Part shown: piece by piece, positions 1-64,000 of the stretch | How the letters are laid out: each line of letters starts with the position of its first letter | Numbering within the stretch: position 1 is the first letter of the stretch | From: Candidatus Latescibacterota bacterium | Lineage (GTDB): Bacteria > Latescibacterota > UBA2968 > UBA8231 | DNA length: 64,000 nucleotides | Direction: 5' to 3' | Assembly (NCBI GenBank): GCA_965204725.1 | Contig: OZ242005.1 | Coordinates: 224,001 to 288,000, forward strand | The notes under the pieces: generated by a model | Seen by the model: the letters and a program-made list of their open reading frames with translations, nothing else | The model's database searches: none | What the model was told of the DNA's origin: nothing | Translations under genes and position numbers: made by a program

Positions 1-2
1 TC

Positions 3-1637
3 GTCCCAGCCGGGAAAGACTTCGATATCGGGGCCGGCTTGGTTGGCTCGCCCCCAGTCGGGCGTGCGGTCTTGGTCGTCGTTGTCCTCGACGAACTCGA
101 AGAAGCGGTTGTGGGTCGCATAGTCAATGACGCCCCGCTGGTCGCTGAGAAAAATGCTGGTCGCGTAGTCTTTGCCCATGCTGAATGCTTCGCCATAGAC
201 AAACCACGGATAGGCGTTTTTCGCCGCGTTCAGCATCCACGCATCGGCCCGCCGCGAAGCCGCGTGGTGGTCGCCTTCGACATTGGGGTTGGGGTATTTT
301 CTGAATTGGTGGTTGACCGCGTATTCGGCATAAGTGTCAAAGCCCAAGAAGCGAGTCGTCGCGAGGTGGAAACCGAAAATTTGGTTGGCAGTGGGCAGGC
401 CGTAGGCAAAGCGCACGAGCCGCTGGTTTGACGTGTCGCGCACATTGCCGTCGGCCCGGGCGATGAGCAGGGGATGGAATTCGCCGGCGCGGCTCAGTTG
501 GCGATTGGAGGCCATGGACACCTTGTAGTCGTTGGCCAGCACCAACTCGAACGTCACCTCGACAATGGTCGAGGGGTCTGGCCCCAAATAGGCGCGGTCG
601 GAAAAATCGTAGATGAGGCGAATGGCCTCGTCCCCGTCCGCGGCCAAAAAGCCCCCCGGCCGCTGGAAACCGCCTTGGACGAGGGGCGTGAAGTTGATCT
701 CCTTGCCGGTGACGGTTTCGCGCTCGCCGGTGTTGAAGTCGCTAATGGCCGTGATGATGATGTTTTGCGAAAACAGCGCGGCCCCACCCCGGCTGTCGGC
801 GGGCGAGTCGTCTTCGAGCAAAATTTCAATGCGGGTGACGGTGCTGCTGTTTTGATCGACGGTCAAATCGCCTTGGGCGCGCCCGCCGAGAAAGCTCTCC
901 AACAGGGTATTGGACTGGTGGGCGTTGACATAGGTGGCACCCAAGGAGACGAAATCGCCCACCTGAGCGGTGAAGTGGCCGCCGAGAAAGTCGGTGGTAT
1001 TCGACACGCCCGTAGGCACGGCACCGACCGCGACGCCCACTTGGTTGGGGGCACTGATGCGCGACAACAGCACGGTGGCTTGGTATTTGTCCGCGGCGAA
1101 ATCGGCCTCAATGCCATTGAAGGCCGGCTTGGAAAAAGTTAGGGGCGTCAGGGTCGTGCGAATGCTGTTGCCAATGGTCACCGCGTAGTGGTTTTGGCCC
1201 TTGCTGTCGGAGGCGATCAAGACGTTGTTGAACCACGAGCCATAGCGGCTGTCCTTGAATACGGTGCTGCCGAACTCGGCCGGTTGTTGCCGGCGCATGT
1301 CGTATATCAGCCAGCCTTGGGTGACAAAATTGCCGTATAGGTCGTAGAAGTAATGGCCCTCAATGGCCGTGTTGACGTAGCGCTGGTAATTCTCGCGGGC
1401 GTAGTTGTTGTACTGCCAAGGCCGCCAGCGGTACTCGTTGTAGAGTTCTTGGGGGACGTACCAGCGTTTGAGGGTGGGGTCGAGGGCGTCAAAGAGCACG
1501 CCCGGGCCGCGAGGTTCATAAGACACCCGACCGCCGCGCTGCACCCCGAGGCGCGAGCCGTAATCCTGCGCTTGGAGCCAAGCGGGACTCAGCAAGCAGC
1601 AAAGGAGCAGGAAAGCCAACCCGAACCGGCTAGACAT
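3..1637 (-). CDS. Uncharacterised secreted, putative outer-membrane protein; paralog of 44102..46852; truncated by the window edge
   Basis: Not in the ORF track. Manual translation from ATG 1637 gives MSSRFGLAFLLLCCLLSPAWLQAQDYGSRLGVQRGGRVSYEPRGPGVLFDALDPTLKRWYVPQELYNEY, and near position 1 FEFVEDNDDQDRTPDW; both align with the 916-aa protein. Starts 6 nt after the stop of 1644..3764. Confidence 0.88.
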   Translation of the reverse strand, partial: MSSRFGLAFLLLCCLLSPAWLQAQDYGSRLGVQRGGRVSYEPRGPGVLFDALDPTLKRWYVPQELYNEYRWRPWQYNNYARENYQRYVNTAIEGHYFYDLYGNFVTQGWLIYDMRRQQPAEFGSTVFKDSRYGSWFNNVLIASDSKGQNHYAVTIGNSIRTTLTPLTFSKPAFNGIEADFAADKYQATVLLSRISAPNQVGVAVGAVPTGVSNTTDFLGGHFTAQVGDFVSLGATYVNAHQSNTLLESFLGGRAQGDLTVDQNSSTVTRIEILLEDDSPADSRGGAALFSQNIIITAISDFNTGERETVTGKEINFTPLVQGGFQRPGGFLAADGDEAIRLIYDFSDRAYLGPDPSTIVEVTFELVLANDYKVSMASNRQLSRAGEFHPLLIARADGNVRDTSNQRLVRFAYGLPTANQIFGFHLATTRFLGFDTYAEYAVNHQFRKYPNPNVEGDHHAASRRADAWMLNAAKNAYPWFVYGEAFSMGKDYATSIFLSDQRGVIDYATHNRFFEFVEDNDDQDRTPDWGRANQAGPDIEVFPGWD

Positions 1638-1643
1638 GCTTGC

Positions 1644-3764
1644 TCAGTACGCCACGCTAACGAGGCCGGTTTTGGCCGCGGCGCCGACATTTGTATCGAG
1701 CGAGACGCGGACCAAATAGATGCCGGGCGCGACCACCGCGCCGTTGCCATCGCGCCCATCCCAAGCGGCGGCAAAGCGGCCGCTAGCCCGGTGGTCCGCA
1801 AAGGGCGCGGCGACGAACCGACCGCTCAAATCGCGGATCTCCACCCTGAGCGGCGCGCCTACGCCCAGCCGCAGCACCTCAAAATGGACCGCAGCCGCCT
1901 CGTTGACGCCGTCGCCGTTGGGGGTAAAAACTGCGGGGGTCACGTGAAGCCGCCCCAGCAGCGATCCCCTTATGGCGATGCGCACCGCCAAGTTGTTATC
2001 CACTGCGGTCAAATCCTCGCTGCCCACCGGGCGCGGATCCACGTCTTCGGCCCCGAGTTGCGCCGCATTGCCCGGCACCACCGCCTGCGGCAACGGCCCG
2101 TCGCCCGTCGCGGCCGGGTCGACCAGCCAAGCTCGACCGGCAAACCCCTGTCCAAAGCGCAAGACCGAAGTCGTGAACGAAATTTTGAGCAAATCGCCAT
2201 CGCCGACCGGGGGGAAGCCGACGACAAAGCGGCCGGGCGCAACGCTCTCAATGCTGAACTCGCCCACGCGCAGCGGCAAGTGCGCCTCGGCGAGGACCGC
2301 GTCAAAATCCGCCCCGGCGATTGGCTCGTCTTGGGCATTGAGCACCTCGATGCGGCCGATTTTTTCAAAGACGCTCGGCGAGGATATTTCAAAGCGATTG
2401 AAACCCGTATCCTGCGGCCGAACTCCCACCCGCGCTCCATAGGTGAACTCCACCACCTCCCCGGCCGCGACCTCGCGGGGGAAAATTTCGCCGACGATTT
2501 TTTCGGCCGGCACGGGGCGGGCCAGATCAAAGGACAGGGAGCCTACCCCGGCCGCGGCGAGAAAATCGCGGCTGACAAAATCAATCCTGAACTGGAAGTA
2601 CTGCCGCGGACCGGGTGAGACAATGGGCGTACCGGCCGGGGTCGTTCCCGCGGGCGGATAGGGGGGTGACCAGTTGCTCCAGTTGATTAGGTCGTCTCTT
2701 ATGGGTGCTTTTTGCTGGAGGGGCAGGCTGGCGTGATCGGCCTGTGAGAGCGCGAGGGCTTGCCGGACGGATTCGGGTTGGGAATTGTACTGGTCGAAAG
2801 CCTCGTCTAGGGGCAGGTCGTCGAGCAAGACGCCGTTGATTGCGGCCGCCTGCTGCCAAGGCACTTCCTGCAAGTCGGGGTTGAAGCGATTGAAGACAAA
2901 GGGCGTCGGGTCGCGGCCGGAACGGGTGAACACGCGAACATCCGACAGGCCGGCTAGGCCCTCGCGCCGCTCGCTCCAGCGCACCTGGCCCCAGTTGGCT
3001 AAATCGCCCAGATCGAAGATGTCCGACAAGTACTGGGCTTCGGGCACGAAGCCCGCGCCGAATAGTTCCAACTCATCGACTTCAAAGCCGATATTGGACA
3101 GCGACACCAAGCGCACGTAGCGCACGAATTGCAGGGGTAGGGACCAATCGACGACGGCCTCGGTGTTGTCCTCGACCCGCACGAAGGTAGTGTACTGCGG
3201 GCGGCCTTCCACCGACGTTTCCTCGCTGCCGTCGTTGAGTTGGAGGGCATAGCCGCGCATGAAGTCGTTTTCAAACTTGAACTCCGCACTAGGGCGAATG
3301 GTGTTGCGCGGGAAAAAGCGGATTCGGTTCACGCCAAAGCGCGCCCCCAAATCCAAGTCCATGATGATGCCGCGGGCGATGACTACTTCCCCGGCCGCGC
3401 TGGCCTTGCGGCGAAAGGCCGTTTCTGCATCCTCGTCAATCATGGCCGCCAGCGACGCCGCGCTGATCGAGGGCAGGGGCGAATTCATGCCGCCCCCCCG
3501 GTCGGACGCGCCGAGTGCCAGATTCCGCCCGGGGTCAATCTGTTGCGGGAAAATCCACCCCTCGGCAAACGCAAAGTCAATGACGCCGCCCGGCGTATTG
3601 CCAACGGCCAACTCGGTATTGGACAAGCGGAATTGCGGCGCAATTTCGTCCCCCCCGTCCAACCACGCCCGCCCACCTTGCCCCAAGGCAATGGTCTGTG
3701 CTGGGGCATCGGCGGCCAACGACAGCAACGCCGCGGCGAGAAGGCCGTACCTTTTCCTGCTCAT
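1644..3764 (-). CDS. Secreted discoidin-like protein with C-terminal FlgD-Ig/T9SS-like sorting domain (706 aa)
   Basis: Signal peptide; DLDLGARFGVNRIRFFP; WSNWS; C-terminal FTPNGDGVN..WDGRD..PGIY..LVSVAY. Confidence 0.85.
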   Translation of the reverse strand: MSRKRYGLLAAALLSLAADAPAQTIALGQGGRAWLDGGDEIAPQFRLSNTELAVGNTPGGVIDFAFAEGWIFPQQIDPGRNLALGASDRGGGMNSPLPSISAASLAAMIDEDAETAFRRKASAAGEVVIARGIIMDLDLGARFGVNRIRFFPRNTIRPSAEFKFENDFMRGYALQLNDGSEETSVEGRPQYTTFVRVEDNTEAVVDWSLPLQFVRYVRLVSLSNIGFEVDELELFGAGFVPEAQYLSDIFDLGDLANWGQVRWSERREGLAGLSDVRVFTRSGRDPTPFVFNRFNPDLQEVPWQQAAAINGVLLDDLPLDEAFDQYNSQPESVRQALALSQADHASLPLQQKAPIRDDLINWSNWSPPYPPAGTTPAGTPIVSPGPRQYFQFRIDFVSRDFLAAAGVGSLSFDLARPVPAEKIVGEIFPREVAAGEVVEFTYGARVGVRPQDTGFNRFEISSPSVFEKIGRIEVLNAQDEPIAGADFDAVLAEAHLPLRVGEFSIESVAPGRFVVGFPPVGDGDLLKISFTTSVLRFGQGFAGRAWLVDPAATGDGPLPQAVVPGNAAQLGAEDVDPRPVGSEDLTAVDNNLAVRIAIRGSLLGRLHVTPAVFTPNGDGVNEAAAVHFEVLRLGVGAPLRVEIRDLSGRFVAAPFADHRASGRFAAAWDGRDGNGAVVAPGIYLVRVSLDTNVGAAAKTGLVSVAY

Positions 3765-3790
3765 GCGTTTCCTTCTCTAAAGCGGCGCGC

Positions 3791-4660
3791 TTACTCTGCT
3801 CGCCAAGCCGGAACATCCCATGAATTGTACCACGCCCACGCCCACTTGACCTTTTTGGCTGGCATCTCCACTTCGTACTGAATGGGCGCGGTAAAGGGCA
3901 GCAGTTGGGCTTGGCCGTCAATCTGCTCCCGCAGGTCTTCGAGGAAGGCGTTGACGTCCGTTAGATTGGGCGGCCAATGACCGGCCGGAATCGGCTCGGA
4001 CTGGCGATCGGTCCGATAGTGGGTGGGAATGACGAATTTGGGCCGCACCGCATCAATTAGCGGCCCCATCGGCGTCTTCATGTGGATCAAGTAATCGACG
4101 CGACCGCGCAGATTCTCCAGCGGCGGATAGGTCCCGTGCAAATCCCCGGTGTGGAAAATCGCGACGTCGCGGGCGGCATGGGTGACTAGATAGGCGCAAG
4201 TGGGCAGATCCGGCCGGGCGCTTTCGCCGCTTTCGTACACTTCGACCTGAAGCGGGCCTAGGTCGAGCTCAAAGGGGCCGGGAAATTCGCGGCGACCATA
4301 GCGCGCGACATCCTGATATTTGGGATAGACCACTTGGACCTTGGCCGGGTCGATGTGCTTGGTGATGGGCAGGTCGCGCGCAAAAGCGGCGTCGCCGTAG
4401 TTTTCGTCAATGGGTTCGTTGGGCGTCAGACAGCCGATGGGGACGAAGAGTTTTTTCCAGCGCTCGCCTTGGCAGAGCTTGTGCAAGGTCTTGGGGTGAC
4501 AATGGTCAAAGTGCTCGTGGCTGATAAAAATATAGTCGAATATCGGCTCGGCTCGTTCCAGTTCGGCACCGAATAGATAGGGATCGAAACACACGTTGAC
4601 ATCGCCCAGCAATGCCTCAAAGTGCCCACATCCAGCCCAGCGCAGATACATGCTGTCCAT
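3791..4660 (-). CDS. MBL-fold metallo-hydrolase (UlaG/beta-lactamase-like)
   Basis: ISHEHFDH (HxHxDH) motif, FHTGD and IPTHY motifs; RBS GAGGAGG upstream. Confidence 0.85.
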   Translation of the reverse strand: MDSMYLRWAGCGHFEALLGDVNVCFDPYLFGAELERAEPIFDYIFISHEHFDHCHPKTLHKLCQGERWKKLFVPIGCLTPNEPIDENYGDAAFARDLPITKHIDPAKVQVVYPKYQDVARYGRREFPGPFELDLGPLQVEVYESGESARPDLPTCAYLVTHAARDVAIFHTGDLHGTYPPLENLRGRVDYLIHMKTPMGPLIDAVRPKFVIPTHYRTDRQSEPIPAGHWPPNLTDVNAFLEDLREQIDGQAQLLPFTAPIQYEVEMPAKKVKWAWAWYNSWDVPAWRAE

Positions 4661-4684
4661 TGGCTTCCTCCTCCGAGCGGCCGC

Positions 4685-6547
4685 TCAATACGCGACCGCC
4701 ACGAGTCCACTGCGTTCTGTCGGTCCGTCGTCTGTATCCACCTGTACTCGGTAGAGATATACACCCGGCGCGACCACGCTCCCGCCGTCGGCCCGGCCGT
4801 CCCACCGCCGGGCGTATTGGCCGCTGGTATCCGCTCCCCGGTACAACTGGCGCACTCGGCGTCCCGCCAGATCGAATATGCCCACTTCTACCGCGCCGGT
4901 GCCGGCCAGTTCGAGCAGCGTGTACTCGATGTGGACCTCGTCGTTGACCCGGTCGCCATTGGGCGTGCATACCTGCGAACTGAGCACCAACTCACTGACG
5001 ATCGCGCGGCCCAACTCAATCCCCACCGACCGCTGGTTGCCGTCTAGGCGGAAGGTCGCATCCCCATCTTCAACCCACTGCCCCACTTCCAACGGGCGTT
5101 GGCTGTCGAAGACCTCGGCGGCGAAGACCGTGCCAAAGCGAAACACCCGTCCCGTGAAGAAAACCTCCACCACGCGGCCGGTCTTGCTCCGGTCCATGCG
5201 CCCCACTGCCAATACCAACCGCTGGTCCGTCAAAGGCTCGGCAAGGCGCCAATCCTGCAATTCCTCGTTGACGCGGACGGAATCGACGCCGGTGAACTGC
5301 CCCGCAGTCTTTAGCACCAAGCGGTCAAAGCCGCTTTCGCCGCCGGCAAAATCCGGCCGCATGGCATAGACAAAGGCCGTCTCTTCCCCCGGCTTGACCT
5401 CAATCGGCCAGATCTCCCCGAGCACCCGCCCGGCCACTGGCGGCTGGGTGACGCGGAATTCAATAAAATCAATGGCCGCGCCAGCCAAGCCACTCGGTAC
5501 AAAATCCAACTGCACTTGAATGAATTGTCGGGGGCTCGGCGAGGTAATCGCCGTGCCGAGACGGTCGGCCCAATCGTAAGGCCCCGACCACGAACTCCAA
5601 TTGTCGAGGTCTGTGGTAACTTCGGCTTTGTTGCCCTTGAGGTTGTTGTAGTCCGCCGCAGTCAAGGGCACGCCTTGGGCGTTGCGGAAGGTTTTCTCGT
5701 CGCCGCGGCCGGTAAAACGCCAGTAGCGGTTAGGGTCCGCCGTATGACCGCTGCGCGTACGGATGCTCAGTTTGGCGTTGGAATCTTCAAAGCCCGACCA
5801 GCGAATGGCACCCAAGCTCGACGGCTGGCCGAGGTCAAAGGCCCCGGAAGTGTACAGGGCACTCGATACATAGCCCTCGCCATAGACTTCCAACTCGGCG
5901 ATTTCCCAACCCTCTTTTTTGTGGATATTGAGTTGTATCTGATCGAGAACGCGGGGGACAAAGTTGATTTCGAGGCGCGGATTTCGGTTGTCGATCCCCC
6001 GTGCGATGACGTTTTTGCCTTGGGGCCTTATCGTCCCCTTGGGCAACGAGTACAGGGTGTAGTCCTCAATGAGGCGGTCGGGATGGTTCGGCCGGGGATA
6101 GACGACAACTCGATTGACCAAGAAGCGGCCGCCTAGATCGAGATACACCAAGGACGACTCCGAGCGCACGACGAGGACGGCCGGGTCGAGAAAAGTGGTT
6201 GAATCGCCGTCGGCGATCCGGTCGATTTCTTCGCCTTTGGTGAGAAAATTGTACTTCCAACTGCCGGGGCCGCCGCCGCGGGCGAAGGAAGATCGCGCCA
6301 TATTCTCGTCCGAAGGAATGAATACCGGGGCGAGCCGGCCCTCATGGCCGACCTCCACGCCGACCAGCACCCCCTCGGCACCCGCGGCAAAGCCCTCCCA
6401 GCTCAACTGGACAAACTCCACGTCTCGATGGCTCGCCAATTCGGGCTGCGGCAGCCCATGGCCACCCACTCTATATATGGTGAGTCCCCAAGCCAAGGTC
6501 GGGGCCAGAAAAGGCAGCAGCGCTAGGCGCAGCATCGCGGCTTGCAT
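4685..6547 (-). CDS. Secreted discoidin-like protein with FlgD-Ig/T9SS-like C-terminal domain (620 aa)
   Basis: Signal peptide; LDLGGRFLVNRV; CTPNGDRVND..WDGR..PGVY..LVAVAY; close paralog of 12342..14180. Confidence 0.85.
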   Translation of the reverse strand: MQAAMLRLALLPFLAPTLAWGLTIYRVGGHGLPQPELASHRDVEFVQLSWEGFAAGAEGVLVGVEVGHEGRLAPVFIPSDENMARSSFARGGGPGSWKYNFLTKGEEIDRIADGDSTTFLDPAVLVVRSESSLVYLDLGGRFLVNRVVVYPRPNHPDRLIEDYTLYSLPKGTIRPQGKNVIARGIDNRNPRLEINFVPRVLDQIQLNIHKKEGWEIAELEVYGEGYVSSALYTSGAFDLGQPSSLGAIRWSGFEDSNAKLSIRTRSGHTADPNRYWRFTGRGDEKTFRNAQGVPLTAADYNNLKGNKAEVTTDLDNWSSWSGPYDWADRLGTAITSPSPRQFIQVQLDFVPSGLAGAAIDFIEFRVTQPPVAGRVLGEIWPIEVKPGEETAFVYAMRPDFAGGESGFDRLVLKTAGQFTGVDSVRVNEELQDWRLAEPLTDQRLVLAVGRMDRSKTGRVVEVFFTGRVFRFGTVFAAEVFDSQRPLEVGQWVEDGDATFRLDGNQRSVGIELGRAIVSELVLSSQVCTPNGDRVNDEVHIEYTLLELAGTGAVEVGIFDLAGRRVRQLYRGADTSGQYARRWDGRADGGSVVAPGVYLYRVQVDTDDGPTERSGLVAVAY

Positions 6548-6565
6548 ACTTTTGGCTTAAAATGG

Positions 6566-6600
6566 GCTGCCTGGCGCACCGTCGCGGTACCCCAGGCAGC
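6566..6600 (-). terminator. GC-rich hairpin between the first and second genes of module A
   Basis: Minus strand GCTGCCTGGGGTACC-gcgac-GGTGCGCCAGGCAGC, about 15-bp stem with one mismatch, followed by CCATTTT. Confidence 0.6.
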
Positions 6601-6628
6601 AAAAACAACCCCCGCTATGGAGGATCGC

Positions 6629-7519
6629 TTAATGGACGAAACCGGCCTTGAGCCGGCCCCAAGTCGTGGCTTCAACCGAAGAGGGAATCGAGCCGAAGTC
6701 AACGCTCTCATCAATAGGCGACAAGAAGAAGTCGCTGCAACCATCGGCGTTCCTAAAGCCAATGTCGCTCTGGCTCAGGTTGTAGAATGCGTCCCAACCG
6801 CTGCACTCTTCGCCCTCGCGCGCCTCGCGGCAGCCAACATCGTAGTCCATCCAGTTGTAGTGGATGCCGATTATGTTGTTCTCTTGCATCGAGTGGATGA
6901 TCGACTCTCCGGGGCCGGCGGGATTGATGTCGTCGGTGGGGGCCAAGCGGATTTCCAGCCAAGTCGTCCCCGGACCGTAGTGTTCGCCTTCAAAAGTCGC
7001 CACCGCATTGTACCAGCCCTCCTCGGGCAGCCAAGTCGCCGCGCCCCAGAAGAAGTGGACAATTTCCGAGCCTAACACCGTGTCGCCGATGTTGTTGTAG
7101 GTCTCGGTCTGATAGCACTGCGAACCGTCCAACCGCTCATCGCCCGGGTAGCATTCGCCCCCGCTGTGATCGGCGTCGAGGAGAATTTGCCAAGTATCGC
7201 CCGGCCGGTTGATGTCGTCGAATACTTGGCTGTAAAAGTAGAGCCGGTTGGTCCCCAAGCTGAAGGTCACCGTGGCTTTGGCGTCGAAATTGGACGCATC
7301 GATCTCCCGTCCCCCTTGAGTATCGGGAAACTGCTCGGTGGTCTGCCAGTATGCCTCGGGGACGATATCGTATTCGCTGCCGACGCCGTCCAGTACGGGC
7401 TCGAGACCGGCTGGCCACTGGAAGGCCGGAAAAATGGCGCCTTCGGGCGAGTGCGCCGAAACATTGACCGCGAGGCCCAACGTGAGAGCCAAAGCAGCCG
7501 TCATAATATGACGTGCCAT
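6629..7519 (-). CDS. Secreted CBM9/DOMON-like protein with WGRLK C-terminal tail (296 aa)
   Basis: Start reassigned to MARHIM (RBS AAAGGA); signal peptide; RLY..DD, DADHSGG, IGI...DYD motifs; ends SSVEATTWGRLKAGFVH. Confidence 0.8.
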   Translation of the reverse strand: MARHIMTAALALTLGLAVNVSAHSPEGAIFPAFQWPAGLEPVLDGVGSEYDIVPEAYWQTTEQFPDTQGGREIDASNFDAKATVTFSLGTNRLYFYSQVFDDINRPGDTWQILLDADHSGGECYPGDERLDGSQCYQTETYNNIGDTVLGSEIVHFFWGAATWLPEEGWYNAVATFEGEHYGPGTTWLEIRLAPTDDINPAGPGESIIHSMQENNIIGIHYNWMDYDVGCREAREGEECSGWDAFYNLSQSDIGFRNADGCSDFFLSPIDESVDFGSIPSSVEATTWGRLKAGFVH

Positions 7520-7718
7520 GTCTGTTCCTTTCTCATAAAGCAGGAAAATTGAAAATTTGCGTTCTAGCCGAGATACTTCTCTGAGCCTGATGCGCTTCCT
7601 CCTTTCCGCGATTGAGTGGGACAAAGGCCCATTTTGCTGGGTTCGGCTTACAAGGTACGAAATTTGAAAATTAAAAATCAAGAAAAATAAAAGCAGGCCG
7701 GACGTAGCGCTCACCGGG

Positions 7719-7770
7719 TGGATTCCCGCCCCGTGTCGGGGCACGGGGTGACGTTCTTTCGCGGAATGAC
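7719..7770. repeat. REP-like palindromic intergenic repeat, copy 1
   Basis: TGGATTCCCGCCCCGTGTCGGGGCACGGGGTGACGTTCTTTCGCGGAATGAC is nearly the reverse complement of 37564..37616. Confidence 0.85.
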
Positions 7771-7888
7771 CGCTAGCAGGCCACCCGCGCACCGGGTGCT
7801 TGCCGCGATGCCTTTTCTTTAATTCGTGCGCTTTGCCAGAGAAATATATATTCTGGTCGCCCACTTGAGTCTGCAAAGGAACCGCTTC

Positions 7889-9586
7889 ATGTATCGCATC
7901 CTCGTTGCAATACCGTATTTGGCACTCAGTTGGGTGCTGTTTGCTTGTGCGCCACCCGATCAATCTCCCGCGCCGGAGCAAACGGCCCCGCCAATCGCCG
8001 TCGCCCGAGTCGGCCGCGATTCTATTTTCGCGGTTGAAGTAGAGCGGCTCATTGCCTCGTTGGGGCCGGGTCTAAAATCCAGAGAGAGCGGCGATGCCGC
8101 GCGCCGCGATTACCTGCAATCGCTCATAGATCAGAAACTGCTCGCGCACGCAGCCCGCGCCCGCGGTTTGGACACGGTGCGGACCTTTGCGAACAAACTC
8201 GCGTGGAAATTTCGCGAAAAGGTCATCAACACCTACCAAAGCGTCAAAATAAGTGCCCGGATCGAGATTTCCGACGAGGAACTCGAGGAGCTGTTTGTCG
8301 CGGGCGATTTTCAGCGCGAAAAGCGCTTGCTCCGCCTGCTAGTCAACACCCGCGACGAAGCCGTGACATTGCGCCGCCAGATCGCCACGGCCGACGACTT
8401 CGCGGCCTTGGCCCAAGCCCATTCACTCGACCTGCAATCGGCCGAGCAGGGCGGCGATTTGGGCTATGTCAACCGCGTCGGCGCCGCCAATCACGGCATT
8501 CCCGTCCCGGTCTTTGCCAGCCTAAAGCAAGGTTCCCTGTCTGAAGTACTGCCCCTGAGCAAAAATTACCAGCTCGTTTTCTGCACGGCTGAACGCCAAG
8601 GCGATTTCGCCCAGTATCGCCAAGACTTGTACAAAGACGTGTGGAAGGAACGCTTCGTCGCCGAACATCAGGCCCTGATTGAGGAGTTGGCGAGTTCCTT
8701 AAATCTGCGCCTACACTCGGCTGGGCTGGCGGTCCTTACGGCCCAAGACCCCGCAGTCGATCCTTACCCCAAACTCGCCCCGGAGGACGGTTCGGCCCCG
8801 CTGTTCGTTTTTGATGGCGGCCGCATAACCGCGACTCACTACATTGAATCGTTCCGCCGCAGCCGGCAGGTGCCGGCCTTGGGCGACAGCCTGCAAATAA
8901 TCCGGGCGGCCTGGAAATTGCCCATTCCCAAGACGCTGGTCTGGCGCGCGGCCAAAGAGGCCGGCCACACGGAAAGCCCGGCCATGCGCTATTGGAAGCA
9001 GCGCAAGACCGAGGAAATGCTCATCCTCGCCCTGCGCCAGCACGAGATCAGCGACCAAATAACCATAACCGATGCGGCCGTAGCCCAGTACTACCAAGAC
9101 CATCGGGAACAATTTCGCACCCCGGTGGAAATGCGGCTCGACGAACTGTTAGTTGACGACCGCGACCACGCCCAGGCCCTGCGCCAGCGTCTGGACCGCG
9201 GCGAAACCATCGCCGATTTAGCTTCCCTGAGTCAGCGCCACGGGGGGCCGGATGGCCGGGGGAAAATTCATCTCCATTCGTATCAGCAAGGCATCTACGG
9301 CGCGCTCGTGGACCATGCTCTGGCCGCCGAAATCGGGGGCTTGGTCGGTCCGGTAGCGGTGACGGGCGGATATTCAATTTTCCGCCTCAAAGAGCGCAGC
9401 GGCGGGGAAATCGCCCCCTTAAAGGCGGTCCACAAGCGCGTAGCGGCGATTTTGCGCGTCATAGAGCAGGAACGGCGCTTCAACGAATTGGTCGCCCGCT
9501 ACCGAGAGCAATACGCCGATCAAGTGCATATCTTTGCAGAAGCCATTCCCCAAATCCAACTCGACCCGCCCGCGCCAGCGCGCTGA
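7889..9586 (+). CDS. Parvulin-type peptidyl-prolyl isomerase lipoprotein (SurA/PrsA-like)
   Basis: Start reassigned to MYRILV (RBS AAAGGA); lipobox LFAC; FAALAQAHS..SAEQGGDLG rotamase motif plus a second degenerate domain. Confidence 0.85.
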   Translation: MYRILVAIPYLALSWVLFACAPPDQSPAPEQTAPPIAVARVGRDSIFAVEVERLIASLGPGLKSRESGDAARRDYLQSLIDQKLLAHAARARGLDTVRTFANKLAWKFREKVINTYQSVKISARIEISDEELEELFVAGDFQREKRLLRLLVNTRDEAVTLRRQIATADDFAALAQAHSLDLQSAEQGGDLGYVNRVGAANHGIPVPVFASLKQGSLSEVLPLSKNYQLVFCTAERQGDFAQYRQDLYKDVWKERFVAEHQALIEELASSLNLRLHSAGLAVLTAQDPAVDPYPKLAPEDGSAPLFVFDGGRITATHYIESFRRSRQVPALGDSLQIIRAAWKLPIPKTLVWRAAKEAGHTESPAMRYWKQRKTEEMLILALRQHEISDQITITDAAVAQYYQDHREQFRTPVEMRLDELLVDDRDHAQALRQRLDRGETIADLASLSQRHGGPDGRGKIHLHSYQQGIYGALVDHALAAEIGGLVGPVAVTGGYSIFRLKERSGGEIAPLKAVHKRVAAILRVIEQERRFNELVARYREQYADQVHIFAEAIPQIQLDPPAPAR

Positions 9587-9595
9587 AGCGAGGCG

Positions 9596-11224
9596 TCAGC
9601 GTCCCTCCACTATCTCCACATAGCGGCCGGTCGGTAGGCTCGGCAAAACCTGCCGTCGGCCCGAAGGCCAGCGGATTTCCACCTGCTCCACCTCGGCTGT
9701 CGGCCCCAAGCCAAACAACAAGCGCGGGTCGTTTTGGGCTTGGAAGCTGTACCCGCGATGAACCTCTCGCACTTGCTCCATGCCGCCCGCTCGCACGCGC
9801 ACCACAGCGCCAATGGCTAGCCGCCCTTCAGTGCCCACCAGCCGCAGCCCTAGCCAGCGGTTGTTCGCCGCGCTGTCGTTGCGCAGCAGGGTCGGCGCGT
9901 CGTTCAAGTTCATAATGAAAATATCGACATCGCCGTCGTTGTCGTAATCGCCCACGGCAGCAGCGCGGCTCACTTTCTGCTCCGTCCACCCAGCTCCGCT
10001 CTGCTCGCCCACCTCGCCAAACTGCCCGCCCTCGTTGCGGTAGAGCAAATTGCGCTGGGCGTAGCGCAAATCGGCGTAGTGCTGGTCCAACTGCGGATAG
10101 ACATGTCCATTGGCGACGAATAAGTCGAGCCAGCCATCGCGGTCAAAATCGACAAAGGCCGTGCCCCAGCCCAAATAGGGAGCCTCAATCTGGCCCAAGC
10201 CGACCTCGCGGGTGCAATCCCGGAATCTCCACGTCCCCTCGTTGCAGTACAGGGTATTGAACTCTTCGGAAAAGTGCGTCGCAAACAGATCGAGATCGCC
10301 GTCGTTGTCAAAGTCGCCAGCGTGTAACCCCATGCTAGCTTGCGGCAAACCATCGCCGCTGTACGCAGCGCCGGCCTCGACGGCCACCTCGGCCAGACGC
10401 CAAGCGCCATCGTTGCGCCAGAGCAGGTTGGGTTCGGTGTCGTTGGCCACGTACAGGTCGAGATCGCCATCGCGGTCCAAGTCGTTGAAGACGACCCCCA
10501 TCGCCGGATAGCGCCGAGCGCCGACTCCGGTCGAATCGCTCATATCCTGAAACGTTCCGTCGCCTCGGTTGCGGTAAATTCGGTCCGCCGACCGGCCGGC
10601 GTATTCAGGCCCGCAGTACACGTACAGCCCTTTGTAGTGGCATTTAGACCCGCCCGCGGGCGGATTATTCAAGTCGAATTCGAGGTAGTTGGCCACGTAC
10701 AGATCGAGCCACCCATCGCCGTCAACGTCCCCGAAGGCGGCACTGGAGCCCCAGAGCTCGTCATCTACTCCGGCGGCATGGGCAACTTGGGCAAAGCGGC
10801 CCGCCCCGTCGTTGCGCCAGAGTTGGTTGGGGCCCCAATACGTGACGTATAGATCGACGTCGCCATCGTTGTCGTAGTCCCCGGCAGCGCATCCCATGCC
10901 CCAGCCGCCCACGCCGAAATCGGCTTCCACTTCGCGGAACATTCGCGCCCCGCCCGCACCCGGCTCGTTGTGGAAAAGCCGGTTGCGGGCGCCCTCGGGT
11001 TGGTATTCTAACCGCGTCCCGTTGACGACGAAAATATCTTGAAAGCCATCGTTGTCGTAGTCGAGGAAAGCCGCCCCGGTGGACATGGACTCGAGGACGT
11101 AATTCTGTGCTGGGCTACCGGAAACATTTGTGAAGTCTAGCCCGGCGGCCCGGCCGACATCGACGAAGTAAAAGGGGGGGGATTCCCGCCCGGATTGCGC
11201 TTGGCAGCCCAGTAGAAGGACCAC
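9596..11224 (-). CDS. CRTAC1-family FG-GAP/VCBS repeat protein with ASPIC/UnbV C-terminal domain
   Basis: Repeated GDYDNDGDxDLYV motifs; C-terminal LFGLG..VEIRWPSG. Start uncertain: the track's 11554 overlaps the kelch gene, so the in-frame GTG at 11224 is used. Confidence 0.85.
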   Translation of the reverse strand: MVLLLGCQAQSGRESPPFYFVDVGRAAGLDFTNVSGSPAQNYVLESMSTGAAFLDYDNDGFQDIFVVNGTRLEYQPEGARNRLFHNEPGAGGARMFREVEADFGVGGWGMGCAAGDYDNDGDVDLYVTYWGPNQLWRNDGAGRFAQVAHAAGVDDELWGSSAAFGDVDGDGWLDLYVANYLEFDLNNPPAGGSKCHYKGLYVYCGPEYAGRSADRIYRNRGDGTFQDMSDSTGVGARRYPAMGVVFNDLDRDGDLDLYVANDTEPNLLWRNDGAWRLAEVAVEAGAAYSGDGLPQASMGLHAGDFDNDGDLDLFATHFSEEFNTLYCNEGTWRFRDCTREVGLGQIEAPYLGWGTAFVDFDRDGWLDLFVANGHVYPQLDQHYADLRYAQRNLLYRNEGGQFGEVGEQSGAGWTEQKVSRAAAVGDYDNDGDVDIFIMNLNDAPTLLRNDSAANNRWLGLRLVGTEGRLAIGAVVRVRAGGMEQVREVHRGYSFQAQNDPRLLFGLGPTAEVEQVEIRWPSGRRQVLPSLPTGRYVEIVEGR

Positions 11225-11259
11225 CAGTACCTCGGCAACCCCTTTGGACCAGCGCCGAC

Positions 11260-12186
11260 TTAGGGGACGTACTCGTGTAGATCCGCGATCCAGTTGTATC
11301 CCTCGCGATCCTCCCACTTGTGGGCCCCACCCATGACGAAAATTCGCTCGCCGACGTTTGCAGTGGCCATCCAAGCTTTTTTTGTCGGCATGGGGGTCTC
11401 GCTCGACCAAGTGCCGGCGTCGATATCGTACACTTCGACCGCTGTGTGATAGGGTGCGGACCCGCCCCAGCCGCCAAAAACATAGATCGCCCGCCCCACA
11501 GCCACACAGCCCGGATCGCAGCGCGGCGTGGGAATGGGCGGCAGCGGCGACCAATGGTTGGTCTCTGGGTCAAAGACATGAAAGTCGGGCCGGGGGCCAT
11601 CCTCGCCTATTCCAGTGGCGACGTAGATTTTGTCTTGTACGACAGCGACACCAGGCCCTTGGACTGCTTTGGGCAGGGGCACCCCCAAGGTCCAGCGGGC
11701 CGTGGCCGGGTCAAATACCTCGACGCGGTCCAAGTGCCGCTGGCCGATTTCGGGCTCGGCGTTCATGCTGTTGCCGCCGACCGCGTAAATCTTCCCCTTG
11801 CAGGCAACGGCCACCAGACCGGCCCGGGGCTTGCTCAAGGGGGTAGTGGCCGACCAAGTCTGCGTTTTTAGATCCAAAACCTCGACGCTGTCGCGGATTT
11901 CAAAGTGGTAGGGGTCGCCGGTTTGCTGCTTTTCCTCGTCCGAGCGCACCCGCTTGCCACCGCAGACGTACACCTCGTCGCCTATTCGCGCTGCGCCGAA
12001 CCACCCGCGCTGCGTGGGAATGGGCGGTCCCGGCCGCCAAGTGTCGCTGGCCACGTCGTAGATCTCAACCGCGTGGACCGTATAGTCTCCGGCGCCGGAA
12101 ATGGCATAGATCTCGCCGGCTACCGCAATGGCCTGTAGGTCGTGCCGATTGGTCGGCATCGGTGCTTTTTCGAGCCATACTCCCAT
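11260..12186 (-). CDS. Kelch-repeat beta-propeller protein
   Basis: Six kelch-like repeats (IYxxGG..VEVYD...W...PMP); RBS GAGGAA. Confidence 0.9.
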   Translation of the reverse strand: MGVWLEKAPMPTNRHDLQAIAVAGEIYAISGAGDYTVHAVEIYDVASDTWRPGPPIPTQRGWFGAARIGDEVYVCGGKRVRSDEEKQQTGDPYHFEIRDSVEVLDLKTQTWSATTPLSKPRAGLVAVACKGKIYAVGGNSMNAEPEIGQRHLDRVEVFDPATARWTLGVPLPKAVQGPGVAVVQDKIYVATGIGEDGPRPDFHVFDPETNHWSPLPPIPTPRCDPGCVAVGRAIYVFGGWGGSAPYHTAVEVYDIDAGTWSSETPMPTKKAWMATANVGERIFVMGGAHKWEDREGYNWIADLHEYVP

Positions 12187-12277
12187 CTGTTCCTCCTGAG
12201 GTATTCGTTGCCGTTAGACGGATGCCGAAAAAGATAAGGCGCGCAACGACTCGCTCCAACCGCCGCACCCCGCGCAG

Positions 12278-12306
12278 TTGTCGCGCCGCCCGAGCCGCTT
12301 TATAAT
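12278..12306 (+). promoter_or_regulatory. sigma70-type promoter for 12342..14180
   Basis: TTGTCG-N17-TATAAT, 35 nt upstream of the ATG. Confidence 0.65.
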
Positions 12307-12341
12307 GGGGTCCTATCCAACCTCCAACGGGGTGAAGCAAC

Positions 12342-14180
12342 ATGAGAGCGTCCGTTTTTGCGGTCTGGGCCGCTATTGTCCTGTGGCCGTGCGACCACTG
12401 GGGCTTGACCCTGTACCGGATTGGCGGTCCGCCGCCCGTACCGCTAAAGGGCGTGGACATCGTCCATATAGCTTGGGAAGAAGCCTTGGCGGGTTTTGAC
12501 GGGCGGGCCGAGGGCCTGCTGTTTGAGGGCGGCGCGGCAACCCCCATTCTGGTCGCGGCGGACGATAATTTGGCACGTACCGCCAAAGGCCGCGGCGGCG
12601 GTCCCAAGAGTGCCCGCTTTGGCGTGGGCGGCTTTCTCGAAACGGAGAACGAAGCAAGCGCGACCATCGCCGACGGCGATTCAACGACCGTGTTCAAGAA
12701 TACCGATTCGGAGCACGTCGGTGCGCGTGTCGTCCTCATTCTCGACTTGGGCGGGCGTTTTCCGCTCCACCGCGTGCGGTTCTACCCCTCGCCTCAATTT
12801 CCCCGGCGCTTTATCGAACAATTCATCCTCACGGCCTACGACGACGGCCGCGACGAGGTCATCGCGTCAACAACCGACAATCGCTCCAGCATCGTCGATC
12901 TCCTCTTTCCGCCCCAAGCCGCCGACCGGTTGGTGCTGAGCATGGCTTTCCGCCAACGCGATTGGGAAGTCGCCGAGTTTGAAGCATACGGAGAGGGCTA
13001 CGTCTTGGAGGCTTTCTACCAAACTCAGGTCTTCGACTTGGGCGGCCCGGCCACGGTGGGCGACCTGCGCTGGTCTGGCTTTAAGGAGCGGGACGCGCGC
13101 GTCAAAATCCGTACGCGCAATGGCACCGCAGCAGACCCCAATCGCTACTGGCGCTTTACGGGCCGCGGCGACGAGCAAACCTTTCGCGACGAGGCTGGCC
13201 AGCCCCTCACGCGCACGGCCTACGCCAACCTCAAGGGCAATAAAGCCGGCATTACCACGGACTTGGACCATTGGACTCCTTGGTCCGGGACCTACGATTT
13301 TGCCGACAGCACGGGTACGCCAATTATCGCGCCGACCGCCCGGCAGTACCTGCAATTCCAAGCCCTGCTCTTGCCAAAGGGCCGGCAAGGAGCCGGGCTC
13401 CACTTCGTCGAGTTCACCGCCTCGCATCCCCCTATAACCGACCAAGTGGTCGCCGAGATCTGGCCGGTGGAAGCCGAGCCGGGCCAAGTGACGCCGTTTA
13501 TCTATGCCTTCAAATCGATCCTATCGCCGGACAACAGCGGTTTTGACCAGTTAGTGCTACAGACCTCGGGCCGATTTGTCGGCATTGATTCCGTCCGCGT
13601 CAACGGGGATGGGGTGGCTTGGGCCGCCGACCTAGCACCCCAGCACTTGGTGCTGTCGCTGCCGCGCATGGACGCCACCGACAGTCAGAAGTTGGTCGAG
13701 CTATTCTTCCGCGCCCAAGTCTTTCACTTTGGCACGGCCTTTGCGGGGCGGGTGTTCGACTCCCAACGCCCCCTTGAAGTGGGCCAGCAGGTACAGGGCG
13801 GCGACGCCACTTTCGCGCTAGACAGCAACCAAGTGTGGGCTAGTATATACCTGCGCGGCCGCCTCGTGCGCGAGGTGCGGGCGCAGCCCCCCGTGGTCAC
13901 GCCCAACGGGGATGGGATCAACGACGCGGCCGGCGTCGAGTACTCGCTGCTGGAATTGGTGGAAACCGGTCGAGTGGCGGTGGACGTATTCGACCTCGCC
14001 GGCCGTCTAGTCCGGCCGCTCTATCGGGGCCAGCAGCGCAGCGGGCGTCATCGACACTGGTGGGACGGTCGCCGCGCCGACGGCAGCCCTGTGGCCCCGG
14101 GGACGTATCTGTATCAGGTGCGGGTGGATACAGACGAGGAGCGGGAAGAACACACCGGCGCGATCGGGGTGGCGTATTGA
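12342..14180 (+). CDS. Secreted discoidin-like protein with FlgD-Ig/T9SS-like C-terminal domain (612 aa)
   Basis: Signal peptide; LDLGGRFPLHRVRFYP; VTPNGDGIND..WDGR..PGTY..IGVAY. Confidence 0.85.
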   Translation: MRASVFAVWAAIVLWPCDHWGLTLYRIGGPPPVPLKGVDIVHIAWEEALAGFDGRAEGLLFEGGAATPILVAADDNLARTAKGRGGGPKSARFGVGGFLETENEASATIADGDSTTVFKNTDSEHVGARVVLILDLGGRFPLHRVRFYPSPQFPRRFIEQFILTAYDDGRDEVIASTTDNRSSIVDLLFPPQAADRLVLSMAFRQRDWEVAEFEAYGEGYVLEAFYQTQVFDLGGPATVGDLRWSGFKERDARVKIRTRNGTAADPNRYWRFTGRGDEQTFRDEAGQPLTRTAYANLKGNKAGITTDLDHWTPWSGTYDFADSTGTPIIAPTARQYLQFQALLLPKGRQGAGLHFVEFTASHPPITDQVVAEIWPVEAEPGQVTPFIYAFKSILSPDNSGFDQLVLQTSGRFVGIDSVRVNGDGVAWAADLAPQHLVLSLPRMDATDSQKLVELFFRAQVFHFGTAFAGRVFDSQRPLEVGQQVQGGDATFALDSNQVWASIYLRGRLVREVRAQPPVVTPNGDGINDAAGVEYSLLELVETGRVAVDVFDLAGRLVRPLYRGQQRSGRHRHWWDGRRADGSPVAPGTYLYQVRVDTDEEREEHTGAIGVAY

Positions 14181-14209
14181 CGGGCGGGTCGCTTGGCACT
14201 CACCAGCAC

Positions 14210-16243
14210 TCACCATATCAATACGAAGTTGCCCTGCTTCCCGGTGAAAAAATCAATCACCAGCCAAGTACCGGCCACGACGAAGGCCCCCAAAATCATG
14301 CCGACGAAAAAATACCGCGTCTGACGGTACAAAACGCCCCCGCCGTACTTGAGCACCACGCCTTTTATGGCCCAAGCCAGAAAGACGTTGAACCACATCA
14401 CCCCCGAGGTGAAGACCGTGCCGGTCATGGCCAAACCCAGCGGATGAATGGGCCACCAAAGGACCCGCTGATGCACCCCAATTAGCAGCCACATCAGCCC
14501 AGCACCCAAGCCCGTAAACAGCCAACCGCCTAGGTCGGTCGTCGAGGGACTGCGCATCATCATCGAGATATAGGAGAGGGGAACCGAGGAAGAGGTGAGC
14601 CAGAACCAGCTGTTGAGATTGATGCCGCCGTGCCGATAGGACAGGTATAGCACAATCCAGAACGCTCCCCCCAAAGTGACCACCAAGGCCAGCACCATAC
14701 CCCAGAAAAAGGCTCGTTTTCTCCCCCGCACCACCTCGTGGATCATCTTCAGGCTATTGGCGCAGGCCGCCATGGGGAAGGTGACAATATCCGCAGTCCA
14801 CGGATAGGTGTAGGCCAAGCCGGTCAAGCCCTTCGGCCCGAGGAAGGAGGAGCCCATGCTGGCCATGACAAAATCGGGCGCGATGAGCGGCGCCCGCACC
14901 AGCGCCACCCCGGCCTCGACGACAATGCGCGACAAGGCAATGAAAATCAGCATCGCCACCGCGACTAAGAGCAATACCGCGGCTAAGGGGATACCCGTGG
15001 CTTCGAGCCACACGACCATGATGACTAACCCTACCAGCACCGTCCACAGAGCCGCCCGGTACGACATGATCTCGTCGTCATCGCCGCCACCGCGACTCCA
15101 AGTTCGGCGCACCACGGCCAGCAAGTGAAAGCGCGCCTTCCACAGCGTATATAGAGCGAATACCAGCATGGCCCCCAACGCCTGATGAGTCAGATAGGGG
15201 GAACTCGGATTGCTAAACCAGCCCAGCTTTTCCGTGCTGTGGACGCCGAGAATGTTGAAACAGCCCTGCTCCACTAGAGCCAGCAAATAGAAAAACCAGA
15301 TCCCCAAGGCTAGGTTGCGGTTGATGAAATAGGAAAAACCCACTAGCGAAAAGGAAAACTCAAAGGGCAGATGGATGGAATCGCGGAACAAGTACATACT
15401 GGAGCGAAAGTACAGCGCCGGCCATTGCGGATAGTAATTGTGCAGGGCATTGCAGCAGCCCACGAGGACGGGCAGGGCAAAGCCGATCCACATCTGCGGC
15501 TGGCGGAAGACCGCGCTGACCAAGGCCGTCCCCTCGCGTCCGTTGATCATCTCAATGGGGACCTGCATCATCGGATAGAGCAGGCGTTCCCCTTCCATCC
15601 ACGGCCGGCGCAAAAGCACCATCAGGCCGATTGATACTAGATAGAGGGCGATGAGGAAAACAGACCAATAGCCCAAGGCCTCCAACCAGCCGGCCCAAGG
15701 CACGGGCGTCCCTTGGGGCAGGCCCTCGTAGAAACCTTGGATCAACTGCTCATCGCTGGGGGCGACCCAAGCGGGCACATAGGGCTGGATCAACTCATCC
15801 CAATTGTTTTCCGGGGTGGCGTAATAGAAAACCCCCGTGATCATGGGCAGCAAGTGCTCGACCAGACCAAAGGTGGGAATCGAGGCCGACACCATCATCA
15901 TGGCGTAGATCAGCACCAATTCTTCCGGCCTGAGTGCCAAATTGCGGGCCAAGGTTCCCACCAAGATGTTGCCCAACACTAGATAGAAGAACAGAAAGAG
16001 AGCGACGGGATTGCTGAAGCACCAAGCCATGAAGGTGCCTTGGATGATGGCGTTGGCGTAGATGGTGCCGACGCCAATGAGCAGGCACAACAGGGCACCC
16101 AACACAAAGGCCCGGGCGGAAAGGGGCTGGCTCGTCCCGGCCGGAGTCGCCTCGGAGTGGGCTTGGCTGATAAAGGTCGCGGCCATTCGCTCCCACCTCG
16201 CCCGTCGAGCACCCGACTCGCTATGGGGTTCTACAGGCGTCAC
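14210..16243 (-). CDS. Polytopic membrane protein, DUF6785/DUF6784 (OPT-like putative transporter)
   Basis: Many transmembrane segments; LRRPWMEGERLLYP and WWPIHPLG motifs typical of this family. Confidence 0.7.
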   Translation of the reverse strand: MTPVEPHSESGARRARWERMAATFISQAHSEATPAGTSQPLSARAFVLGALLCLLIGVGTIYANAIIQGTFMAWCFSNPVALFLFFYLVLGNILVGTLARNLALRPEELVLIYAMMMVSASIPTFGLVEHLLPMITGVFYYATPENNWDELIQPYVPAWVAPSDEQLIQGFYEGLPQGTPVPWAGWLEALGYWSVFLIALYLVSIGLMVLLRRPWMEGERLLYPMMQVPIEMINGREGTALVSAVFRQPQMWIGFALPVLVGCCNALHNYYPQWPALYFRSSMYLFRDSIHLPFEFSFSLVGFSYFINRNLALGIWFFYLLALVEQGCFNILGVHSTEKLGWFSNPSSPYLTHQALGAMLVFALYTLWKARFHLLAVVRRTWSRGGGDDDEIMSYRAALWTVLVGLVIMVVWLEATGIPLAAVLLLVAVAMLIFIALSRIVVEAGVALVRAPLIAPDFVMASMGSSFLGPKGLTGLAYTYPWTADIVTFPMAACANSLKMIHEVVRGRKRAFFWGMVLALVVTLGGAFWIVLYLSYRHGGINLNSWFWLTSSSVPLSYISMMMRSPSTTDLGGWLFTGLGAGLMWLLIGVHQRVLWWPIHPLGLAMTGTVFTSGVMWFNVFLAWAIKGVVLKYGGGVLYRQTRYFFVGMILGAFVVAGTWLVIDFFTGKQGNFVLIW

Positions 16244-16392
16244 AAATTCTGAACCTCTGAACCCGTGCTAGCAGAAAGCTCGGTGCGCTTCCACCAGCTT
16301 GGTCGCATAGAACTTCGCGGCTACGGCGGCTTCAAACCGAGCGATTGTCGCCGCCTATTTGCCACATCCCGCGAGCGTGTCGCACGAATGAT

Positions 16393-16854
16393 TTAGATCA
16401 ACTCGGCGTCGCAGCGGGGACAGCGTTCCCACTCGGGGGATTCCACCGGCTTATCGCAATCCAGGCACACGCCGAGGGGATGCTCGTCCGCCCGGCAGCG
16501 ACGACCGTCTTTGTAGGTAATGCGACGCCAGACCGTTTCGCCATCAATGGCGTAAAAAGTCCACGTGCCTGTTTTGCGCCCATCCGTGCTCTTGCCGCGG
16601 TATTCGTTGAATTGCCCGGTCTGCTTGCGTTTGCCGTTTTCATAATAAGCTACGTGGTCGCCGGTCAGCCGATTTTCTCGGTAGTTATTGATGCTGGCGG
16701 GCTGGCCGTTTCTGTGGTACTCCATCCATTGGCCCGTCTTTTTGCCCAAGTCAAACGCCCCTTCGCGCCGCTTGCCGCCATCGGCGTAGTACAGCACCCA
16801 AGGGCCGTGTTTTTTGCCGTTTTTGTACTCGACGTCTTCGAGATGGCTGGCCAT
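16393..16854 (-). CDS. MORN-variant repeat (YwqK-like) protein with C-terminal zinc ribbon
   Basis: GKKHGPWVLYY, GKKTGQWMEY and GRKTGTWTFY repeats; CLDC..CPRC at the C-terminus; RBS GGAGG. Confidence 0.8.
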   Translation of the reverse strand: MASHLEDVEYKNGKKHGPWVLYYADGGKRREGAFDLGKKTGQWMEYHRNGQPASINNYRENRLTGDHVAYYENGKRKQTGQFNEYRGKSTDGRKTGTWTFYAIDGETVWRRITYKDGRRCRADEHPLGVCLDCDKPVESPEWERCPRCDAELI

Positions 16855-16894
16855 GATTTCCTCCGCGTTAATAGGCCCCTGTGGGGCGAGCCGC

Positions 16895-17791
16895 TCAAAG
16901 GGGATTTATCAGCCCGATGGCATCCAAAACGGCCCCGATTTTCTCGACCTCTTCGTCCGTGGCCGTAACCATGGGCGGGCGCAACCAGCGCGAAGCAATG
17001 TCGTTGAGTTCGAGGGCGGTGCGCCACACCGCTTGGCCGCCGCCGAGCACATCGGTGGCTACTCCCCAAAAGGGGTCCTCCACTTGGGTGATGATGGTCT
17101 GGGCCGCTTTGGCGTCGCCGTCTTGGAAGGCCCGCCAGTAGCTTTGCGCTATGGGGGGAGCAAACGAAGATGGATAGCAAAAGAAGGCGCGGACGCCGCA
17201 GGGCCATTGTGCGAAATTGCGCCATAGGCCCCCGCCGGTCATAAACTTCCACCGGTCGCCATAGCGGTGCATAGTCGCCTTGGCGTATTCGAGTGTGCCG
17301 TCTTCTTTGAAGGTGCAGATGTTGGGTGCGTCGAGGAGCGCGTCGAGGATTGCATAGGGAGGACACCCCACCAACATCAGGGGCATTACTTGGGCTACTT
17401 TGCGGTATTGGATGACCTTGCCTTGCGGTTGGGCTTGCTCCGGTGGCAGCACCATCAGCACGTCGGCACCCCAACTGCGGCAGTACTCGGCGAATTGGAC
17501 CGCTCGGTCGTCTGGCCAGCGCCGAGTCGCCGCCACCGTCAACGCCCGCCCGGCGACCCGGTCGACCAAAAAGCGGGTGAGCTGGGCGACCTCTTCGTCG
17601 CTGAGGAACTCGAACTGGCTGTCCCCATAGGTCAGCAAGCTGACCCTGCTGCCGCTGGCGATGCCGACGTCAATTACGTGGCCGATGCCCTCCCAGTCTA
17701 GCTGGCCGTTGGGCAAAAAGGTGGTGGGAATGGAGTTGACCGGACCCTCGAGCAAATTTTTGATCTCGTCCGGCGTCTTGTCTGATGGCAT
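16895..17791 (-). CDS. DHDPS/NAL-family aldolase (divergent)
   Basis: IPTTF..NGQLDW, GADVLMVLPP and FKED (Schiff-base lysine) motifs; RBS AGGAG. Confidence 0.8.
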   Translation of the reverse strand: MPSDKTPDEIKNLLEGPVNSIPTTFLPNGQLDWEGIGHVIDVGIASGSRVSLLTYGDSQFEFLSDEEVAQLTRFLVDRVAGRALTVAATRRWPDDRAVQFAEYCRSWGADVLMVLPPEQAQPQGKVIQYRKVAQVMPLMLVGCPPYAILDALLDAPNICTFKEDGTLEYAKATMHRYGDRWKFMTGGGLWRNFAQWPCGVRAFFCYPSSFAPPIAQSYWRAFQDGDAKAAQTIITQVEDPFWGVATDVLGGGQAVWRTALELNDIASRWLRPPMVTATDEEVEKIGAVLDAIGLINPL

Positions 17792-17948
17792 GGCGCACTC
17801 CTTTCGCGAATAAAGGTAGCGGAAAAACCCTGTATCCTCCAGCCTAAGACCTCCAAGCCGACATTGCTCAAAGCACCGCGAAATACCAGATTATGCAGTG
17901 CCTTGGGCCGCTCGCCCAATACCACCCAACCGCTGCTGTCAAGTAAAC

Positions 17949-19265
17949 ATGAACGTCCATTCGCTCGAAATACAACCCTTGCAAGAGCCGCTCGATGTCG
18001 TGGTCTCCGTACCCGGCTCTAAAAGCTACACCAACCGGGCATTGCTGGTTGCGGCATTAGCCAACGGGGAATCGCACCTTACGGGTGCGCTCTTTAGCGA
18101 CGATACCGACTACATGGTCCAGGCGTTGCGCAAACTCGGCGTCTCTATAGAGGCCGATCCAAAAGCGGCCCGCTTTGCGGTCACCGGCAACGGCGGACGG
18201 ATTCCCGTCAATGGGGCCGAGCTGTACATTGGCAATTCAGGCACTACTTCGCGGTCGATCACGAGCTATGTCGCGCTCGGCAATGGGACCTTTGTCATCA
18301 ATGGCGACGCGCCCATGCGCCAGAGCCGCCCGATTGCCGACCTACTCGACGCGCTCAGCCAACTCGGGATCGACGCACGTGCGCACCTTGCCAACGGATG
18401 CCTGCCAGTAGAGGTGCGGGCCAAGGGATTCAGAGGCGGAAAAACCCAACTCGACGCCAGCAAGAGCAGCCAGTTCCTCACCTCGCTGCTGCTCGTCGCC
18501 CCCTATGCCGACAACGGCTTGGAAATCGAGATGGTCGGCGAGTTTAAGACCGAATACATCGACATCACTATGGCGGTCATGCAGTCCTTTGGGATCGAGG
18601 TCGAACACGACGATTACCGACGTTTTCGCATCGCCGGCCGTCAATGCTATACGCCTCGCGCCTACGCCATTGAGCCGGACGCTTCCAACGCCTCGTACTT
18701 CTTTGCGGCCGCTGCGCTCAGCGGCGGCCGAGTGCGCGTAGCCGACATTGCCGCCGACTCAGCCCAAGGCGATATCCACTTCGTCGATGTACTAGAGAAC
18801 ATGGGCTGCACGGTCAACCGCTGCGCCCACGGCGTCGAGGTGATCGGGCCGGACCAACTCGGGGGAATAGACGTCGATATGAAGGCTATATCGGATACCT
18901 CGCTTACGCTAGCCGCGATCGCGCCGTTTGCCAAGGCTCCGGTGCGCATCCGCAACATCGAGCACACGCGCTGGCAGGAGACCGACCGGATTGCCGCCAT
19001 GGTCGCCCAGTTGCGTCGGCTCGGCGTGGCGGTAGAAGAGCACAGAGATGGGGTTACTATTGCGCCATCTAAGCCTAAAAGCACCGCCATCGATACCTAT
19101 AAGGATCACCGAGTGGCTATGAGTTTTGCCCTAGTCGGATTGCGAGTGCCCGGAATCCGCATCAATGACCCAGGCTGCGTAGGCAAAACCTTTCCGACCT
19201 ACTTCGATGTATGGGATCAGATAAGAGAAAGAGGAACGGTCAAAACGCAGAAGCCCTACCGGTAA
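17949..19265 (+). CDS. aroA: 3-phosphoshikimate 1-carboxyvinyltransferase (EPSP synthase)
   Basis: VPGSKSYTNR, GNSGT, SSQF, QETDRI, DHRVAM and KTFPTYF motifs; start set at MNVHSL. Confidence 0.97.
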   Translation: MNVHSLEIQPLQEPLDVVVSVPGSKSYTNRALLVAALANGESHLTGALFSDDTDYMVQALRKLGVSIEADPKAARFAVTGNGGRIPVNGAELYIGNSGTTSRSITSYVALGNGTFVINGDAPMRQSRPIADLLDALSQLGIDARAHLANGCLPVEVRAKGFRGGKTQLDASKSSQFLTSLLLVAPYADNGLEIEMVGEFKTEYIDITMAVMQSFGIEVEHDDYRRFRIAGRQCYTPRAYAIEPDASNASYFFAAAALSGGRVRVADIAADSAQGDIHFVDVLENMGCTVNRCAHGVEVIGPDQLGGIDVDMKAISDTSLTLAAIAPFAKAPVRIRNIEHTRWQETDRIAAMVAQLRRLGVAVEEHRDGVTIAPSKPKSTAIDTYKDHRVAMSFALVGLRVPGIRINDPGCVGKTFPTYFDVWDQIRERGTVKTQKPYR

Positions 19266-19296
19266 GTAGTTTACCGATAGGGCTTCTGATCTTTTT
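19248..19296. terminator. Intrinsic terminator between convergent aroA and the DUF4159 gene
   Basis: CAGAAGCCCTACCGGTAA-gtagt-TTACCGATAGGGCTTCTG, 17/18-bp stem followed by ATCTTTTT; CAAAA on the other side suggests it is bidirectional. Confidence 0.85.
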
Positions 19297-19314
19297 GCCG
19301 CTTAAAGAGGAGGG

Positions 19315-20676
19315 CTATTGGGTAAACTGGGTCACATTGGCGATGCCGCCCGGCTGGGTCAGGGCATAGACGATTAGGTTGACCCCGAACTGCAATCCGC
19401 GCTCTCGTGCATCGGCCAGCGGATCACCCCAATACCAGCTAATGTTCAGGTCGCTGAAAACCACTGCAACCCGACCGCGCAGTTCCAGCATCTCCAAGTC
19501 GAACACATTGCCACCGGGTGCGCCGCCCATTGGTGGGCCATCGGGAAAATCCCAGAAACTGTAGTACAGCGGGTGACTCTTGGGCACCTTCTGCCACTTA
19601 GAGCCATCGCTACCCAGCACCAGCGGATCTTTCATTAGAGCCTTGAATTGGCGGTCAAACGGCGTACCCGAAACCCCGGCTTCTTTGCCTTCAAGCTGGT
19701 TCTCAGCGTCGCTCTGGCGAATTTCCTCGGCATAGAGAAAACCACCGTTCTTGAGGTATTCACCTAGGTTGGTCTTCTCGGTATCGCTGATTTGCAAGAC
19801 GGCATCGTATCCCGTCACGTAAATCATCGGGGCGTCCATGATGCGCGGGTCCGAAAATTCCAAGGTCGTGCCCTCAATTCGGGCATTGATTTGGGTGTGG
19901 TCGCGCATATAGCGCATCAACTCCTCTACCGCAGTTGGGAACCGATCTCTGTTCTTGTCTGCAATATCGTAGTCGATGACCGTCATGTTAAAGAAGCCGC
20001 GAATGTTGCGTTTGTTGTCTGGGTCCTGAATCAAGATCGCTTGGTAGCGGCCAATGTCCAAGTCGCCGACATTGAGCAATTCGTGCCGCAGACTCAGGGC
20101 CTCTTGCACCGGTGCCGACGTTTCAGCCAGTTCGATCATCGCGACCTCATCAAAGGCCAACTCTTCGGCCTTGGCGCCTGAGAAGGCCCCTAAGACCTGC
20201 GTACCAGGCAAAACCGAACTCAAGAGGTCGCTACCTACCGCGCTAACATCGGCTATGGCCGATATATCCTGCGACAAATCCGGCGGCGCCATCGACTGTA
20301 GCATCTCCATCTGCACTTCGGATATCTCGGGACGCTTGGCTAAGTCGAAGTTCTTTTCGAGAATTGGCGGAGGAGCGCGGAAGATGATTAGCTGCTCCTT
20401 TTGCTCTGCTTCGCCAATGCCAAAGAGATAATCATAAACGAAGACGCCAGCGTGAATGGCTACCGAGAGCACAAAGGCCACGCTCATGCTTAGCCGGCGG
20501 CCAGTGGTTGCCGTATATAGGGCGTATAACAGCACCCCGGCACCCGCCAAACCAGCGGCGATCACCACCCACTTAGACAGGATGAAAAGTATGTGAATAA
20601 GAAGAGCCGCGCCGACCGCTAGATAGGCCGTTTTTTGGCGCTGGGACTGTACTGCTTTTTTATACTCGTCTACCAC
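19315..20676 (-). CDS. Membrane-anchored DUF4159 domain protein with TonB-like N-terminus
   Basis: N-terminal TM helices including SVAIH (SxxxH), then APPP linker; C-terminal PMIYVTG..LGEYLKNGGFL..HPLY..GVNLIVYALT matches DUF4159. Confidence 0.75.
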   Translation of the reverse strand: MVDEYKKAVQSQRQKTAYLAVGAALLIHILFILSKWVVIAAGLAGAGVLLYALYTATTGRRLSMSVAFVLSVAIHAGVFVYDYLFGIGEAEQKEQLIIFRAPPPILEKNFDLAKRPEISEVQMEMLQSMAPPDLSQDISAIADVSAVGSDLLSSVLPGTQVLGAFSGAKAEELAFDEVAMIELAETSAPVQEALSLRHELLNVGDLDIGRYQAILIQDPDNKRNIRGFFNMTVIDYDIADKNRDRFPTAVEELMRYMRDHTQINARIEGTTLEFSDPRIMDAPMIYVTGYDAVLQISDTEKTNLGEYLKNGGFLYAEEIRQSDAENQLEGKEAGVSGTPFDRQFKALMKDPLVLGSDGSKWQKVPKSHPLYYSFWDFPDGPPMGGAPGGNVFDLEMLELRGRVAVVFSDLNISWYWGDPLADARERGLQFGVNLIVYALTQPGGIANVTQFTQ

Positions 20677-20713
20677 AGTTCTTCCCCCTCTTGGAAGGGC
20701 CTAGAAACCTCAT

Positions 20714-21121
20714 TCAGTTGCGCTGCGGTTCCGTGGCGATGACCTGATCAACAACGCCCACTTGGCGAGCAATATCCATGATCTGGACGATCTGCCCGTG
20801 CGTGGAACGCTCGTCTCCTTGGATGATAATCATCGTGGTGTTGTCCAGTAGCTGCCTCTTCGCCTGCAGTTCCTCTTTGAGGGTCGCAAAGGTCACCGAT
20901 TTGTGGTTCAGCTTCATGTTTCCGTCCTGATCCACGACGATAAAAAGGTTCTCCTTCTCCGGAGCCTGAGCCTCTTCGGCCTCGGGCAATTTAATATCCA
21001 AACCCGGAGTAATCGCGAACACAGCAGTCACCATGAAGAAGATGAGTAGCTGAAAGACCACGTCGATCATCGGCGTCAGGTCGGGCATGGTCAGTTCTTT
21101 TTTTTCTGCTCTCTGAGCCAT
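20714..21121 (-). CDS. exbD: Biopolymer transport protein ExbD/TolR
   Basis: DLTPMIDVVFQLLIFFMV with the conserved TM Asp; IQGDE..HGQIVQIMD. Confidence 0.92.
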   Translation of the reverse strand: MAQRAEKKELTMPDLTPMIDVVFQLLIFFMVTAVFAITPGLDIKLPEAEEAQAPEKENLFIVVDQDGNMKLNHKSVTFATLKEELQAKRQLLDNTTMIIIQGDERSTHGQIVQIMDIARQVGVVDQVIATEPQRN

Positions 21122-21155
21122 CTATCTCATGCCTCCTTAAAAGGAAGAGCTGCCT

Positions 21156-21809
21156 TTAGGCAGCCTGAGTGCCTTGCCAGCGACGCAGCAGGGCGTCCAC
21201 AAAACCGTGGCCGTATGCTTCAAACTCAACGGCCTTGCCTGTGGCGCGGTTGCTAAAGTACGTGAAGATAGCAATTGAAGGCACGGCGATCACCAGACCG
21301 GTAACTGTGGTGATCAGTGCTTCGGAGATACCTGCGGCGACGATCGTCGGCTCACCGAGACCCTTTTCCGCAATACCTTCAAAAGCGTTGATCATACCGT
21401 TGACCGTACCCAGCAGGCCGAGCAACACCACGGATTTGGAGACGAAGTCGATAACGGCCAGATACCGTTCGAGATACCCCAAGGCGGCGCGTTCAACCGT
21501 GCCGTTCATTTCCTCGCGCATCTCCTCCATCGTGCGCTGCTCGCGCGACAAATGCTCAAAGCGCTCGAGCCCCTCGCCGTACACCTCGCCTTCCAGCTTG
21601 CCGACCTCGGTGCAGTACTCCTTGAGTTGGTCAATGGAAGCACCCGAGTCTATACGTGCGTTGACGTCGTTGGTGATTTCGGCCAACTCGTCCTCGGAGC
21701 GCAACCGTGCATAAGTCCAGATGCGCTCGAGAAAAAACGCAATGGAAAGCATAGACCAGAGCCCCAAAGGATACATGAAAGGTCCGCCTTCTCGAAAAAG
21801 TTCAATCAT
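21156..21809 (-). CDS. exbB: MotA/TolQ/ExbB proton channel protein
   Basis: GGPFMYPL; LGLLGTVNGMI.AF; GISEALITT.TGLVIA. Confidence 0.92.
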   Translation of the reverse strand: MIELFREGGPFMYPLGLWSMLSIAFFLERIWTYARLRSEDELAEITNDVNARIDSGASIDQLKEYCTEVGKLEGEVYGEGLERFEHLSREQRTMEEMREEMNGTVERAALGYLERYLAVIDFVSKSVVLLGLLGTVNGMINAFEGIAEKGLGEPTIVAAGISEALITTVTGLVIAVPSIAIFTYFSNRATGKAVEFEAYGHGFVDALLRRWQGTQAA

Positions 21810-21851
21810 TTTCTTTATTCCTCCTTAAGTTAGGACGCAAAGAAATCAACG

Positions 21852-24800
21852 TTATAGGACGCGAGCTTCCTCCATTACTTCTAGCTGCTCTCTGGCATAA
21901 TCCACCTGCGTCCTGTACTTGGGATTGTCGCCATAGTTGTCGACGACCTCCTGAAAGACAGCACCGGCTTGGCGGAATTCCTCTTGGGCCATATAGGCAG
22001 CACCGATGTTGACCAGCGAGTTGACAGCTTGGTCGCTCTTGGGGTACTTCTGCTGCACCTCCTTGAAGATCGCCATTGCCTCGTCGTAATTCTTCTCAGC
22101 TAAGAGCTGCTCGCCCGTTGCATAAAGATTGTAGGCATCGATCTCAGCCAAATGCCCGAGCAGGGTTCTCGCCTTTTTCGGCAGTACTCGATCTTGGGCA
22201 ATCAGCTTATCAGCGGGGAAACGCTCCAAGAAAGCTTGGTAGTTCTCGGTGGCCTTCTCATAATCCTTGAGGCCGTAATAGTAATCTCCGAGCGTAAATT
22301 GGCTGCGCGCCCCATACGTACCATCGGAATACTCAGCAACGATTCGCTCGAAAACCGGCACCGCCTCTTCCTTCCGGTCGAGGTTGATCAGGCACCAAGC
22401 CTTGTTGTAAAGCGCATCGTCCACATGACTCGACCTAGAATAGCGCTTAATAATGCGGTCGTAGAAGACCATGGCGTCTAGGAAGTTCTGGTTTTTGTTC
22501 TCCGCCCCGCTCCTGTTGGTCATGTTAAACAGGGCATCCCCAGCGCGAAAAAGCGCCTCAGATGCATAGCGAGACTGAGGATACTTATCTGCTAGGCTAG
22601 CAAAAATATCGCTAGCAGCGCGCCATTTACCCATCCGATAATGCGCCCAAGCATCGTAGTAATAGGCATGCACAGCGCGGTCGTCTTCGGGATATTGAGT
22701 GTAATAGGCATTGAACGCCTTTGACATCGCTGGTAGCACTTCGACATTGCCGTTAGCCGATAGCCTGTTATAAGCTACGCCTATCTGGAACTGGGCATTT
22801 CTAGCCCAAGCAATCTGCGGGTAATTTTCGATAATGGTGTTATAAGTGGCAATCGCTTGGACGAATTGCGCCGACCGGTAGAAGCAGTTGCCTTGGACGA
22901 AGAGTGCGTTGGCAATGCTCTCGGCATTGATAGCCAGGTCGATTAGCTCCTGAGCCGCATCAATACTCTGTTGAAACTTATCCAATTTGAAGTAGGCATT
23001 GGCCAAGCGAATGAGTAAACGCTCCCGGTCTTCGCTAGAAGTAGTAGTAGCCAACATCTCCTCGTAGATATGTACGGCTTCCTCTGGATTGCCTTTCTTT
23101 TCGGCCATTGAGATTAGCTGCAACCGCGCCGAACGCACCAAGCTCTCGTCCCCTGAAGCAATGACTTCGTTTAGCAGCTTCTCTGCCTCTTCGTCGTTGC
23201 CTTCCGCAGAGTACGAGAGTGCCATTGAGAAAGTGACCTTTAGCTGCATAGCCTTGGGGATCTTGGTGTCCAATAGCCACTTGTAATCGACCAGCGCACG
23301 GTCGTAACGGCCCGAATAGTGATAGGCCAATGCACGACCATAGCGGGTATCGCGAATGACATCGCTCTCTGGGTACTCTTCAAGCACCAAGCTGTAGCGC
23401 TCGACTGCGTCGACGTAGTTTTTATTGTTAAGGTCGAGTTGGGCCATCTGAAAATGGGCCCTAGCCTCCAAGTCGCGGTCGCCGGTTACACCTTCCAGCA
23501 ATTGATTGAGCAACGCACGCCCCTCGGCAATGCGATCTTGAGAAATATAGATATTAGCCGCCTCAATCAGCGCGGCAATGTACGTCTCGCGGGCATCGCG
23601 ATCCACTTGAGAAAAAGCAGCAATGGCCTCGTCTTTCCGCTCCTCGTCTCGGTAGAGAATACCAAGTCCATAGTACGCATCAGCCGTATGCCGCGTATCC
23701 TGATAGCTCTCCGTTATGGCCTTGTAGGCTTCAATGGCCTCCTCGACTTTCTGCTGCTCGTAACTGAGCCGAGCGATGCGCAACAAGCACAACGGAGCTT
23801 GATCTGAGCGGGGGAAGTTCTCCACTGCCTGCGTGTAGCTTGCGATAGCCTGATCTACCCCGCCGAATTTCTCGGCAGACCAACCTGCGCTGTAGAGTGC
23901 TGCGGAGCGCAAACCCGTATCGCTATCCGGGTAATCCTCTAGTAGCTGGAGGTAGTCTTCGCGGGCAGCGGCGTAGTCTCCGGCGAAGTATTTAGCTTCG
24001 CCTTTCTGATACTGAGCGTTGGGTGGATAAGGCGTATCCCCGTAGAGTTCGATCACTTGGTTGTAAGCGGTCCATGCCTCGTCGAACTTATTCCACTCCA
24101 TGTAGTTGTCGCCGATTCTCATCTGCACCTTGGCCTTATAAAAGCGCTCCTCGGCGGTTTCTTGAGCAGCGATCAACTCTTGATAGGCTTCCTCAAACTG
24201 GTCTGTTTTACGGAAAATCTCAGCAACGCGCAACGAGGAGGTTTCAAAGAGCTGTCGATAGTTTTCAAAATCGACATTCTTACCCTCGCGGAACGAGCCG
24301 CGCAAAAGTTCAAACATCCGGTCGTAGAGGTTGCGCACATCGCGGTAGGCTTTAATCGCCTCCACATCGCGCCCCATCTGATCATAGGCGTTAGCCTTCA
24401 GATAGAGGGCTTGGGCAATGACTGGACTATCGGGATATTTGTCGAGGACTATCTGGGCCATATCAACGGCTTGGGCGTAATCGCCCTTCTCATAAAGCGC
24501 ACTGGCGATGCGGAACTGAGAATCCGGCGCATAGCGATCTTGCGGATAAGCCGCCAACATGCCGTTGAGCGTTTCAATGGACTGGTCGTATTCTTTTGTA
24601 TTAAACTCGCTCCAGCCCGCATAAAAATACGCCTTGCCGGCTTCCTGCGTCTCGGGGAACAACTCAACATAGCGCTTGTATTCCTTCGCTGCCTCGCCGT
24701 ACTCTTTGGCGAGGAAGCGGGTTTCGGCGACTTGGAACTGCACTAAAGACTTGAAATCCTCGGCTACACTCCCTACATCAATAACTTGGCGGTAGGCCTC

Positions 24801-25097
24801 CACCGCTTTTTCGTGTTGTCCGCTCTTTTTGTAGGCGTTGCCTAGCTGATACCAAGCCGCCGCGACTACGGGCAATTCCAAGTTGTTGCCAAACATCACC
24901 CGTACACTATCGGTGCGCACGGCCCTGCTATCGAACTTGACGATCTTTGAATACTCGATGATCGCCCCTTCAAACTCGCCAAGGGCATAGAGAGATTGTC
25001 CGGCGTCAAAACTGGTCTTCAGATTTTGCGGCACCGGCAGAAAAAGGCTAGCTCCTAGCCCCAATCCCAGCGCGATAAGTCCAGCCCAGACCGTCAT
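21852..25097 (-). CDS. Large TPR-repeat protein (BamD/CpoB-like repeats), N-terminally anchored
   Basis: Many A.F..G..Y...YP.S repeats over about 1000 aa; hydrophobic N-terminus; RBS AGGAG. Confidence 0.9.
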   Translation of the reverse strand: MTVWAGLIALGLGLGASLFLPVPQNLKTSFDAGQSLYALGEFEGAIIEYSKIVKFDSRAVRTDSVRVMFGNNLELPVVAAAWYQLGNAYKKSGQHEKAVEAYRQVIDVGSVAEDFKSLVQFQVAETRFLAKEYGEAAKEYKRYVELFPETQEAGKAYFYAGWSEFNTKEYDQSIETLNGMLAAYPQDRYAPDSQFRIASALYEKGDYAQAVDMAQIVLDKYPDSPVIAQALYLKANAYDQMGRDVEAIKAYRDVRNLYDRMFELLRGSFREGKNVDFENYRQLFETSSLRVAEIFRKTDQFEEAYQELIAAQETAEERFYKAKVQMRIGDNYMEWNKFDEAWTAYNQVIELYGDTPYPPNAQYQKGEAKYFAGDYAAAREDYLQLLEDYPDSDTGLRSAALYSAGWSAEKFGGVDQAIASYTQAVENFPRSDQAPLCLLRIARLSYEQQKVEEAIEAYKAITESYQDTRHTADAYYGLGILYRDEERKDEAIAAFSQVDRDARETYIAALIEAANIYISQDRIAEGRALLNQLLEGVTGDRDLEARAHFQMAQLDLNNKNYVDAVERYSLVLEEYPESDVIRDTRYGRALAYHYSGRYDRALVDYKWLLDTKIPKAMQLKVTFSMALSYSAEGNDEEAEKLLNEVIASGDESLVRSARLQLISMAEKKGNPEEAVHIYEEMLATTTSSEDRERLLIRLANAYFKLDKFQQSIDAAQELIDLAINAESIANALFVQGNCFYRSAQFVQAIATYNTIIENYPQIAWARNAQFQIGVAYNRLSANGNVEVLPAMSKAFNAYYTQYPEDDRAVHAYYYDAWAHYRMGKWRAASDIFASLADKYPQSRYASEALFRAGDALFNMTNRSGAENKNQNFLDAMVFYDRIIKRYSRSSHVDDALYNKAWCLINLDRKEEAVPVFERIVAEYSDGTYGARSQFTLGDYYYGLKDYEKATENYQAFLERFPADKLIAQDRVLPKKARTLLGHLAEIDAYNLYATGEQLLAEKNYDEAMAIFKEVQQKYPKSDQAVNSLVNIGAAYMAQEEFRQAGAVFQEVVDNYGDNPKYRTQVDYAREQLEVMEEARVL

Positions 25098-25152
25098 TTG
25101 TGCATCTCCTTGCTAGGTTCCTAATTTGGAGTTCATCGGGGGCTTTTTGGGT

Positions 25153-26106
25153 TTAGAATTCGTAGGCAAAGGAGAATCGGTGCGCTCCATTGGTCTCGGT
25201 CAGTTCCAAGCCGATGTCATAGGCATAATCGAACACCAACTGGTTCCACTGATACCCCAACCCCGCATTCAAACCCCCACCCGCATCCTCCGACAACATA
25301 CGACGACCACCCGCCCGCAACGCCAACCCCTCCAACAACTGCGTCTCCCCCCCAACCACCAACCCATTCTCCGCGCTATCCCCCCCCGTCACATCGCGAC
25401 GCACATACTGAACCGATACCAACGACTGGCTGCTCAGACGATAGCCCACCCCCACATGCATGTCCATCGGCAACCCACCCGCATCCGAGTCGACGACGCC
25501 CGCAGCATCCTTCACCTCGCCCCACTTCACATTCGGCTGATTGATATTCTTCAACAACACCCCCACCTGCGCCCCAGCCACCGGACTCTGCCACAACAAA
25601 CCCAAATCCAACCCCACATTGCCCGCGCTCTGGTTTGAAACCGGATCGGGCCGACCATTATCGGGCGGGATCGCACCCACACTCCAAAACAAATACTTCG
25701 CCGACACCCCCACCTGCAGCCGACGCTGCACCTGATACGACAGCGACACAAACGCCCCATTCTCGCTCATCAGCGACGAGCCAATCCGCTCATAGCCCAA
25801 CCCCAACCCCAGCTTGTCGCCCAGCGGCTGGGCATAGGAAACCACGTGCTGCCCCAGATCGTCCCCGTCAATGCCCACCAGCAAAAGCGACACATTCGTA
25901 TAGGAAACCTGACGGTTAGACACTTGGCCTAACCCGGCCGGATTGGCAAACACTGCATCCGCATTGTCCGCCACCGCCACAAAGCTGTTGCCCAACCCTT
26001 GGGCACGAGCTCCCGAACCGACATTCTGAATGTTTACAACCCCCTCGCTTGATTGGGCGACTAACAGCGAGCCGACTAAAACACTAAGCATTTTCAGAGA
26101 TTTCAT
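25153..26106 (-). CDS. PorV/PorQ-family (FadL-like) outer-membrane beta-barrel
   Basis: Signal peptide; GARAQGLGNSFVAVADNADAVFANPAGL motif; amphipathic strands; C-terminal FSFAYEF beta-signal. Confidence 0.8.
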   Translation of the reverse strand: MKSLKMLSVLVGSLLVAQSSEGVVNIQNVGSGARAQGLGNSFVAVADNADAVFANPAGLGQVSNRQVSYTNVSLLLVGIDGDDLGQHVVSYAQPLGDKLGLGLGYERIGSSLMSENGAFVSLSYQVQRRLQVGVSAKYLFWSVGAIPPDNGRPDPVSNQSAGNVGLDLGLLWQSPVAGAQVGVLLKNINQPNVKWGEVKDAAGVVDSDAGGLPMDMHVGVGYRLSSQSLVSVQYVRRDVTGGDSAENGLVVGGETQLLEGLALRAGGRRMLSEDAGGGLNAGLGYQWNQLVFDYAYDIGLELTETNGAHRFSFAYEF

Positions 26107-26141
26107 AATGCCAACTCCTCCTTGGTGATCTCGCTTAAAGG

Positions 26142-26885
26142 CTAGTTTGCCTTAGCAACTCTAGGAACGACTGTGCCGTCCTCGTAAATCTTGCCGATAT
26201 CTCGGACGAATTTATAGGAAATATTGGTGGTCTCCACCGGCTCGTTGCGAAAGTCAAATCGCAGGATTACATCAAGCACTTGGACTTCGATATCACTCAC
26301 GTCGGGGTGGAGCACGGGGAAAACAACGAAGCCCTCCGTCTCTTGACCGCTGAAGATCTCCTCGTCTTTGAGCATCGTCCGCCGCAACAAGTCGCGGCGT
26401 TCTTGGTAGCGGGCATATTCATTGCCTCTATAACCTATGGCATAGGCACGATAATACGTGTCGAGCTGCTCAAAGTTGAGGCTCCAATACTCGCGATTAT
26501 TGCTCGCTTTGACGACGATTTTGCTCGGATCAATTCTGACTTTGGGGTAAGCGTAATTCTTAACGCTGAGACGGAAGACGGTGAAGCGCTGTTTTTCTTT
26601 ATCCGTCCCCCAAAATACCGTGTTGCCAAAGGTATAGGGGTTTGTGGACTTAGGACCTGCTTGGGAATTATTGAAAAACTGGCGATTCAACTCTTCGTCG
26701 GTCATCGGCTTGAGTCGCACTTCAAAACGATCTTGGGCAAAGGTCAAGGTCCCGTCATCTGCCACGCTGATCAACGAGGCCTGATCTTGGCCGGGCTGCA
26801 ATGGTCCCGTGTAATAGCTATATCCACAGCCTAGCACACCCGAGCCGATTATTAAAGCCAAGAATAATACTCGTGTGGAACTCAT
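26142..26885 (-). CDS. Uncharacterised lipoprotein (247 aa), paralog of 43333..44091
   Basis: Start MSSTRV overlaps the upstream stop (TGATG); lipobox VLGC; PMTDEELNRQF, NPYTFGN and QRFTVFRL motifs. Confidence 0.8.
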   Translation of the reverse strand: MSSTRVLFLALIIGSGVLGCGYSYYTGPLQPGQDQASLISVADDGTLTFAQDRFEVRLKPMTDEELNRQFFNNSQAGPKSTNPYTFGNTVFWGTDKEKQRFTVFRLSVKNYAYPKVRIDPSKIVVKASNNREYWSLNFEQLDTYYRAYAIGYRGNEYARYQERRDLLRRTMLKDEEIFSGQETEGFVVFPVLHPDVSDIEVQVLDVILRFDFRNEPVETTNISYKFVRDIGKIYEDGTVVPRVAKAN

Positions 26886-27817
26886 CACTCCGAAACTCCT
26901 TGATGGTCCTGCTCTGTGTACAAAGAGGCTTTCAAACGCCCCCAAGACCTCGGCTCTACTGCCGTAAAAGTACCCTCTAGCGGCATCAGGATCAAGTCGG
27001 TAAAGCGATCGGAAAAGCGATAAGAGTTGTGTTGGCCCGAAAGCGACCACTTAGCATCAAAAAGCTCTGAATGCACATCAAAGTCGTTAAACTCTACGTT
27101 AAAACCAAGGATTTCATTTTCCTGCAAGATATGCTCTTCGCTTTGAAAGACCGCATTGATATCGACGCGATCAAATGGCACGAGCATGACTTCATAACTC
27201 GTCACTCCCTCTCCTCCCAAGACACCTATAAACTCGACCGCCGCTCCGGTATAGGGACCATCGGGTAGCGCGTACCAAGCGGCGGCGGAAAAATTGACGA
27301 AAAAATCCTCGTCGGGCGGCGGGCCAGCTAAAACGAAATGGTTGGCCTTAGCCCCGTTGCGCCGCCGCTGCTCTTCGTGGCTCAACTCGGTGAAATTTGC
27401 GAATTGTTCACCTGAGTGATCCGCGTCGATAAATAATTCCATCGCGTCGTCTTGGAAAAGCACCGTAGCACTACCGGCGGGACGATCGATTTGGTGTATA
27501 TCATCGCGAACCTGAGCGGCTATGTAGAGCCTGTTCTCCGCTTTATTCCACCCTACCATGAGACGAGCAGCAAAATCATCCGAATCACTCGCCTCAACTT
27601 CTGGACTAATTAGATCGTGAAATTGATCCGTTAATACGACGTAGGAGTCATCTACAACCTCCCAATCTCTCAAATCTCCGTCAATAGCGGGGACCAAGTG
27701 ATCGGGAAATTGAAAAGCTCTGTAGGCCACTCCTTCGGGGTAATGCCCCAGAGCCGGCTTAGCTGATCCTACTGTTATCCATAGCACCAACCCTAAAAAA
27801 ACAAATACGACCAGCAC
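26885..27817 (-). CDS. Secreted CBM9/DOMON-like protein with WGRLK tail (310 aa)
   Basis: IDGDLRDW, RLYIAAQVRDD, DAMELFIDADHSG and LGFNVEFNDFD; tail TAVEPRSWGRLKAS. Confidence 0.8.
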   Translation of the reverse strand: MLVVFVFLGLVLWITVGSAKPALGHYPEGVAYRAFQFPDHLVPAIDGDLRDWEVVDDSYVVLTDQFHDLISPEVEASDSDDFAARLMVGWNKAENRLYIAAQVRDDIHQIDRPAGSATVLFQDDAMELFIDADHSGEQFANFTELSHEEQRRRNGAKANHFVLAGPPPDEDFFVNFSAAAWYALPDGPYTGAAVEFIGVLGGEGVTSYEVMLVPFDRVDINAVFQSEEHILQENEILGFNVEFNDFDVHSELFDAKWSLSGQHNSYRFSDRFTDLILMPLEGTFTAVEPRSWGRLKASLYTEQDHQGVSE

Positions 27818-27872
27818 CTCAGCCGACCCCTTCTCATTCGTTTTTGACGGCTTTCAATTATTATCGGGTTGT

Positions 27873-27901
27873 ATGATAATCAATGGCCTAAGACGTGTCA
27901 A
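27873..27901 (-). promoter_or_regulatory. sigma70 promoter for the CBM9-lipoprotein-PorV-TPR-exbBD operon
   Basis: Minus strand TTGACA-N17-TATCAT. Confidence 0.75.
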
Positions 27902-28095
27902 GATATATTAGAGATAGCCGTGGAAACAACGGGCCTATAACGAGTAAAATCAATGAATAACAATAAGTTAGGTCTATTCAACCCCCGTGTAAGTCGCTGC
28001 AAGTCCCTTCATCCGCGCCCCGAATTCACTGATTATCTGAGCGATTGACCACAAAGGCCCTCTTTTTTAATGATCATCAGCCCGATCTGATTATC

Positions 28096-28124
28096 TTGAG
28101 ATGTTCACCAATATACTATATAAT
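28096..28124 (+). promoter_or_regulatory. sigma70 promoter for the operon starting at 28264
   Basis: TTGAGA-N17-TATAAT in an AT-rich divergent intergenic region. Confidence 0.75.
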
Positions 28125-28263
28125 AGAATAGCAAAACGTCTATACGTGAATACGTGATTAACCCGGCCGGTGCGGACTGAGTTGGAGTGCGCAACCCCGT
28201 CGGCGGCATTGGTCTCCTCGTCGTAGGTGGCCAAGGGCTCACATTCTTGCGCGGAGGTGTTCG

Positions 28264-30918
28264 ATGATCAGGTTGTTGGTAGCGGCACTCGGCGTCGTGT
28301 CTATACTCAGCAACGGCTATGCCGAAATCAAGCGATGGCGCGTCGGCGACGATGTGCATCCTTGGACCCTGCGGCCGGTCACCGGTCGTCTCGACTTGGG
28401 CCGTAGCTGGGCTGTCGAGCTGATCGCCGACGATGATGGGGACGGGCGCATCGACGAAGACCCGGTCGAGCTAGTCGACAATGACTACGACGGCCAGATC
28501 AACGAAGACCCCATAGACCCACAAGTTGACAACGACGACGACGGCCAGATCAACGAAGACCCAGCCAACGGGCGCGACGACGATGGCGACGGACTCATTG
28601 ACGAAGACCCCCCGGAATTTTTCGACAACGACAACGACGGGCGCATTGACGAGGATGGGCCGGATCCTCAGTTCGATAATGACGGCGATGGACTGCTCAA
28701 CGAGGACGGGTTGTATTCTCCTTTTGACGACGACTGGGACGGACTGCTCAACGAAGATCCGGCCAATGGTCTGGACGACGACAACGACGGACTGATCGAT
28801 GAAGATCCGCCACTGCCCGAACACGGTGAGGGGATTACCACTTGGATTAGGCCAGTGCATTTGGACAGCCTGCGGAACCTCGCCTATCTGCTCAACCAGC
28901 GCTTCAAGATCGGCGAGTTCGGCGGCATCATCCCCGGCAAGGCTCCGCAGCGCCCCTTTATGGTGGTACCGAGCGAATATGGCTTTCGCCGTGAGATAGC
29001 CGACCCGATTTCGGCCGACTACTGGTCAACCGCGCAGGTAATCGGTCGAGTCGACGCCGAAAAGTCGGTTGACGGCAACCTGAGTACGGCATACGGCTCC
29101 GCCCTTTACCACCGCGGCGGAGTTGGCATCAACCTGATGGGCTACTACTATCTCAATCGCATTATCTTCCGCCCGCGGCCGACCTTGCCCGCCACCACTA
29201 TTGCCAACTACTTCATCAGCTATGGAGACCACACTACCATCAACAGCCGCTCTGAAACCATCCAAGCGAGTAAAATATTAGTCCCTGTTACTAACGGCCA
29301 GTTCAACCCGGTGATCAAGGATATCCGATTTGGTCTGCCCTTTGTCGCCGGCCGCCTCGACATAGTTTCGATTGATCTCAAAGGCACCTATGTAGAGACC
29401 GCCGAAGCTGGCTATTTCGGCGACGGCTACGCCATCGACGGGCGGTACACCTCGGCGATCATTGACGTGGGCACACTCACCCCGCGCATCCGGCGCTACG
29501 ACCGAGAGATCGAGCAGTTCGCCGGCTCCGATCGCGGTAGTTATGAAAGCCAGTTTCCCTTCGATGTTGCCGGCGGCCAAGTCAACTGGGGCAAGGTGCG
29601 TTGGCGCGGGCGTCGCGACAGCCGCGACAGCGATGTCCGCATCCAGTTCCGCGTCGGCAACACCCTCGACACCCACCTATACGCCCGCCGCTTAGGCCCG
29701 GGCCTCTCCGACACCCAAGACGAAAACGGCGTACCGCTCGACCTGTTTTCTTGGATCAAGCTCCCCGAAGGCCGCGTCCCCGAACACGAGCTTCAGTACA
29801 ACGAGCTAGGGGTTGACCTAGGCGACGACGGCCTCTTGGGCTGGAGCTTCTGGTCGGCCCCCTTCAAGCTCGAAGACGGTCTTATCGACGAGAGCTTGCC
29901 CGAATCCGAGTGGCAAAACGCCGGTGTCCAGCTGCCTCTGCCCGGCGGAACTCGCTACATCCAGTTTCGCATCTTCTTCGATTCCGCCCAGCACAGTGCG
30001 GCCCTGTTGGACTTCATCGAGTTCGACTACGACGCGCCGCTGGTCTCGGGTGGGATTGTCGCCGAAATTTTCCCCCCGTACGTCACCTTGGGCGAGGAGA
30101 CCGATTTCCGCTACTTTGTCCGGCCATTCTTCAAAACAGGCGAGGCCACCTCCTTCAACCGGATCGAGATCGCCGTGCCCAGCGCCGACACGCGCATCGA
30201 CACCTTGCGCTTCGACGGTCAAGATTGGGCCGAAATCGCCGCTGGCACGGCCGACGATCCGCTGCGCGATGTGCGTCCCATCCGCCTCGCCCCGGCAGCG
30301 GGTCGCTCCGACAGCCTAGGACAATTCGCTCAGAACCTGACTTCCGACCCGCTCACCGGCTCGTCTAAGCTACACATCAAGTTCCCCACAATGGGCGCGG
30401 AGCATTTCCAACTCGGCGAGAACATCGAAATCGTCTTTCGCTCCAAGCTCTTCCGCGGCTCTGAGGAGTTCACCAGCACGGTGTGGAACGACCAAGGCGG
30501 CGACAGCGGCGAATTTATCCCCCAGCCGACCGAAGATGGGGACGCTACCCCCGACATAGCCACCAACGCCCGCCTCGTGGTCGCCGACGAGATCAATCAA
30601 CTCATCGAGGCCCCCTATATCGTTCCCAACCCCTTTACCCCCAACGGCGATGGCATCAACGACGAGGCGGTCTTTTCCTTTGATCTCGTCCGCCTCTTAG
30701 AGCCGGTTAATGTTCAAGTCAACATCTACGACCTGTCCGGCCGCCCCATCGCCCAGATACACACCGGCGGCTCGCCCGCGAGCAACGTCCAAATTAAGTG
30801 GGACGGTCGCACAAGCCACGGCCAACTCGCACCGCCGGGAATCTATCTCTACCGGCTCATCGCAGACTCGGACGCGACCTCCACGGCCTATACGGGATCC
30901 CTATCGCTGGTCTATTGA
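28264..30918 (+). CDS. Secreted protein with acidic repeats and FlgD-Ig/T9SS-like C-terminal domain (884 aa)
   Basis: Signal peptide; RBS GGAGG; eight DxDxDGxIxED repeats; WSFWS; PNPFTPNGDGIND..WDGR..PGIY..LSLVY. Confidence 0.87.
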   Translation: MIRLLVAALGVVSILSNGYAEIKRWRVGDDVHPWTLRPVTGRLDLGRSWAVELIADDDGDGRIDEDPVELVDNDYDGQINEDPIDPQVDNDDDGQINEDPANGRDDDGDGLIDEDPPEFFDNDNDGRIDEDGPDPQFDNDGDGLLNEDGLYSPFDDDWDGLLNEDPANGLDDDNDGLIDEDPPLPEHGEGITTWIRPVHLDSLRNLAYLLNQRFKIGEFGGIIPGKAPQRPFMVVPSEYGFRREIADPISADYWSTAQVIGRVDAEKSVDGNLSTAYGSALYHRGGVGINLMGYYYLNRIIFRPRPTLPATTIANYFISYGDHTTINSRSETIQASKILVPVTNGQFNPVIKDIRFGLPFVAGRLDIVSIDLKGTYVETAEAGYFGDGYAIDGRYTSAIIDVGTLTPRIRRYDREIEQFAGSDRGSYESQFPFDVAGGQVNWGKVRWRGRRDSRDSDVRIQFRVGNTLDTHLYARRLGPGLSDTQDENGVPLDLFSWIKLPEGRVPEHELQYNELGVDLGDDGLLGWSFWSAPFKLEDGLIDESLPESEWQNAGVQLPLPGGTRYIQFRIFFDSAQHSAALLDFIEFDYDAPLVSGGIVAEIFPPYVTLGEETDFRYFVRPFFKTGEATSFNRIEIAVPSADTRIDTLRFDGQDWAEIAAGTADDPLRDVRPIRLAPAAGRSDSLGQFAQNLTSDPLTGSSKLHIKFPTMGAEHFQLGENIEIVFRSKLFRGSEEFTSTVWNDQGGDSGEFIPQPTEDGDATPDIATNARLVVADEINQLIEAPYIVPNPFTPNGDGINDEAVFSFDLVRLLEPVNVQVNIYDLSGRPIAQIHTGGSPASNVQIKWDGRTSHGQLAPPGIYLYRLIADSDATSTAYTGSLSLVY
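28429..28809 (+). repeat. Eight in-frame acidic tandem repeats, D[DN]DxDGx[IL][DN]ED[PG]
   Basis: Read directly from the translation, e.g. DDDGDGRIDEDP, DNDYDGQINEDP, DDDNDGLIDEDP. Confidence 0.9.
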
Positions 30919-30944
30919 CCACAAGGCGCGACCATTCTAACGTC

Positions 30945-33041
30945 ATGGCGCGCAACACCCGCTTCTTTTTGGGCGTCCTCCTGCTAGCCGCCCTCGCACC
31001 GCGGTTGGGCTATTTGTGGGAACACCGCGCCAGCCCCTTCTTCGACGCGCCCATCGTTGACGCCCAGACCTTTCTCAACCAAGCACAGGCCCTTATCAGC
31101 GGCCCATTCTGGGGCGGTGACGAACCGTACTGGCAACCCCCCCTCTACATCTACCTGCTGGCGTTCGTTTGCTGGCTCCTGCCGGCCTCGTACTTCGTCG
31201 GCATCCGGCTCATGCACGCAGGTCTCGGCGTCCTTTCCTGCCTATTGATATACTCGTTGGCCCGGCGGGCCTTTGGCGAGCAAGTCGGCCGCATTGCCGG
31301 CGTCGCGGCGGCCCTGTGCGGCTCCTTGCTCTACTTTGAGGGCGAGCTATTGGCCGTACCGGTGGAAGTATTCCTCAATCTTCTCCTCCTGTACCACCTG
31401 TTGCTGGCATGGCAACGAGATCGCGGGCGCGACTGGGTACTGGCCGGCTTCATCGCCGGCTTCGCGGCCCTCACTCGCCCCACCATCTTGCTCTTTATCG
31501 CGGCCTTTTGCGCTTGGGCACTGTGGCACCGGCGCGCAGCGGCCTACCGCTCCCTGTTCTCTTTTGTCGTTCCTATAGCCCTAGTCATCCTGCCCGTTAC
31601 CTATCGCAACTGGACCATTGAGCCGGACCTCGTCTTCATTTCCTCCAATGCCGGCGTCAACTTCTACATCGGCAACAACGCCAGCTACGAACGCACGGTC
31701 TCGCTGCGGCCGGGTATGCAGTGGGAGGCCATGATCGCACAACCGGCGCATTCGGGTCAGGAGACTGCGGCCGCCCAATCGGCCTTTTTTTTTGACAAAG
31801 CCCTTGATTACATAACGGCGCAACCCCTCGATTATCTCGGCCTGCTCTGCAAAAAAGGATTTCACTTTTGGAGCGGCCCCGAGACCAAGCGCAACCAAGA
31901 TATATACTACGCCCGTCAACACTCGAGGATATTGAGTCTCTTGCTCTGGGATTGGCACCTGTCGCTTCCCTTCGGCCTAATCGGCCCGCTGAGCTTGCTC
32001 GGCTTGGGACTCAGTGCGAGGAGGGAGTGGACGCCGCCGATTGCCTTGCTCCGGCTCTACGCGCTCGCGTACCCGGCCTCGGTCGTGCTCTTCTTTCCGG
32101 CGGCCCGCTACCGCATGCCGGTCGTGCCGGTGCTGATTGCTTTTGCTGCTTTTGCCGCCTTCCGGCTCTACCTAGGCGTGCGCCGCAAAGCCTACATCCG
32201 CACCACAGCGCTGGCCCTGCCTTTAGGAGGTCTATTGGTCCTGTGCAACCTCGCCGAAGCCGCGCCGACTTCAGAGGACGCTCAACTCTACTTCGACCTC
32301 GGCGAGGTGCATCTGCGCAAGCAAGACTACGCCCTGTCTGCGCGGTACTCGCGCCGGGCACTGGCACTGGACCCGGAGTACAACTACGCCCGCCACAATC
32401 TCGCCGTGGCGTGTTTTCACCAAGAACGCTATGGGGAAAGCGAGCGAGCGGCCCTACAGACCCTAGCGGAAAATCCCCGGCGCATCGACACTCATATCCT
32501 CCTAGGTCGGATTTACCTAGCGACCGATGAGCCGCAGCAGGCCGCAACGCATCTGCGCCGCACGCTCGAGCGGGATCCGGACTCCGGCCCGGGCCACTAT
32601 TACTACGGCCGCCTGCTCTACCGCCAAGGGCACTACACCGCAGCCGCAACCCACTTGCAGCGGGCACTTGCTTGGCAACCCCAAGACTTCTGGCTGCACT
32701 ACGAACTGGGGAGGGCCTTACAGCAGGCTGGACGATCCGAGGCTGCACTCGGCCAGTACCACCAAGCCCTCGCGCTCGAAAGACGGCCCGAGGCCCTAAA
32801 CGCCATCGGTGCTCTACACCTGCTCGCCGGGCGTACCCAAGTGGCGCGGACGCATTTTCTGCAAGCACTAGAACTGGCTCCAGACAACCCAGAAGTCCAC
32901 GTCAACCTCGCGCTCATCGAACTCGAACACAGAGACCACGCCGCGGCCATTGACCGGCTGCGCCAAGTACTGGCGCGCGGTCCTTCTCCCCACGCGCAAC
33001 GTCTGCTCGCCGAAGCCTATCGCCGGCTCGAATCGCCATGA
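30945..33041 (+). CDS. GT-C (ArnT/PMT-like) glycosyltransferase with C-terminal TPRs
   Basis: Start set at MARNTR; VDA and QPPLY motifs, multiple TM helices, ALTRP, RYRMP, then TPR repeats. Confidence 0.8.
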   Translation: MARNTRFFLGVLLLAALAPRLGYLWEHRASPFFDAPIVDAQTFLNQAQALISGPFWGGDEPYWQPPLYIYLLAFVCWLLPASYFVGIRLMHAGLGVLSCLLIYSLARRAFGEQVGRIAGVAAALCGSLLYFEGELLAVPVEVFLNLLLLYHLLLAWQRDRGRDWVLAGFIAGFAALTRPTILLFIAAFCAWALWHRRAAAYRSLFSFVVPIALVILPVTYRNWTIEPDLVFISSNAGVNFYIGNNASYERTVSLRPGMQWEAMIAQPAHSGQETAAAQSAFFFDKALDYITAQPLDYLGLLCKKGFHFWSGPETKRNQDIYYARQHSRILSLLLWDWHLSLPFGLIGPLSLLGLGLSARREWTPPIALLRLYALAYPASVVLFFPAARYRMPVVPVLIAFAAFAAFRLYLGVRRKAYIRTTALALPLGGLLVLCNLAEAAPTSEDAQLYFDLGEVHLRKQDYALSARYSRRALALDPEYNYARHNLAVACFHQERYGESERAALQTLAENPRRIDTHILLGRIYLATDEPQQAATHLRRTLERDPDSGPGHYYYGRLLYRQGHYTAAATHLQRALAWQPQDFWLHYELGRALQQAGRSEAALGQYHQALALERRPEALNAIGALHLLAGRTQVARTHFLQALELAPDNPEVHVNLALIELEHRDHAAAIDRLRQVLARGPSPHAQRLLAEAYRRLESP

Positions 33042-34684
33042 ACGCCTCGTCCGGCTCCTTCCCAGCTCTTTTGTTCCTTGCTTGCGCGTTGCCCGTCTCC
33101 AGTGCGGGGCCGCTTTTTACCGATGTGACCCAAGCGGCCGGCATCGCCTTCATCAATGAATCCGGCGGGGCCGACAAGCAGTACATCATCGAAACCCAAT
33201 CGGCTGGCGGCGGCTTTTGGGACTACGACGGCGACGGCCATCTCGACCTCTTTCTCACCAGCGGCGTCCGCCCGGACTCGACCGCAGGCACCGCGCTCTA
33301 TCGCGGGATAGGGCACGGCGCGTTTAGCAATGTGACCGCCGGCTCTGGCACGGGGCTGGGCGGCTGGAATATGGGCGTGGCCTTTGCCGACTACGATAGC
33401 GATGGCGACCCGGACCTCTACCTCACTCGTTGGGGCCGGGACGCGCTTTTGGCCAACGAGACAGAGACAGACGCGACCTTCAAAGACGTCACGGCGGCCG
33501 CGGGCCTTGGCTCGGCAGGCTGGGGGATCGGATCGGCCTTTGCCGACTACGACCGCGACGGCGATCTCGACCTCTACGTCGCCAACTACATAACCTATAA
33601 ACGCGGGGGGCCGCCCTTTTACGACCGCTGGTGCAAGCACAACGGCGTACCCGCGGCCTGTGGCCCGAGCGGTGCCCAAGCTCAGCCGGACTTGCTCTAC
33701 CGCAACGAAGGCGATGGCACCTATATCGACGCCAGCCGACAAGCGGGCATTCGCGGCCCGAATTACTACGGCATGGGCGTGGCTTGGTCCGACTTGGATG
33801 GCGACGGCGACCCCGATCTCTACGTCGCCAACGATGGACATCCCAATAGCCTCTTTCGCAACGACGGGGGCCGCTTTACCAACATCTCGCTGGCGACTGG
33901 TACGGCCTATAGCGGCGATGGACGGGCCCAAGCCGGCATGGGCGTCGCGCTGGCCGACTTCGACAACGACTTACAGGTAGATGTTTTTGTGACCAACTTC
34001 TCGCAGGACCAAAACACCCTCTACCGCAACGAGGGCAATGGGTTCTTCACCGACGTCAGTGGGTACGCCGGCCTAGCCGGCAGCAGCCGGCCTTTTATGG
34101 GCTGGGGCACTTTCTTCTTTGACTACGACCACGACGGCTGGCAGGACCTCTTCGTCGCCAACGGGCACCTCATGCCGGCCATTGAACGCGCCGGCGGCGG
34201 TCTCGGCTACCGCCAGCGCAACCAGCTCTACCGCAACTTAGGCGACGGGCGCTTTCGGGAAATCGCCGATGAGCCAGCACTCGCCGCCGAGCAGGTCAGC
34301 CGCGGCGCGGCCTGCGGCGATTACGACAGCGACGGCGACCTCGACCTCTTAATCGCCAATTTAGACGACGTCCCCACCCTCTTGCGCAACGACGGTGCGA
34401 ACAAAGGCCACTCCCTGCTGTTGACGCTACGCCAAGGCGTCACCGAGGCCATCGGAGCGCGTGTGCGGGTCCATGCCGGCGGCCAGGACCAAATGCGCGA
34501 AGTGCTCACCGGCTCTAGCTTCCAAGCCCAGAGCGATACGCGCTTGCACTTCGGCTTGGGACCCGCGGCCACGGCCGATATCGCAATCACATGGCCGGAC
34601 GGTGAGCAGCAAGTCTTTCGCGCCGTGCCCGCCGACCGCCATTACGTCATTCACCGGGGCGTCCATCGCCTCATGCCGGAGTAG
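33038..34684 (+). CDS. CRTAC1-family FG-GAP/ASPIC-UnbV protein
   Basis: ADYDxDGDxDLY repeats; RLHFGLG..ITWPDG; ATGA overlap with the upstream gene. Confidence 0.88.
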   Translation: MNASSGSFPALLFLACALPVSSAGPLFTDVTQAAGIAFINESGGADKQYIIETQSAGGGFWDYDGDGHLDLFLTSGVRPDSTAGTALYRGIGHGAFSNVTAGSGTGLGGWNMGVAFADYDSDGDPDLYLTRWGRDALLANETETDATFKDVTAAAGLGSAGWGIGSAFADYDRDGDLDLYVANYITYKRGGPPFYDRWCKHNGVPAACGPSGAQAQPDLLYRNEGDGTYIDASRQAGIRGPNYYGMGVAWSDLDGDGDPDLYVANDGHPNSLFRNDGGRFTNISLATGTAYSGDGRAQAGMGVALADFDNDLQVDVFVTNFSQDQNTLYRNEGNGFFTDVSGYAGLAGSSRPFMGWGTFFFDYDHDGWQDLFVANGHLMPAIERAGGGLGYRQRNQLYRNLGDGRFREIADEPALAAEQVSRGAACGDYDSDGDLDLLIANLDDVPTLLRNDGANKGHSLLLTLRQGVTEAIGARVRVHAGGQDQMREVLTGSSFQAQSDTRLHFGLGPAATADIAITWPDGEQQVFRAVPADRHYVIHRGVHRLMPE

Positions 34685-34688
34685 AACC

Positions 34689-36011
34689 ATGCGCTTTGTC
34701 CTGCTTTTTTTGGTGGTATGCACCGCTTGTACCCGCGAAATACCCGATCCACCGCCAGCGTCCACCGCACCCGCAGACCCAGCGGCTCAGACCTTTGCCT
34801 CCGGCCGTGCGCTCCAAGCGCGTGGCCTTTTTACCCAAGCCGAGCAAGCCTATCGCCAAGCACTGCACCAAGCCCCGACCAACCCCCAGTATCACTACTA
34901 TCTCGGCGTCACCTTGCACGCCCAAAGTCGCTTTGCCGAGGCGCGGACCCAGTTTGAAAAAGCACTCGAATTAAAACCCGACTACGCCGGGCCGCGCATT
35001 GCCTTGGGCAAAATGCTCTATGATGTCCACGGGAAAGTAGAAGAAGCGCGTCAACTCCTCACCGAGGCCCTAAAGCTGGCGCCGAGTGCGGTCGAAGCGC
35101 GGTATATCCTAGGCGCGATCCATCAGCGCGAAGGCCAGCTCCAAGAGGCCCGCGAAATTTTCGCCGCCATTGCCGCGGCCGACTCCACCCACCTCCAAGC
35201 TCGGCTCCAGCTAGGTTTAGTCGAACTAAAGCTGGGCAACTACCAAGAAGCCGAGAGCCAACTGCGCCAAGTCGCCCGCCTTAGTCCCCACGAGCCGGCC
35301 GCATTTTTGGGGATCGGGCAGGCTCTGTTGCGCCTCGGTCGCGCCGCAGAGGGGGAGCGCGTCCTCGAGCGTGCGCGCGTCTTGGACGAACAAAACGCCC
35401 AACTCAAGCCCCACCAAGACGCGCTGCGCCAGTACCCAGACCAACCCCAAGCCCACTCCAATCTCGCCGCGGTTTACAGCCGCTTTGGGCGTCTCAAACA
35501 GGCCGTTGAGCACTATCGCCAGTCCATCCTCATCGACTCGACCTATGGCTTGGGGTATCAAGGGTTGGGCACGCTGCTCCAGCGCCGGGGCAAGGACGAT
35601 TTGGCGGCGCGCTATTACCTCAAAGCACTGAGCTACGACTCGACCTTGGCCGAAAGCCACAACAATCTGGGCTTGATCTTTCACAAGCAGGGCGCCCTAG
35701 CAAAGGCCCTCCAACGATACGAGCGGGCCATTCGGTTCGCCCCCTCTACGGGTTTCTACTACTCCAACCTCGGCAATGCGTACCTCGAAATGGAGCAACT
35801 GGACCAAGCGCAGGCGGCCGTTGAGCGAGCCATCGAACTGGACGCGCAACTCTATAGTGCTCGCGTATTGCTCGGCGACATCCACGCGCACCGCGGCGAA
35901 TTCGCCCGCGCCATCGCGCTGTGGGAAGCCATTCCGTCCGGTGGGGCGGCCGGTGAGACTGTACAAGCCAAGATCGCCGACGCCCGCCGGCAGCTAGCCG
36001 CGCCGCAATGA
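34689..36011 (+). CDS. TPR-repeat lipoprotein
   Basis: Start set at MRFVLL; lipobox-like CTAC; repeated TPR motifs (YYLG, SNLA, NNLG). Confidence 0.85.
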   Translation: MRFVLLFLVVCTACTREIPDPPPASTAPADPAAQTFASGRALQARGLFTQAEQAYRQALHQAPTNPQYHYYLGVTLHAQSRFAEARTQFEKALELKPDYAGPRIALGKMLYDVHGKVEEARQLLTEALKLAPSAVEARYILGAIHQREGQLQEAREIFAAIAAADSTHLQARLQLGLVELKLGNYQEAESQLRQVARLSPHEPAAFLGIGQALLRLGRAAEGERVLERARVLDEQNAQLKPHQDALRQYPDQPQAHSNLAAVYSRFGRLKQAVEHYRQSILIDSTYGLGYQGLGTLLQRRGKDDLAARYYLKALSYDSTLAESHNNLGLIFHKQGALAKALQRYERAIRFAPSTGFYYSNLGNAYLEMEQLDQAQAAVERAIELDAQLYSARVLLGDIHAHRGEFARAIALWEAIPSGGAAGETVQAKIADARRQLAAPQ

Positions 36012-37510
36012 GCTGGGCTGTCTCGCTCGCCGCACTATGGGCGACTTTGAGTGGGTGTGGGGCAAGCTTCGGCCCGGAAGAAGAGGGCGAACGCTTGGTG
36101 CGGGCCGGGCGCGCCTTGGCCGCAGAACACCGCTACGCCGAGGCGAGGCGCGCCTTTGCAAAAGCCCTAGCCTTAGACTCGCTCAACGCCGCAGCGCACT
36201 GTGCCTTGGGCGATCTCGACGCTCGGCTCGGGCACGTAGAGCGAGCGGTCCGGGCCTACCAAGCCGCGCTCGCTGCCGACTCTACGTACCATCGCGCCCG
36301 GCACAACTTAGCTGTGATCGAGGCCGACCGGGGCCACCTGCCCCTAGCCATCGAGCTCCTCGAACACACTCCGACCTATGTCCCGGCCCTCCGCACACTG
36401 CCCCTCTTCTACGCCAAACAGGGACGCTACGACCTAGCCGAAAAGGGATTGCATACCGCCCTAGCGGCCGGCGGGGAAAGCATGGACGTGCGGCAACAAC
36501 TCGGCCGGCTCTATTTGCGCCAAGGCCGCTACGACGAGGCTCGAACCGCCCTCGACCGCGCCCTCGTCCAAGACTCGACCGAGGCCGAAAGTCACCGTCT
36601 GCTCGGTCTGCTACACCTAGCGGAGCGGCGTTATCCACAGGCGTTGGCGGCCTTTCGCCGTACGCTCGCGCTCAACCCCCAGCAGATCGAGGCCCACTAC
36701 AACCTTTCTTCGGCACTTTTGGGGCTGGGGCAGCCAACCCAAGCGCAGACGGCTCTAACGCGTTTTGAGACCCTTGCCGCACACGCCGCCCAAGTCGCCC
36801 GTCTGCGCCGCCAGCTCGACGCCGATCCCAACGACCGTGCGACTCGCTTGCAACTCGCGCATCACTACCGACAACTCGGCCGCGACGACGACGCCCTCAT
36901 CCACTATCGGGCCGCACTGCTGGCTGATCCGGCTGAGTTAGAGGTCCTAATTCCGCTAAGCGGCCTTTTGTTGGAGCAAGGACGAGACCAAGAAGTGCTC
37001 GAACTAAGCGGCCGAGGCATCGCCCAGCACCCCGAGGATGTACGCACCAGCAAGCTCCACTTCGCCTGCGGCTACGTCTATATGCGACGCGACCAGTACG
37101 AGGCGGCTCGCACTTCCTTTGAGCACGCACTAGCGCTCGATTCTTCCTCGGCTACCGTTTGGAACAACCTCGGCCACATCCAATTGCGTTTGGGCGAAGA
37201 AGCAGCGGGCCAACGGGCACTGGAAGCGGCCATTGCCGCCGATTCAACCCTAGCCGACGCCCACTACAATCTCGGCGGCCTCTTCCTGCAAAAGGGGCAG
37301 CTAGCCCAAGCGCAGCGGGCCTATCGGGCGGCACTGGAGGCCGATTCAACCTTGACGCGGACCTATTACGCGCTGGCCACCGTGTACCAAGCCCAAGGCG
37401 CGATTGCTCAGGCCCGCCGTTGCTACCAAGCCTTTATCGACAAGTGGCAAGGCGACCCAGACTTCCTGCGCCAAGCCCGCGAGCGGCTCGCCGAGCTGTC
37501 GAGTCCCTGA
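36008..37510 (+). CDS. TPR-repeat lipoprotein
   Basis: Lipobox LSGC; TPR repeats (HNLA, YNLS, NNLG, YNLG); ATGA overlap with the upstream gene. Confidence 0.85.
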   Translation: MSWAVSLAALWATLSGCGASFGPEEEGERLVRAGRALAAEHRYAEARRAFAKALALDSLNAAAHCALGDLDARLGHVERAVRAYQAALAADSTYHRARHNLAVIEADRGHLPLAIELLEHTPTYVPALRTLPLFYAKQGRYDLAEKGLHTALAAGGESMDVRQQLGRLYLRQGRYDEARTALDRALVQDSTEAESHRLLGLLHLAERRYPQALAAFRRTLALNPQQIEAHYNLSSALLGLGQPTQAQTALTRFETLAAHAAQVARLRRQLDADPNDRATRLQLAHHYRQLGRDDDALIHYRAALLADPAELEVLIPLSGLLLEQGRDQEVLELSGRGIAQHPEDVRTSKLHFACGYVYMRRDQYEAARTSFEHALALDSSSATVWNNLGHIQLRLGEEAAGQRALEAAIAADSTLADAHYNLGGLFLQKGQLAQAQRAYRAALEADSTLTRTYYALATVYQAQGAIAQARRCYQAFIDKWQGDPDFLRQARERLAELSSP

Positions 37511-37642
37511 TATAGCCGTCCTAATGGAATGTTGATCGGCATGGTCTTTTTTGCCTATAAGGCGTCCTTCCCGCGCAAGAACGTCACCCCGTGCTCCGAC
37601 ACGGGGCGGGAATCCAGTCTTGAATGATGTGGGATTGCTATA
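37511..37642. mobile_element. MITE-like element 1 (TA-flanked, TATAGC termini) containing a REP-like palindrome
   Basis: Left end TATAGCCGTCC, right end GGATTGCTATA (reverse complement TATAGCAATCC, 9/11 match); internal palindrome at 37564..37616. Confidence 0.65.
37564..37616. repeat. REP-like palindromic repeat, copy 2
   Basis: GTCCTTCCCGCGCAAGAACGTCACCCCGTGCTCCGACACGGGGCGGGAATCCA is the near reverse complement of 7719..7770. Confidence 0.85.
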
Positions 37643-37823
37643 TAGCCGTCCTACATCCTTCATACGGGATGTTCTACATGGCGTTTTGGGTATGAGATAC
37701 TTCGCTGCGCTCAGTATGACAAGGTGTCTGGGGCACCAAGCCCCCGTCTGTGTGTCATGCTGAGCGCAGCGCAGCGAAGTCGAAGCATCTCTACATGCTT
37801 GCAAGTCATTTAGGATTGCTATA
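37641..37823. mobile_element. MITE-like element 2, sharing a TA with element 1
   Basis: Ends TATAGCCGTCCTA and TAGGATTGCTATA; internal inverted pair GAGATACTTCGCTGCGCTCAGTATGACA (37694..37721) and TGTCATGCTGAGCGCAGC...GAAGCATCTC (37753..37791). Confidence 0.65.
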
Positions 37824-39550
37824 TGTCCATCCGAATTCTTCTGATATGCTTTCTCGGTCTGGCCTGCAACGCCGCCGAAGAGACCACACCGCCGGCACCG
37901 CTCCAGTACGCCGCACCCGCGGGCTCGTCGCTCCGCTTTGTCGAAGTCGCGTCGACCGTCGGCCTGATCTATCGGCACGAAAACGGCCACAGCCCCGAGC
38001 GCTACTTCCCCGAGACCATGGGCGGCGGCGGGGCCTTCTTCGACTACGACGGCGATGGCGATTTGGATGTGTACGCGGTGAACGGTGCTTTTATCGCCGC
38101 CGACCCGCAGGATGAAGCCCCTGTCAACAAGCTCTTTCGCAACGACAGCCAGCATTTCGTCGCGGTCGCGGCCGGGGTTGCCCACCGCGGCGTTGGCATG
38201 GGGGTTGCCGCGGCCGACTACGACAGCGACGGCGATCTCGACCTCTATGTGACCAACTTTGGCCCCAACGCACTTTTTCGCAACGACAGCGGGCACTTTG
38301 CCGAAATCGGCCGACCGACCGGCGTGGCCGATGCGCGCTGGGGCACGAGTTGCGCCGCGGCCGATTACGACCGCGACGGCGATCTCGACCTCTATGTCGC
38401 CAACTACGTGGCCTACGATCCGGGCGCGGCGCACGCCGACCAAGTGCCCTATATGGCCGGCTACGAAAGCTATGGCGGCCAAGTGCCGGTCGGCTACCCA
38501 CATCCAGACAACTTCCGCGGGCAAGCCGATCTGCTCTACCGCAACGACGGCGCGGGGCACTTTGTCGATGTCTCGGTCGGCGCGGGGATCGCCGATGCGA
38601 GCGGCAAGGGGCTGGGCGTAGCTTTTGGCGACTACGACCGCGACGGTTGGCCCGACATCTACGTGGCCAACGATGCGGTGCGCAACTTCCTCTACCACAA
38701 CCGCCGCGACGGCACCTTTGCCGAACGAGCGGGGCTGACCGGGGTGGCTTACGGCCAAGACGGGCAGATGGAGGCGGGCATGGGGGTCGATTGGGGCGAC
38801 TACAATGGCGACGGCGTGCTCGACTTGACGGTGACCAACTTCCAAGCCGAGCCGAACGCGCTCTATCGGGGCGAAAGCGGCTTTTTCTCGGTTGCGACCT
38901 TTGCGGCCGGGCTGGGCCTTCCATCGCTGCCGTTTCTCGGTTTTGGCACCCAGTTTTTCGACCCCGACCTCGATGGCGATCTCGACTTGTTTGCCGCCAA
39001 CGGTCACGTCCTCGACAACGTCTCGGCCATTGACCAATCCACTAGCTATGGGCAGCGCAATTTGCTCTTCCGCAACGACGGCGACCGCTTTGCCGAGGTT
39101 TCCGCCGCGTCCGGCCCCGGCTTCTCCTTAGAGCGCGTCAGTCGCGGCAGTGCCACCGGCGACTACGACAACGACGGCGACCCGGACCTTCTCGTCTTCA
39201 ACTCCGGGCAGCCGCTCAGCTTGTTGCGCAACGACCAAGGCGCGGCCAATAACTCGATCACCATCCGGCTCGTGGGGACCAACGGCAACCCGAATGGCAT
39301 CGGTGCCCGGCTGACGGCGCAAAGCGGCGACTGGGTCCAGACGAGGGAACTGCGCGGCAGCCGCTCATACCTATCGCAAAGCCAACTCCGCATCTGTTTG
39401 GGACTAGGGAAACGCCCGCAACTCGACGCGCTAACCGTGCGCTGGCCTTCGGGCCGAGTGGAGCGATTCGGCCCCTTTACAGCCAACCAAGCCATCGCCC
39501 TCGTCGAAGGCAAAGGTGAAGACATCAGCGCGGCTTCTGACCCGCCCTAA
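37823..39550 (+). CDS. CRTAC1-family FG-GAP/ASPIC-UnbV lipoprotein
   Basis: Lipobox-like GLAC; DYDxDGDLDLYV repeats; GLG..VRWPSG. Confidence 0.88.
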   Translation: MSIRILLICFLGLACNAAEETTPPAPLQYAAPAGSSLRFVEVASTVGLIYRHENGHSPERYFPETMGGGGAFFDYDGDGDLDVYAVNGAFIAADPQDEAPVNKLFRNDSQHFVAVAAGVAHRGVGMGVAAADYDSDGDLDLYVTNFGPNALFRNDSGHFAEIGRPTGVADARWGTSCAAADYDRDGDLDLYVANYVAYDPGAAHADQVPYMAGYESYGGQVPVGYPHPDNFRGQADLLYRNDGAGHFVDVSVGAGIADASGKGLGVAFGDYDRDGWPDIYVANDAVRNFLYHNRRDGTFAERAGLTGVAYGQDGQMEAGMGVDWGDYNGDGVLDLTVTNFQAEPNALYRGESGFFSVATFAAGLGLPSLPFLGFGTQFFDPDLDGDLDLFAANGHVLDNVSAIDQSTSYGQRNLLFRNDGDRFAEVSAASGPGFSLERVSRGSATGDYDNDGDPDLLVFNSGQPLSLLRNDQGAANNSITIRLVGTNGNPNGIGARLTAQSGDWVQTRELRGSRSYLSQSQLRICLGLGKRPQLDALTVRWPSGRVERFGPFTANQAIALVEGKGEDISAASDPP

Positions 39551-41558
39551 TCTGCTCAACGAGCGCGCGGCCTAACGCCTCTTGGCCCTGCTCGGCAGCG
39601 ATTTCTACCGCATATCGCTCGGCAGCGGCCAAGCGGCCCGCAGTCATTAGCTCGGCGACGAGCAACTCTAGCAAGTCCGTTGTAAGTGTCTTGCGGATGT
39701 TCGCGTCTTGCGCGGCGCGCTCTAGCGCGGCTAAGGCCCTGACATGCTCTCCGAGTAAATGATGGGCATAGCCGCGAATAAAGTCCTGTAACCCTAGGGA
39801 AAAGTCTGGGGCCGCGCTCAAAAAGCGCAAGCGGTCTAGCAGAGCAGAGAGCGCGGCGCGCTCGGTCGGCCCAATGGGCTCGCCCGCGAGTTGTCCGCAA
39901 CGCACATAGCGCAACGTACTCCACAAATCGCCCCATATCGTATAAGGCTCCTCCAAACGGGCCGCGCGATAATAGGCCCGCGCCCGCTCGTACTCCCGCG
40001 CAGCGTAACACGCTTCAGCCACGTTTAGTGCCAGCAACTCCGGCCCCGCGCCCGTTCTCCACCGCTCGACCCCGCTCTGCTCTCCGGCACTCAGCTCGTC
40101 CCACAGAACCTCGGTCTGCTGACGCAAAGTCTGTACTCGACGCTCGTTGCCCGCATCCAAAGGCGGCGCGGCCAAGAGCGCGGTCATGGCCCGGAGCACG
40201 GCCAGCCGCTCAATGGGCAGGTCGCCGAGCCTACGGCCGTACTCGTCGGCGGCCGCCAACCGATCCGCCGCGCCGGGCGCGACCTGCCAAGGGGCCGGTG
40301 CTCCTTTCAGCGCAGCGACAATAGCCCGGGCCAAGAGCACTTGGCCGGCCGCGGCCGGATGCAAGTGATCGGCCATCAGCTCCCAACCCACGCCGGCCGC
40401 CGGGCTATGGGCGCGAAAGCGCTCCTCAACATCGGCGAGGAGCACCCCTTCTTCGGCCGCGACCCGGCGCACGACCTCGTTCAGTGCGGCTGTCGCCCGC
40501 CAAGGCCGGGGATCCAACTCGCGCGCCTGCACATAAGCCGCCCGCGCCCGCGCCCCATGGCCCAACTGCTCTAAGTGATAACCGCGCAAGAAGTGCAAAT
40601 AAGCATCGTCCGCATAAAGTGCCTCGGCCTGCGCCAAGGCCGTTAGCGCGGCCGACGAGGTGTACTCCCGACCGCCCTGCGCCAAAAAATCCACATAGCG
40701 CACACGTTCCCCATTCGGCAAAGGCGGCTCAAGGCGCGCCGGCGCGAAACCGCGTTCATTGCTGGTCACCGTACAGAGCACCAAAGGAATGTGCCGCGCT
40801 CGGCAAAAGGCCGCCACATCGCGGAGGTTGGTCTCTAAATTGGCCGCGGCCTGCGCTCGCCGCGGATCAGACGCCGAGATCGCGCCGGCCTTAGACATTA
40901 CCTCAATTAAGGGACCATCCGCCCATTCTTTGCCCAACGGCCCTATCAGCGCACCAACCAAGGGCCGCAGCCGCCACTGCACCAGCGCGTAGTGGAGCCG
41001 CTTGGTCCACACGGCTTGCCCGCCTTGGGCCAATGAGGCCGCTCCGTACACCCCGTACAGCTCGTTGTGCCCAGTATAGACCACGACCAAGTCCGCCCCG
41101 AGCGCGGCTACGCCGTCTTCCACGGCGCGGGCCACGGCAAAGCTCGAAGCAGCGGTAATCCCGGCGTTAAAGACCTCGATCGGGCGCGCTGGAAAGAGGT
41201 CGCCGAGCATTTCTTGGAGATAAGACGGGGCCGATAACCGCTTGGGGTGCGGATAGCCCTGCACAGTCGAACCCCCGGCAAACAGTACGCGCAACGCGCC
41301 GGCGGGCGCGGGTTCGATATAGGGCCGCGGGGTCATGCGGATGCCGCGCCGGATCGGCTCGGCCACGCCGGCGAAAAAGCGCCGGGCATAGTCTGGGTTG
41401 ACCGCGTGGAGCGCCCGACCTTCGACGTGCGCTAATTGGACGGCAAACGCCGGCGGATCCAACGCCGGGATCAGCCGCAACCCCCCTTCGATGAGCGCGA
41501 CCAAAACCAAACCGAGCAGCAGGGCTGCAAACCGGCCGCGCATGGCCCCTGCGTTCAT
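39525..41558 (-). CDS. SGNH/GDSL hydrolase-like protein with TPRs
   Basis: GGSTVQG (block I), NAG, YTGHNE and DHLHP (block V); N-terminal TM; TPR-like helices. Confidence 0.8.
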   Translation of the reverse strand: MNAGAMRGRFAALLLGLVLVALIEGGLRLIPALDPPAFAVQLAHVEGRALHAVNPDYARRFFAGVAEPIRRGIRMTPRPYIEPAPAGALRVLFAGGSTVQGYPHPKRLSAPSYLQEMLGDLFPARPIEVFNAGITAASSFAVARAVEDGVAALGADLVVVYTGHNELYGVYGAASLAQGGQAVWTKRLHYALVQWRLRPLVGALIGPLGKEWADGPLIEVMSKAGAISASDPRRAQAAANLETNLRDVAAFCRARHIPLVLCTVTSNERGFAPARLEPPLPNGERVRYVDFLAQGGREYTSSAALTALAQAEALYADDAYLHFLRGYHLEQLGHGARARAAYVQARELDPRPWRATAALNEVVRRVAAEEGVLLADVEERFRAHSPAAGVGWELMADHLHPAAAGQVLLARAIVAALKGAPAPWQVAPGAADRLAAADEYGRRLGDLPIERLAVLRAMTALLAAPPLDAGNERRVQTLRQQTEVLWDELSAGEQSGVERWRTGAGPELLALNVAEACYAAREYERARAYYRAARLEEPYTIWGDLWSTLRYVRCGQLAGEPIGPTERAALSALLDRLRFLSAAPDFSLGLQDFIRGYAHHLLGEHVRALAALERAAQDANIRKTLTTDLLELLVAELMTAGRLAAAERYAVEIAAEQGQEALGRALVEQIRAGQKPR

Positions 41559-41572
41559 TGGAATTTGCTGAC

Positions 41573-43240
41573 TTAACGCGCGGCTGAGTAGCGGGAGAGT
41601 GCTTCTTCGTTGATTTGCACCTGATCGGCCTCCGCTCGGCGCAGCGAGTCGAGGAAGGCGTCGAAGAGCACCCCTTCTCGGCGCTTGCGGATCTTAACGC
41701 GAATGGGCCGCTGCACCTGCTTAAAGGGCAACGGCACCATTTCAAAAGGCTGGTCGAGGCGAAAGACGCTGTACTTTTCTTGGACCGCTAGCGGGCCTTG
41801 CAGCACACCGACGTCTTTGGAATTGCGGTCGCCAAAGAAGGTGCGGTACGGCGACTGGTACAGCGACTCAACGGTGACCCGACCGCTATCGGCAAAGGTG
41901 TGGCCGCCCACCGGCTTCATGCCCGGCCGCACCGAATGGCGAAGGGCCAACTCCGTCAGCCGCTCCCCGCTGCGCGCCCGCGCGAGAATTTCTTCGGCCT
42001 CCGGGCGCGTATTGACCAGCACCTCGGTCATCTCAATGATACCGGGCAAGGACTCGTAGGCATCGAGGTGTTCGTCGTAATAGGCCCGAACCTCGGCGTC
42101 TGTCACTTCGACCTTGCCCGCTACTTCGTCTAGGCGCAGTTGGGACGCGAGCAGCCGCTGGAGTTTTTTCTCTTTCCACTCGACTATATCGGCCCGCTGA
42201 TGCAGCCCCTGAGTGCGGGCTTCGAGGGCCAGCAGCGAATCGGGAAGAACCCACAACTCGAGCACGTGGAAGACGGCTGCGCTGTCGGGCGGGAGCACGC
42301 CTTTTTCCAAATCGAACTGCCCCTGCACGAAGTCGCCTACCTTGATCGCACCGCCTGTGTATTCGACGAGCGGGGCCTGTGCTTGCGCTTGGTCCAGCCC
42401 ACGGCGCTGTAGCCCAGCGAGCACGGCGTGGACGCGATCGCGGTGATAGCGCAGGTCGTGTACCTTCTTGAGCGAATCAAGGACCGCTTCGCGCCGGCTC
42501 ACCCACTTGCGCCGACTGAGCCGCTTGGCAATATCGTCGCGCAATTCCTCAAAGGGAATGCGCTGCTTTTTGAGCACCTTAACCACTTCGTAGCCGTCAA
42601 TCGTGCGGATCGGCTCGCTGACTTGGCCTTCCTCCAAGTGGAAGGTGCCAGCGCGCAGGCTGGACACGGCACCACCTTGGCCGAAGAAGGCCCCGAGGTT
42701 GCCGCCTTTGTCTGCGTCGGCGGCGAGGGAACGCTCGCTGGCCAATTCGGAGAAACTAGCCCCTGCATCAAGTAAGCGGATGATCTCGCGGGCGTCTTCC
42801 TCGCTGGCCGAGAGGATGTGCGCCGGCCAGATTTCCCAACCCAGCGATTGCTCCTCGTATGCCGCACGCAGTTCCGCTTCGGTAATAGCGATCTGGGCAT
42901 CGACCATTTCGCGAGACCGCTCCTCAACTAGGCGCGTATTGACCATCTTGGAGAGCTTGTCTTTCAGGTTGGGGTGCTGGTCCAGTGCCCGCTTCCTCGC
43001 CTCGCGCAGCACGAGCTTCTTGTCGATCAAGCTCTGCAAATGGGCGCGATGGGCAGCCGCGCCTTCCTTCTTCGAGCGCAGATAGTCGGGCAATTCCCGC
43101 TCAAAGCGGTCGAGGTCTAGGGCCGTGATCGCCTCCCCGGCCACCGTGGCCAAGGCCGTCTCGGGAGGGGCCGGTCCACGTTCCGGCTCGCAACCTGCAA
43201 CCGCTAAGAAGAGGCCGCAGACGAAAAATCGCTGAAACAT
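41573..43240 (-). CDS. Parvulin-type PPIase lipoprotein (SurA/PrsA-like)
   Basis: Start set at MFQRFF; lipobox VAGC; AHIL..FSELASERS..KGGNLG; paralog of 7889..9586. Confidence 0.85.
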   Translation of the reverse strand: MFQRFFVCGLFLAVAGCEPERGPAPPETALATVAGEAITALDLDRFERELPDYLRSKKEGAAAHRAHLQSLIDKKLVLREARKRALDQHPNLKDKLSKMVNTRLVEERSREMVDAQIAITEAELRAAYEEQSLGWEIWPAHILSASEEDAREIIRLLDAGASFSELASERSLAADADKGGNLGAFFGQGGAVSSLRAGTFHLEEGQVSEPIRTIDGYEVVKVLKKQRIPFEELRDDIAKRLSRRKWVSRREAVLDSLKKVHDLRYHRDRVHAVLAGLQRRGLDQAQAQAPLVEYTGGAIKVGDFVQGQFDLEKGVLPPDSAAVFHVLELWVLPDSLLALEARTQGLHQRADIVEWKEKKLQRLLASQLRLDEVAGKVEVTDAEVRAYYDEHLDAYESLPGIIEMTEVLVNTRPEAEEILARARSGERLTELALRHSVRPGMKPVGGHTFADSGRVTVESLYQSPYRTFFGDRNSKDVGVLQGPLAVQEKYSVFRLDQPFEMVPLPFKQVQRPIRVKIRKRREGVLFDAFLDSLRRAEADQVQINEEALSRYSAAR

Positions 43241-43332
43241 AATGGTATCACCTGTGTACAAAACTGCGCGGCACCGCTTTCCCAGCGGCACCGCGCAGCG
43301 AGTTGAAATTGGCTTAGAAACCCTGTGCCGCG

Positions 43333-44091
43333 CTATTGGCCGATCGCCACCTTGCTCCCGTCGGGGTAGATGCGGCCAATCTCTCGCCCAAAGTGCATTT
43401 CGACGTCCACGTCCTCAAGCGGGTCTCCCTTGAAGTCGAAGCGCACCACCACATCGGGAATGTGGACGGTCAACTTTTCTACGTCTGGGGCCAGCGGCTT
43501 AAAGACGAGATACCCTTCGCTCTCTTGGGCACTGAACACGTCCTCATCGGGAAACATCGTGCCCCGCAAGATGCCGTCGCGCTCCTGCCAGACGTAGCGA
43601 GCATTACCGGGCGTCCCAGGGTCGTTGCCCCCTCTGCCCCCGCCGACATAACGGCGATAATATACCGAAAGCTGTTCGTGCCTCAGTGCGTAGTACTTGC
43701 GCCCATTAGAGGTGGTTATATAGACCTTTTTGGGGTCGAGATAGACCTTGGGGTATTCGTAATTAGAAAGGTACAGGCGAAAGACGGTGAATCGCTGCGG
43801 GGTGTCCCCCGTGCGAAAGTGCGTCGAGTTGCCAAAAGTATAGGGGTTGCGCGAGTCGGCTCCCTCGTTGGAATAGGTGCTGAACTGGCGGTTCAACTCC
43901 TCGTCGGTCATCGGCCGCAGGCTGACTTCGAGCCGGGCCTGTCTATAAGACACAGTGCCGTCGTCGGCCACCGTCTTGTTAGCCCCTTGCTCGGCCTCGC
44001 TCAGCGGCGTGAGGTCTTCGGCATAGTAGCGATAGGAGCAGCCCGAAAAAAGCAGCCCGGCCAAAAGCAGCAGTGTGCAACACTTCAGCAT
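43333..44091 (-). CDS. Uncharacterised lipoprotein (252 aa), paralog of 26142..26885
   Basis: Lipobox FSGC; PMTDEELNRQF, NPYTFGN, QRFTVFRL and NYEYPKV motifs. Confidence 0.85.
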   Translation of the reverse strand: MLKCCTLLLLAGLLFSGCSYRYYAEDLTPLSEAEQGANKTVADDGTVSYRQARLEVSLRPMTDEELNRQFSTYSNEGADSRNPYTFGNSTHFRTGDTPQRFTVFRLYLSNYEYPKVYLDPKKVYITTSNGRKYYALRHEQLSVYYRRYVGGGRGGNDPGTPGNARYVWQERDGILRGTMFPDEDVFSAQESEGYLVFKPLAPDVEKLTVHIPDVVVRFDFKGDPLEDVDVEMHFGREIGRIYPDGSKVAIGQ

Positions 44092-44101
44092 GGAAAACCT
44101 C

Positions 44102-46852
44102 CTACTCTAAGCCGGCGAACACGGTGACGAACATGGCTGTTTCGGTGCGCGGCCTTTCGGCTGAGGCGCGATCGATCCGCGACACGCGGAACCCGGTTTG
44201 GGTCCACAGATTATAGCCTAGGTATTCGGCATTGTTGGTAAACTGCAGGGCATAGACCATCTCGTTGCGGTCCGAGCGCAGCAAATGGGTTTCCAACTCC
44301 TCGCGGAACTGCTCGACGAGCAGGTACTCTAGGCCGGTCTGCAATTCGGTGCGCGCCAAGATGGGTACGCGCAGGACCAAAGACCAGAGCTCGCGCAATT
44401 CCGTAGTCGCCACCCGCACCTGAGTATCTTCGCGGCGCGACGGCCGCTGGCGCTGAAACTCGCTCTTCCAGCGCGGCTGAAACTTGAGGACGCCGAGGTC
44501 AAACGTGTAATCGACCTTATTGAGGATCCCAAAGAAAGACGCGGTCTCGCGGATGTCCTGCTCCTCAAGCGGTCGGTTGGCGAAATTGGCCTGTTTGAAG
44601 ACCTCCCACTTAACGCGGTTCTTGAAGTGGATGCGGTCGCTCTGGTATTGATAGCCCAAGTACAGGGTATTGGCCCAACCATCGCGGAGGGGCAGGGGAT
44701 CGGTATAGGGCACTAAGTCGCCGCGTGACCCCTCGCGCACAACCCATTCAATCACGTCGTCGCGAATATCGTCTTGGACTCTGCGATAGTTGTTGTACAC
44801 CTGTACGCGCCCTTTGCTGGCGTAGTCCTTGTCAAAGGTCAGCAAGGCGTAATTGGTGACGTTCTCGCGGGCGTCGGCGAGCTGGCGCTCGTCGACGCGG
44901 CCGACGGTCAGCCGCGCCTCCGGCCCCAAATGAGACCCCACGTAGATGTTGTATCCACGCCGATCGCGTTTGTACAGGTAGTCGGGTAGAATGTCGTTTT
45001 CAAAGCGATCGACGATGCCGTTGTTGTTCATATCGACTCCGAAGAGAAATTCGGGGCGATCCGATGCGTAGCGGAGAAAAGGCTCCTCGTAGTCTGGCAC
45101 CGTATTCCAGCGATCCTCGGAGTCATTCTGATTGAAGTCGTTGATGAAATCGTTGTTTTCGTCGAACCCCGGGAATATCTCCCTATCCTGCGAGAAATTG
45201 GCCCGCTGCCAGTCGGGGTTGCGGTCTTGGTCGTCGTTGTCATCGACGAATTCGTACACAAAACGGAGGTCGTCGTCGTAGTTGATATCCGCTGCATCGT
45301 TTTGGGTGCCGGCTAGAAAGGAGCTGGTGCTGTAGCTGGGATCGACGTTATAGACTTCACCAAAGCCATAGTAGGGATACATACGCTTATACACGTTGAC
45401 AAACCAAGCGTCGGCCGAGGTGCTGTACGCCTTGTGCTGGGTCACGTCGGTTTCCGACCGCCGCGGATAGCGAAAGTGCTGGCGGTTGCGGTCGTATTCG
45501 CCCGAGAAGTAAAATCCGCTGACGTCCGTGACATCGAGCGTAAAGCCAAAGATTTCATTGGCCACCGGCAACCCGTACTTGACGCGCACAAAGCTCTGAT
45601 TCGAGCCATCCTGCACGTTGCCGTCGGCGCGCACCGTGCGTTCGGGAATGCCCTCAGAGAGCAAGACTGACTGACCGTTGGCGTTGAGCTGGCGGTTGGA
45701 GGTAACGTCAATCCGGTAGTCGTTGGCCAAGAGCAACAGGAACTCAATGCTCTTGATCTGCTCGGGCTGGGGGCCGAAAGAGTTGCGGTACTGCGGGCCT
45801 TCTAGATCGTACAACAGCACGATGACCTCGTTGCCATCGGCCGCGAGGAAGCCTTCGCGACGGAAGCCACCCTGCACGGCTGGGGCGAAGTCGAGGATAT
45901 TGCTGTTGCCGATGCGGCGGCGGTTGCTGATGCGCTCGCCGTCGATGGTCGTGATGATCATCTCCTCCTGAAAGAAGGCCGCGCCCGCCCTACCGTCTTC
46001 GGGCGAATCGTCGCTCAAGCGCACTTCGATACGCGAAACGTCGGCGTTGTTCTGACCCTCGGTGAGTGTGCCCTTGAAGGGGTTGCCCTGAAATGCCTGC
46101 CCCTTAGTCGAGGAGTTGAAAGCATTGATATAAGTCGCGCCTAACTTGACAAAGTCGCCGACCTGCATGGTGCCGCGACCGCCGATCAAGTTGGTGTCGT
46201 TCGAGCGGTAACGACCCGTGCTAGTCGTCTGCGCCGTTTCGACTTGCCCGGGCGCACTAGGACGCGAGGTGAGAAAAGTCGCCTCGTATTTATCCGTGGC
46301 CAAGTCGAACTGAATACCGGCAAAGGTCGGCTTGGAAAAGGTCATTGGCGTCAGCGTCGTGCGGATGCGGTCGCCAATGGTCAGGGCATAGGCGTATTGG
46401 CCCTTTTGGTCCGAGGCGACGACCAAATTTGCAAACCAGCCTTGGAAGTTAGGGCCTTTATACAGGTTGCTGCCCGATGTCTGCGGCGCTGCAACGCTCC
46501 AGTCGTAAAGAAGTGAACCGCGGGTAATGTAATTCCCGTAGAGATCGTAGAAGTATTCGCCTTCTTGGTTGGTGTTCACAAAGCGCTGATAATGTCGGCG
46601 GGCGTAATTGGTATAGTCCTGTTGCCGCCATTGGTACTCATTGAAAAGTTCTTGGGGTACATACCACTTCTTCACCGCTGGATCGAGTGCGTCAAAAAGC
46701 ACCCCCGGCCCGACGGGATCGTAGAAAACCTCCCCGCCGCGGCGTATGCCCAAACGCGAGCCGAAATCCTCCTGTGCCGGGAGGTTTTCCACCATCGCTC
46801 CCAACATCAGGACCGCCACCGAACCGGTGCGGAAACTCTTAACTATGTTCAC
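44102..46852 (-). CDS. Uncharacterised secreted, putative outer-membrane beta-rich protein (916 aa)
   Basis: Signal peptide; aromatic-rich amphipathic strands in the C-terminal third; acidic DxNDD/DxNNN loops; RBS GGGAGG. Confidence 0.8.
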   Translation of the reverse strand: MNIVKSFRTGSVAVLMLGAMVENLPAQEDFGSRLGIRRGGEVFYDPVGPGVLFDALDPAVKKWYVPQELFNEYQWRQQDYTNYARRHYQRFVNTNQEGEYFYDLYGNYITRGSLLYDWSVAAPQTSGSNLYKGPNFQGWFANLVVASDQKGQYAYALTIGDRIRTTLTPMTFSKPTFAGIQFDLATDKYEATFLTSRPSAPGQVETAQTTSTGRYRSNDTNLIGGRGTMQVGDFVKLGATYINAFNSSTKGQAFQGNPFKGTLTEGQNNADVSRIEVRLSDDSPEDGRAGAAFFQEEMIITTIDGERISNRRRIGNSNILDFAPAVQGGFRREGFLAADGNEVIVLLYDLEGPQYRNSFGPQPEQIKSIEFLLLLANDYRIDVTSNRQLNANGQSVLLSEGIPERTVRADGNVQDGSNQSFVRVKYGLPVANEIFGFTLDVTDVSGFYFSGEYDRNRQHFRYPRRSETDVTQHKAYSTSADAWFVNVYKRMYPYYGFGEVYNVDPSYSTSSFLAGTQNDAADINYDDDLRFVYEFVDDNDDQDRNPDWQRANFSQDREIFPGFDENNDFINDFNQNDSEDRWNTVPDYEEPFLRYASDRPEFLFGVDMNNNGIVDRFENDILPDYLYKRDRRGYNIYVGSHLGPEARLTVGRVDERQLADARENVTNYALLTFDKDYASKGRVQVYNNYRRVQDDIRDDVIEWVVREGSRGDLVPYTDPLPLRDGWANTLYLGYQYQSDRIHFKNRVKWEVFKQANFANRPLEEQDIRETASFFGILNKVDYTFDLGVLKFQPRWKSEFQRQRPSRREDTQVRVATTELRELWSLVLRVPILARTELQTGLEYLLVEQFREELETHLLRSDRNEMVYALQFTNNAEYLGYNLWTQTGFRVSRIDRASAERPRTETAMFVTVFAGLE

Positions 46853-46900
46853 AAAGAACCTCCCTTGTTGTCGAAATTCCGGTCCGAACGCCTGCCTGTA

Positions 46901-49900
46901 TCAATAGGCCACGTGTACGAGGCGCGTCAACTCGCTGTCCCGGTCGTCGGCCTCCACCTTGATCTGACAGAGATAGAGCCCCGGCGGTACGACCTGTCCA
47001 CCCATATCTCGCCCGTCCCAGACGAACGCCTGCGTCCCTACCTTGCCGCCGGTCGCCGAACTCTGCCCTCGGCCTACCAAGCGCCCGCTCAAATCGTAAA
47101 ACGCGACTTCTAATGGCCGTTCCTCTTGTATCTTCAATAAGACGAAATGCACCCAGAGCTGATCGTTGACTCCGTCGCCATTGGGCGTGAAGACCGACGC
47201 CATCCCCACATCTTGGATCAAAGACCCCGGCAAGTCCATCAGGCTGATCCGCGCCGTCGAAGAGTCCACCAACTCGGTCGCATCCTTATCGACGGTGTCA
47301 ACTCGTTGAAATACGCCCTCGTCCGAATCTGAGGACCGCACGAACGAGGCAAATTCAATGCCCTCGCGGAAGCTCTGCGACTCAAACTGCACCTCAATAA
47401 GGGCGTGCTGGCCAGTGGGCAAATCGGCATTGAGCGAAAAGGGGAAGCGCACCCAAATCGAATCCTCACCTGTCGCCATCCGGTCCAGCACCAAGCCGTC
47501 CTCCGAGCGGAAGACTCCGTCGTCGCCCGGGGCAAAGGCGCGGTCAAACTTCGTGGTCGTCGCCGAGGTCAGCACTTCTTCCGGGTTGAGGAACGAGGGC
47601 GTCTGGGCGATGGCGACTTGTCCCAAGCGCACACCGGTTACGCGCACAGCACGCGGCGCGACGACCAGCACCTCGTCAAAGCCGTCGCGCACCGTCGCGT
47701 CAGTCGGGTCGGGCGTGGCGGCACGGATGAAATAAGCAAATTGCTGCGGTGCGAGCGGATCGACATTGCGCGGCGGAGTGTAGTCCGAGGTCTGGACATC
47801 TAAGTCGCTCGGAATGCGCGTCGCTCCCTCATCGCTGAGGAGTGCCAGCTCGCCGGCTAGTTCGAGGGCCAGCGGCGGGGCCAACTCAACGCGCAAACTG
47901 CGGATGCGCGCCGTCTTGAAGGGATCTTCTGAGGAGATATTGACCCGCACTTGGAGAAACTTGCGCGGATTGGGCGAGGTGATCGTCGCCTCGTTGACTC
48001 CGTTGGTAGGTAGATAGCTTTCGCTCCACTCGCTCCAGCCGACAAACGCGAGTTCGCCATCCTTGTCAAAGCTCGACCGCGGTGCGCGGCGCAGCTTCTT
48101 GCCGTCCTCATCTATGAGGCCATCGCCATCGTTGTCGATGAGGTCAATCTCGTCTTCGTCGGTGACCCCGTCGCCATCGTCGTCCTTGCGCGAGGCGTGT
48201 CTCTTGCTTTCGGGCAGGGTTTGCCAAATCTCCCATGCCGTCCACTTCAAGGCAATCTCGTCGTAGATCTCTTTTGACACTTCCGTACGCTCTTCGTTGC
48301 CGGCGACAGTGACGACTTGGTAGTACGTGAAGTTGGTGTCGGTCTGGTCTGAGGTGCGAGTCTGTATCTGCAAGCGGACATCCGGGTGAAGATCCAACGG
48401 CTCAATCCGTTCCCTCGCTTGGCCGGTGAGCGGATCGGTCTCGCGGACGATGACATCGCCTTCCCAAGCGATGCGCGGCAGGGTCTTGCGGATGAAATTG
48501 CCGCGCGAATCTGTCTGCGAGATCGGCGGAGAGTACGCCCACACGCTGACCGGATAGCCTTCGCCATAGAGCTGGATCTCGGCCATAGTCGCCAGTGCCC
48601 CATAGCGGCCTGATTGCACCCCGGTGACATCGATGTCGCGGATTTGCAAAAAGCGGATCTTGCGCCTGAGAAAAGTCTCGCGGAAAATGCGCACTACCGG
48701 CGTGTGATTATCGACATGCTCCTCACTAATGATGTTGTCCCACTTGAGAGCTTCTTCAAGTTGGGGGAAGTCGTCGCGGTCGTTCATGCTCACGGGTTTG
48801 AGCAGAGTGCCGTCGGAAACCAAGATATCCGGCCCTAAGAAGGCCCCTTGGTGGCTCTGGTTGATGCGCTTGTTGACCACCGAGACATTATCGACCCAAA
48901 ACACGGCCCCTAAGTCGTACCAAGCCGTGCCTTTGAGGTACACCGGCGACCACGTATTGGCCACCCACTCCGAGTCGTACAGCCCATCCGTAGCCAAATT
49001 GGGTGCGCCCAAGCCGCCGTTTTCAAACGAAGCCCCGGCACGCCTTTCGGGTTGCAGCGCGTAGTTGTCGCCCTTAGCCCAAACTTGGACCTCGGCGATA
49101 CGGGGAACCTCTTTGCTGTAATAGAGAATCGAGCCGCGTTTTTCCACGGGCAGATTTTGATACTTTTCTTCAGCCGTCAGGTTGTCGTCGCTTTGGAGCT
49201 CGACGAGTAGGCCACCAGCGGTTTGACGCTGATAGACAATCGCACCGCGCCGCTCTTGGGGCAATGCTTCATAGGCAAGGCGCGCCTCTTCGTCAGCACC
49301 TAAAAAGGAATCGCGCCAGAGAGCCGAATTCGTAATTTTGATGCGGACGTACTGGATAAAAGCTCCACTGATGTCGGGTTGGCCGTTTAAGTCCCAGTCG
49401 GCTCGATCAAGCGGCCAGAGCGGAAAGGTCATCTGCACATGGCGTCCCTCGGTGCCAGGCACCGGAACCAGCGCCACTTCACCACTCTCACCCCCTCCCC
49501 CACCTTCACAGCGAGTCTCGCCGGCGTAGCCCGAGCTTTCGTCGCGCACACATTGGGCTAACTTGCCGGCGACGAAGTCGGTCGAGACTCGCCCTATGAG
49601 GGAAAACTTGAGGTTGTTGCCCAAAGGAAAGGGGAAGCGCTCACCCATCGAGGCGAAAAGCGCGAAGGACTTAACCGGCTCGCCGAGAAATTCGCCCTCA
49701 AACTGACCAGCGGGAAAGATGATCGTCAAGCTGTCGGCAAAAACCAATCGTCCCAGATCGATTTCAATTTCCCAGTTGCGCAGACCGTCGAGATTGAAAT
49801 CCCCAGGACGAGTCAGCCTGCTCGCAAAACTGGCCGGGGTGGCCGGCTCCCAGAAGGTGCTCAAATCGCCATCTATAACATTGTTGGCCAAGCGGTCGTT

Positions 49901-50236
49901 GGATTTGGCGGTCGTACCTCCAGAGACTAGATCGCCGTTAGCGCGGACCAAATCGGGATAGGTGAAATCGACAGCCGTCGGAGCCACGTTGATATTGCGG
50001 CGAAAGAACGTCGGCCGCAGACCGTCGGCCGCAACTTGGAAGATATCCGCATCGCGGATTGGCACATTCAAATTCGCAACCAGATCGTTCTGATAGAGCC
50101 AGTTTTCCCAGTGTGAGGCTCGATCCACGCGAATCGAGTTGCCGGAAAGCCTGTAGGCATTCGTTTGGGCCAGACAGAAACTGGGCATAAACAGTACGGC
50201 GAAGAGGGCCGCCTGCCGTTTTAGCAGTCGTTTCAT
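46901..50236 (-). CDS. Secreted discoidin-like protein with FlgD-Ig/T9SS-like C-terminal domain (1111 aa)
   Basis: Signal peptide; IDLG and YDLG discoidin-like motifs; WSEWS; FTPNGDGVND..WDGRD..PGLY..LVHVAY. Confidence 0.87.
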   Translation of the reverse strand: MKRLLKRQAALFAVLFMPSFCLAQTNAYRLSGNSIRVDRASHWENWLYQNDLVANLNVPIRDADIFQVAADGLRPTFFRRNINVAPTAVDFTYPDLVRANGDLVSGGTTAKSNDRLANNVIDGDLSTFWEPATPASFASRLTRPGDFNLDGLRNWEIEIDLGRLVFADSLTIIFPAGQFEGEFLGEPVKSFALFASMGERFPFPLGNNLKFSLIGRVSTDFVAGKLAQCVRDESSGYAGETRCEGGGGGESGEVALVPVPGTEGRHVQMTFPLWPLDRADWDLNGQPDISGAFIQYVRIKITNSALWRDSFLGADEEARLAYEALPQERRGAIVYQRQTAGGLLVELQSDDNLTAEEKYQNLPVEKRGSILYYSKEVPRIAEVQVWAKGDNYALQPERRAGASFENGGLGAPNLATDGLYDSEWVANTWSPVYLKGTAWYDLGAVFWVDNVSVVNKRINQSHQGAFLGPDILVSDGTLLKPVSMNDRDDFPQLEEALKWDNIISEEHVDNHTPVVRIFRETFLRRKIRFLQIRDIDVTGVQSGRYGALATMAEIQLYGEGYPVSVWAYSPPISQTDSRGNFIRKTLPRIAWEGDVIVRETDPLTGQARERIEPLDLHPDVRLQIQTRTSDQTDTNFTYYQVVTVAGNEERTEVSKEIYDEIALKWTAWEIWQTLPESKRHASRKDDDGDGVTDEDEIDLIDNDGDGLIDEDGKKLRRAPRSSFDKDGELAFVGWSEWSESYLPTNGVNEATITSPNPRKFLQVRVNISSEDPFKTARIRSLRVELAPPLALELAGELALLSDEGATRIPSDLDVQTSDYTPPRNVDPLAPQQFAYFIRAATPDPTDATVRDGFDEVLVVAPRAVRVTGVRLGQVAIAQTPSFLNPEEVLTSATTTKFDRAFAPGDDGVFRSEDGLVLDRMATGEDSIWVRFPFSLNADLPTGQHALIEVQFESQSFREGIEFASFVRSSDSDEGVFQRVDTVDKDATELVDSSTARISLMDLPGSLIQDVGMASVFTPNGDGVNDQLWVHFVLLKIQEERPLEVAFYDLSGRLVGRGQSSATGGKVGTQAFVWDGRDMGGQVVPPGLYLCQIKVEADDRDSELTRLVHVAY

Positions 50237-50272
50237 AGCATTTCCTTTCTTCTTTCCGCGCTTCAGCTAAGG

Positions 50273-52753
50273 TCAATACGCTACGGAAACAATGCGCGTC
50301 TGGGGCGTACCCGCGTGATCGGCTTCGGTCGAAATGCGCAACATGTATAGGCCCGGAGGCACTACCTGTCCAGCATCGTCGCGACCATCCCATGGTTGAG
50401 AATATCCTCCCGACGACAGATGGCGCTCAATAAAGCGCAGTCGCCGACCGTTCAAAGCAAATATCTCTAGATGCACCGGCCTCGGCGTTAGCAGCCGCTG
50501 TATATCAAAAGCGGCGACTATTTCGTCGTTGACCTCGTCGCCATTGGGCGTAAACGGATTGGGCGCGACCCTAAAGTTGGTCACGAGATTCTTGCTTTGC
50601 GCTGAAATATCGGCGATCACCGCTAGGGAATTGCGATCTGAGAGTTGGTCCGTCGCGGCGAAGTCCACCACGTCATTGTCCTGCACCCGCTGTGGCAGGA
50701 AGAGGGCCAGCGTATCGAGCCCACTCTCGCTACTCCCAAGTGCCAAAATACCGTTTCTGGTAAAGCGCCGCTCCACTTCTGCTCCTAAGGTATCTAGGAA
50801 GACGCTGGCGACGAAGTTAGTGCGGAAATCGATGACTCGCCCCTGAAAGCAGACCTTTACCAATACGTTGCGAACTTGGCCATCCTCAGCAGGGCTGATG
50901 GCTGGAAAACCAACGACGAACTGATCGTCGGCGACGTACAATTCTCGAAACTGATTCTCGCCGATCTCGCCTTCGCCGCCCGCTCGTTCCAAGTTCAGGA
51001 ACTCCCCGTCGCCTAGATCCACTTCCACCCCCTCAATGGCCTCTGTGCGCGCCGGAGTAAAAACCTGCAAGCGATTGAAGCCGTTGTTCTCGGCCCCTAT
51101 CTCAGCACTGAGGACCAATACAAAGGAGGTGTCGCGACCTGCAATTACATCCACGGCCGGAGCGATCTCACCGCCGATCTGATCCGTTATCTGTGGGGCA
51201 GAGTATTCAAAGCGTAAGTTGCTAATAATCGTGGCCGCCTCGGGTTCTTGGCTCAGAAACTCAACCTCTATCTGAATGAAGGGCCGACCACTCGGCGCAT
51301 TGATCAACTCGCCATTGTTGGCTAACTGGACGCCACTCCAAAACTCGAGATCAGGTTCGACATGGCGCCGTACATTGCCCGGCAGGGCCTTGTACTCCTT
51401 GCGGGTCAGGCGGACTCGCGCTCGATCCTCGGGCAGAGCGGCACTGAAGATCTCACGAGCCTCCAGATTGAAATTTTCATCGTTTAGGTCCACTTCTTGG
51501 CCTTCGGTCAATGAACCGAGCCTCCGGTCAATAATAGTTGCCCCCTCTGCACGCCACTCCACTTCGCGCTCAAAGTCATTGACGCGAAAAAGCACATCCG
51601 GCTCGGGATTGACGCCGGTCTGGACGCGTACGATAGCGCGCGACCTATTGGGATCGCCAATTTTTCTCTCGTCCCAGAAGATCCGCCCCAAGGTCGCCGG
51701 GGGCAGCGGCAGAGCATTGGAAGTATATACCGCTTCGGGCACGAAACCGTCGGCGAAAAACTCCATTTCAGCCAAGTCGTAGTCCAGCGGAGTCTGAAAA
51801 TCGAAGCGCGCATAGCGCATGTAAGCCTGCGGATCAAAGGCCACAGCAATGGTGTCTTCCACATTGACTGGTACGCTCGCCTCGGAAACGAAAGTCGGAA
51901 AAGTCGGAGCTATGCTAGTAAACCTAGGGAATGCCAACTGCCCAATGCTCGGATCGTCGAGACTAAGACCGGCGATTATCTTCTCAGTCTCAGGCAGCCC
52001 TCTATGGAAGGTGTAAGCGGAAACACGCGCAGGCTCTTCAAGACTGGGGTAGAGGCGGAACAAGCGAATTGGAAAGTAGCGTCCTAGGTCGATATAGAGG
52101 GTCCATATCTGCTTGACATCCTGCCCAACTCGGTCAATGCGCTCGAAATGGGTCAGTGGATCGCCATCGAAAACGCTCCCCAAGCCCTCTTGGAGTCGCT
52201 GATCAGTCAAAGCCCTTTCAAAAATGCCGAGAGTTGTGAGATTGAGCCCCTTGTTGTACTTATCGCCGCCGGGAGGGCGAGGAAAAGATTCGGCCACGTT
52301 GATCAGGGCCTCAATCTCGGTAATGCCAGCTTGGCGTAATAGCTGGACAGCCTCTAGGCTTTGCGGAAAGGGACTCCAGCGAGGAATCAAGACCGTGCCC
52401 GCCTCTACGATCGTGCCATCTTCAAGTTCGATATCAGTCGGTGCGACTACATCGGCTCTGGTTACATTAAGCGAGAAAGCAAAGAGGCTGGAATCGGTCG
52501 CCGCATCTACTTCGGTGGCGGTTAATGCAAGAGAGATTTCGGGAACGGGGACTACACGCAGTGGCGTGATAGGCCCAATGCCATTTTCATAGCTTTCAAA
52601 GTCTATTACTTCAATGAAGCGACTTTCTGAAAGCGGCCCCTGTTTGGCTTCGGCCCAAGTTGTGTTGCCCGGGATGGCAAATAGACGCAACTCTGCAGCA
52701 TTTGCTACCCCACCTGCCAAAATCAGCACGGCGACACAAATACCAACTCTCAT
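50273..52753 (-). CDS. Secreted discoidin-like protein with FlgD-Ig/T9SS-like C-terminal domain (826 aa)
   Basis: Start set at MRVGIC (RBS GGAG); IDLGRYFPIRLFRLYP; PNPFTPNGDEVND..WDGRD..PGLY..IVSVAY. Confidence 0.85.
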   Translation of the reverse strand: MRVGICVAVLILAGGVANAAELRLFAIPGNTTWAEAKQGPLSESRFIEVIDFESYENGIGPITPLRVVPVPEISLALTATEVDAATDSSLFAFSLNVTRADVVAPTDIELEDGTIVEAGTVLIPRWSPFPQSLEAVQLLRQAGITEIEALINVAESFPRPPGGDKYNKGLNLTTLGIFERALTDQRLQEGLGSVFDGDPLTHFERIDRVGQDVKQIWTLYIDLGRYFPIRLFRLYPSLEEPARVSAYTFHRGLPETEKIIAGLSLDDPSIGQLAFPRFTSIAPTFPTFVSEASVPVNVEDTIAVAFDPQAYMRYARFDFQTPLDYDLAEMEFFADGFVPEAVYTSNALPLPPATLGRIFWDERKIGDPNRSRAIVRVQTGVNPEPDVLFRVNDFEREVEWRAEGATIIDRRLGSLTEGQEVDLNDENFNLEAREIFSAALPEDRARVRLTRKEYKALPGNVRRHVEPDLEFWSGVQLANNGELINAPSGRPFIQIEVEFLSQEPEAATIISNLRFEYSAPQITDQIGGEIAPAVDVIAGRDTSFVLVLSAEIGAENNGFNRLQVFTPARTEAIEGVEVDLGDGEFLNLERAGGEGEIGENQFRELYVADDQFVVGFPAISPAEDGQVRNVLVKVCFQGRVIDFRTNFVASVFLDTLGAEVERRFTRNGILALGSSESGLDTLALFLPQRVQDNDVVDFAATDQLSDRNSLAVIADISAQSKNLVTNFRVAPNPFTPNGDEVNDEIVAAFDIQRLLTPRPVHLEIFALNGRRLRFIERHLSSGGYSQPWDGRDDAGQVVPPGLYMLRISTEADHAGTPQTRIVSVAY

Positions 52754-52860
52754 TCCGTTACTCCCCGGTAGAATTTGCCCGGATCGCAGCATGGGCAAAC
52801 AGGAGCGAGGTATTATGACGCGAGGAAGGTAGCTATCTACGTTATGCGATAGCCACGAGA

Positions 52861-52904
52861 TAATTTTAAGGAGAGGAGGAAGCATTCCCCCTCTCCTTAA
52901 ATTA
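52861..52904. terminator. Hairpin between the first and second genes of module B
   Basis: TTTAAGGAGAGG (52865..52876) pairs with CCTCTCCTTAAA (52890..52901), extendable at both ends. Confidence 0.7.
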
Positions 52905-52926
52905 GGAAAACAGCAGGACGCTACTA

Positions 52927-53823
52927 TTACTCAATCGCGGCCTTGATGCGGCCCCAAGACTCTTCTTCGACCGACGTTTCACCGGTGCCGACCAAGCGAC
53001 CATCGACGAAACGCTCGGCATAGCGCCAAGTCGCGGCCTGACCAGACAAGGTGTGAAAGGCGCGGTACTCTGACGGGCCTGTATCCATGTCCTGAGCCGA
53101 AATTTGGAACCCAATGATCTTGCCGTCGAAGAGAGGCGACGGGACGCTGTCGTCGGGACTATTCCAGATCAGATCGTCGAAAGGCGTGACGAAAAATTCG
53201 ATGATCGTAGTCGTCGGTCCGTCCCCGACCGAACCCCCACCGCCATCGGCGTAGGGCAGCGCGTTGACCCACTCGGTGCCTTTGCCCAGATAGCCGACAT
53301 GGCGGCCGTCAGGAGTATCGCCGATAGCCACGTACTGCTGAGCCGTGCGGTTGTTATTCAGGTCTTTCTCTTCGTCGGTCCAGTTCTCGTCAGCCGAACC
53401 GGTATAGTCTCCACCGGTGTGGTCGCCATCAAGCATGAACTCAATAGCATCTTGCCGCCACAAGCTACCCAAGTCACCGCCAGCGTACTCGTTGATGTAC
53501 ACATTGTCGATGCGCTCCATACCCATCCAGATGGTTCCGGCATTGCCGTTCCAGCCCAGCCAGATGCGGTAGTCTAGGTCTGCCGGATCGTACTGAGCAC
53601 CATCGCCTACAGTCGGATCGTGAAAGAAATCAGTCGTGGTCAGCGCAGCATCACCAATCACGTCTTCCCAGTCTGCTATGCTGGCATCGCGCAGATCGAT
53701 GTCAGCCAGATCCGCCTCGGAAACTTCAAAGAGCAGGTAGATCTGTTCGCCAATATGTGCGTTGGCACCGCTCGTCAGGCCCACTATCAGGCCCATAGCG
53801 ATAAGGCCATATAGACGTTTCAT
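52927..53823 (-). CDS. Secreted CBM9/DOMON-like protein with WGRIK tail (298 aa)
   Basis: Start MKRLYG with RBS AAGGAG; DAIEFMLDGDHTGG and IIGFQI..DMD; ends TSVEEESWGRIKAAIE. Confidence 0.85.
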   Translation of the reverse strand: MKRLYGLIAMGLIVGLTSGANAHIGEQIYLLFEVSEADLADIDLRDASIADWEDVIGDAALTTTDFFHDPTVGDGAQYDPADLDYRIWLGWNGNAGTIWMGMERIDNVYINEYAGGDLGSLWRQDAIEFMLDGDHTGGDYTGSADENWTDEEKDLNNNRTAQQYVAIGDTPDGRHVGYLGKGTEWVNALPYADGGGGSVGDGPTTTIIEFFVTPFDDLIWNSPDDSVPSPLFDGKIIGFQISAQDMDTGPSEYRAFHTLSGQAATWRYAERFVDGRLVGTGETSVEEESWGRIKAAIE

Positions 53824-53840
53824 AAGTTGCGACTCCTTCC

Positions 53841-54091
53841 AATACCCCTTATCGGGAGTGTGGTGGTTTGGGGCAGCGACCTTTTCGGCTCGAACTGCGT
53901 CGTAGCACAGCCCTCCATTGCTTATTGCCTTCATAGGTCTGTCTTCCCCTGCATGATATGGATTGCCCCCTAGTAGTCGTGTACTTAGGGGCCTCTGTTA
54001 GGAAATAATTATAAAGTTTTCTCGATTGTAATTCAAGTATCTTGTATTCGGCAGTGCTTGGCCCGTTGGCATACTCCCGATAAGGGGTATT
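53841..54091. repeat. 22-bp inverted repeat pair (21/22 identical) flanking a 207-bp promoter segment
   Basis: 53841..53862 AATACCCCTTATCGGGAGTGTG versus 54070..54091 CATACTCCCGATAAGGGGTATT. Confidence 0.9.
54008..54036 (-). promoter_or_regulatory. sigma70 promoter of module B, inside the inverted repeats
   Basis: Minus strand TTGAAT-N17-TATAAT. Confidence 0.8.
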
Positions 54092-54114
54092 ATCAGGAGT
54101 TAAGCGAGGCGTAT

Positions 54115-55020
54115 TTATTGAGCATCTCCAGCGTCGTCGCCGGTGCTATCTCCGGCCGGGTCGTCCGCATCGTCGTCCGCGCTTTCTTCGTCCTTATCTT
54201 TCCGAAAGCGAATGTGCTTTATGTCGTGCATACCAATCGCAAACCGACCCGAACCTACGGTTCCCGTAAAGGCCTGGTTGACGCGCTCGAAATAGCTCTT
54301 GTCGGTCTCGCCCGAAAGGCGGACTAGGCTCGCCTCGACCGTGCCCATAACGGTTTTTCCCGACCAGTAGGTCGCCGTTATCGGCCTAAACTCGTCGCCC
54401 GTCCCGCCGTCCTCAAAGTCGATTCGCTCCACTTTGTCTAGGGGGATAAAGCGCTTGTCGCGGCCCTTGAAAAAGTCGAGCCGCTGCTTGCCGTGAAAGC
54501 GCAAATTCTCCACCTCAAAGCGCCGGCCGTTTAAGGTGATGATCGTGGCCTTGAGGGCCTTTTCCGTCGGCGGCTCCTCGCCGATGGGAGGGCGCAAGAC
54601 AATCTCTTGCACATCGCTGGCGAGAATAAAGAACGGCCCTAGCTCGGTCACCCCAGCGAAGCGACGCCCGCTACTCCCGCCGCCGACGGCGTCTTGGTGG
54701 GGCGAAGAAGCACTGCCCGTCACCATCAGGCCCGATTCTTGGCCGCCGTTCCAGAACACGAGCACGACGCGCTGTTCCTCGTCGCTGCGCTCCCCTTCAA
54801 AGCGCAACTTGGCAACCTTGACCAGTTCCACCAGCCGACGCTGGCCTTGGACGTAGATTTCCAAATCCTGACGCCCTTGAAAGGTGAACTTATTTACTTG
54901 GTGCTGGTTTCCGTAGCGATCGATAATGGTCGCTTTGAGGGGAGAAGTAGCAGCTCCACTGGCCGATGCCCAGAGCGCGGCCAAGAGTATAACTCCACCC
55001 CATAGTCCTTTGCGCTGCAT
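54115..55020 (-). CDS. Secreted hypothetical protein with an internal two-fold duplication
   Basis: Signal peptide; LKATIIDRYG and LKATIITLNG repeat halves; acidic tail. Confidence 0.8.
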   Translation of the reverse strand: MQRKGLWGGVILLAALWASASGAATSPLKATIIDRYGNQHQVNKFTFQGRQDLEIYVQGQRRLVELVKVAKLRFEGERSDEEQRVVLVFWNGGQESGLMVTGSASSPHQDAVGGGSSGRRFAGVTELGPFFILASDVQEIVLRPPIGEEPPTEKALKATIITLNGRRFEVENLRFHGKQRLDFFKGRDKRFIPLDKVERIDFEDGGTGDEFRPITATYWSGKTVMGTVEASLVRLSGETDKSYFERVNQAFTGTVGSGRFAIGMHDIKHIRFRKDKDEESADDDADDPAGDSTGDDAGDAQ

Positions 55021-55040
55021 GGTATTGCTCCGCGAGAAGC

Positions 55041-55733
55041 CTAAGGCTGTGCGGCCCCTTCGCCCCCGCCTTCGCCCGGTTGTGCCGGCGAGGGAGGCGC
55101 GATGAGGATGTTTTGGGTCTGTCCCATGCTTACCTGCACGGGCCTAATTTCGTCCAAACCAGTGGGAGAGTTTTCAAGCCTAACCTTGTACTCGCCCACC
55201 GGCACGATAAAGTAGCGCACCTCGGTCGAGGTCATGCCTCGGCCCAGCATCGTCCGCAAATTGTAGTCAAAAATCAAGAACGGCACCTGACTGCGGCCTT
55301 GGGCATCAGAAAAAATGATCTGAAAACGGCCGATGGGTATGGTCGCGTACATTTCCTGCCCCATCAGGACTTCGACTTCCTTCTCGACGCTGTCGTCGAT
55401 ATCCGTATTGACCACAACCCGATAACTGCCAGGGTCGAGATCGACGAACTGCGGCAGAGAGCGGTACCCTGTCTCGTATCCTATGGGTGAACTCGCAGCC
55501 ATGCGAGGCGATTCCGAGTGAACCTCCTCGCCGGTTTCTTCGTCGAGTATATAGTAGTTTACTTCGTTGATCCCTCCCGTCTCCAATATGAGCCGCCCCT
55601 TGCCTTCGGGAATAGGGGGTAGCCCATAGCCGCCGCCGCCGCCGCCCGTGGTAGCACAGCCCGCCACGACAGCCACTAGCGCACCAACCAGAAGCCACTT
55701 TTGAACCTGTGTATATTCGACTTTCGACGCCAT
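55041..55733 (-). CDS. Hypothetical lipoprotein (beta-sandwich-like)
   Basis: Lipobox VAGC, poly-Gly linker; RBS GGAGG; promoter upstream. Confidence 0.8.
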   Translation of the reverse strand: MASKVEYTQVQKWLLVGALVAVVAGCATTGGGGGGYGLPPIPEGKGRLILETGGINEVNYYILDEETGEEVHSESPRMAASSPIGYETGYRSLPQFVDLDPGSYRVVVNTDIDDSVEKEVEVLMGQEMYATIPIGRFQIIFSDAQGRSQVPFLIFDYNLRTMLGRGMTSTEVRYFIVPVGEYKVRLENSPTGLDEIRPVQVSMGQTQNILIAPPSPAQPGEGGGEGAAQP

Positions 55734-55797
55734 CTTTCCCTCCTTGTGCCGAGCGGTGGAAAACGGACTTAACTACCTAAGAGCCAAGCTGTTGAAC

Positions 55798-55826
55798 ATA
55801 ATATATAGGCTCTCAGCGGCTGTCAA
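55798..55826 (-). promoter_or_regulatory. sigma70 promoter for 55041..55733
   Basis: Minus strand TTGACA-N17-TATTAT. Confidence 0.7.
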
Positions 55827-57443
55827 CTACTCATCCCCGGCCGCCAGAGACACCAGAATGAAGTGTCGGTCCGCTCCCGGCTGCCGACTAACGAAGCGCA
55901 TAAACTCTGCTTCGTCGTGCCACTGGCGCGGGTGCGCCGAAGGGATCGTCACGCCTCGGCGCAAGAGGTCTTGCCAAAAAGGCTCGTTATCCACGACGAA
56001 GCCAGCCGCCGCTAGAAAGTAGTCTGCGCCCTCGGCCGCGAGGCGGTCGAGCCGCTCGGGCACAAACTCGGGCGGGGTTATTTGCCATCCCTTGCGATGG
56101 CAGTAGTAGAGCAAGGTCGGGCTTTGCGACCGGTGCGGTACGCCGGTGTTTTCGTCTTCGTCGCCGATGACCAGCAGCGCGTCCGGCGGCAGCTTGGCGT
56201 CGAGTATCCGTCCCACCAAGTAGCAGCTCTGGTAGTAGTTGTGCCAATTGTTGGGCTGCGCGTAATACGGCCTAACGGCCCAAGCACTGTAGGCGGCGAC
56301 CCCGACGATCAGAGCACCTACTAAAACGATGCGCCAAGGGTGCTTCCAGTTCCGCATGAACCTACTCCATCTCGCCAATGCAGTATCGGCCCGGATAATG
56401 GCTTCGAGCGTCCGCCCAGCGAGCAGCGCCCCAACCGGAACAAAGGGCAACTGGTAGTAATGCAGCCCGCGATTGCCCTCGGGCACGACAAAGACGTAGA
56501 GCATCAGCCCGCCCATCCACACCCAGAGCGTCCACTCGCGCCGTTGGGTCGGTGTCGGCACTAGGGCGAGTCCAGCCAAAACCAAGACCGCCCCTACCGG
56601 CGTATAGACGCGGTGCCAGAAGCGCTCCAATAGCGTCCAGTAGAAATCAGTCGTAAGGAGCAGGCTGTGGTCCCACTTGTCGTAGCCGTAGCGGTTCCAT
56701 ATACCAAACGTCAGGCCGGTTTCCTCAAAGAGCAGGTTCACGTGCCAATACCAGAGTACGGCGGGCGTCAAGGTCAGCACGAGGTAGAGCCAAAGCGCGG
56801 GCTTGCGGGCGAAGCGCCATCCCCAGCGCACCCAAGCTAAGGCGACCAGCGGGAAACCGAGATAGAGCGTCGGTATTTTGACGAGGAAACACAGAGCGGC
56901 CAAAAGGGCCGCTAGCGCGAAGTCCCATGGGCGTCCGCTGTCAATCCACCGCACGAAAGCCCAAAGTAGCCCCACGCTCAAGAGGATCATCAGCCCCTCG
57001 GGCATAAAAGTGCGCCCGTAGTAGATGCTCATGGGAAAGAGCAGATAGAGCAGGGCGGCCAACAGCGCACCCAGCCGCGCCAAGCCCAATCGCCGCCCTA
57101 GCCCATAGAGCAATGCCGCGGCCGCGGTCGAGCACAGTGCCGCTACGAGCCGCCCGATCCATTCATAGACACCATCGGCGGCGGCGTAGAGCAGGGCAAC
57201 GAGGAAGGGGTACAGAGGAAAATTCGCCTCCACGTACCCAGGGGTAGTGCCGCGCCAATCGACGCGCGGATAGAAGAGCGAATAGCCCTCTTCGTAAAAG
57301 TTGCGGGCTATGGCGGCCGTGTCCGTCTGGCGCCAAGCCTGCTTGTCGGTCAGGGGAGCTTGCAGGTTTACAAACCGCAGGGCTAGCCCTAGGGCAAGGA
57401 CGATATAGAGGTAAGAAGCGCCCGTAGCCCCCTTTATTTGCAT
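55827..57443 (-). CDS. GT-C (ArnT/GT39-like) glycosyltransferase
   Basis: WRQTDTAAIARNF, FPLYP, GRTFMPE, LVKIP and HYYQLPF motifs; multiple TM helices. Confidence 0.85.
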   Translation of the reverse strand: MQIKGATGASYLYIVLALGLALRFVNLQAPLTDKQAWRQTDTAAIARNFYEEGYSLFYPRVDWRGTTPGYVEANFPLYPFLVALLYAAADGVYEWIGRLVAALCSTAAAALLYGLGRRLGLARLGALLAALLYLLFPMSIYYGRTFMPEGLMILLSVGLLWAFVRWIDSGRPWDFALAALLAALCFLVKIPTLYLGFPLVALAWVRWGWRFARKPALWLYLVLTLTPAVLWYWHVNLLFEETGLTFGIWNRYGYDKWDHSLLLTTDFYWTLLERFWHRVYTPVGAVLVLAGLALVPTPTQRREWTLWVWMGGLMLYVFVVPEGNRGLHYYQLPFVPVGALLAGRTLEAIIRADTALARWSRFMRNWKHPWRIVLVGALIVGVAAYSAWAVRPYYAQPNNWHNYYQSCYLVGRILDAKLPPDALLVIGDEDENTGVPHRSQSPTLLYYCHRKGWQITPPEFVPERLDRLAAEGADYFLAAAGFVVDNEPFWQDLLRRGVTIPSAHPRQWHDEAEFMRFVSRQPGADRHFILVSLAAGDE

Positions 57444-57449
57444 GTCAGA

Positions 57450-58625
57450 TCAGTAGGGACGCCAGCTCGGCGACATATCGTCGCGGTCGTCGTTGTCGGT
57501 GAGGTTGATGGGCATCAGCGGCGGCGCGTCCATCTCGTCCAAGTCGAATCCAGCCGTTCCGACCAAGTAAATGTCGTATTCGTCGTCGCCCATCTTGCCC
57601 GCATAAGCGATCCCCTTGCCATCGGGCGACCAGACAGGCTCTTGCTCGTAGGTTTTTTCGGCAATTGAGATGCGGGTTTGCCCTTGCCCGTCGGCCCGCA
57701 TGAGCATCAGCTCTTGGCCGCCAAATTCCTCCGAGTTGTAAACCAAGCGGTCGCCTTGGGGAGAAAACGACGCGAACCAGTCGAGCTTGCGGCGGTTCTC
57801 GGTGAGGCGCGTCCGATTCGACCCGTCGAGATCGATGAGGTAGATCTCGTCGTTGTCGTCAAAAGCCGAAGAAGTAAAGGCGAGGCGGCGGCCATCGGGC
57901 GAAAACGAAGGCTCGCGGCCTTGGACCAGCTTGCGCGGGTTGGACCCATCGGCGGCCATGAGCCAAATGGCCACATCGCCATCGCGCTGGCTGACGAAGG
58001 CGATCGTCTTGCCGTCGGGCGAAAAAACGCCGCGCTGGTCGCGCTCGGGATGTTCGGTTAGGCGCGTGACATTCGAGCTGTCGGCATCCATGACGTAGAT
58101 GTCGATGTTGGTCATCACGTCGCCGCGGGTGAAGAGGATCTGCTTGCCGTCGGGCGACCAAGAGGGGTGCTGCTCGGGTTCGGGGGTGTCGGTTAGCTGC
58201 TGGCGGTCGCTGCCATCGGCCTTTATGGTAAACAAGTCCCAGTTGCGGACGTTTTTCTTGGTCGAGGCGTAGAGAATCGTGCCCTCGCGTTTGAAAGCAG
58301 CATTGCTGCCAGCGGGAATATCGAAGATGGCCTCGTAGGTCCGCACCCCCCATAGCGGCGGCGATTCCACTTGCAAGACCTCGCTCCCTAGATAATCCCC
58401 TGCGGCGACCTGGACGGAGTACGCACCGCGACCCAATTCGATTTTGCTGGCCGGCTCGGGCAAGACGTAGGTTCCGGCTTTGACCAAGTGGTTGAATTTG
58501 TATTGAACGTCATTGGCGTCTAAGCGCACGAACTGGCCGTCCCCGCCCTTGATCTCGATTTTAACTTGGTTCGAGCCACACCCTGCGACCGCGACCGCTA
58601 AAACCAATGCAAATAGCTTAAACAT
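57450..58625 (-). CDS. TolB-like PD40 beta-propeller lipoprotein
   Basis: Lipobox VAGC; repeated PSWSPDG/FSPDG..IAF..IY.M.ADG motifs. Confidence 0.88.
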   Translation of the reverse strand: MFKLFALVLAVAVAGCGSNQVKIEIKGGDGQFVRLDANDVQYKFNHLVKAGTYVLPEPASKIELGRGAYSVQVAAGDYLGSEVLQVESPPLWGVRTYEAIFDIPAGSNAAFKREGTILYASTKKNVRNWDLFTIKADGSDRQQLTDTPEPEQHPSWSPDGKQILFTRGDVMTNIDIYVMDADSSNVTRLTEHPERDQRGVFSPDGKTIAFVSQRDGDVAIWLMAADGSNPRKLVQGREPSFSPDGRRLAFTSSAFDDNDEIYLIDLDGSNRTRLTENRRKLDWFASFSPQGDRLVYNSEEFGGQELMLMRADGQGQTRISIAEKTYEQEPVWSPDGKGIAYAGKMGDDEYDIYLVGTAGFDLDEMDAPPLMPINLTDNDDRDDMSPSWRPY

Positions 58626-58660
58626 GTATGCTCCCTACTGAGACTCGGCCCATCAGGCCA

Positions 58661-59344
58661 TCAGGCTAGACCGCTGAGCACCCGCAAGCGCTGGCTGAGG
58701 TGATCCATCAGCTCGTTGATGTTGGCAAAGGAATCCGCGTAAAGCGGCTCGTCAACCCGAAAGTACACCCGCGACCCCAGCCGCGCATAGCTATCGTATT
58801 CCAAGCCGATGGAAATCAGCGGCACGCGCATCCCCAACCGCTTTTCGGCCTGTACCAGATGCTCGACCACGCCCTTTTGCAGCGGCCCCAACTCGTCTTG
58901 GTAGCGCATGCCTTCCGGGTGCGAGACGACCAATTCGCCGTGCTGGTACAGCCCGTCTAAATAGTCTTGCATCTGCTGGTTGGCCGCGCGGGCTCGCTGA
59001 ATCTCGGCCCGGCGTTGTTCGCGGTCTGCGATCCGCCTAATATCTTTGGGCCGCTCCACTTTGACCCCACCCATCCACTCTAGTATCCCCCACAGACCCA
59101 CCTTCATAATGTAGTTGCCATAGCGCCGGGTGATCCTGTACAGCAAGACCCCTTCGAGCAGAATGTCGCGGTACGCGCAGTGCTTGGGCAAAATCAGAGC
59201 CGGCCCTTGGCGCGGCAGATTGGAACCCCCCTCAACCACCAAGCGGTGATAGCGCATGGCCCCGGCCGCGAGCAAGCGAGCACCGCAGGCGAAGGCATGG
59301 ATGCGCTTGATGGAAAAGTCCCTGTGCTCAGGCTCTGTGGACAT
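58661..59344 (-). CDS. Lysophospholipid acyltransferase family protein (PlsC-like)
   Basis: HxxxxD motif (KHCAYRD) and HPEGMR. Confidence 0.8.
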   Translation of the reverse strand: MSTEPEHRDFSIKRIHAFACGARLLAAGAMRYHRLVVEGGSNLPRQGPALILPKHCAYRDILLEGVLLYRITRRYGNYIMKVGLWGILEWMGGVKVERPKDIRRIADREQRRAEIQRARAANQQMQDYLDGLYQHGELVVSHPEGMRYQDELGPLQKGVVEHLVQAEKRLGMRVPLISIGLEYDSYARLGSRVYFRVDEPLYADSFANINELMDHLSQRLRVLSGLA

Positions 59345-59356
59345 GGTCTAATGGTC

Positions 59357-59809
59357 CTATTTGAATAGGTCCTTTACCTTGCCCCAAGTGCTTTCATCTA
59401 CTTCGGTAGCTAAGGGTTGCAGCAGGTCTTGGCCCGGGCCGGCCCAGTGCAAAGCGCCCGCGGAATCTATGGCTGCGAAATAATCCCCGTCGGCGTCCAG
59501 CCGCGCTTTGATGTACGCGGGGACCGCCGAGGACTGTGCGGCCCTCGCGCCCGACCACAGGGTCAGCCCCTCAACCGTCGGCCCTTGCCCGTCGCGGGCA
59601 ATGGCGACGAGCCGCTGCTCAGCATCTTGGGCGCGGAACTGATGCCATAGCTGCAAGACCCGCTGGTGCTGCGGGGGCCTATCGGGTGAGAATACGTAGA
59701 ATACGCGGCTGTCTTTTGGCAGGGCCTCGATCGGGCCGCTGTTCGCTTCACTCGCTAGGGCCAGCAGCAGGACCAAGCCCGTCGTCCATGTCATTCGTAG
59801 TGCTTTCAT
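59357..59809 (-). CDS. Small secreted protein with WGKVK tail
   Basis: Signal peptide; ends TEVDESTWGKVKDLFK. Confidence 0.75.
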   Translation of the reverse strand: MKALRMTWTTGLVLLLALASEANSGPIEALPKDSRVFYVFSPDRPPQHQRVLQLWHQFRAQDAEQRLVAIARDGQGPTVEGLTLWSGARAAQSSAVPAYIKARLDADGDYFAAIDSAGALHWAGPGQDLLQPLATEVDESTWGKVKDLFK

Positions 59810-59821
59810 AATAATTGACCT

Positions 59822-60889
59822 TTATTCGGCGCGAATTCCATAGTCCTTTTGCACGGCGGCTTCCCCTTGGAGAATCCTCACCAGCGACAGGTGTTGGCTG
59901 AGTACCTGTTCGACTTGCACGACGCCGACCCGACGGGGCAGAGCCGTTCCCAACACCTCGCCGGTATCCGGGTCTTTCAGTTCTCGCCCCTTGTCCCACA
60001 CGCCGTACTTGTTGCCTTTCTGCACTGAATCGGCTAATCCCACGTTAATATAAGCACTCAGCCGCACTCGCACAGATTCTCCGTTTTGCACGGTATCGGC
60101 CACCACCTCTATGATTTTCGGCTCGGAGACCTTCAGGGCGGCCGGGGGTTGGATGAGGCTGTCCAGCCCGGCAGCCAAGCGGTCCAAGCATCGACTCACC
60201 GACTTGCCCAGCAAGGTGTTGTGGAATTCCTCGCTACCCCACTCCATCTGCCCCAAGAGGAAGTACTCTTTTTCCAGCGGCACGTACGCCGCCGGGTTGG
60301 TGATCCCATAGCGCTTGCTGTCCTCAGCGACTTCCCGCTTCACCTCGCCGGCTACTTCCCCGTCTATGACCTTGTAGGGAAACAGCTGGACCTCGGTCAG
60401 GCCCTGATAGCTGCGATAGCCGCCGATGGGCACGGTGGCGCGGAAGCGCTTCATACTCATCTCGTCGATCTGCCCCAAGACGACGTAATCGGCATCCACC
60501 TCGCGGCCAATCGCCAAGGCGCGCTCTACGCGGACCTTGCCTTGCAATTCTTTCTTTTTTAGCCGCACGAGCGCCGAATCAATGGACACCGTGCTGAAAA
60601 AGGCACTACCGCTCAGCGAATCGGCCAAGCCGCGCGGGATGGCCGAGTATATGTCCCACTCGCCCTTGTATTTCGACTTGTCGCGAAAGGGCATGAACAG
60701 CAGCCGCTGCTTGAGTTCCTCCGCAATGGTGCTGTCGCTGACCACTGGCTCCTCGGGGGCCTCTTCCTCTTCCTTTTGATCGCCCAACCCCATAATCGGC
60801 ACCACCGCAGCTTCCCCGTCTGCCCCCCAGTACAGCGCGGCCAACAAAACAAATCCCCCCCGCAAAAACCACCTGCATCTTTCCGACAT
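59822..60889 (-). CDS. CsgG/FlgO-like domain protein with FlgT C-terminal-like domain
   Basis: MPFRDKS..IGREVDADYVVLGQI; C-terminal YINVG..ELKDPDTGEVLG..VGVVQV; start set at MSERCR. Confidence 0.65.
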   Translation of the reverse strand: MSERCRWFLRGGFVLLAALYWGADGEAAVVPIMGLGDQKEEEEAPEEPVVSDSTIAEELKQRLLFMPFRDKSKYKGEWDIYSAIPRGLADSLSGSAFFSTVSIDSALVRLKKKELQGKVRVERALAIGREVDADYVVLGQIDEMSMKRFRATVPIGGYRSYQGLTEVQLFPYKVIDGEVAGEVKREVAEDSKRYGITNPAAYVPLEKEYFLLGQMEWGSEEFHNTLLGKSVSRCLDRLAAGLDSLIQPPAALKVSEPKIIEVVADTVQNGESVRVRLSAYINVGLADSVQKGNKYGVWDKGRELKDPDTGEVLGTALPRRVGVVQVEQVLSQHLSLVRILQGEAAVQKDYGIRAE

Positions 60890-60958
60890 CAGGGCCTTCC
60901 TTTGGTTTGCGTGAGTACGCAAGGGCCTTGGGGCACAACCGCTACGCGCCCCGCCATG

Positions 60959-61828
60959 CTAGGCCAATTTGTCCTGTAGATACGAGCGAAACGACGCCCC
61001 GAATTCGCGGTCGGCCAAGGCGAAATCCGCGAAGGCTCGATAGTACGTCAGCGGCGTTCCAATGTCGTAGCGCACCTCGTCGCTCGCAAGGCGCGTGCAG
61101 CGGACCTCAGCCCCGCGCTGGATCAGGACGCGAATGGCATCGGTTAGCCACAACTCGCCGCCAACCCCAGGCTCAATCTCGTCAATGGCGGCGAAAATCT
61201 CCGGCGAAAAAATATAGCGGGCCGCAACCGCAAGACAACTCGGCGCGGCTTCCACCGGCGGTTTTTCAACAATATCGGCGATGGCAAAGTCGGCGGCGAC
61301 CGCGCCTTGCGGTGTGACGATCCCGTACTTATAGGTCTCCTCGCTCGGCACTTCCCACACGGCAATGGTGGCGGCCGCGCCCCGTTGGACATGCGACTGC
61401 ATCATCCGGCCGACCACGCCCGGCACCCGCGGCGAGGCGATAATGGTGTCGCCGAACCCCACCGCGAAGGGCTCATCGCCGACAAATTCCCGCGCTTGGC
61501 GCACGGCATCGGCGTTGCCGGCCGGCCGGCGTTGGCGCACGTAGTAGAATTCAACGCCCGCGGCCGCGTAGTCAACCTCGCCGATCGCGCTATCGCCCAA
61601 GTGCGCCGCAAGCTCGGGATCGTCGTCGAAGTGATCCTCAATCGAGCGTTTCTTGCGGCCCGTTACAAAGAGAAACTTGTCCAACCCCTGCTCGATCATC
61701 TCCTCAACCACGTACTGCACAACGGGCTTGCAACCCACGGGCAGCATCTCCTTGGGCTGGGACTTGGTCGCCGGCAGCAGGCGGGTCCCCAAACCCGCTA
61801 CGGGGAATACGGCTTTGCGAATCGGCAC
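60959..61828 (-). CDS. galU: UTP--glucose-1-phosphate uridylyltransferase
   Basis: IRKAVFPVAGLGTRLLPATKSQPKEMLP, IEDHFD, VEKP and LTDAI motifs. Confidence 0.93.
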   Translation of the reverse strand: MPIRKAVFPVAGLGTRLLPATKSQPKEMLPVGCKPVVQYVVEEMIEQGLDKFLFVTGRKKRSIEDHFDDDPELAAHLGDSAIGEVDYAAAGVEFYYVRQRRPAGNADAVRQAREFVGDEPFAVGFGDTIIASPRVPGVVGRMMQSHVQRGAAATIAVWEVPSEETYKYGIVTPQGAVAADFAIADIVEKPPVEAAPSCLAVAARYIFSPEIFAAIDEIEPGVGGELWLTDAIRVLIQRGAEVRCTRLASDEVRYDIGTPLTYYRAFADFALADREFGASFRSYLQDKLA

Positions 61829-61888
61829 GGTTTCTTTTTATTTTAAGTTTAAGAGAATCAAGGACATAACGAAAAATAACACCTAGTG

Positions 61889-61917
61889 AAAATAGGGCCT
61901 AAAAGGGGCTAAATCAA
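61889..61917 (-). promoter_or_regulatory. Possible sigma70 promoter of the galU operon
   Basis: Minus strand TTGATT-N17-TATTTT in an AT-rich divergent region. Confidence 0.45.
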
Positions 61918-61946
61918 GCCCGACCTGCGCCCTCGCGCTGCCGACC

Positions 61947-62993
61947 ATGTTCGATTTGTCCCCAACTCGCCTACAGGCCCTCGTGGAAGCGTTTCCCGCG
62001 CTACGCATCGGCGTAGTCGGCGATTTCTTCCTCGACTCCTACCTCGAATGCGACCCAACCCTCGACGAAAAGTCGCTGGAGACCGGCAAGACCTGCTATC
62101 AGGTGATCGGCTACCGCCGTCAACCCGGGGGCGCTGGCAATGTGGCCGCCAACTTGCGCACCCTCGGCGTAGGGACGGTCGAGGCCGTGGGCTATTGCGG
62201 CGACGACGGCGAAGGCTACGAGCTGCGGCGGGCCATGCGCCGCGAGTGCCTAGACCTGACGGGCTTTCTCACGGCTTCGGGCCGCTTGACCCCGACTTAT
62301 GGCAAGCCTTGCTACGTCGCCAGCCGCCAGCGCGGCCGACCCGTACTGGAGGAACTAGAGCGGCTCGATGTCAAAAATCGCCGTCCAACCCCCACCAGCC
62401 TCCAGCGCGCCCTCATCGCCCATGTGCGCCAGCGTCTGGACCACTGGGACGGCCTCGTGCTCATGGACCAAGTCGCCGAAGCCAATTGCGGCGTCCTCAC
62501 TACCCGCGTCCGTCGCGCCATCGCCGCGGCCCTCGGCCCCCAGCCCAAGCTGGTGGTCCTCGCCGATTCGCGTACGCGCATCGGGCTATTTACGCGCGCC
62601 ATCCTCAAGCCCAACCAGCGCGAGGCTTGGGCCGCGCTCGGCGGCCGAGGAGAGTTGTCGCTTGAGGCGGCACACCACCACGCCCGCTTGCTCAGCAACC
62701 GAACGGGTCGCCCGGTGTTTCTAACGCTTGGCAATAGGGGGATACTCGTAGCCGACGGCAACGCAGTCGAACACGTGCCAGCCGTGCGCCTCGCCACACC
62801 CATTGATCCAGTCGGCGCCGGGGACACTTGTGCGGCCGCTATCAGCGCGGCCTTGGCGGCCGGTGCCGAGTTGACGGAAGCGGGCGCGGTCGCCTGCTTG
62901 GCTGCGTCAATTGCCATTCAGCAGGCCGGCACCACCGGCACGGCCTCGCCCGCCGAGCTAAGCCGCCGCTTGCAGCGGTTGAGGCGTCGCTAG
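61947..62993 (+). CDS. PfkB-family sugar kinase (HldE/RfaE kinase domain only)
   Basis: VVGDFFLDSY, PGGAGNVAANL, KPNQRE and DPVGAGD motifs. Confidence 0.85.
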   Translation: MFDLSPTRLQALVEAFPALRIGVVGDFFLDSYLECDPTLDEKSLETGKTCYQVIGYRRQPGGAGNVAANLRTLGVGTVEAVGYCGDDGEGYELRRAMRRECLDLTGFLTASGRLTPTYGKPCYVASRQRGRPVLEELERLDVKNRRPTPTSLQRALIAHVRQRLDHWDGLVLMDQVAEANCGVLTTRVRRAIAAALGPQPKLVVLADSRTRIGLFTRAILKPNQREAWAALGGRGELSLEAAHHHARLLSNRTGRPVFLTLGNRGILVADGNAVEHVPAVRLATPIDPVGAGDTCAAAISAALAAGAELTEAGAVACLAASIAIQQAGTTGTASPAELSRRLQRLRRR

Positions 62994-64000
62994 GACGTAT
63001 AGGTTTGGTCAATGACCGTGCGATACTGCTCGATGATCGCCTTGGGCACGATCTTTTTCAGCCCCTTGGTCAAGGTCCCGGCGTCTTCACTCAGCGGCTC
63101 GGGCAAGAGCGCGACGCGCTGCGGCCGCTGGTAGCTCGGCAGGCCAGCGGCCGTGGCCTCGGCGAGAAACCCCTCGCGGACCCGCTCGCCCAAGCTCGGA
63201 TGCGTGCGCAAAGCGGCCTCGTCCTCCAGCGGCAATCCGTCGATGCCGCTCTTTTTCGCCTCCTCCACATCCACCGTCACCAGCGGCAGCGGGTAGTCGC
63301 GCTGCTGGTCTCCATACACGATCACGTGCTCAACTAAGGGCACCCGGGCGAAAATCCGCTCTAGGGCTTCGGGATTGACGAACTCGCCGTTGCGCAGCTT
63401 GAACTGCCGCCCCACCCGCCCGTGGAACGTGAGAAAGCCCTCGGCATCCATGCTGAACAAGTCGCCGGTTCGATACCAGATCTGGCCGTTCTCCTCCACC
63501 AGCGCCTGCTCGGTCTGCTCGGGGTCGTGCAAATACCCCCGCATGACGTTGGGGCCGCTGGTCCACAGCTCCCCGACTTGGTCGCCGCTGGGCCGACACT
63601 CGGCCTGCACTGGATCGTTGTACCCGATTTCCGACCCGTCTGCGGCCACGATCTTCACCGCCTGCAACGGCCTTCCCACCGTGCCGCTTTTGCGCCCGTC
63701 GAGATGGTTGGCGGCGATCAGCGGCGCACACTCGGTCGTGCCGTAGCCCTCGTACGTGGTGATGTCGAGCACCTCGTGAAAGAAGTCCAGCGCCTTGGGG
63801 TCGGCCTTGGCCGAGCCGACGATCAAAAGCGCTAGATGAGGCCCGACGCGCGTGGCGAGTTGAGCGCGAATTTTGCCGATGATTGAACGGCCTATCACCG
63901 CCCAAAAGAGCTTGTCGCCCAGCCCGGCCCGGCCGCGTGCCAACCGCTCCTTGACGGCAACCGAGCGCTGGATCAAGCCCCCCTTGACGCCGCCGGCGTC
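62990..64000 (-). CDS. Long-chain fatty acid--CoA ligase (AMP-binding); 5' part outside the window
   Basis: YEGYGTTE, GPNVMRGY, RTGD and FKLRNGEFVNP motifs. Confidence 0.88.
   Translation of the reverse strand, partial: DAGGVKGGLIQRSVAVKERLARGRAGLGDKLFWAVIGRSIIGKIRAQLATRVGPHLALLIVGSAKADPKALDFFHEVLDITTYEGYGTTECAPLIAANHLDGRKSGTVGRPLQAVKIVAADGSEIGYNDPVQAECRPSGDQVGELWTSGPNVMRGYLHDPEQTEQALVEENGQIWYRTGDLFSMDAEGFLTFHGRVGRQFKLRNGEFVNPEALERIFARVPLVEHVIVYGDQQRDYPLPLVTVDVEEAKKSGIDGLPLEDEAALRTHPSLGERVREGFLAEATAAGLPSYQRPQRVALLPEPLSEDAGTLTKGLKKIVPKAIIEQYRTVIDQTYTS

Follow-up and report, generated by a model that had tools for sequence, protein, structure and literature searches.

A candidate hub-and-spoke outer-membrane system of giant barrels, T9SS-type lectin cargo and ExbBD sets in Latescibacterota

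Analysis of a Candidatus Latescibacterota genome (GCA_965204725.1) points to a hub-and-spoke outer-membrane system of Latescibacterota, undescribed so far, in which an ExbBD hub probably powers many satellite modules. We studied a window of 64,000 nucleotides (positions 224,001-288,000 of contig OZ242005.1) that holds two satellite modules, A and B, and the hub-type module C (Table 1). As reconstructed here, a spoke comprises one or two giant barrels, one to three discoidin-type lectins with a T9SS-type CTD ending in ...VAVAY, and a PPIase chaperone that often bears a lipobox; its first gene encodes a secreted CBM9-fold protein with a WGRIK tail and is followed by a stable hairpin, and some modules add a lipoprotein of 250 aa. 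The putative hub combines ExbB/ExbD with a PorP/PorV-like barrel, a lipoprotein, a TPR protein of ~1,090 aa and a DUF4159 protein anchored in the membrane. An initial annotation of the window had described recurring gene sets and read them as a T9SS-like secretion and display system. Every gene it named is an open frame at its position, its family calls for ExbB, ExbD, DUF4159 and the MBL-fold protein agree with ours, and blastp paralogy bears out the recurrence at three loci, on a scale far beyond what it had seen: the genome has 28 such runs, among which A and B are two. Its functional reading found support for the conserved unit and the ExbBD hub but not for a stand-alone secretion system.

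Table 1 Features of modules A, B and C and of nearby genes in the window.
Region	Feature	Position	Strand	Evidence
A	Giant barrel, N-terminal 545 aa of 909 aa; gene runs leftward out of the window	3..1637	-	51% identity to the 916-aa protein
A	Lectin-like CTD protein, 706 aa, C-terminal end ...VSVAY	1644..3764	-	FlgD_ig 32 bits; body homologous to other CTD proteins
A	MBL-fold hydrolase, 289 aa; not recurrent among modules	3791..4660	-	Lactamase_B_3 40.7 bits
A	Lectin-like CTD protein, 620 aa	4685..6547	-	CHU_C 37.6 bits, FlgD_ig 32.6 bits
A	Two stem-loops 3' of the CBM9-like gene; U run after the first	6548..6628	-	MFE -43 kcal/mol, z -3.4, 0/200 shuffles equally stable
A	CBM9-like secreted protein, C-terminal tail ...SVEATTWGRLKAGFVH	6629..7519	-	Family alignment, tail scan, family fold
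A	Divergent PPIase, two parvulin domains, SurA_N-like	7826..9586	+	Rotamase_2 63 bits, Rotamase 39.5 bits; lipobox-like N-terminal LFAC
Near A	Additional lectin-like CTD protein, 612 aa	12342..14180	+	47% identity to 4685-6547
Near A	DUF6785+DUF6784 polytopic membrane protein, recurrent module companion	14210..16243	-	Pfam 410.7 and 86.2 bits
C	Membrane-anchored DUF4159 protein, 453 aa: three hydrophobic helices, linker, periplasmic head	19315..20676	-	DUF4159 90.7 bits
C	ExbD/TolR	20714..21121	-	ExbD 98.6 bits
C	ExbB/TolQ	21156..21809	-	MotA_ExbB 81.9 bits
C	TPR protein, 1,081 aa, N-terminal hydrophobic segment	21852..25097	-	TPR families
C	PorV/PorQ/PorP-like small barrel, 317 aa, 0 Cys, last residue F	25153..26106	-	PorV_fam, PorP/SprF matches
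C	Lipoprotein of the module family; start overlaps CBM9-like stop by one base	26142..26885	-	48% identity to 43333-44091
C	CBM9-like protein, tail ...SWGRLKASLY	26885..27817	-	CBM9_1 26.5 bits (cut-off 23.4); AF2 model and Foldseek
C	Divergent lectin-like CTD protein, 884 aa	28264..30918	+	CHU_C 33.8 bits, FlgD_ig 32.3 bits
Near C	PMT_2 glycosyltransferase-like membrane protein, C-terminal TPRs, recurrent companion	30798..33041	+	PMT_2 57.9 bits
B	PPIase, lipobox-like AVAGC	41573..43291	-	Rotamase_2, Rotamase, Rotamase_3
B	Lipoprotein, 252 aa, lipobox FSGC	43333..44091	-	No Pfam/NCBIfam family
B	Giant outer-membrane barrel, 916 aa, new family (predicted)	44102..46852	-	Pfam without a match up to E 1; AF2
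B	CTD protein, 1,111 aa, C-terminal end ...VHVAY	46901..50236	-	CHU_C 26.6 bits, slightly below cut-off 27
B	CTD protein, 826-870 aa	50273..52885	-	CHU_C 21.6 bits, under cut-off
B	17-bp stem-loop 3' of the CBM9-like gene	52860..52926	-	MFE -33.7 kcal/mol, z -5.6, 0/200 shuffles equally stable
B	CBM9-like protein, tail ...SWGRIKAAIE	52927..53823	-	blastp, tail scan, family alignment
B	Promoter-like site 5' of module B, TTGAAT-17-TATAAT	54008..54036	-	10/12 matches; consensus match alone
Near B	150-aa protein: WG tail without CBM9-like body	59357..59809	-	Tail scan

The giant barrel of ~900 aa, with a predicted fold of ~28 strands, belongs to a new family. The partial protein of module A aligns with the 916-aa protein of module B at 50.9% identity over 558 columns (E 2e-173, blastp); its full gene (G000:C1:222908-225637) scores 1240 bits on a purpose-built family HMM, and module A continues to the left of the window with a second barrel and an additional CTD gene. 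The AF2 model of the 916-aa protein, of middling confidence (pLDDT 65.9, pTM 0.66), places the ~28 strands in residues 154-914, with the N-terminal 153 residues and residues 537-622 below pLDDT 50. Searches with it against the PDB gave generic barrel matches only, headed by 8ae1, the S-layer anchor barrel SlpA (E 2e-8, TM 0.28), and the Foldseek and VIA lists gave no special likeness to a translocon; a Pfam scan found no Plug or TonB_dep_Rec domain. The best-conserved segments among 34 paralogues are residues 61-120, 161-180 and an acidic block at 561-640, a pattern to be expected if the partners are shared, and the last residue is more commonly E, Q or L than aromatic.

The cargo has a common body as well as a common tail. 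Six window proteins carry FlgD_ig/CHU_C tails (Pfam), and the six CTD proteins align across hundreds of residues, beyond the CTD itself (blastp). Only 77 of the genome's 185 ORFs with a terminal CTD lie near a barrel; 97% of these 77 end in Y, as opposed to 26% of CTD ORFs elsewhere, and 75 of the 77 share a single body family. In the 620-aa CTD protein of module A, residues 90-225 give weak F5/8 type C (CBM32) matches with a family profile, and the nearest Atlas cluster has F5_F8_type_C in 70% of its members. The true start of the module B CTD protein at 50273-52885 is probably near 52753, because the signal peptide starts at an internal Met.

The three CBM9-like proteins of the window share 24.8-30.6% mutual identity (E 4e-12 to 8e-29, blastp), and the fold upholds the name that the initial annotation gave them: the best Foldseek match of an AF2 model, again of middling confidence (pLDDT 65.9), is the CBM9 entry 1i82 (E 9e-12, TM 0.76 on target). 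Their WG tail is specific, with WG[KR][ILVM]K occurring 26 times in ORFs of at least 80 aa, 23 of them within the last 25 residues; 16 of these 23 C-terminal carriers are CBM9-like proteins. The hairpins described downstream of the CBM9-like genes in modules A and B stand up to comparison with shuffles (Table 1), and a terminator-like site lies within that of module A (6623-6609); the same folding comparison found no hairpin at this place in module C. Across the genome, the median MFE of the 100 nt 3' of CBM9-like first genes is -39.1 kcal/mol, as against -28.3 kcal/mol in a set of 400 random genes (p 2e-10, Mann-Whitney). The remaining parts are also paralogous by blastp: the PPIases at 7826-9586 and 41573-43291 are 26.9% identical (E 4e-45) and the lipoproteins at 43333-44091 and 26142-27050 are 48.0% identical (E 7e-76), the former lipoprotein having no named relative in Atlas or PDB searches.

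A census of the genome counted 38 barrels, 31 CBM9-like genes, 28 PPIases, 13 lipoproteins, 3 ExbB and 5 ExbD, and five module families occupy 7.9% of the genome. The 28 same-strand runs repeat one order, usually a CBM9-like gene, the hairpin, an optional lipoprotein, 1-3 lectin-like CTD proteins, 1-2 barrels of ~900 aa and a lipoprotein PPIase. With 1000 random placements in the same genome as the baseline, the clustering is far above chance: a CTD gene lies within 6 kb of 37/38 barrels (random mean 9.7, maximum 17), a PPIase within 10 kb of 28/38 (mean 4.0, maximum 11), a CBM9-like gene within 12 kb of 33/38 (mean 4.9, maximum 13) and a lipoprotein within 12 kb of 12/38 (mean 2.1, maximum 8), the other 26 having none nearby. 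The parts list is not uniform among modules, most spokes being without a PorP-like barrel, and most are distant from a hub.

Several companions recur around the modules. DUF6785+DUF6784 proteins have 33 paralogues in the genome and lie within 15 kb of 20/38 barrels (random mean 6.2), and seven other PMT_2 glycosyltransferase-like proteins adjoin other modules. Further neighbours are GFO/IDH/MocA, xylose-isomerase-like, enolase-superfamily, DHDPS-family, FGGY and sugar ABC genes. The runs contain 103 unassigned ORFs, 82 of them of at least 200 aa, and the 66 of these that were scanned had no match to glycoside hydrolases, polysaccharide lyases or sulfatases; a digestive, PUL-like role would therefore be without its enzymes, unless the lectin proteins have enzymatic activity of their own.

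The gene neighbourhood is conserved in relatives, as the initial annotation had anticipated: 61 barrel loci of other Latescibacterota-type records retain the module order, with a CTD gene at 60, a PPIase at 50, a CBM9-like gene at 49 and a lipoprotein at 35. In a phylum sample of 121 genomes, the barrel occurs in 72, the lipoprotein in 69 and the lectin cargo in 58, and all three occur together in 40/40 genomes of the bacterium's own family versus 0/44 in three sister families. Phyletically, the hub lipoprotein and the barrel are distributed alike. One further family, f10, has the barrel in 13/13 genomes and the lectin family in only 1/13 (E 1e-30).

Module C proved to be a conserved ExbBD hub, with ExbB at 56, ExbD at 55 and DUF4159 at 56 of 57 orthologous loci; the DUF4159 gene comes after ExbD in 56/57, and the divergent CTD gene is retained at 25/57, many of which have short flanks. 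The DUF4159 protein had been called TonB-like, which is right for its shape, but a TonB_C domain was not found in it; its S-x3-H helix motif at residue 71 is present in only 41/75 cluster copies. The TPR protein has full-length relatives at 80 loci and matches YbgF-type repeats with 294 bits and PorW/SprE with 116 bits, the latter below the cut-off of 250. The small barrel reaches 77.8 bits against NCBIfam PorV/PorQ (cut-off 90) and 44.7 bits against PorP/SprF. A fuller hub at 92-110 kb of the same contig (G000:C1) has one ExbB-like and two ExbD-like genes. There are only two hub-type ExbBD sets for 38 barrels. A third set, ExbB-ExbD-ExbD, adjoins the genome's one ordinary TonB, and the genome has 2 TonB_C matches (one beside this set) and 20 Plug-domain receptors; as the one canonical TonB system sits at the third set, the two remaining ExbBD sets count as dedicated.

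The hub is not confined to Latescibacterota but is kept in several related phyla. Five distant genomes have a single lipoprotein gene, and its neighbourhood there runs CTD, PorV/Q-like barrel, giant barrel(s), TPR, ExbB, ExbD(s), DUF4159, lipoprotein. The barrel-containing form was found at 21 distant loci (barrel 18, ExbB 17, DUF4159 17, lipoprotein 17), which include KSB1, Ignavibacteria and Kryptonia records where the giant barrel and a discoidin CTD protein recur. The hub CTD protein of the Ignavibacterium album MAG and Kryptonium records is above the Pfam cut-offs for both F5_F8_type_C and CHU_C, and the small barrel of the former is above that for PorP_SprF.

The window contains none of SprA, PorU and PorV. 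A whole-genome search found canonical copies elsewhere (SprA 611 bits, PorU 623 bits, PorV 239 bits on PorV_fam), which goes against the modules as a secretion system of their own, and found no GldK/L/M/N. SprA is present in 116/121 genomes of the phylum sample and in 9/9 hub-bearing genomes of other lineages, and GldL is above cut-off in 0/121 and 0/9, respectively; as a control, the GldL model matches 49/201 genomes of the Ignavibacterium record's phylum. The three sister families have SprA in 44/44 genomes and the barrel, lipoprotein and lectin cargo in 0/44, and the TPR protein is in 0/5 of those tested (E 1e-10). Because the genome has SprA, PorU and PorV and these 44 SprA-bearing relatives are without the barrel, lipoprotein and lectin cargo, the module set is, judged by gene content, an accessory to the T9SS translocon and not its replacement.

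The explanation we favour, tentatively and at a little under an even chance, is that T9SS-delivered lectins dock on cognate barrels energised by shared ExbBD hubs, for surface capture and possibly uptake. The lectins would cross the outer membrane via the genome's ordinary SprA translocon and bind their cognate barrel or a PorP-like anchor. Proton-motive energy from the ExbBD hub would then reach the barrels via the DUF4159 and TPR proteins, presumably at the conserved N-terminal periplasmic stretch of the barrels. The result would be a set of substrate-specific, energised glycan-capture devices, with uptake via the barrel a possible and least certain step. Every contact and the direction of transport are what we infer from the gene families, folds, synteny and co-distribution described above, and the sugar theme of CBM9 fold, discoidin domain and sugar-catabolic neighbours would support such a role. 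Weighing against it are the middling confidence of both AF2 models, the uneven parts list, the scanned neighbours without degradative enzymes, a DUF4159 protein that has no TonB_C and an S-x3-H motif in only part of its copies, the scarcity of the lectin family in f10, and barrels that end in E, Q or L more commonly than in an aromatic residue.

Two alternatives assign the modules to secretion. The giant barrel could be an ExbBD-powered, SprA-independent translocon for the adjoining CTD and WG-tail proteins, in line with the distinct ...VAVAY subclass of CTD that accompanies the barrels, the WGRIK motif as a further conserved C-terminal tag, on the product of the first gene, a periplasmic chaperone in each module, a predicted ~28-strand barrel that would be wide enough for a conduit, and the GldK/L/M/N result. 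We regard this as quite improbable given SprA, PorU and PorV in the genome, the spread of SprA through the phylum and the nine hub-bearing others, CTDs that match T9SS models (CHU_C, FlgD_ig, PorU tail), fold searches that single out no translocon, and a hub that pairs a CTD protein with a PorP/SprF-like barrel, the known T9SS type-B arrangement (PMC9143113). Alternatively, the hub may be the absent T9SS power train of GldKLMN-less lineages, with ExbBD, TPR and DUF4159 energising SprA export and the barrels as adaptors. The GldL counts, SprA in all nine hub-bearing genomes elsewhere and the PorW/SprE match of the TPR protein agree with this rather improbable reading; the sister families do not, as all 44 genomes have SprA, none has the barrel, the lipoprotein or GldL above cut-off, and the five tested have no TPR protein, and therefore SprA exists there with neither motor. 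TPR matches are moreover promiscuous, and the five positives among 201 genomes give too small a sample for a test, since five random genomes would all be without GldL about 1/4 of the time.

It is unlikely, too, that the hub is a surface transport machine of the Agl-Glt/Nfs kind, whose motor would pull either a polymer or an adhesin, here the discoidin CTD protein with its PorP-like anchor, along the cell surface in gliding-like movement or coat assembly, the spokes being alternative adhesin sets. The gene content runs parallel to that of the Agl-Glt core complex (PMC3169522), with one TolQ/ExbB-like and two TolR/ExbD-like genes, a TonB-shaped membrane protein and a secreted TPR protein of ~1,100-1,200 aa, and the PorP-like SprF of Bacteroidota couples an adhesin to a moving track (PMC12635249). 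However, the small barrel has 0 Cys, so SprF-type disulfide coupling cannot apply, GldK was not found, and the sugar-catabolic neighbours of 28 modules speak more for nutrition than for motility. Very improbable is a passive surface layer, or porin-plus-lectin sets, in which the barrels work as anchors or pores without energy input, linked to ExbBD by nothing but genomic neighbourhood. The SlpA barrel as top Foldseek match, a weak Pfam match to SlpA_C found for the Ignavibacterium record (E 0.002, below cut-off) and the distance of most spokes from a hub are consistent with it; the adjacency of barrel, TPR and ExbBD across several phylum-level lineages, the shared phyletic pattern of barrel and hub lipoprotein, and the conserved N-terminal periplasmic stretch of the barrel paralogues argue against it.

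Among known systems, LptD-LptE, MtrB-MtrA/C and the SlpA anchor barrel resemble the modules in barrel size and small lipoprotein and fill the top Foldseek rows, but TM scores of 0.16-0.33 and a flat VIA list (Z 12-14) indicate a fold class only, and the modules are without LPS-transport or cytochrome genes. TonB-ExbBD with its TonB-dependent transporters and the SusC/SusD loci likewise have many barrel paralogues with their own surface sugar-binding proteins, few ExbBD motors and nearby sugar-catabolic genes, whereas our modules have no SusD, the barrel no Plug or TonB_dep_Rec domain, the hub no TonB_C and the 66 scanned neighbours no glycoside hydrolase, and the 20 ordinary Plug-domain receptors and canonical TonB set are separate. 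The T9SS type-B of Bacteroidota (PMC9143113) pairs CTD cargo with cognate PorP/SprF-like anchor barrels. Here also a CHU_C-type cargo gene adjoins the gene of its own outer-membrane partner, the hub partner is a PorP/PorV-family barrel, and the genome has SprA, PorU and PorV; the spoke partner, in contrast, is a predicted ~28-strand, 900-aa barrel outside the known families, the cargo belongs to a CTD subclass with the ending ...VAVAY, GldKLMN were not found, and the dedicated PPIase, CBM9-like first gene and ExbBD hub have no counterpart there. The Agl-Glt/Nfs core complex of Myxococcus and relatives, whose function outside Myxococcus is given as unknown (PMC3169522), similarly unites outer-membrane barrels, a TolQR/ExbBD-type motor, a TonB-shaped membrane protein and a secreted TPR protein of great length in one cluster. 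Compared with that complex by gene content, the system described here has a DUF4159 transducer head in place of TonB_C, adds a giant barrel, a lipoprotein and T9SS-type cargo that are not Glt parts, and is unique in its expansion to 28 satellite modules.

Nearly all genes of the finding lie on the minus strand of the window, and their frames, taken from our own six-frame ORFs with the longest start used, are open over their annotated extents. Pfam and NCBIfam searches bear out the genes named in the initial annotation: the CTD (type IX C-terminal domain) tails, which match FlgD_ig/CHU_C as well as the PorU tail, the PPIases, both of which carry lipobox-like motifs, ExbB, ExbD, the DUF4159 protein and the MBL fold; the TPR protein of module C, the hub, is 1,081 aa long. 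The paralogy claimed between the loci is also seen in an all-against-all blastp of the window proteins: the 545-aa fragment of module A is 50.9% identical to the 916-aa protein of module B, the two lipoproteins share 48%, the three CBM9-like proteins 25-31% and the two PPIases 27% identity, and the relatedness of the six CTD proteins extends over their whole length. Module A, like module B a spoke, extends to the left of the window with the remainder of its barrel, a second barrel and a further CTD gene.

The space between the modules is occupied by TPR genes and by three FG-GAP/ASPIC (CRTAC1-like) paralogues of 40-47% identity. The genome contains 45 FG-GAP/ASPIC genes, and 24 have a giant barrel at a distance of no more than 15 kb. 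Near module A are a Kelch protein that matches NanM (N-acetylneuraminate epimerase) with 53.7 bits and a DHDPS-family aldolase, which by their family matches may reflect a sialic-acid-type theme.

Coordinates of the features discussed (window positions unless a contig or record is named)
Location	Strand	Feature
6629-7519	-	CBM9-like gene
26885-27817	-	CBM9-like gene
52927-53823	-	CBM9-like gene
26883-26887		Stop/start overlap of CBM9-like and lipoprotein genes, module C
59357-59809	-	Secreted 150-aa protein with WGRIK-like tail
9596-11554	-	FG-GAP/ASPIC paralogue
33038-34684	+	FG-GAP/ASPIC paralogue
37823-39550	+	FG-GAP/ASPIC paralogue
34461-37510		TPR genes
11260-12186	-	Kelch protein
16895-17791	-	DHDPS-family aldolase
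14210-16243	-	DUF6785 paralogue
30798-33041	+	PMT_2 protein with C-terminal TPRs
G000:C1:92-110 kb		Fuller hub cluster
G000:C1:346-351 kb		PorU and PorV-family barrel
G000:C1:417852-423624		Module run L105
G000:C1:594320-610190		Module run L106
G000:C1:1653609-1655547		Copy of module C small barrel
G000:C1:2462867-2465569		900-aa TPR protein ending in TonB_C
G000:C1:3033398-3039886		SprA
L203:14627-16126		Lipoprotein with DUF4159, Ignavibacterium album MAG record
L194:16581-18122		Lipoprotein with DUF4159, Kryptonium record
G000, the genome that contains the window; C1, its contig, of which the window spans 224001-288000.

Against Pfam, to E 1, and NCBIfam, to E 0.01, the 916-aa protein, our reference for the giant barrels, has no family match, and searches at these same thresholds detected neither a Plug domain nor a TonB_dep_Rec barrel in it. 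Its AF2 model (27 sequences; pLDDT 65.9, pTM 0.66), which like that of the CBM9-like protein is of middling confidence, shows about 28 strands across residues 154-914, preceded by a low-confidence region of 150 residues at the N-terminus. By our own strand count, an acidic, Asp/Asn-rich insert of 127 residues would lie in an outward-facing loop. Conservation among 34 paralogues of the genome is best at residues 61-120, 161-180, 281-300 and 561-640. The Foldseek and VIA-align matches are generic large barrels only (SlpA, LptD, MtrB, ushers and Omp85s), and SprA is not among the matches listed. A special likeness to SprA, ushers, LptD or TBDTs was rejected: Foldseek TM scores are 0.13-0.28 on the query, and the VIA list is flat, with Z 12-14 over FhaC, OccK, TamA, CymA, LptD, BamA and FimD, and singles out none. 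The model supports a predicted class of "large outer-membrane barrel" and nothing narrower. In a set of 1.84 billion proteins, 1,022 representative clusters belong to the family at E 0.001, with relatives in records labelled Latescibacterota and some labelled Gemmatimonadota or otherwise.

The CBM9-like protein matches a CBM9 fold in Foldseek (1i82, E 9e-12, TM 0.76 on target; also 7nwn). Of the three window proteins, one exceeds the Pfam CBM9_1 cut-off (26.5 bits vs 23.4), and the other two match no family even at E 1. We treat these proteins as CBM9 by predicted fold and, in one case, by signature, with sugar binding putative. Across the three window proteins and 28 paralogues, a regular expression places a His directly after the small-x-small signal-peptidase site, as the predicted mature N-terminus, in 21 of 31; Gln replaces it in six, and a second, invariant His lies within a DxDHSGG motif. 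The N-terminal His raised the idea of an LPMO-like copper site, which was given up because the fold search did not support it, though it did not disprove it either: CBM9 entries rank first and DOMON-type haem b subunits further down, with no LPMO among the matches listed. The conserved tail of the CBM9-like proteins reads ...SVExxSWGRIK; the genome has 26 strict matches to it, of which 23 lie at the C-terminus. Since seven of these 23 tail-bearing ORFs fall outside the CBM9-like family, the tail may be a portable signal. The window also encodes a secreted 150-aa protein that ends in ...STWGKVKDLFK and has no CBM9-like body.

The hairpins described 3' of the CBM9-like genes of modules A and B hold up against shuffling (z -3.4 and -5.6; 0 of 200 shuffles as stable). 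A hairpin after the first gene is in fact a general trait of CBM9-like genes: the 100 nt 3' of the 31 genes have a median MFE of -39.1 vs -28.3 kcal/mol for 400 random genes (p 2e-10), and 16 of the 31 regions fall below the random 10th percentile. No terminator was detected 3' of the CBM9-like gene of module C (z +1.05), where its stop codon and the start codon of the lipoprotein gene overlap by one base (UGAUG), an arrangement suggestive of translational coupling where modules A and B have a hairpin.

Four of the six window CTD proteins exceed the Pfam cut-off for CHU_C and/or FlgD_ig, with the module B pair below; CHU_C is over its cut-off in three (37.6, 37.1 and 33.8 bits), and TIGR04131 is under its cut-off in all. 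The CTD proteins, which we call lectin-like, carry a weak discoidin/CBM32 signal, and in an Ignavibacterium record and a Kryptonium record the hub cargo scores above the Pfam cut-offs for both F5_F8_type_C and CHU_C. The genome has 185 CTD-terminated ORFs. The 77 near barrels end in ...VAVAY, with the final Y in 97% of them vs 26% of the other 108, and one body family is common to 75 of the 77.

Neither Pfam, searched to E 1, nor NCBIfam has a family for the 252-aa lipoprotein; its Atlas neighbours are all unnamed, and a search of PDB sequences gave nothing credible (best E 0.0015, a phage portal). The small barrel of module C scores 77.8 bits with PorV_fam (PorV/PorQ; cut-off 90) and 44.7 bits with the PorP/SprF model TIGR03519 (cut-off 90.55), and its Ignavibacterium counterpart just passes PorP_SprF (22.9 vs 22.3). 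No PorP/SprF-family barrel was found in modules A and B. SprF has a twin-cysteine C-terminal tail that bonds to GldK (PMC12635249); the module C barrel has no cysteines. A 94% identical copy of this barrel adjoins a 45% paralogue elsewhere in the genome, outside any module and flanked by sulfate-activation and UMP kinase genes.

We searched all six-frame ORFs of at least 80 aa in the genome (5.43 Mb, 2 contigs, 94% complete) with HMMs built from window proteins, using our own thresholds. This census found 38 giant barrels (one split), 31 CBM9-like proteins, 28 PPIases of this architecture (at least 300 bits), 13 lipoproteins, 11 PorV/Q-family barrels, nine DUF4159 proteins, three ExbB and five ExbD. 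Barrels anchor 28 same-strand runs with the usual order CBM9-like gene, optional lipoprotein, one to three CTD proteins, one or two barrels and PPIase. The module families cluster far above chance (vs 1000 random placements), and five families make up 7.9% of the genome.

The companion scan covered 66 of the 82 unassigned ORFs of at least 200 aa in the runs (103 unassigned in total), the other 16 being outside the scanned stretches. The 66 include seven DUF6785+DUF6784 polytopic membrane proteins, seven PMT_2+TPR glycosyltransferase-like proteins, 10 TPR-only and four PhyH-family proteins, sugar-acid and sugar-catabolic enzymes, an ABC sugar importer and five restriction-modification proteins, and no glycoside hydrolase, lyase or sulfatase. 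The DUF6785+DUF6784 proteins form a large expansion of their own, about half of it near giant barrels: there are 33 DUF6785 paralogues in the genome, and 20 of the 38 barrels have one within 15 kb. We consider them candidates for an inner-membrane partner; no mention of DUF6785 was found in the literature searched, outside which lay subscription journals and bioRxiv supplements. Membrane proteins that combine PMT_2 (polyprenyl-phosphate-sugar glycosyltransferase-like) with TPRs at the C-terminus adjoin modules in the window and in seven more instances, and their recurrence hints at periplasmic glycosylation of module proteins. Two module runs, L105 and L106, contain restriction-modification genes (a TdeIII-type endonuclease and methylase, an MmeI-like enzyme and an HNH-methylase pair).

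The genome has three ExbB-ExbD sets. One adjoins the sole ordinary TonB_C protein of the genome, and the 20 Plug-domain receptors are presumably its clients; the second is module C, with one ExbD; and the third is a fuller cluster whose order starts with PPIase, lipoprotein, ExbD, ExbD, ExbB, TPR, barrel and PorV/Q-like barrel and continues with CTD, an unassigned 216-aa ORF, lipoprotein, barrel and CBM9-like gene. The DUF4159 protein of module C had been called TonB-like, a resemblance that is limited to layout: no TonB_C was detected in it (Pfam to E 1), and the genome's two TonB_C matches are elsewhere. An S-x3-H helix motif, which we presume to be comparable with the TonB/TolA helix motif, is present in 41 of 75 cluster copies. 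One 900-aa relative of the hub TPR protein (424 bits, own HMM) ends in TonB_C (30.8 bits) and is a natural TPR-TonB fusion.

A search with the TPR-protein alignment returned 80 loci, and the proposed conservation of the neighbourhood stands: the hub gene set is kept in 57 module-C-type orthologous loci (at least 42% identity) and in 21 distant ones (22-31% identity; records labelled KSB1, Ignavibacteria, Kryptonia and Bacteroidota). The 57 contain ExbB in 56, ExbD in 55 and DUF4159 in 56; many have short upstream flanks, and the PorV/Q-like barrel is seen in 37, the lipoprotein in 26 and the CBM9-like gene in 23. The 21 contain the barrel and a CTD gene in 18 each and ExbB, DUF4159 and the lipoprotein in 17 each, in the kept order CTD, PorP-like barrel, barrel, TPR, ExbB, ExbD, DUF4159, lipoprotein. 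The remaining two, distant and paralogous, both belong to a Latescibacterota record. Five distant genomes of the phylum with a single lipoprotein gene have it in a cluster like the fuller hub. The lipoproteins of the Ignavibacterium and Kryptonium clusters measure about 500 aa and end in a DUF4159 domain, so DUF4159 heads may be present on both membranes.

The initial annotation described a T9SS-like system with neither SprA nor the Gld motor in the window. The whole-genome search likewise did not find GldK/L/M/N, but SprA and PorU are both present outside the window: a canonical SprA matches TIGR04189 with 611 bits in a 2,162-aa frame, and PorU scores 623 bits (cut-off 420) beside a PorV-family barrel (PorV_fam 239 bits, cut-off 90; PorV equivalog 157.5 bits, cut-off 250). 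GldL, GldM and GldN have no match in this 94% complete genome, and the best for GldK is 66 bits vs a cut-off of 350, with generic sulfatase-modifying-domain matches only. GldL is over its cut-off in none of 121 genomes of the phylum; as a control, the GldL model passes in 49 of the 201 genomes sampled from another phylum, a positive control that GldM, GldN and GldK lack.

Across the 121 genomes, which were evenly sampled and are kin rather than independent, SprA is found in 116, the giant barrel in 72, the lipoprotein in 69 and the lectin cargo family in 58 (E 1e-30). All four are present in 40/40 genomes of the window's own family. In three sister families of the same class, SprA is found in 44/44 genomes and the barrel, lipoprotein and cargo in 0/44, so the parts of the barrel system are an accessory set inherited together, and SprA is independent of it; the TPR protein was found in none of five sister-family genomes tested. 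The hub-bearing genomes outside the phylum have SprA in 9/9 and GldL in 0/9, and are too few and too related to test exclusivity.

On these families and folds, their gene order, conservation across lineages and co-distribution, and the presence of an ordinary translocon, a mechanism can be sketched in which the lectins would leave through SprA and then dock on their own barrels, the two dedicated ExbBD hubs would energise the barrels via the DUF4159 and TPR proteins, and the purpose would be glycan capture, perhaps import. Tentatively, and with more doubt than conviction, we propose a new class of proton-motor-coupled outer-membrane machine in which ExbBD as the motor, a transducer with a DUF4159 head and a TPR scaffold of 1,000 aa would drive a 28-strand barrel and a PorP-anchored lectin. 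It would be common to Latescibacterota, KSB1, Ignavibacteria and Kryptonia (SprA present, GldL undetected) and multiplied in Latescibacterota into about 28 substrate-specific modules, some 8% of the genome.

Five gene families without assigned function fill about 8% of this genome, and their role, whatever it is, is central to the dealings of these abundant uncultured bacteria with their surroundings. Several lineages of phylum level retain the hub and have the T9SS translocon without its known motor, so the hub bears on the energy supply of outer-membrane transport and surface movement beyond the classical Bacteroidota. A cultured type strain of Ignavibacterium album exists, and with a cluster in a MAG record labelled as this species the question may become testable. 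As sequence families the barrel and the lipoprotein are new, and so, as signals, are the ...VAVAY and WGRIK tails; all are blank in current annotation.

Within the same limits of the literature search, nothing was found that links type IX secretion to Latescibacteria, nor anything on this system among the T9SS/GldL/ExbB papers listed; for outer-membrane secretion systems in Latescibacterota the match was what appears to be a survey of sediment MAGs. The closest described systems are type-B CTD cargo with PorP-like anchors (PMC9143113), the Agl-Glt core complex (PMC3169522) and TonB-dependent and SusCD loci; for each of them, a defining feature tested is lacking here or gave no clear match. The Agl-Glt cluster joins a TolQ-like gene and two TolR-like genes with those for a TonB-shaped protein and a TPR protein of about 1,100-1,200 aa; compared by content alone, the fuller hub matches this gene set, whereas module C has only one ExbD. 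If our proposal is true, the machine would be a counterpart of polysaccharide utilisation loci that is fed by the T9SS and works without TonB.

Follow-up and report, generated by a model that had tools for sequence, protein, structure and literature searches.

A candidate invertible promoter between inverted Xer/dif-type sites upstream of a surface-protein operon in a Latescibacterota genome

Can the promoter of a large operon in an uncultured Latescibacterota bacterium be turned around by a recombinase that is encoded elsewhere in the genome? The question was raised by a first-pass annotation of a 64,000-nucleotide stretch of DNA (the window, C1:224001-288000 of the assembly), in which 22-bp inverted repeats at 53841..53862 and 54070..54091, 21/22 identical and 207 bp apart, had been noticed around a promoter. 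A repeat search of the window confirmed these repeats as part of arms of 31 nt (53832-53862 and 54070-54100, 87% complementary, gap 207 nt) with a perfect 19-mer core at 53841-53859 and 54073-54091. At up to three mismatches the 19-mer matched the window twice, where 100 shuffles gave an expectation of 0.00. A search for further copies of the 22-mer had been suggested; throughout the 5.43-Mb genome only the two arms matched it at up to three mismatches (reversed-pattern control 0), and the repeat is therefore not a scattered REP sequence. As in known invertons, inverted repeats bracket a short intergenic segment. This candidate invertible segment (53860..54072, minus strand) measures 213 bp between the 28-bp sites described below, or 207 bp between the 22-mers, holds the promoter and most of a 5' leader, and shows a GC content down to 0.455. 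No second copy of its interior was found in the same genome by blastn and nhmmer, unlike what is seen for multi-copy MITE or REP elements, and the interior has an orthologous counterpart, promoter plus leader, in relatives without the repeats.

The promoter is of the sigma-70 type (TTGAAT-N17-TATAAT, minus strand, 54036..54008), scored 10/12 in a promoter scan and points into the operon, as had been proposed for a near-consensus minus-strand promoter between the repeats. The scan is weak on its own, since the 1.4 kb scanned contain 2 promoter-like sites and shuffled versions 1.0 +/- 1.1; the -35 and -10 boxes are kept in 18/18 aligned relatives, as TTGCAG/TTGACT-N17-TATATT. In one orientation of the segment, the assembled one, the promoter thus faces the gene from an inferred transcription start, and the earlier reading of this orientation as ON stands. 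All genes around the locus lie on the minus strand. The operon that had been placed downstream is there, but its length of roughly 12 kb was an underestimate, as seven tightly spaced genes span 14.3 kb from 53823, where the first gene starts, to 39525 (39525..53823, minus strand). They encode a 298-aa secreted protein that is a distant CBM9-like paralogue, two large proteins with CHU_C-like T9SS tails, proteins of 916 and 252 aa that belong to no family, a SurA-like PPIase and a GDSL/TPR protein. The upstream gene (54115..55020, minus strand), co-oriented with the operon, encodes a 301-aa protein of no family.

Each repeat arm amounts to a full site consisting of an 11-bp arm, a 6-bp centre and an 11-bp arm. 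Site R (54073..54100; minus-strand sequence ACTCCTGATAA-TACCCC-TTATCGGGAGT) starts 14 nt past the stop codon of the upstream gene, is itself palindromic with 11-bp arms and a 6-nt spacer, and fits the 16-base pattern ACTNNNGATAA-N6-TTATCNNNAGT with no mismatch. Site L (53832..53859; minus-strand sequence ACTCCCGATAA-GGGGTA-TTGGAAGGAGT) has three mismatches to the pattern, all in its degenerate outer arm. Within that outer arm lies the Shine-Dalgarno (SD) sequence GGAAGGAGT (53840..53832), and within the inner arm the anti-SD sequence ACTCC. The centres of R and L are exact reverse complements, which places the two sites in inverted orientation, and the inner arms are perfectly complementary in this genome. 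The 11-6-11 arrangement is the layout of Xer/dif core sites. As in dif-type sites, two inverted arms ending in ...ATAA and TTAT... are separated by 6 bp, and partner centres are identical both at the R/L locus and in a second cassette described below. Cores of 28 bp with a spacer between XerC and XerD arms have been reported for Acinetobacter sites (PMC9947245). With at most one mismatch, the 16-base pattern was found at 1-8 sites in 29 of the 31 genus genomes, the reversed-pattern control giving 0 in 30 of the 31. When the genome itself was scanned for inverted pairs with matched centres at up to six mismatches, 7 were obtained versus 3 in the reversed control, R/L being the only pair with three or fewer. 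The R/L repeats are, as judged from their sequence, tyrosine-recombinase core sites of the Xer/dif type, at which binding and cleavage are predicted.

The first-pass annotation had found no recombinase gene in the window, and the three PF00589 matches of the genome (C1:717716, C1:1689344 and C1:3165752) indeed all fall outside it. Tyrosine as well as serine invertases had been envisaged elsewhere; three tyrosine recombinases are there, which supplies the site-specific recombinase that an inverton needs, but PF00239, the serine recombinase family, had no match in the genome (94% complete). One of the three reaches the XerD cut-off (343 bits versus 329.6), the second is XerC-like (313 bits versus a cut-off of 335), and the third, a divergent Xer-like protein of 326 aa (C1:1688930-1689907), scores 131 bits only. 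Upon alignment of the latter to XerD (1A0P) the R, K, HxxR, H and Y positions were seen to be kept. About 445 bp upstream of its gene lies a further site, S1 (C1:1688458-1688485; ACTACCGATAA-CGGGCA-TTATCGGTAGT). The arms of R agree with those of S1 at 9/11 and 10/11 positions and the inner arm of L at 10/11, so that R and L resemble a site of their own genome located next to an Xer gene, as expected of dif-type sites.

S1 sits at the peak of the cumulative G-C curve, which has its global maximum at 1.68 Mb in 10-kb bins and a local peak in the 2-kb bin ending at 1,688,000. This position is a sharp GC-skew switch, short of a proven terminus, and it is called so on account of the irregular genome-wide skew curve. 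Of 30 other genus genomes, 28 have a single copy of the 326-aa recombinase (77-93% identity), and in a phylum-wide draw at E<=1e-30 it was recovered from 28/40 genomes of the family and 0/80 of other families. An S1-type site lies upstream of the Xer-like gene in 29/29 genus loci, none of which has a partner site within 1.5 kb of S1, and beside the recombinase in 18/23 loci (17/22 distinct places) of other genera of the family; gene and site are 130-470 bp apart. We consider this enzyme the best candidate for acting on R and L, with XerC and XerD as alternatives. This putative assignment is based on site similarity, and XerD and an XerC-like gene are also present. The 6-bp S1 centre (CAGGCA) was observed to be reversed relative to the recombinase gene in 5 of the 29 genus loci (L049, L052, L056, L057 and L059, from G007, G043, G008, G015 and G017), with the site still upstream. 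An apparent inversion of the recombinase gene in half of the species was rejected, the loci being colinear when commonly oriented.

The syntenic region is present in all 24 genus genomes first drawn. In 19/19 relatives with a BLAST match the first 88 nt of the interior are co-oriented with both flanking genes, while five further, distant relatives gave no BLAST match to the interior and show, by eye, a TTGACA-N17-TATxAT that points the same way. Searched with an HMM of the interior, 107 further genome and metagenome loci gave 28 matches, all on the strand of the gene, the remaining 79 loci having no match on either strand. The metagenome search contributed 53 loci, with a recognisable leader in only three (L061, partial, L090 and L092), all ON. 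A complete R/L pair was found in 12 distinct genus genomes, again all ON, and remnants only in about 15 other genomes or contigs. The first-pass annotation had proposed a segment that exists in two orientations. In assemblies, the material surveyed, the flipped orientation was observed in 0/19 BLAST-readable relatives, 0/28 HMM matches and 0/12 pair-bearing genomes, so that the second state, a hallmark of invertons, is absent from every readable assembly. This counts against an active switch.

The centres of R and L match in 12/12 pair-bearing genomes and occur in four variants, namely TACCCC in four genomes (G000, G002, G013, G046), TATCCC in five (G005, G007, G008, G014, G019), TGCCCC in two (G004, G044) and TTCCCC in one (G043). 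Inner arms are complementary at 11/11 positions in ten of these genomes and at 10/11 in two. The tree built from the first operon gene has genomes with and without the pair intermingled in both main clades, which indicates that the pair is old and was lost several times, each time leaving the ON state. The centre TGCCCC is found in both clades, as is an inner-arm change from TTATCGGG to TTATAGGG with its partner change, and several coordinated double changes are thereby indicated. The same inner-arm position (TTATCGGG/TTATAGGG) is polymorphic in S1 arms as well; its co-variation is hence not due to protein binding alone. In G019 (L019) an insertion of ~1.2 kb between site R and the promoter lengthens the interior to 1405 bp, compared to 213-311 bp elsewhere; the insertion has short inverted ends and a CCAACGGG repeat that are visible by eye.

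Sites of the same family surround another promoter in six genomes (G004, G005, G007, G008, G019 and G043). This second cassette is a segment of 128-130 bp with a TTGACA-N17-TAAATT promoter between inverted sites, located between a divergent gene for a solute-binding protein and the gene for a 300-aa CBM9-like secreted protein that is a distant paralogue of the first operon gene product of the window (23% identity, E 0.008). Its centres are AAATAA, AAATAG, TAAAAG or CAACAA, each matched within the pair, and matching was observed in 5/5 fully resolved pairs. Here the first site precedes the -35 box by 10-12 nt and, given also the divergent neighbour, the two sites are unlikely to be part of one transcript, for which reason RNA pairing offers no explanation there. 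The orthologous spacer of the present genome has the promoter and lacks the sites. A partner search for lone sites in 12 loci was successful in L172 and L173 only.

Three further copies of the cassette lie beside LRR-protein genes in G043 (L168, L169 and L181), with centres TAAAAG/CTTTTA and CAACAA/TTGTTG. In all three the interior is inverted relative to a shared flank, X. In L169, flank X matches in the forward direction at 143/200 positions, while the interior matches as the reverse complement at 92/128 versus 35/128 forward (shuffled mean 52, maximum 85); L168 and L181 gave the mirror result and are likewise inverted. The breakpoints of the inversion coincide with the 28-bp sites. These copies show the footprint of a historical site-specific inversion, although the loci compared are paralogues and not orthologues. 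All three copies have the promoter-like element directed away from the LRR gene, and its version in L168 (TTGACA-N17-TAAGTT) falls below the thresholds of the promoter scan.

Taken as a whole, this architecture backs a recombinase-driven promoter switch more strongly than could be seen in the first-pass annotation, which had been made from sequence alone. The explanation that we favour, with confidence slightly better than even, is a promoter that is inverted in trans by an Xer/dif-type tyrosine recombinase and is assembled in the ON state, flipping at the R/L locus itself being unproven. An Xer-family recombinase encoded elsewhere would bind the four arms of R and L and exchange strands at the borders of the identical centres (TACCCC/GGGGTA), inverting the segment. 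In the ON state the promoter and leader would drive the 14.3-kb operon of surface proteins and T9SS cargo. Once flipped to OFF, the promoter would transcribe the 3' end of the upstream gene in antisense, leaving the operon with read-through transcription only. Both the identity of the acting enzyme and continued flipping at this locus are what we infer from the features above.

The alternative that survives best is a switch at the level of RNA that requires no DNA inversion, which we regard as unlikely although it deserves serious consideration. The 3' end of the upstream gene would then carry R as a hairpin, the 3' half of which (UACCCC-UUAUCGGGAGU) would pair in read-through transcripts with the anti-SD side of L (ACUCCCGAUAA-GGGGUA), either freeing the SD or forming a duplex of ~20 bp for processing, while transcripts from the internal promoter, lacking R, would fold a local anti-SD/SD hairpin. 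The scan predicted no minus-strand terminator-like site in the interval from the upstream gene to R, so that transcription may run on into the segment and R and L could pair in the resulting RNA. The leader itself (53824..54001, minus strand), ~178 nt from the inferred transcription start, is conserved and according to alignment and alifold contains several conserved helices and a terminal anti-SD/SD hairpin. The pairs of this hairpin (ACUCC/GGAGU) are invariant in 18/18 aligned leaders, including those of species without the full site, as the RNA reading would have it, and these five pairs are the outer halves of the two arms of site L.

Variation in the other helices of the leader is almost all one-sided (G-C to G-U), and the fold was dropped as evidence for a riboswitch on this account. 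The leader may be an undescribed cis-regulatory RNA, with weak covariation support. An Rfam scan of 53600-54300 (E<=10) returned no leader family, and hence no known cis-regulatory RNA; its sole match, Guanidine-II at 54129-54166 (13.8 bits, E 3.8), lies inside the upstream gene and is at chance level.

Sites that occur singly also speak for RNA-level control. In L128 (2337-2507; one contig of the G020 bin) a signal-peptide ORF of 56 codons precedes the first gene of the operon in place of the promoter and leader and ends within an L-like 28-mer, neither R nor the leader being present. From this locus and the invariance of the hairpin in species without the full site, site L may be kept for translation control. 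R follows a stop codon, and so does a lone copy identical over 31 nt to the site R of G005 (L170 2143-2170; G005:C1:2789142), which lies 0.8 Mb from the locus, inverted, where 60 bp separate two genes of the same direction. With it, G005 has three sites that share a centre, the distant one being inverted, an arrangement that would be awkward for highly active sites.

The complementarity of R and L co-varies, and two of the changes in the centre are transitions for which G-U intermediates are possible. Against this, no difference of the G-U type is found in any of the 12 pairs, the only two mismatches being C-C and G-A. The RNA and DNA readings are not distinguishable from co-variation at the R/L locus alone. 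An RNA switch however leaves unexplained the match of the R arms to a recombinase-adjacent site (9/11 and 10/11) and the 11-6-11 geometry, and it gives no account of a family of sites around another promoter, where the first site is upstream of the -35 box and the neighbour divergent, or of the inverted interior in the G043 paralogues. The resemblance to S1, the geometry, the second cassette and the G043 inversion are the reasons for which the invertible DNA segment is favoured.

It is also conceivable, if rather improbable, that the sites are genuinely of the Xer type and the switch is no longer in use, R and L being a relic, a landing pad or a trace of dif-module-like mobility around a promoter effectively fixed ON. 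Every assembly being ON is what such a relic would show, and so is the loss of the pair in many lineages, all of them locked ON. Lone orphan sites with unmatched centres occur as well (C1:3473536 in this genome and several in relatives), and the second cassette is represented in this genome by a promoter without sites. Decay is, on the other hand, difficult to reconcile with a pair whose centres still match perfectly in 12 genomes after three or more coordinated double changes, while the neighbouring intergenic sequence diverged. This retention argues for continuing selection on recombination competence or on pairing.

Promoter inversion by a trans-acting tyrosine recombinase is a known kind of regulation, and gut Bacteroidota, Firmicutes and enterobacteria provide well-documented examples of invertible promoters. 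In the RecV switches of Clostridioides difficile and in fimS of E. coli, inverted by FimB/FimE, a promoter segment lies between inverted repeats in front of a surface-structure operon, both orientations have been demonstrated experimentally, and RecV is encoded away from most of its switches. The R/L locus shares with them a recombinase of the Xer/integrase superfamily, here a candidate, and a promoter segment before a surface-structure operon. To our knowledge, the RecV and fimS repeats are neither full dif-like 11-6-11 sites nor copies of a terminus-located site. XerS/difSL and XerH/difH are single-recombinase Xer modules for chromosome-dimer resolution in which the gene is next to the dif site, and we know of no case in which their sites are duplicated around promoters. 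The candidate enzyme is similar to XerS and XerH in that its gene is near a conserved 28-bp site with palindromic arms at a GC-skew switch, but the present genome differs from those modules by also containing XerD and an XerC-like gene.

In Bacteroides, Mpi-type promoters flanked by inverted repeats lie upstream of surface-structure operons and are inverted by an enzyme supplied in trans. The analogy to Bacteroides drawn in the first-pass annotation turned out to be misplaced, as phylum and promoter type differ: the host is a Latescibacterota MAG whose genes are SD-led and whose promoters are of the sigma-70 type, and no serine invertase was detected in it. An Mpi-type regulon was likewise not found in this genome, in which PF00239 is not matched and R/L is the only good inverted pair.

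Xer1 of Mycoplasma agalactiae is a tyrosine recombinase that phase-varies the Vpma surface proteins by site-specific inversion (PMC2268961). A recombinase of the Xer type, candidate here, and phase variation of surface proteins, proposed here, are common to both systems; in Vpma, the recombinase lies beside the variable locus and one promoter is shuffled among several genes. The nearest documented parallel for the sites themselves is provided by the oppositely oriented pXerC/D (pdif) pairs of Acinetobacter plasmids, of which the active ones share an identical central region and undergo reversible inversions. There as here, inverted 28-bp 11-6-11 sites of the Xer type bracket a DNA module and the enzyme is encoded elsewhere (PMC9947245). 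The pXerC/D sites bracket plasmid-borne, kilobase-sized resistance modules and have asymmetric arms bound by XerC and XerD (PMC9947245), whereas the R/L sites are chromosomal, flank a putatively invertible promoter segment of 213 bp, are built of nearly palindromic arms and match the site accompanying the third, divergent Xer-like gene.

Among the publications listed by a limited literature search, none coupled Latescibacterota with inverton terms. What is unusual in the present case is the uncultured Latescibacterota lineage, the sites copying the site of a family-wide Xer-like gene at a skew switch, and the overlap of one site with a ribosome-binding hairpin. An Xer/dif module is normally a housekeeping device for chromosome-dimer resolution. 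If the favoured reading is true, such a module is reusable as a phase-variation engine for large surface-protein operons, and inverted 11-6-11 pairs with matched centres constitute a search rule for switches that needs no reads; a testable candidate enzyme-site pair would also be at hand for organisms that cannot be cultured. We further advance, as a tentative and on balance doubtful extension, that in this Latescibacterota family a single-recombinase Xer/dif module linked to the terminus was recruited to act as an invertase in trans. The dif-like site would have been copied into inverted pairs around promoters so as to phase-vary operons of surface proteins and T9SS cargo and, in one relative, LRR genes, and site L would combine a DNA switch and an RNA translation gate in one 28-bp element.

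A chance inverted repeat, the terminal repeats of a MITE or IS element, or a REP element is scarcely credible as the origin of R and L and already contradicted, for even though short elements flanked by inverted repeats are common in this genome, with several multi-copy families of 808, 888 and 897 bp spacers, the R/L repeat is unique in it, encloses a conserved orthologous promoter and leader that relatives without the repeats also have, and had no expected match in shuffles. A genome-wide scan for exact inverted repeats (k=14, gap 40-3000) returned 353 pairs, of which the long ones are multi-copy IS/MITE or REP-like families, none having the R/L repeat. A candidate REP family of CGATAA-N4-8-TTATCG palindromes was discarded as too few, with 4 occurrences in this genome versus 1 in the swapped control.

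Additional elements and dif-like sites were observed in the course of these scans. The three multi-copy families of short elements, found at many places in the genome (e.g. C1:500850-501697), have terminal inverted repeats of 17-21 bp and the fixed spacers given above and are probably MITEs or small IS elements. The orphan site of the present genome (C1:3473536-3473563; L029 4537-4564; ACTAACGATAA-TAGGCC-TTATCGGGACT) has convergent genes on either side and a DNA methyltransferase gene nearby; no partner with a matching centre was found for it. On three contigs of G046 (C9, C12 and C6; L212-L214) a unit of ~10.4 kb encoding capsid, prohead protease, portal, large terminase and GH108 lysozyme is assembled as a tandem concatemer with copies 99.2% alike. 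Each unit has one dif-like site (ACGAACGATAA-TAGGAT-TTATCGTTAGT) and may represent a small element of phage type that relies on the Xer system of its host. Contig C2 of the present genome (51.7 kb) carries a weak site-like 28-mer twice in direct orientation, at C2:14437 and C2:49355, 34.9 kb apart, and may be a circular element assembled more than once around. Finally, the inverted-repeat scan picked up a run of ~18 G and a complementary C run that form an inverted repeat 1.3 kb apart at C1:1929220-1929243 and 1930528-1930549.
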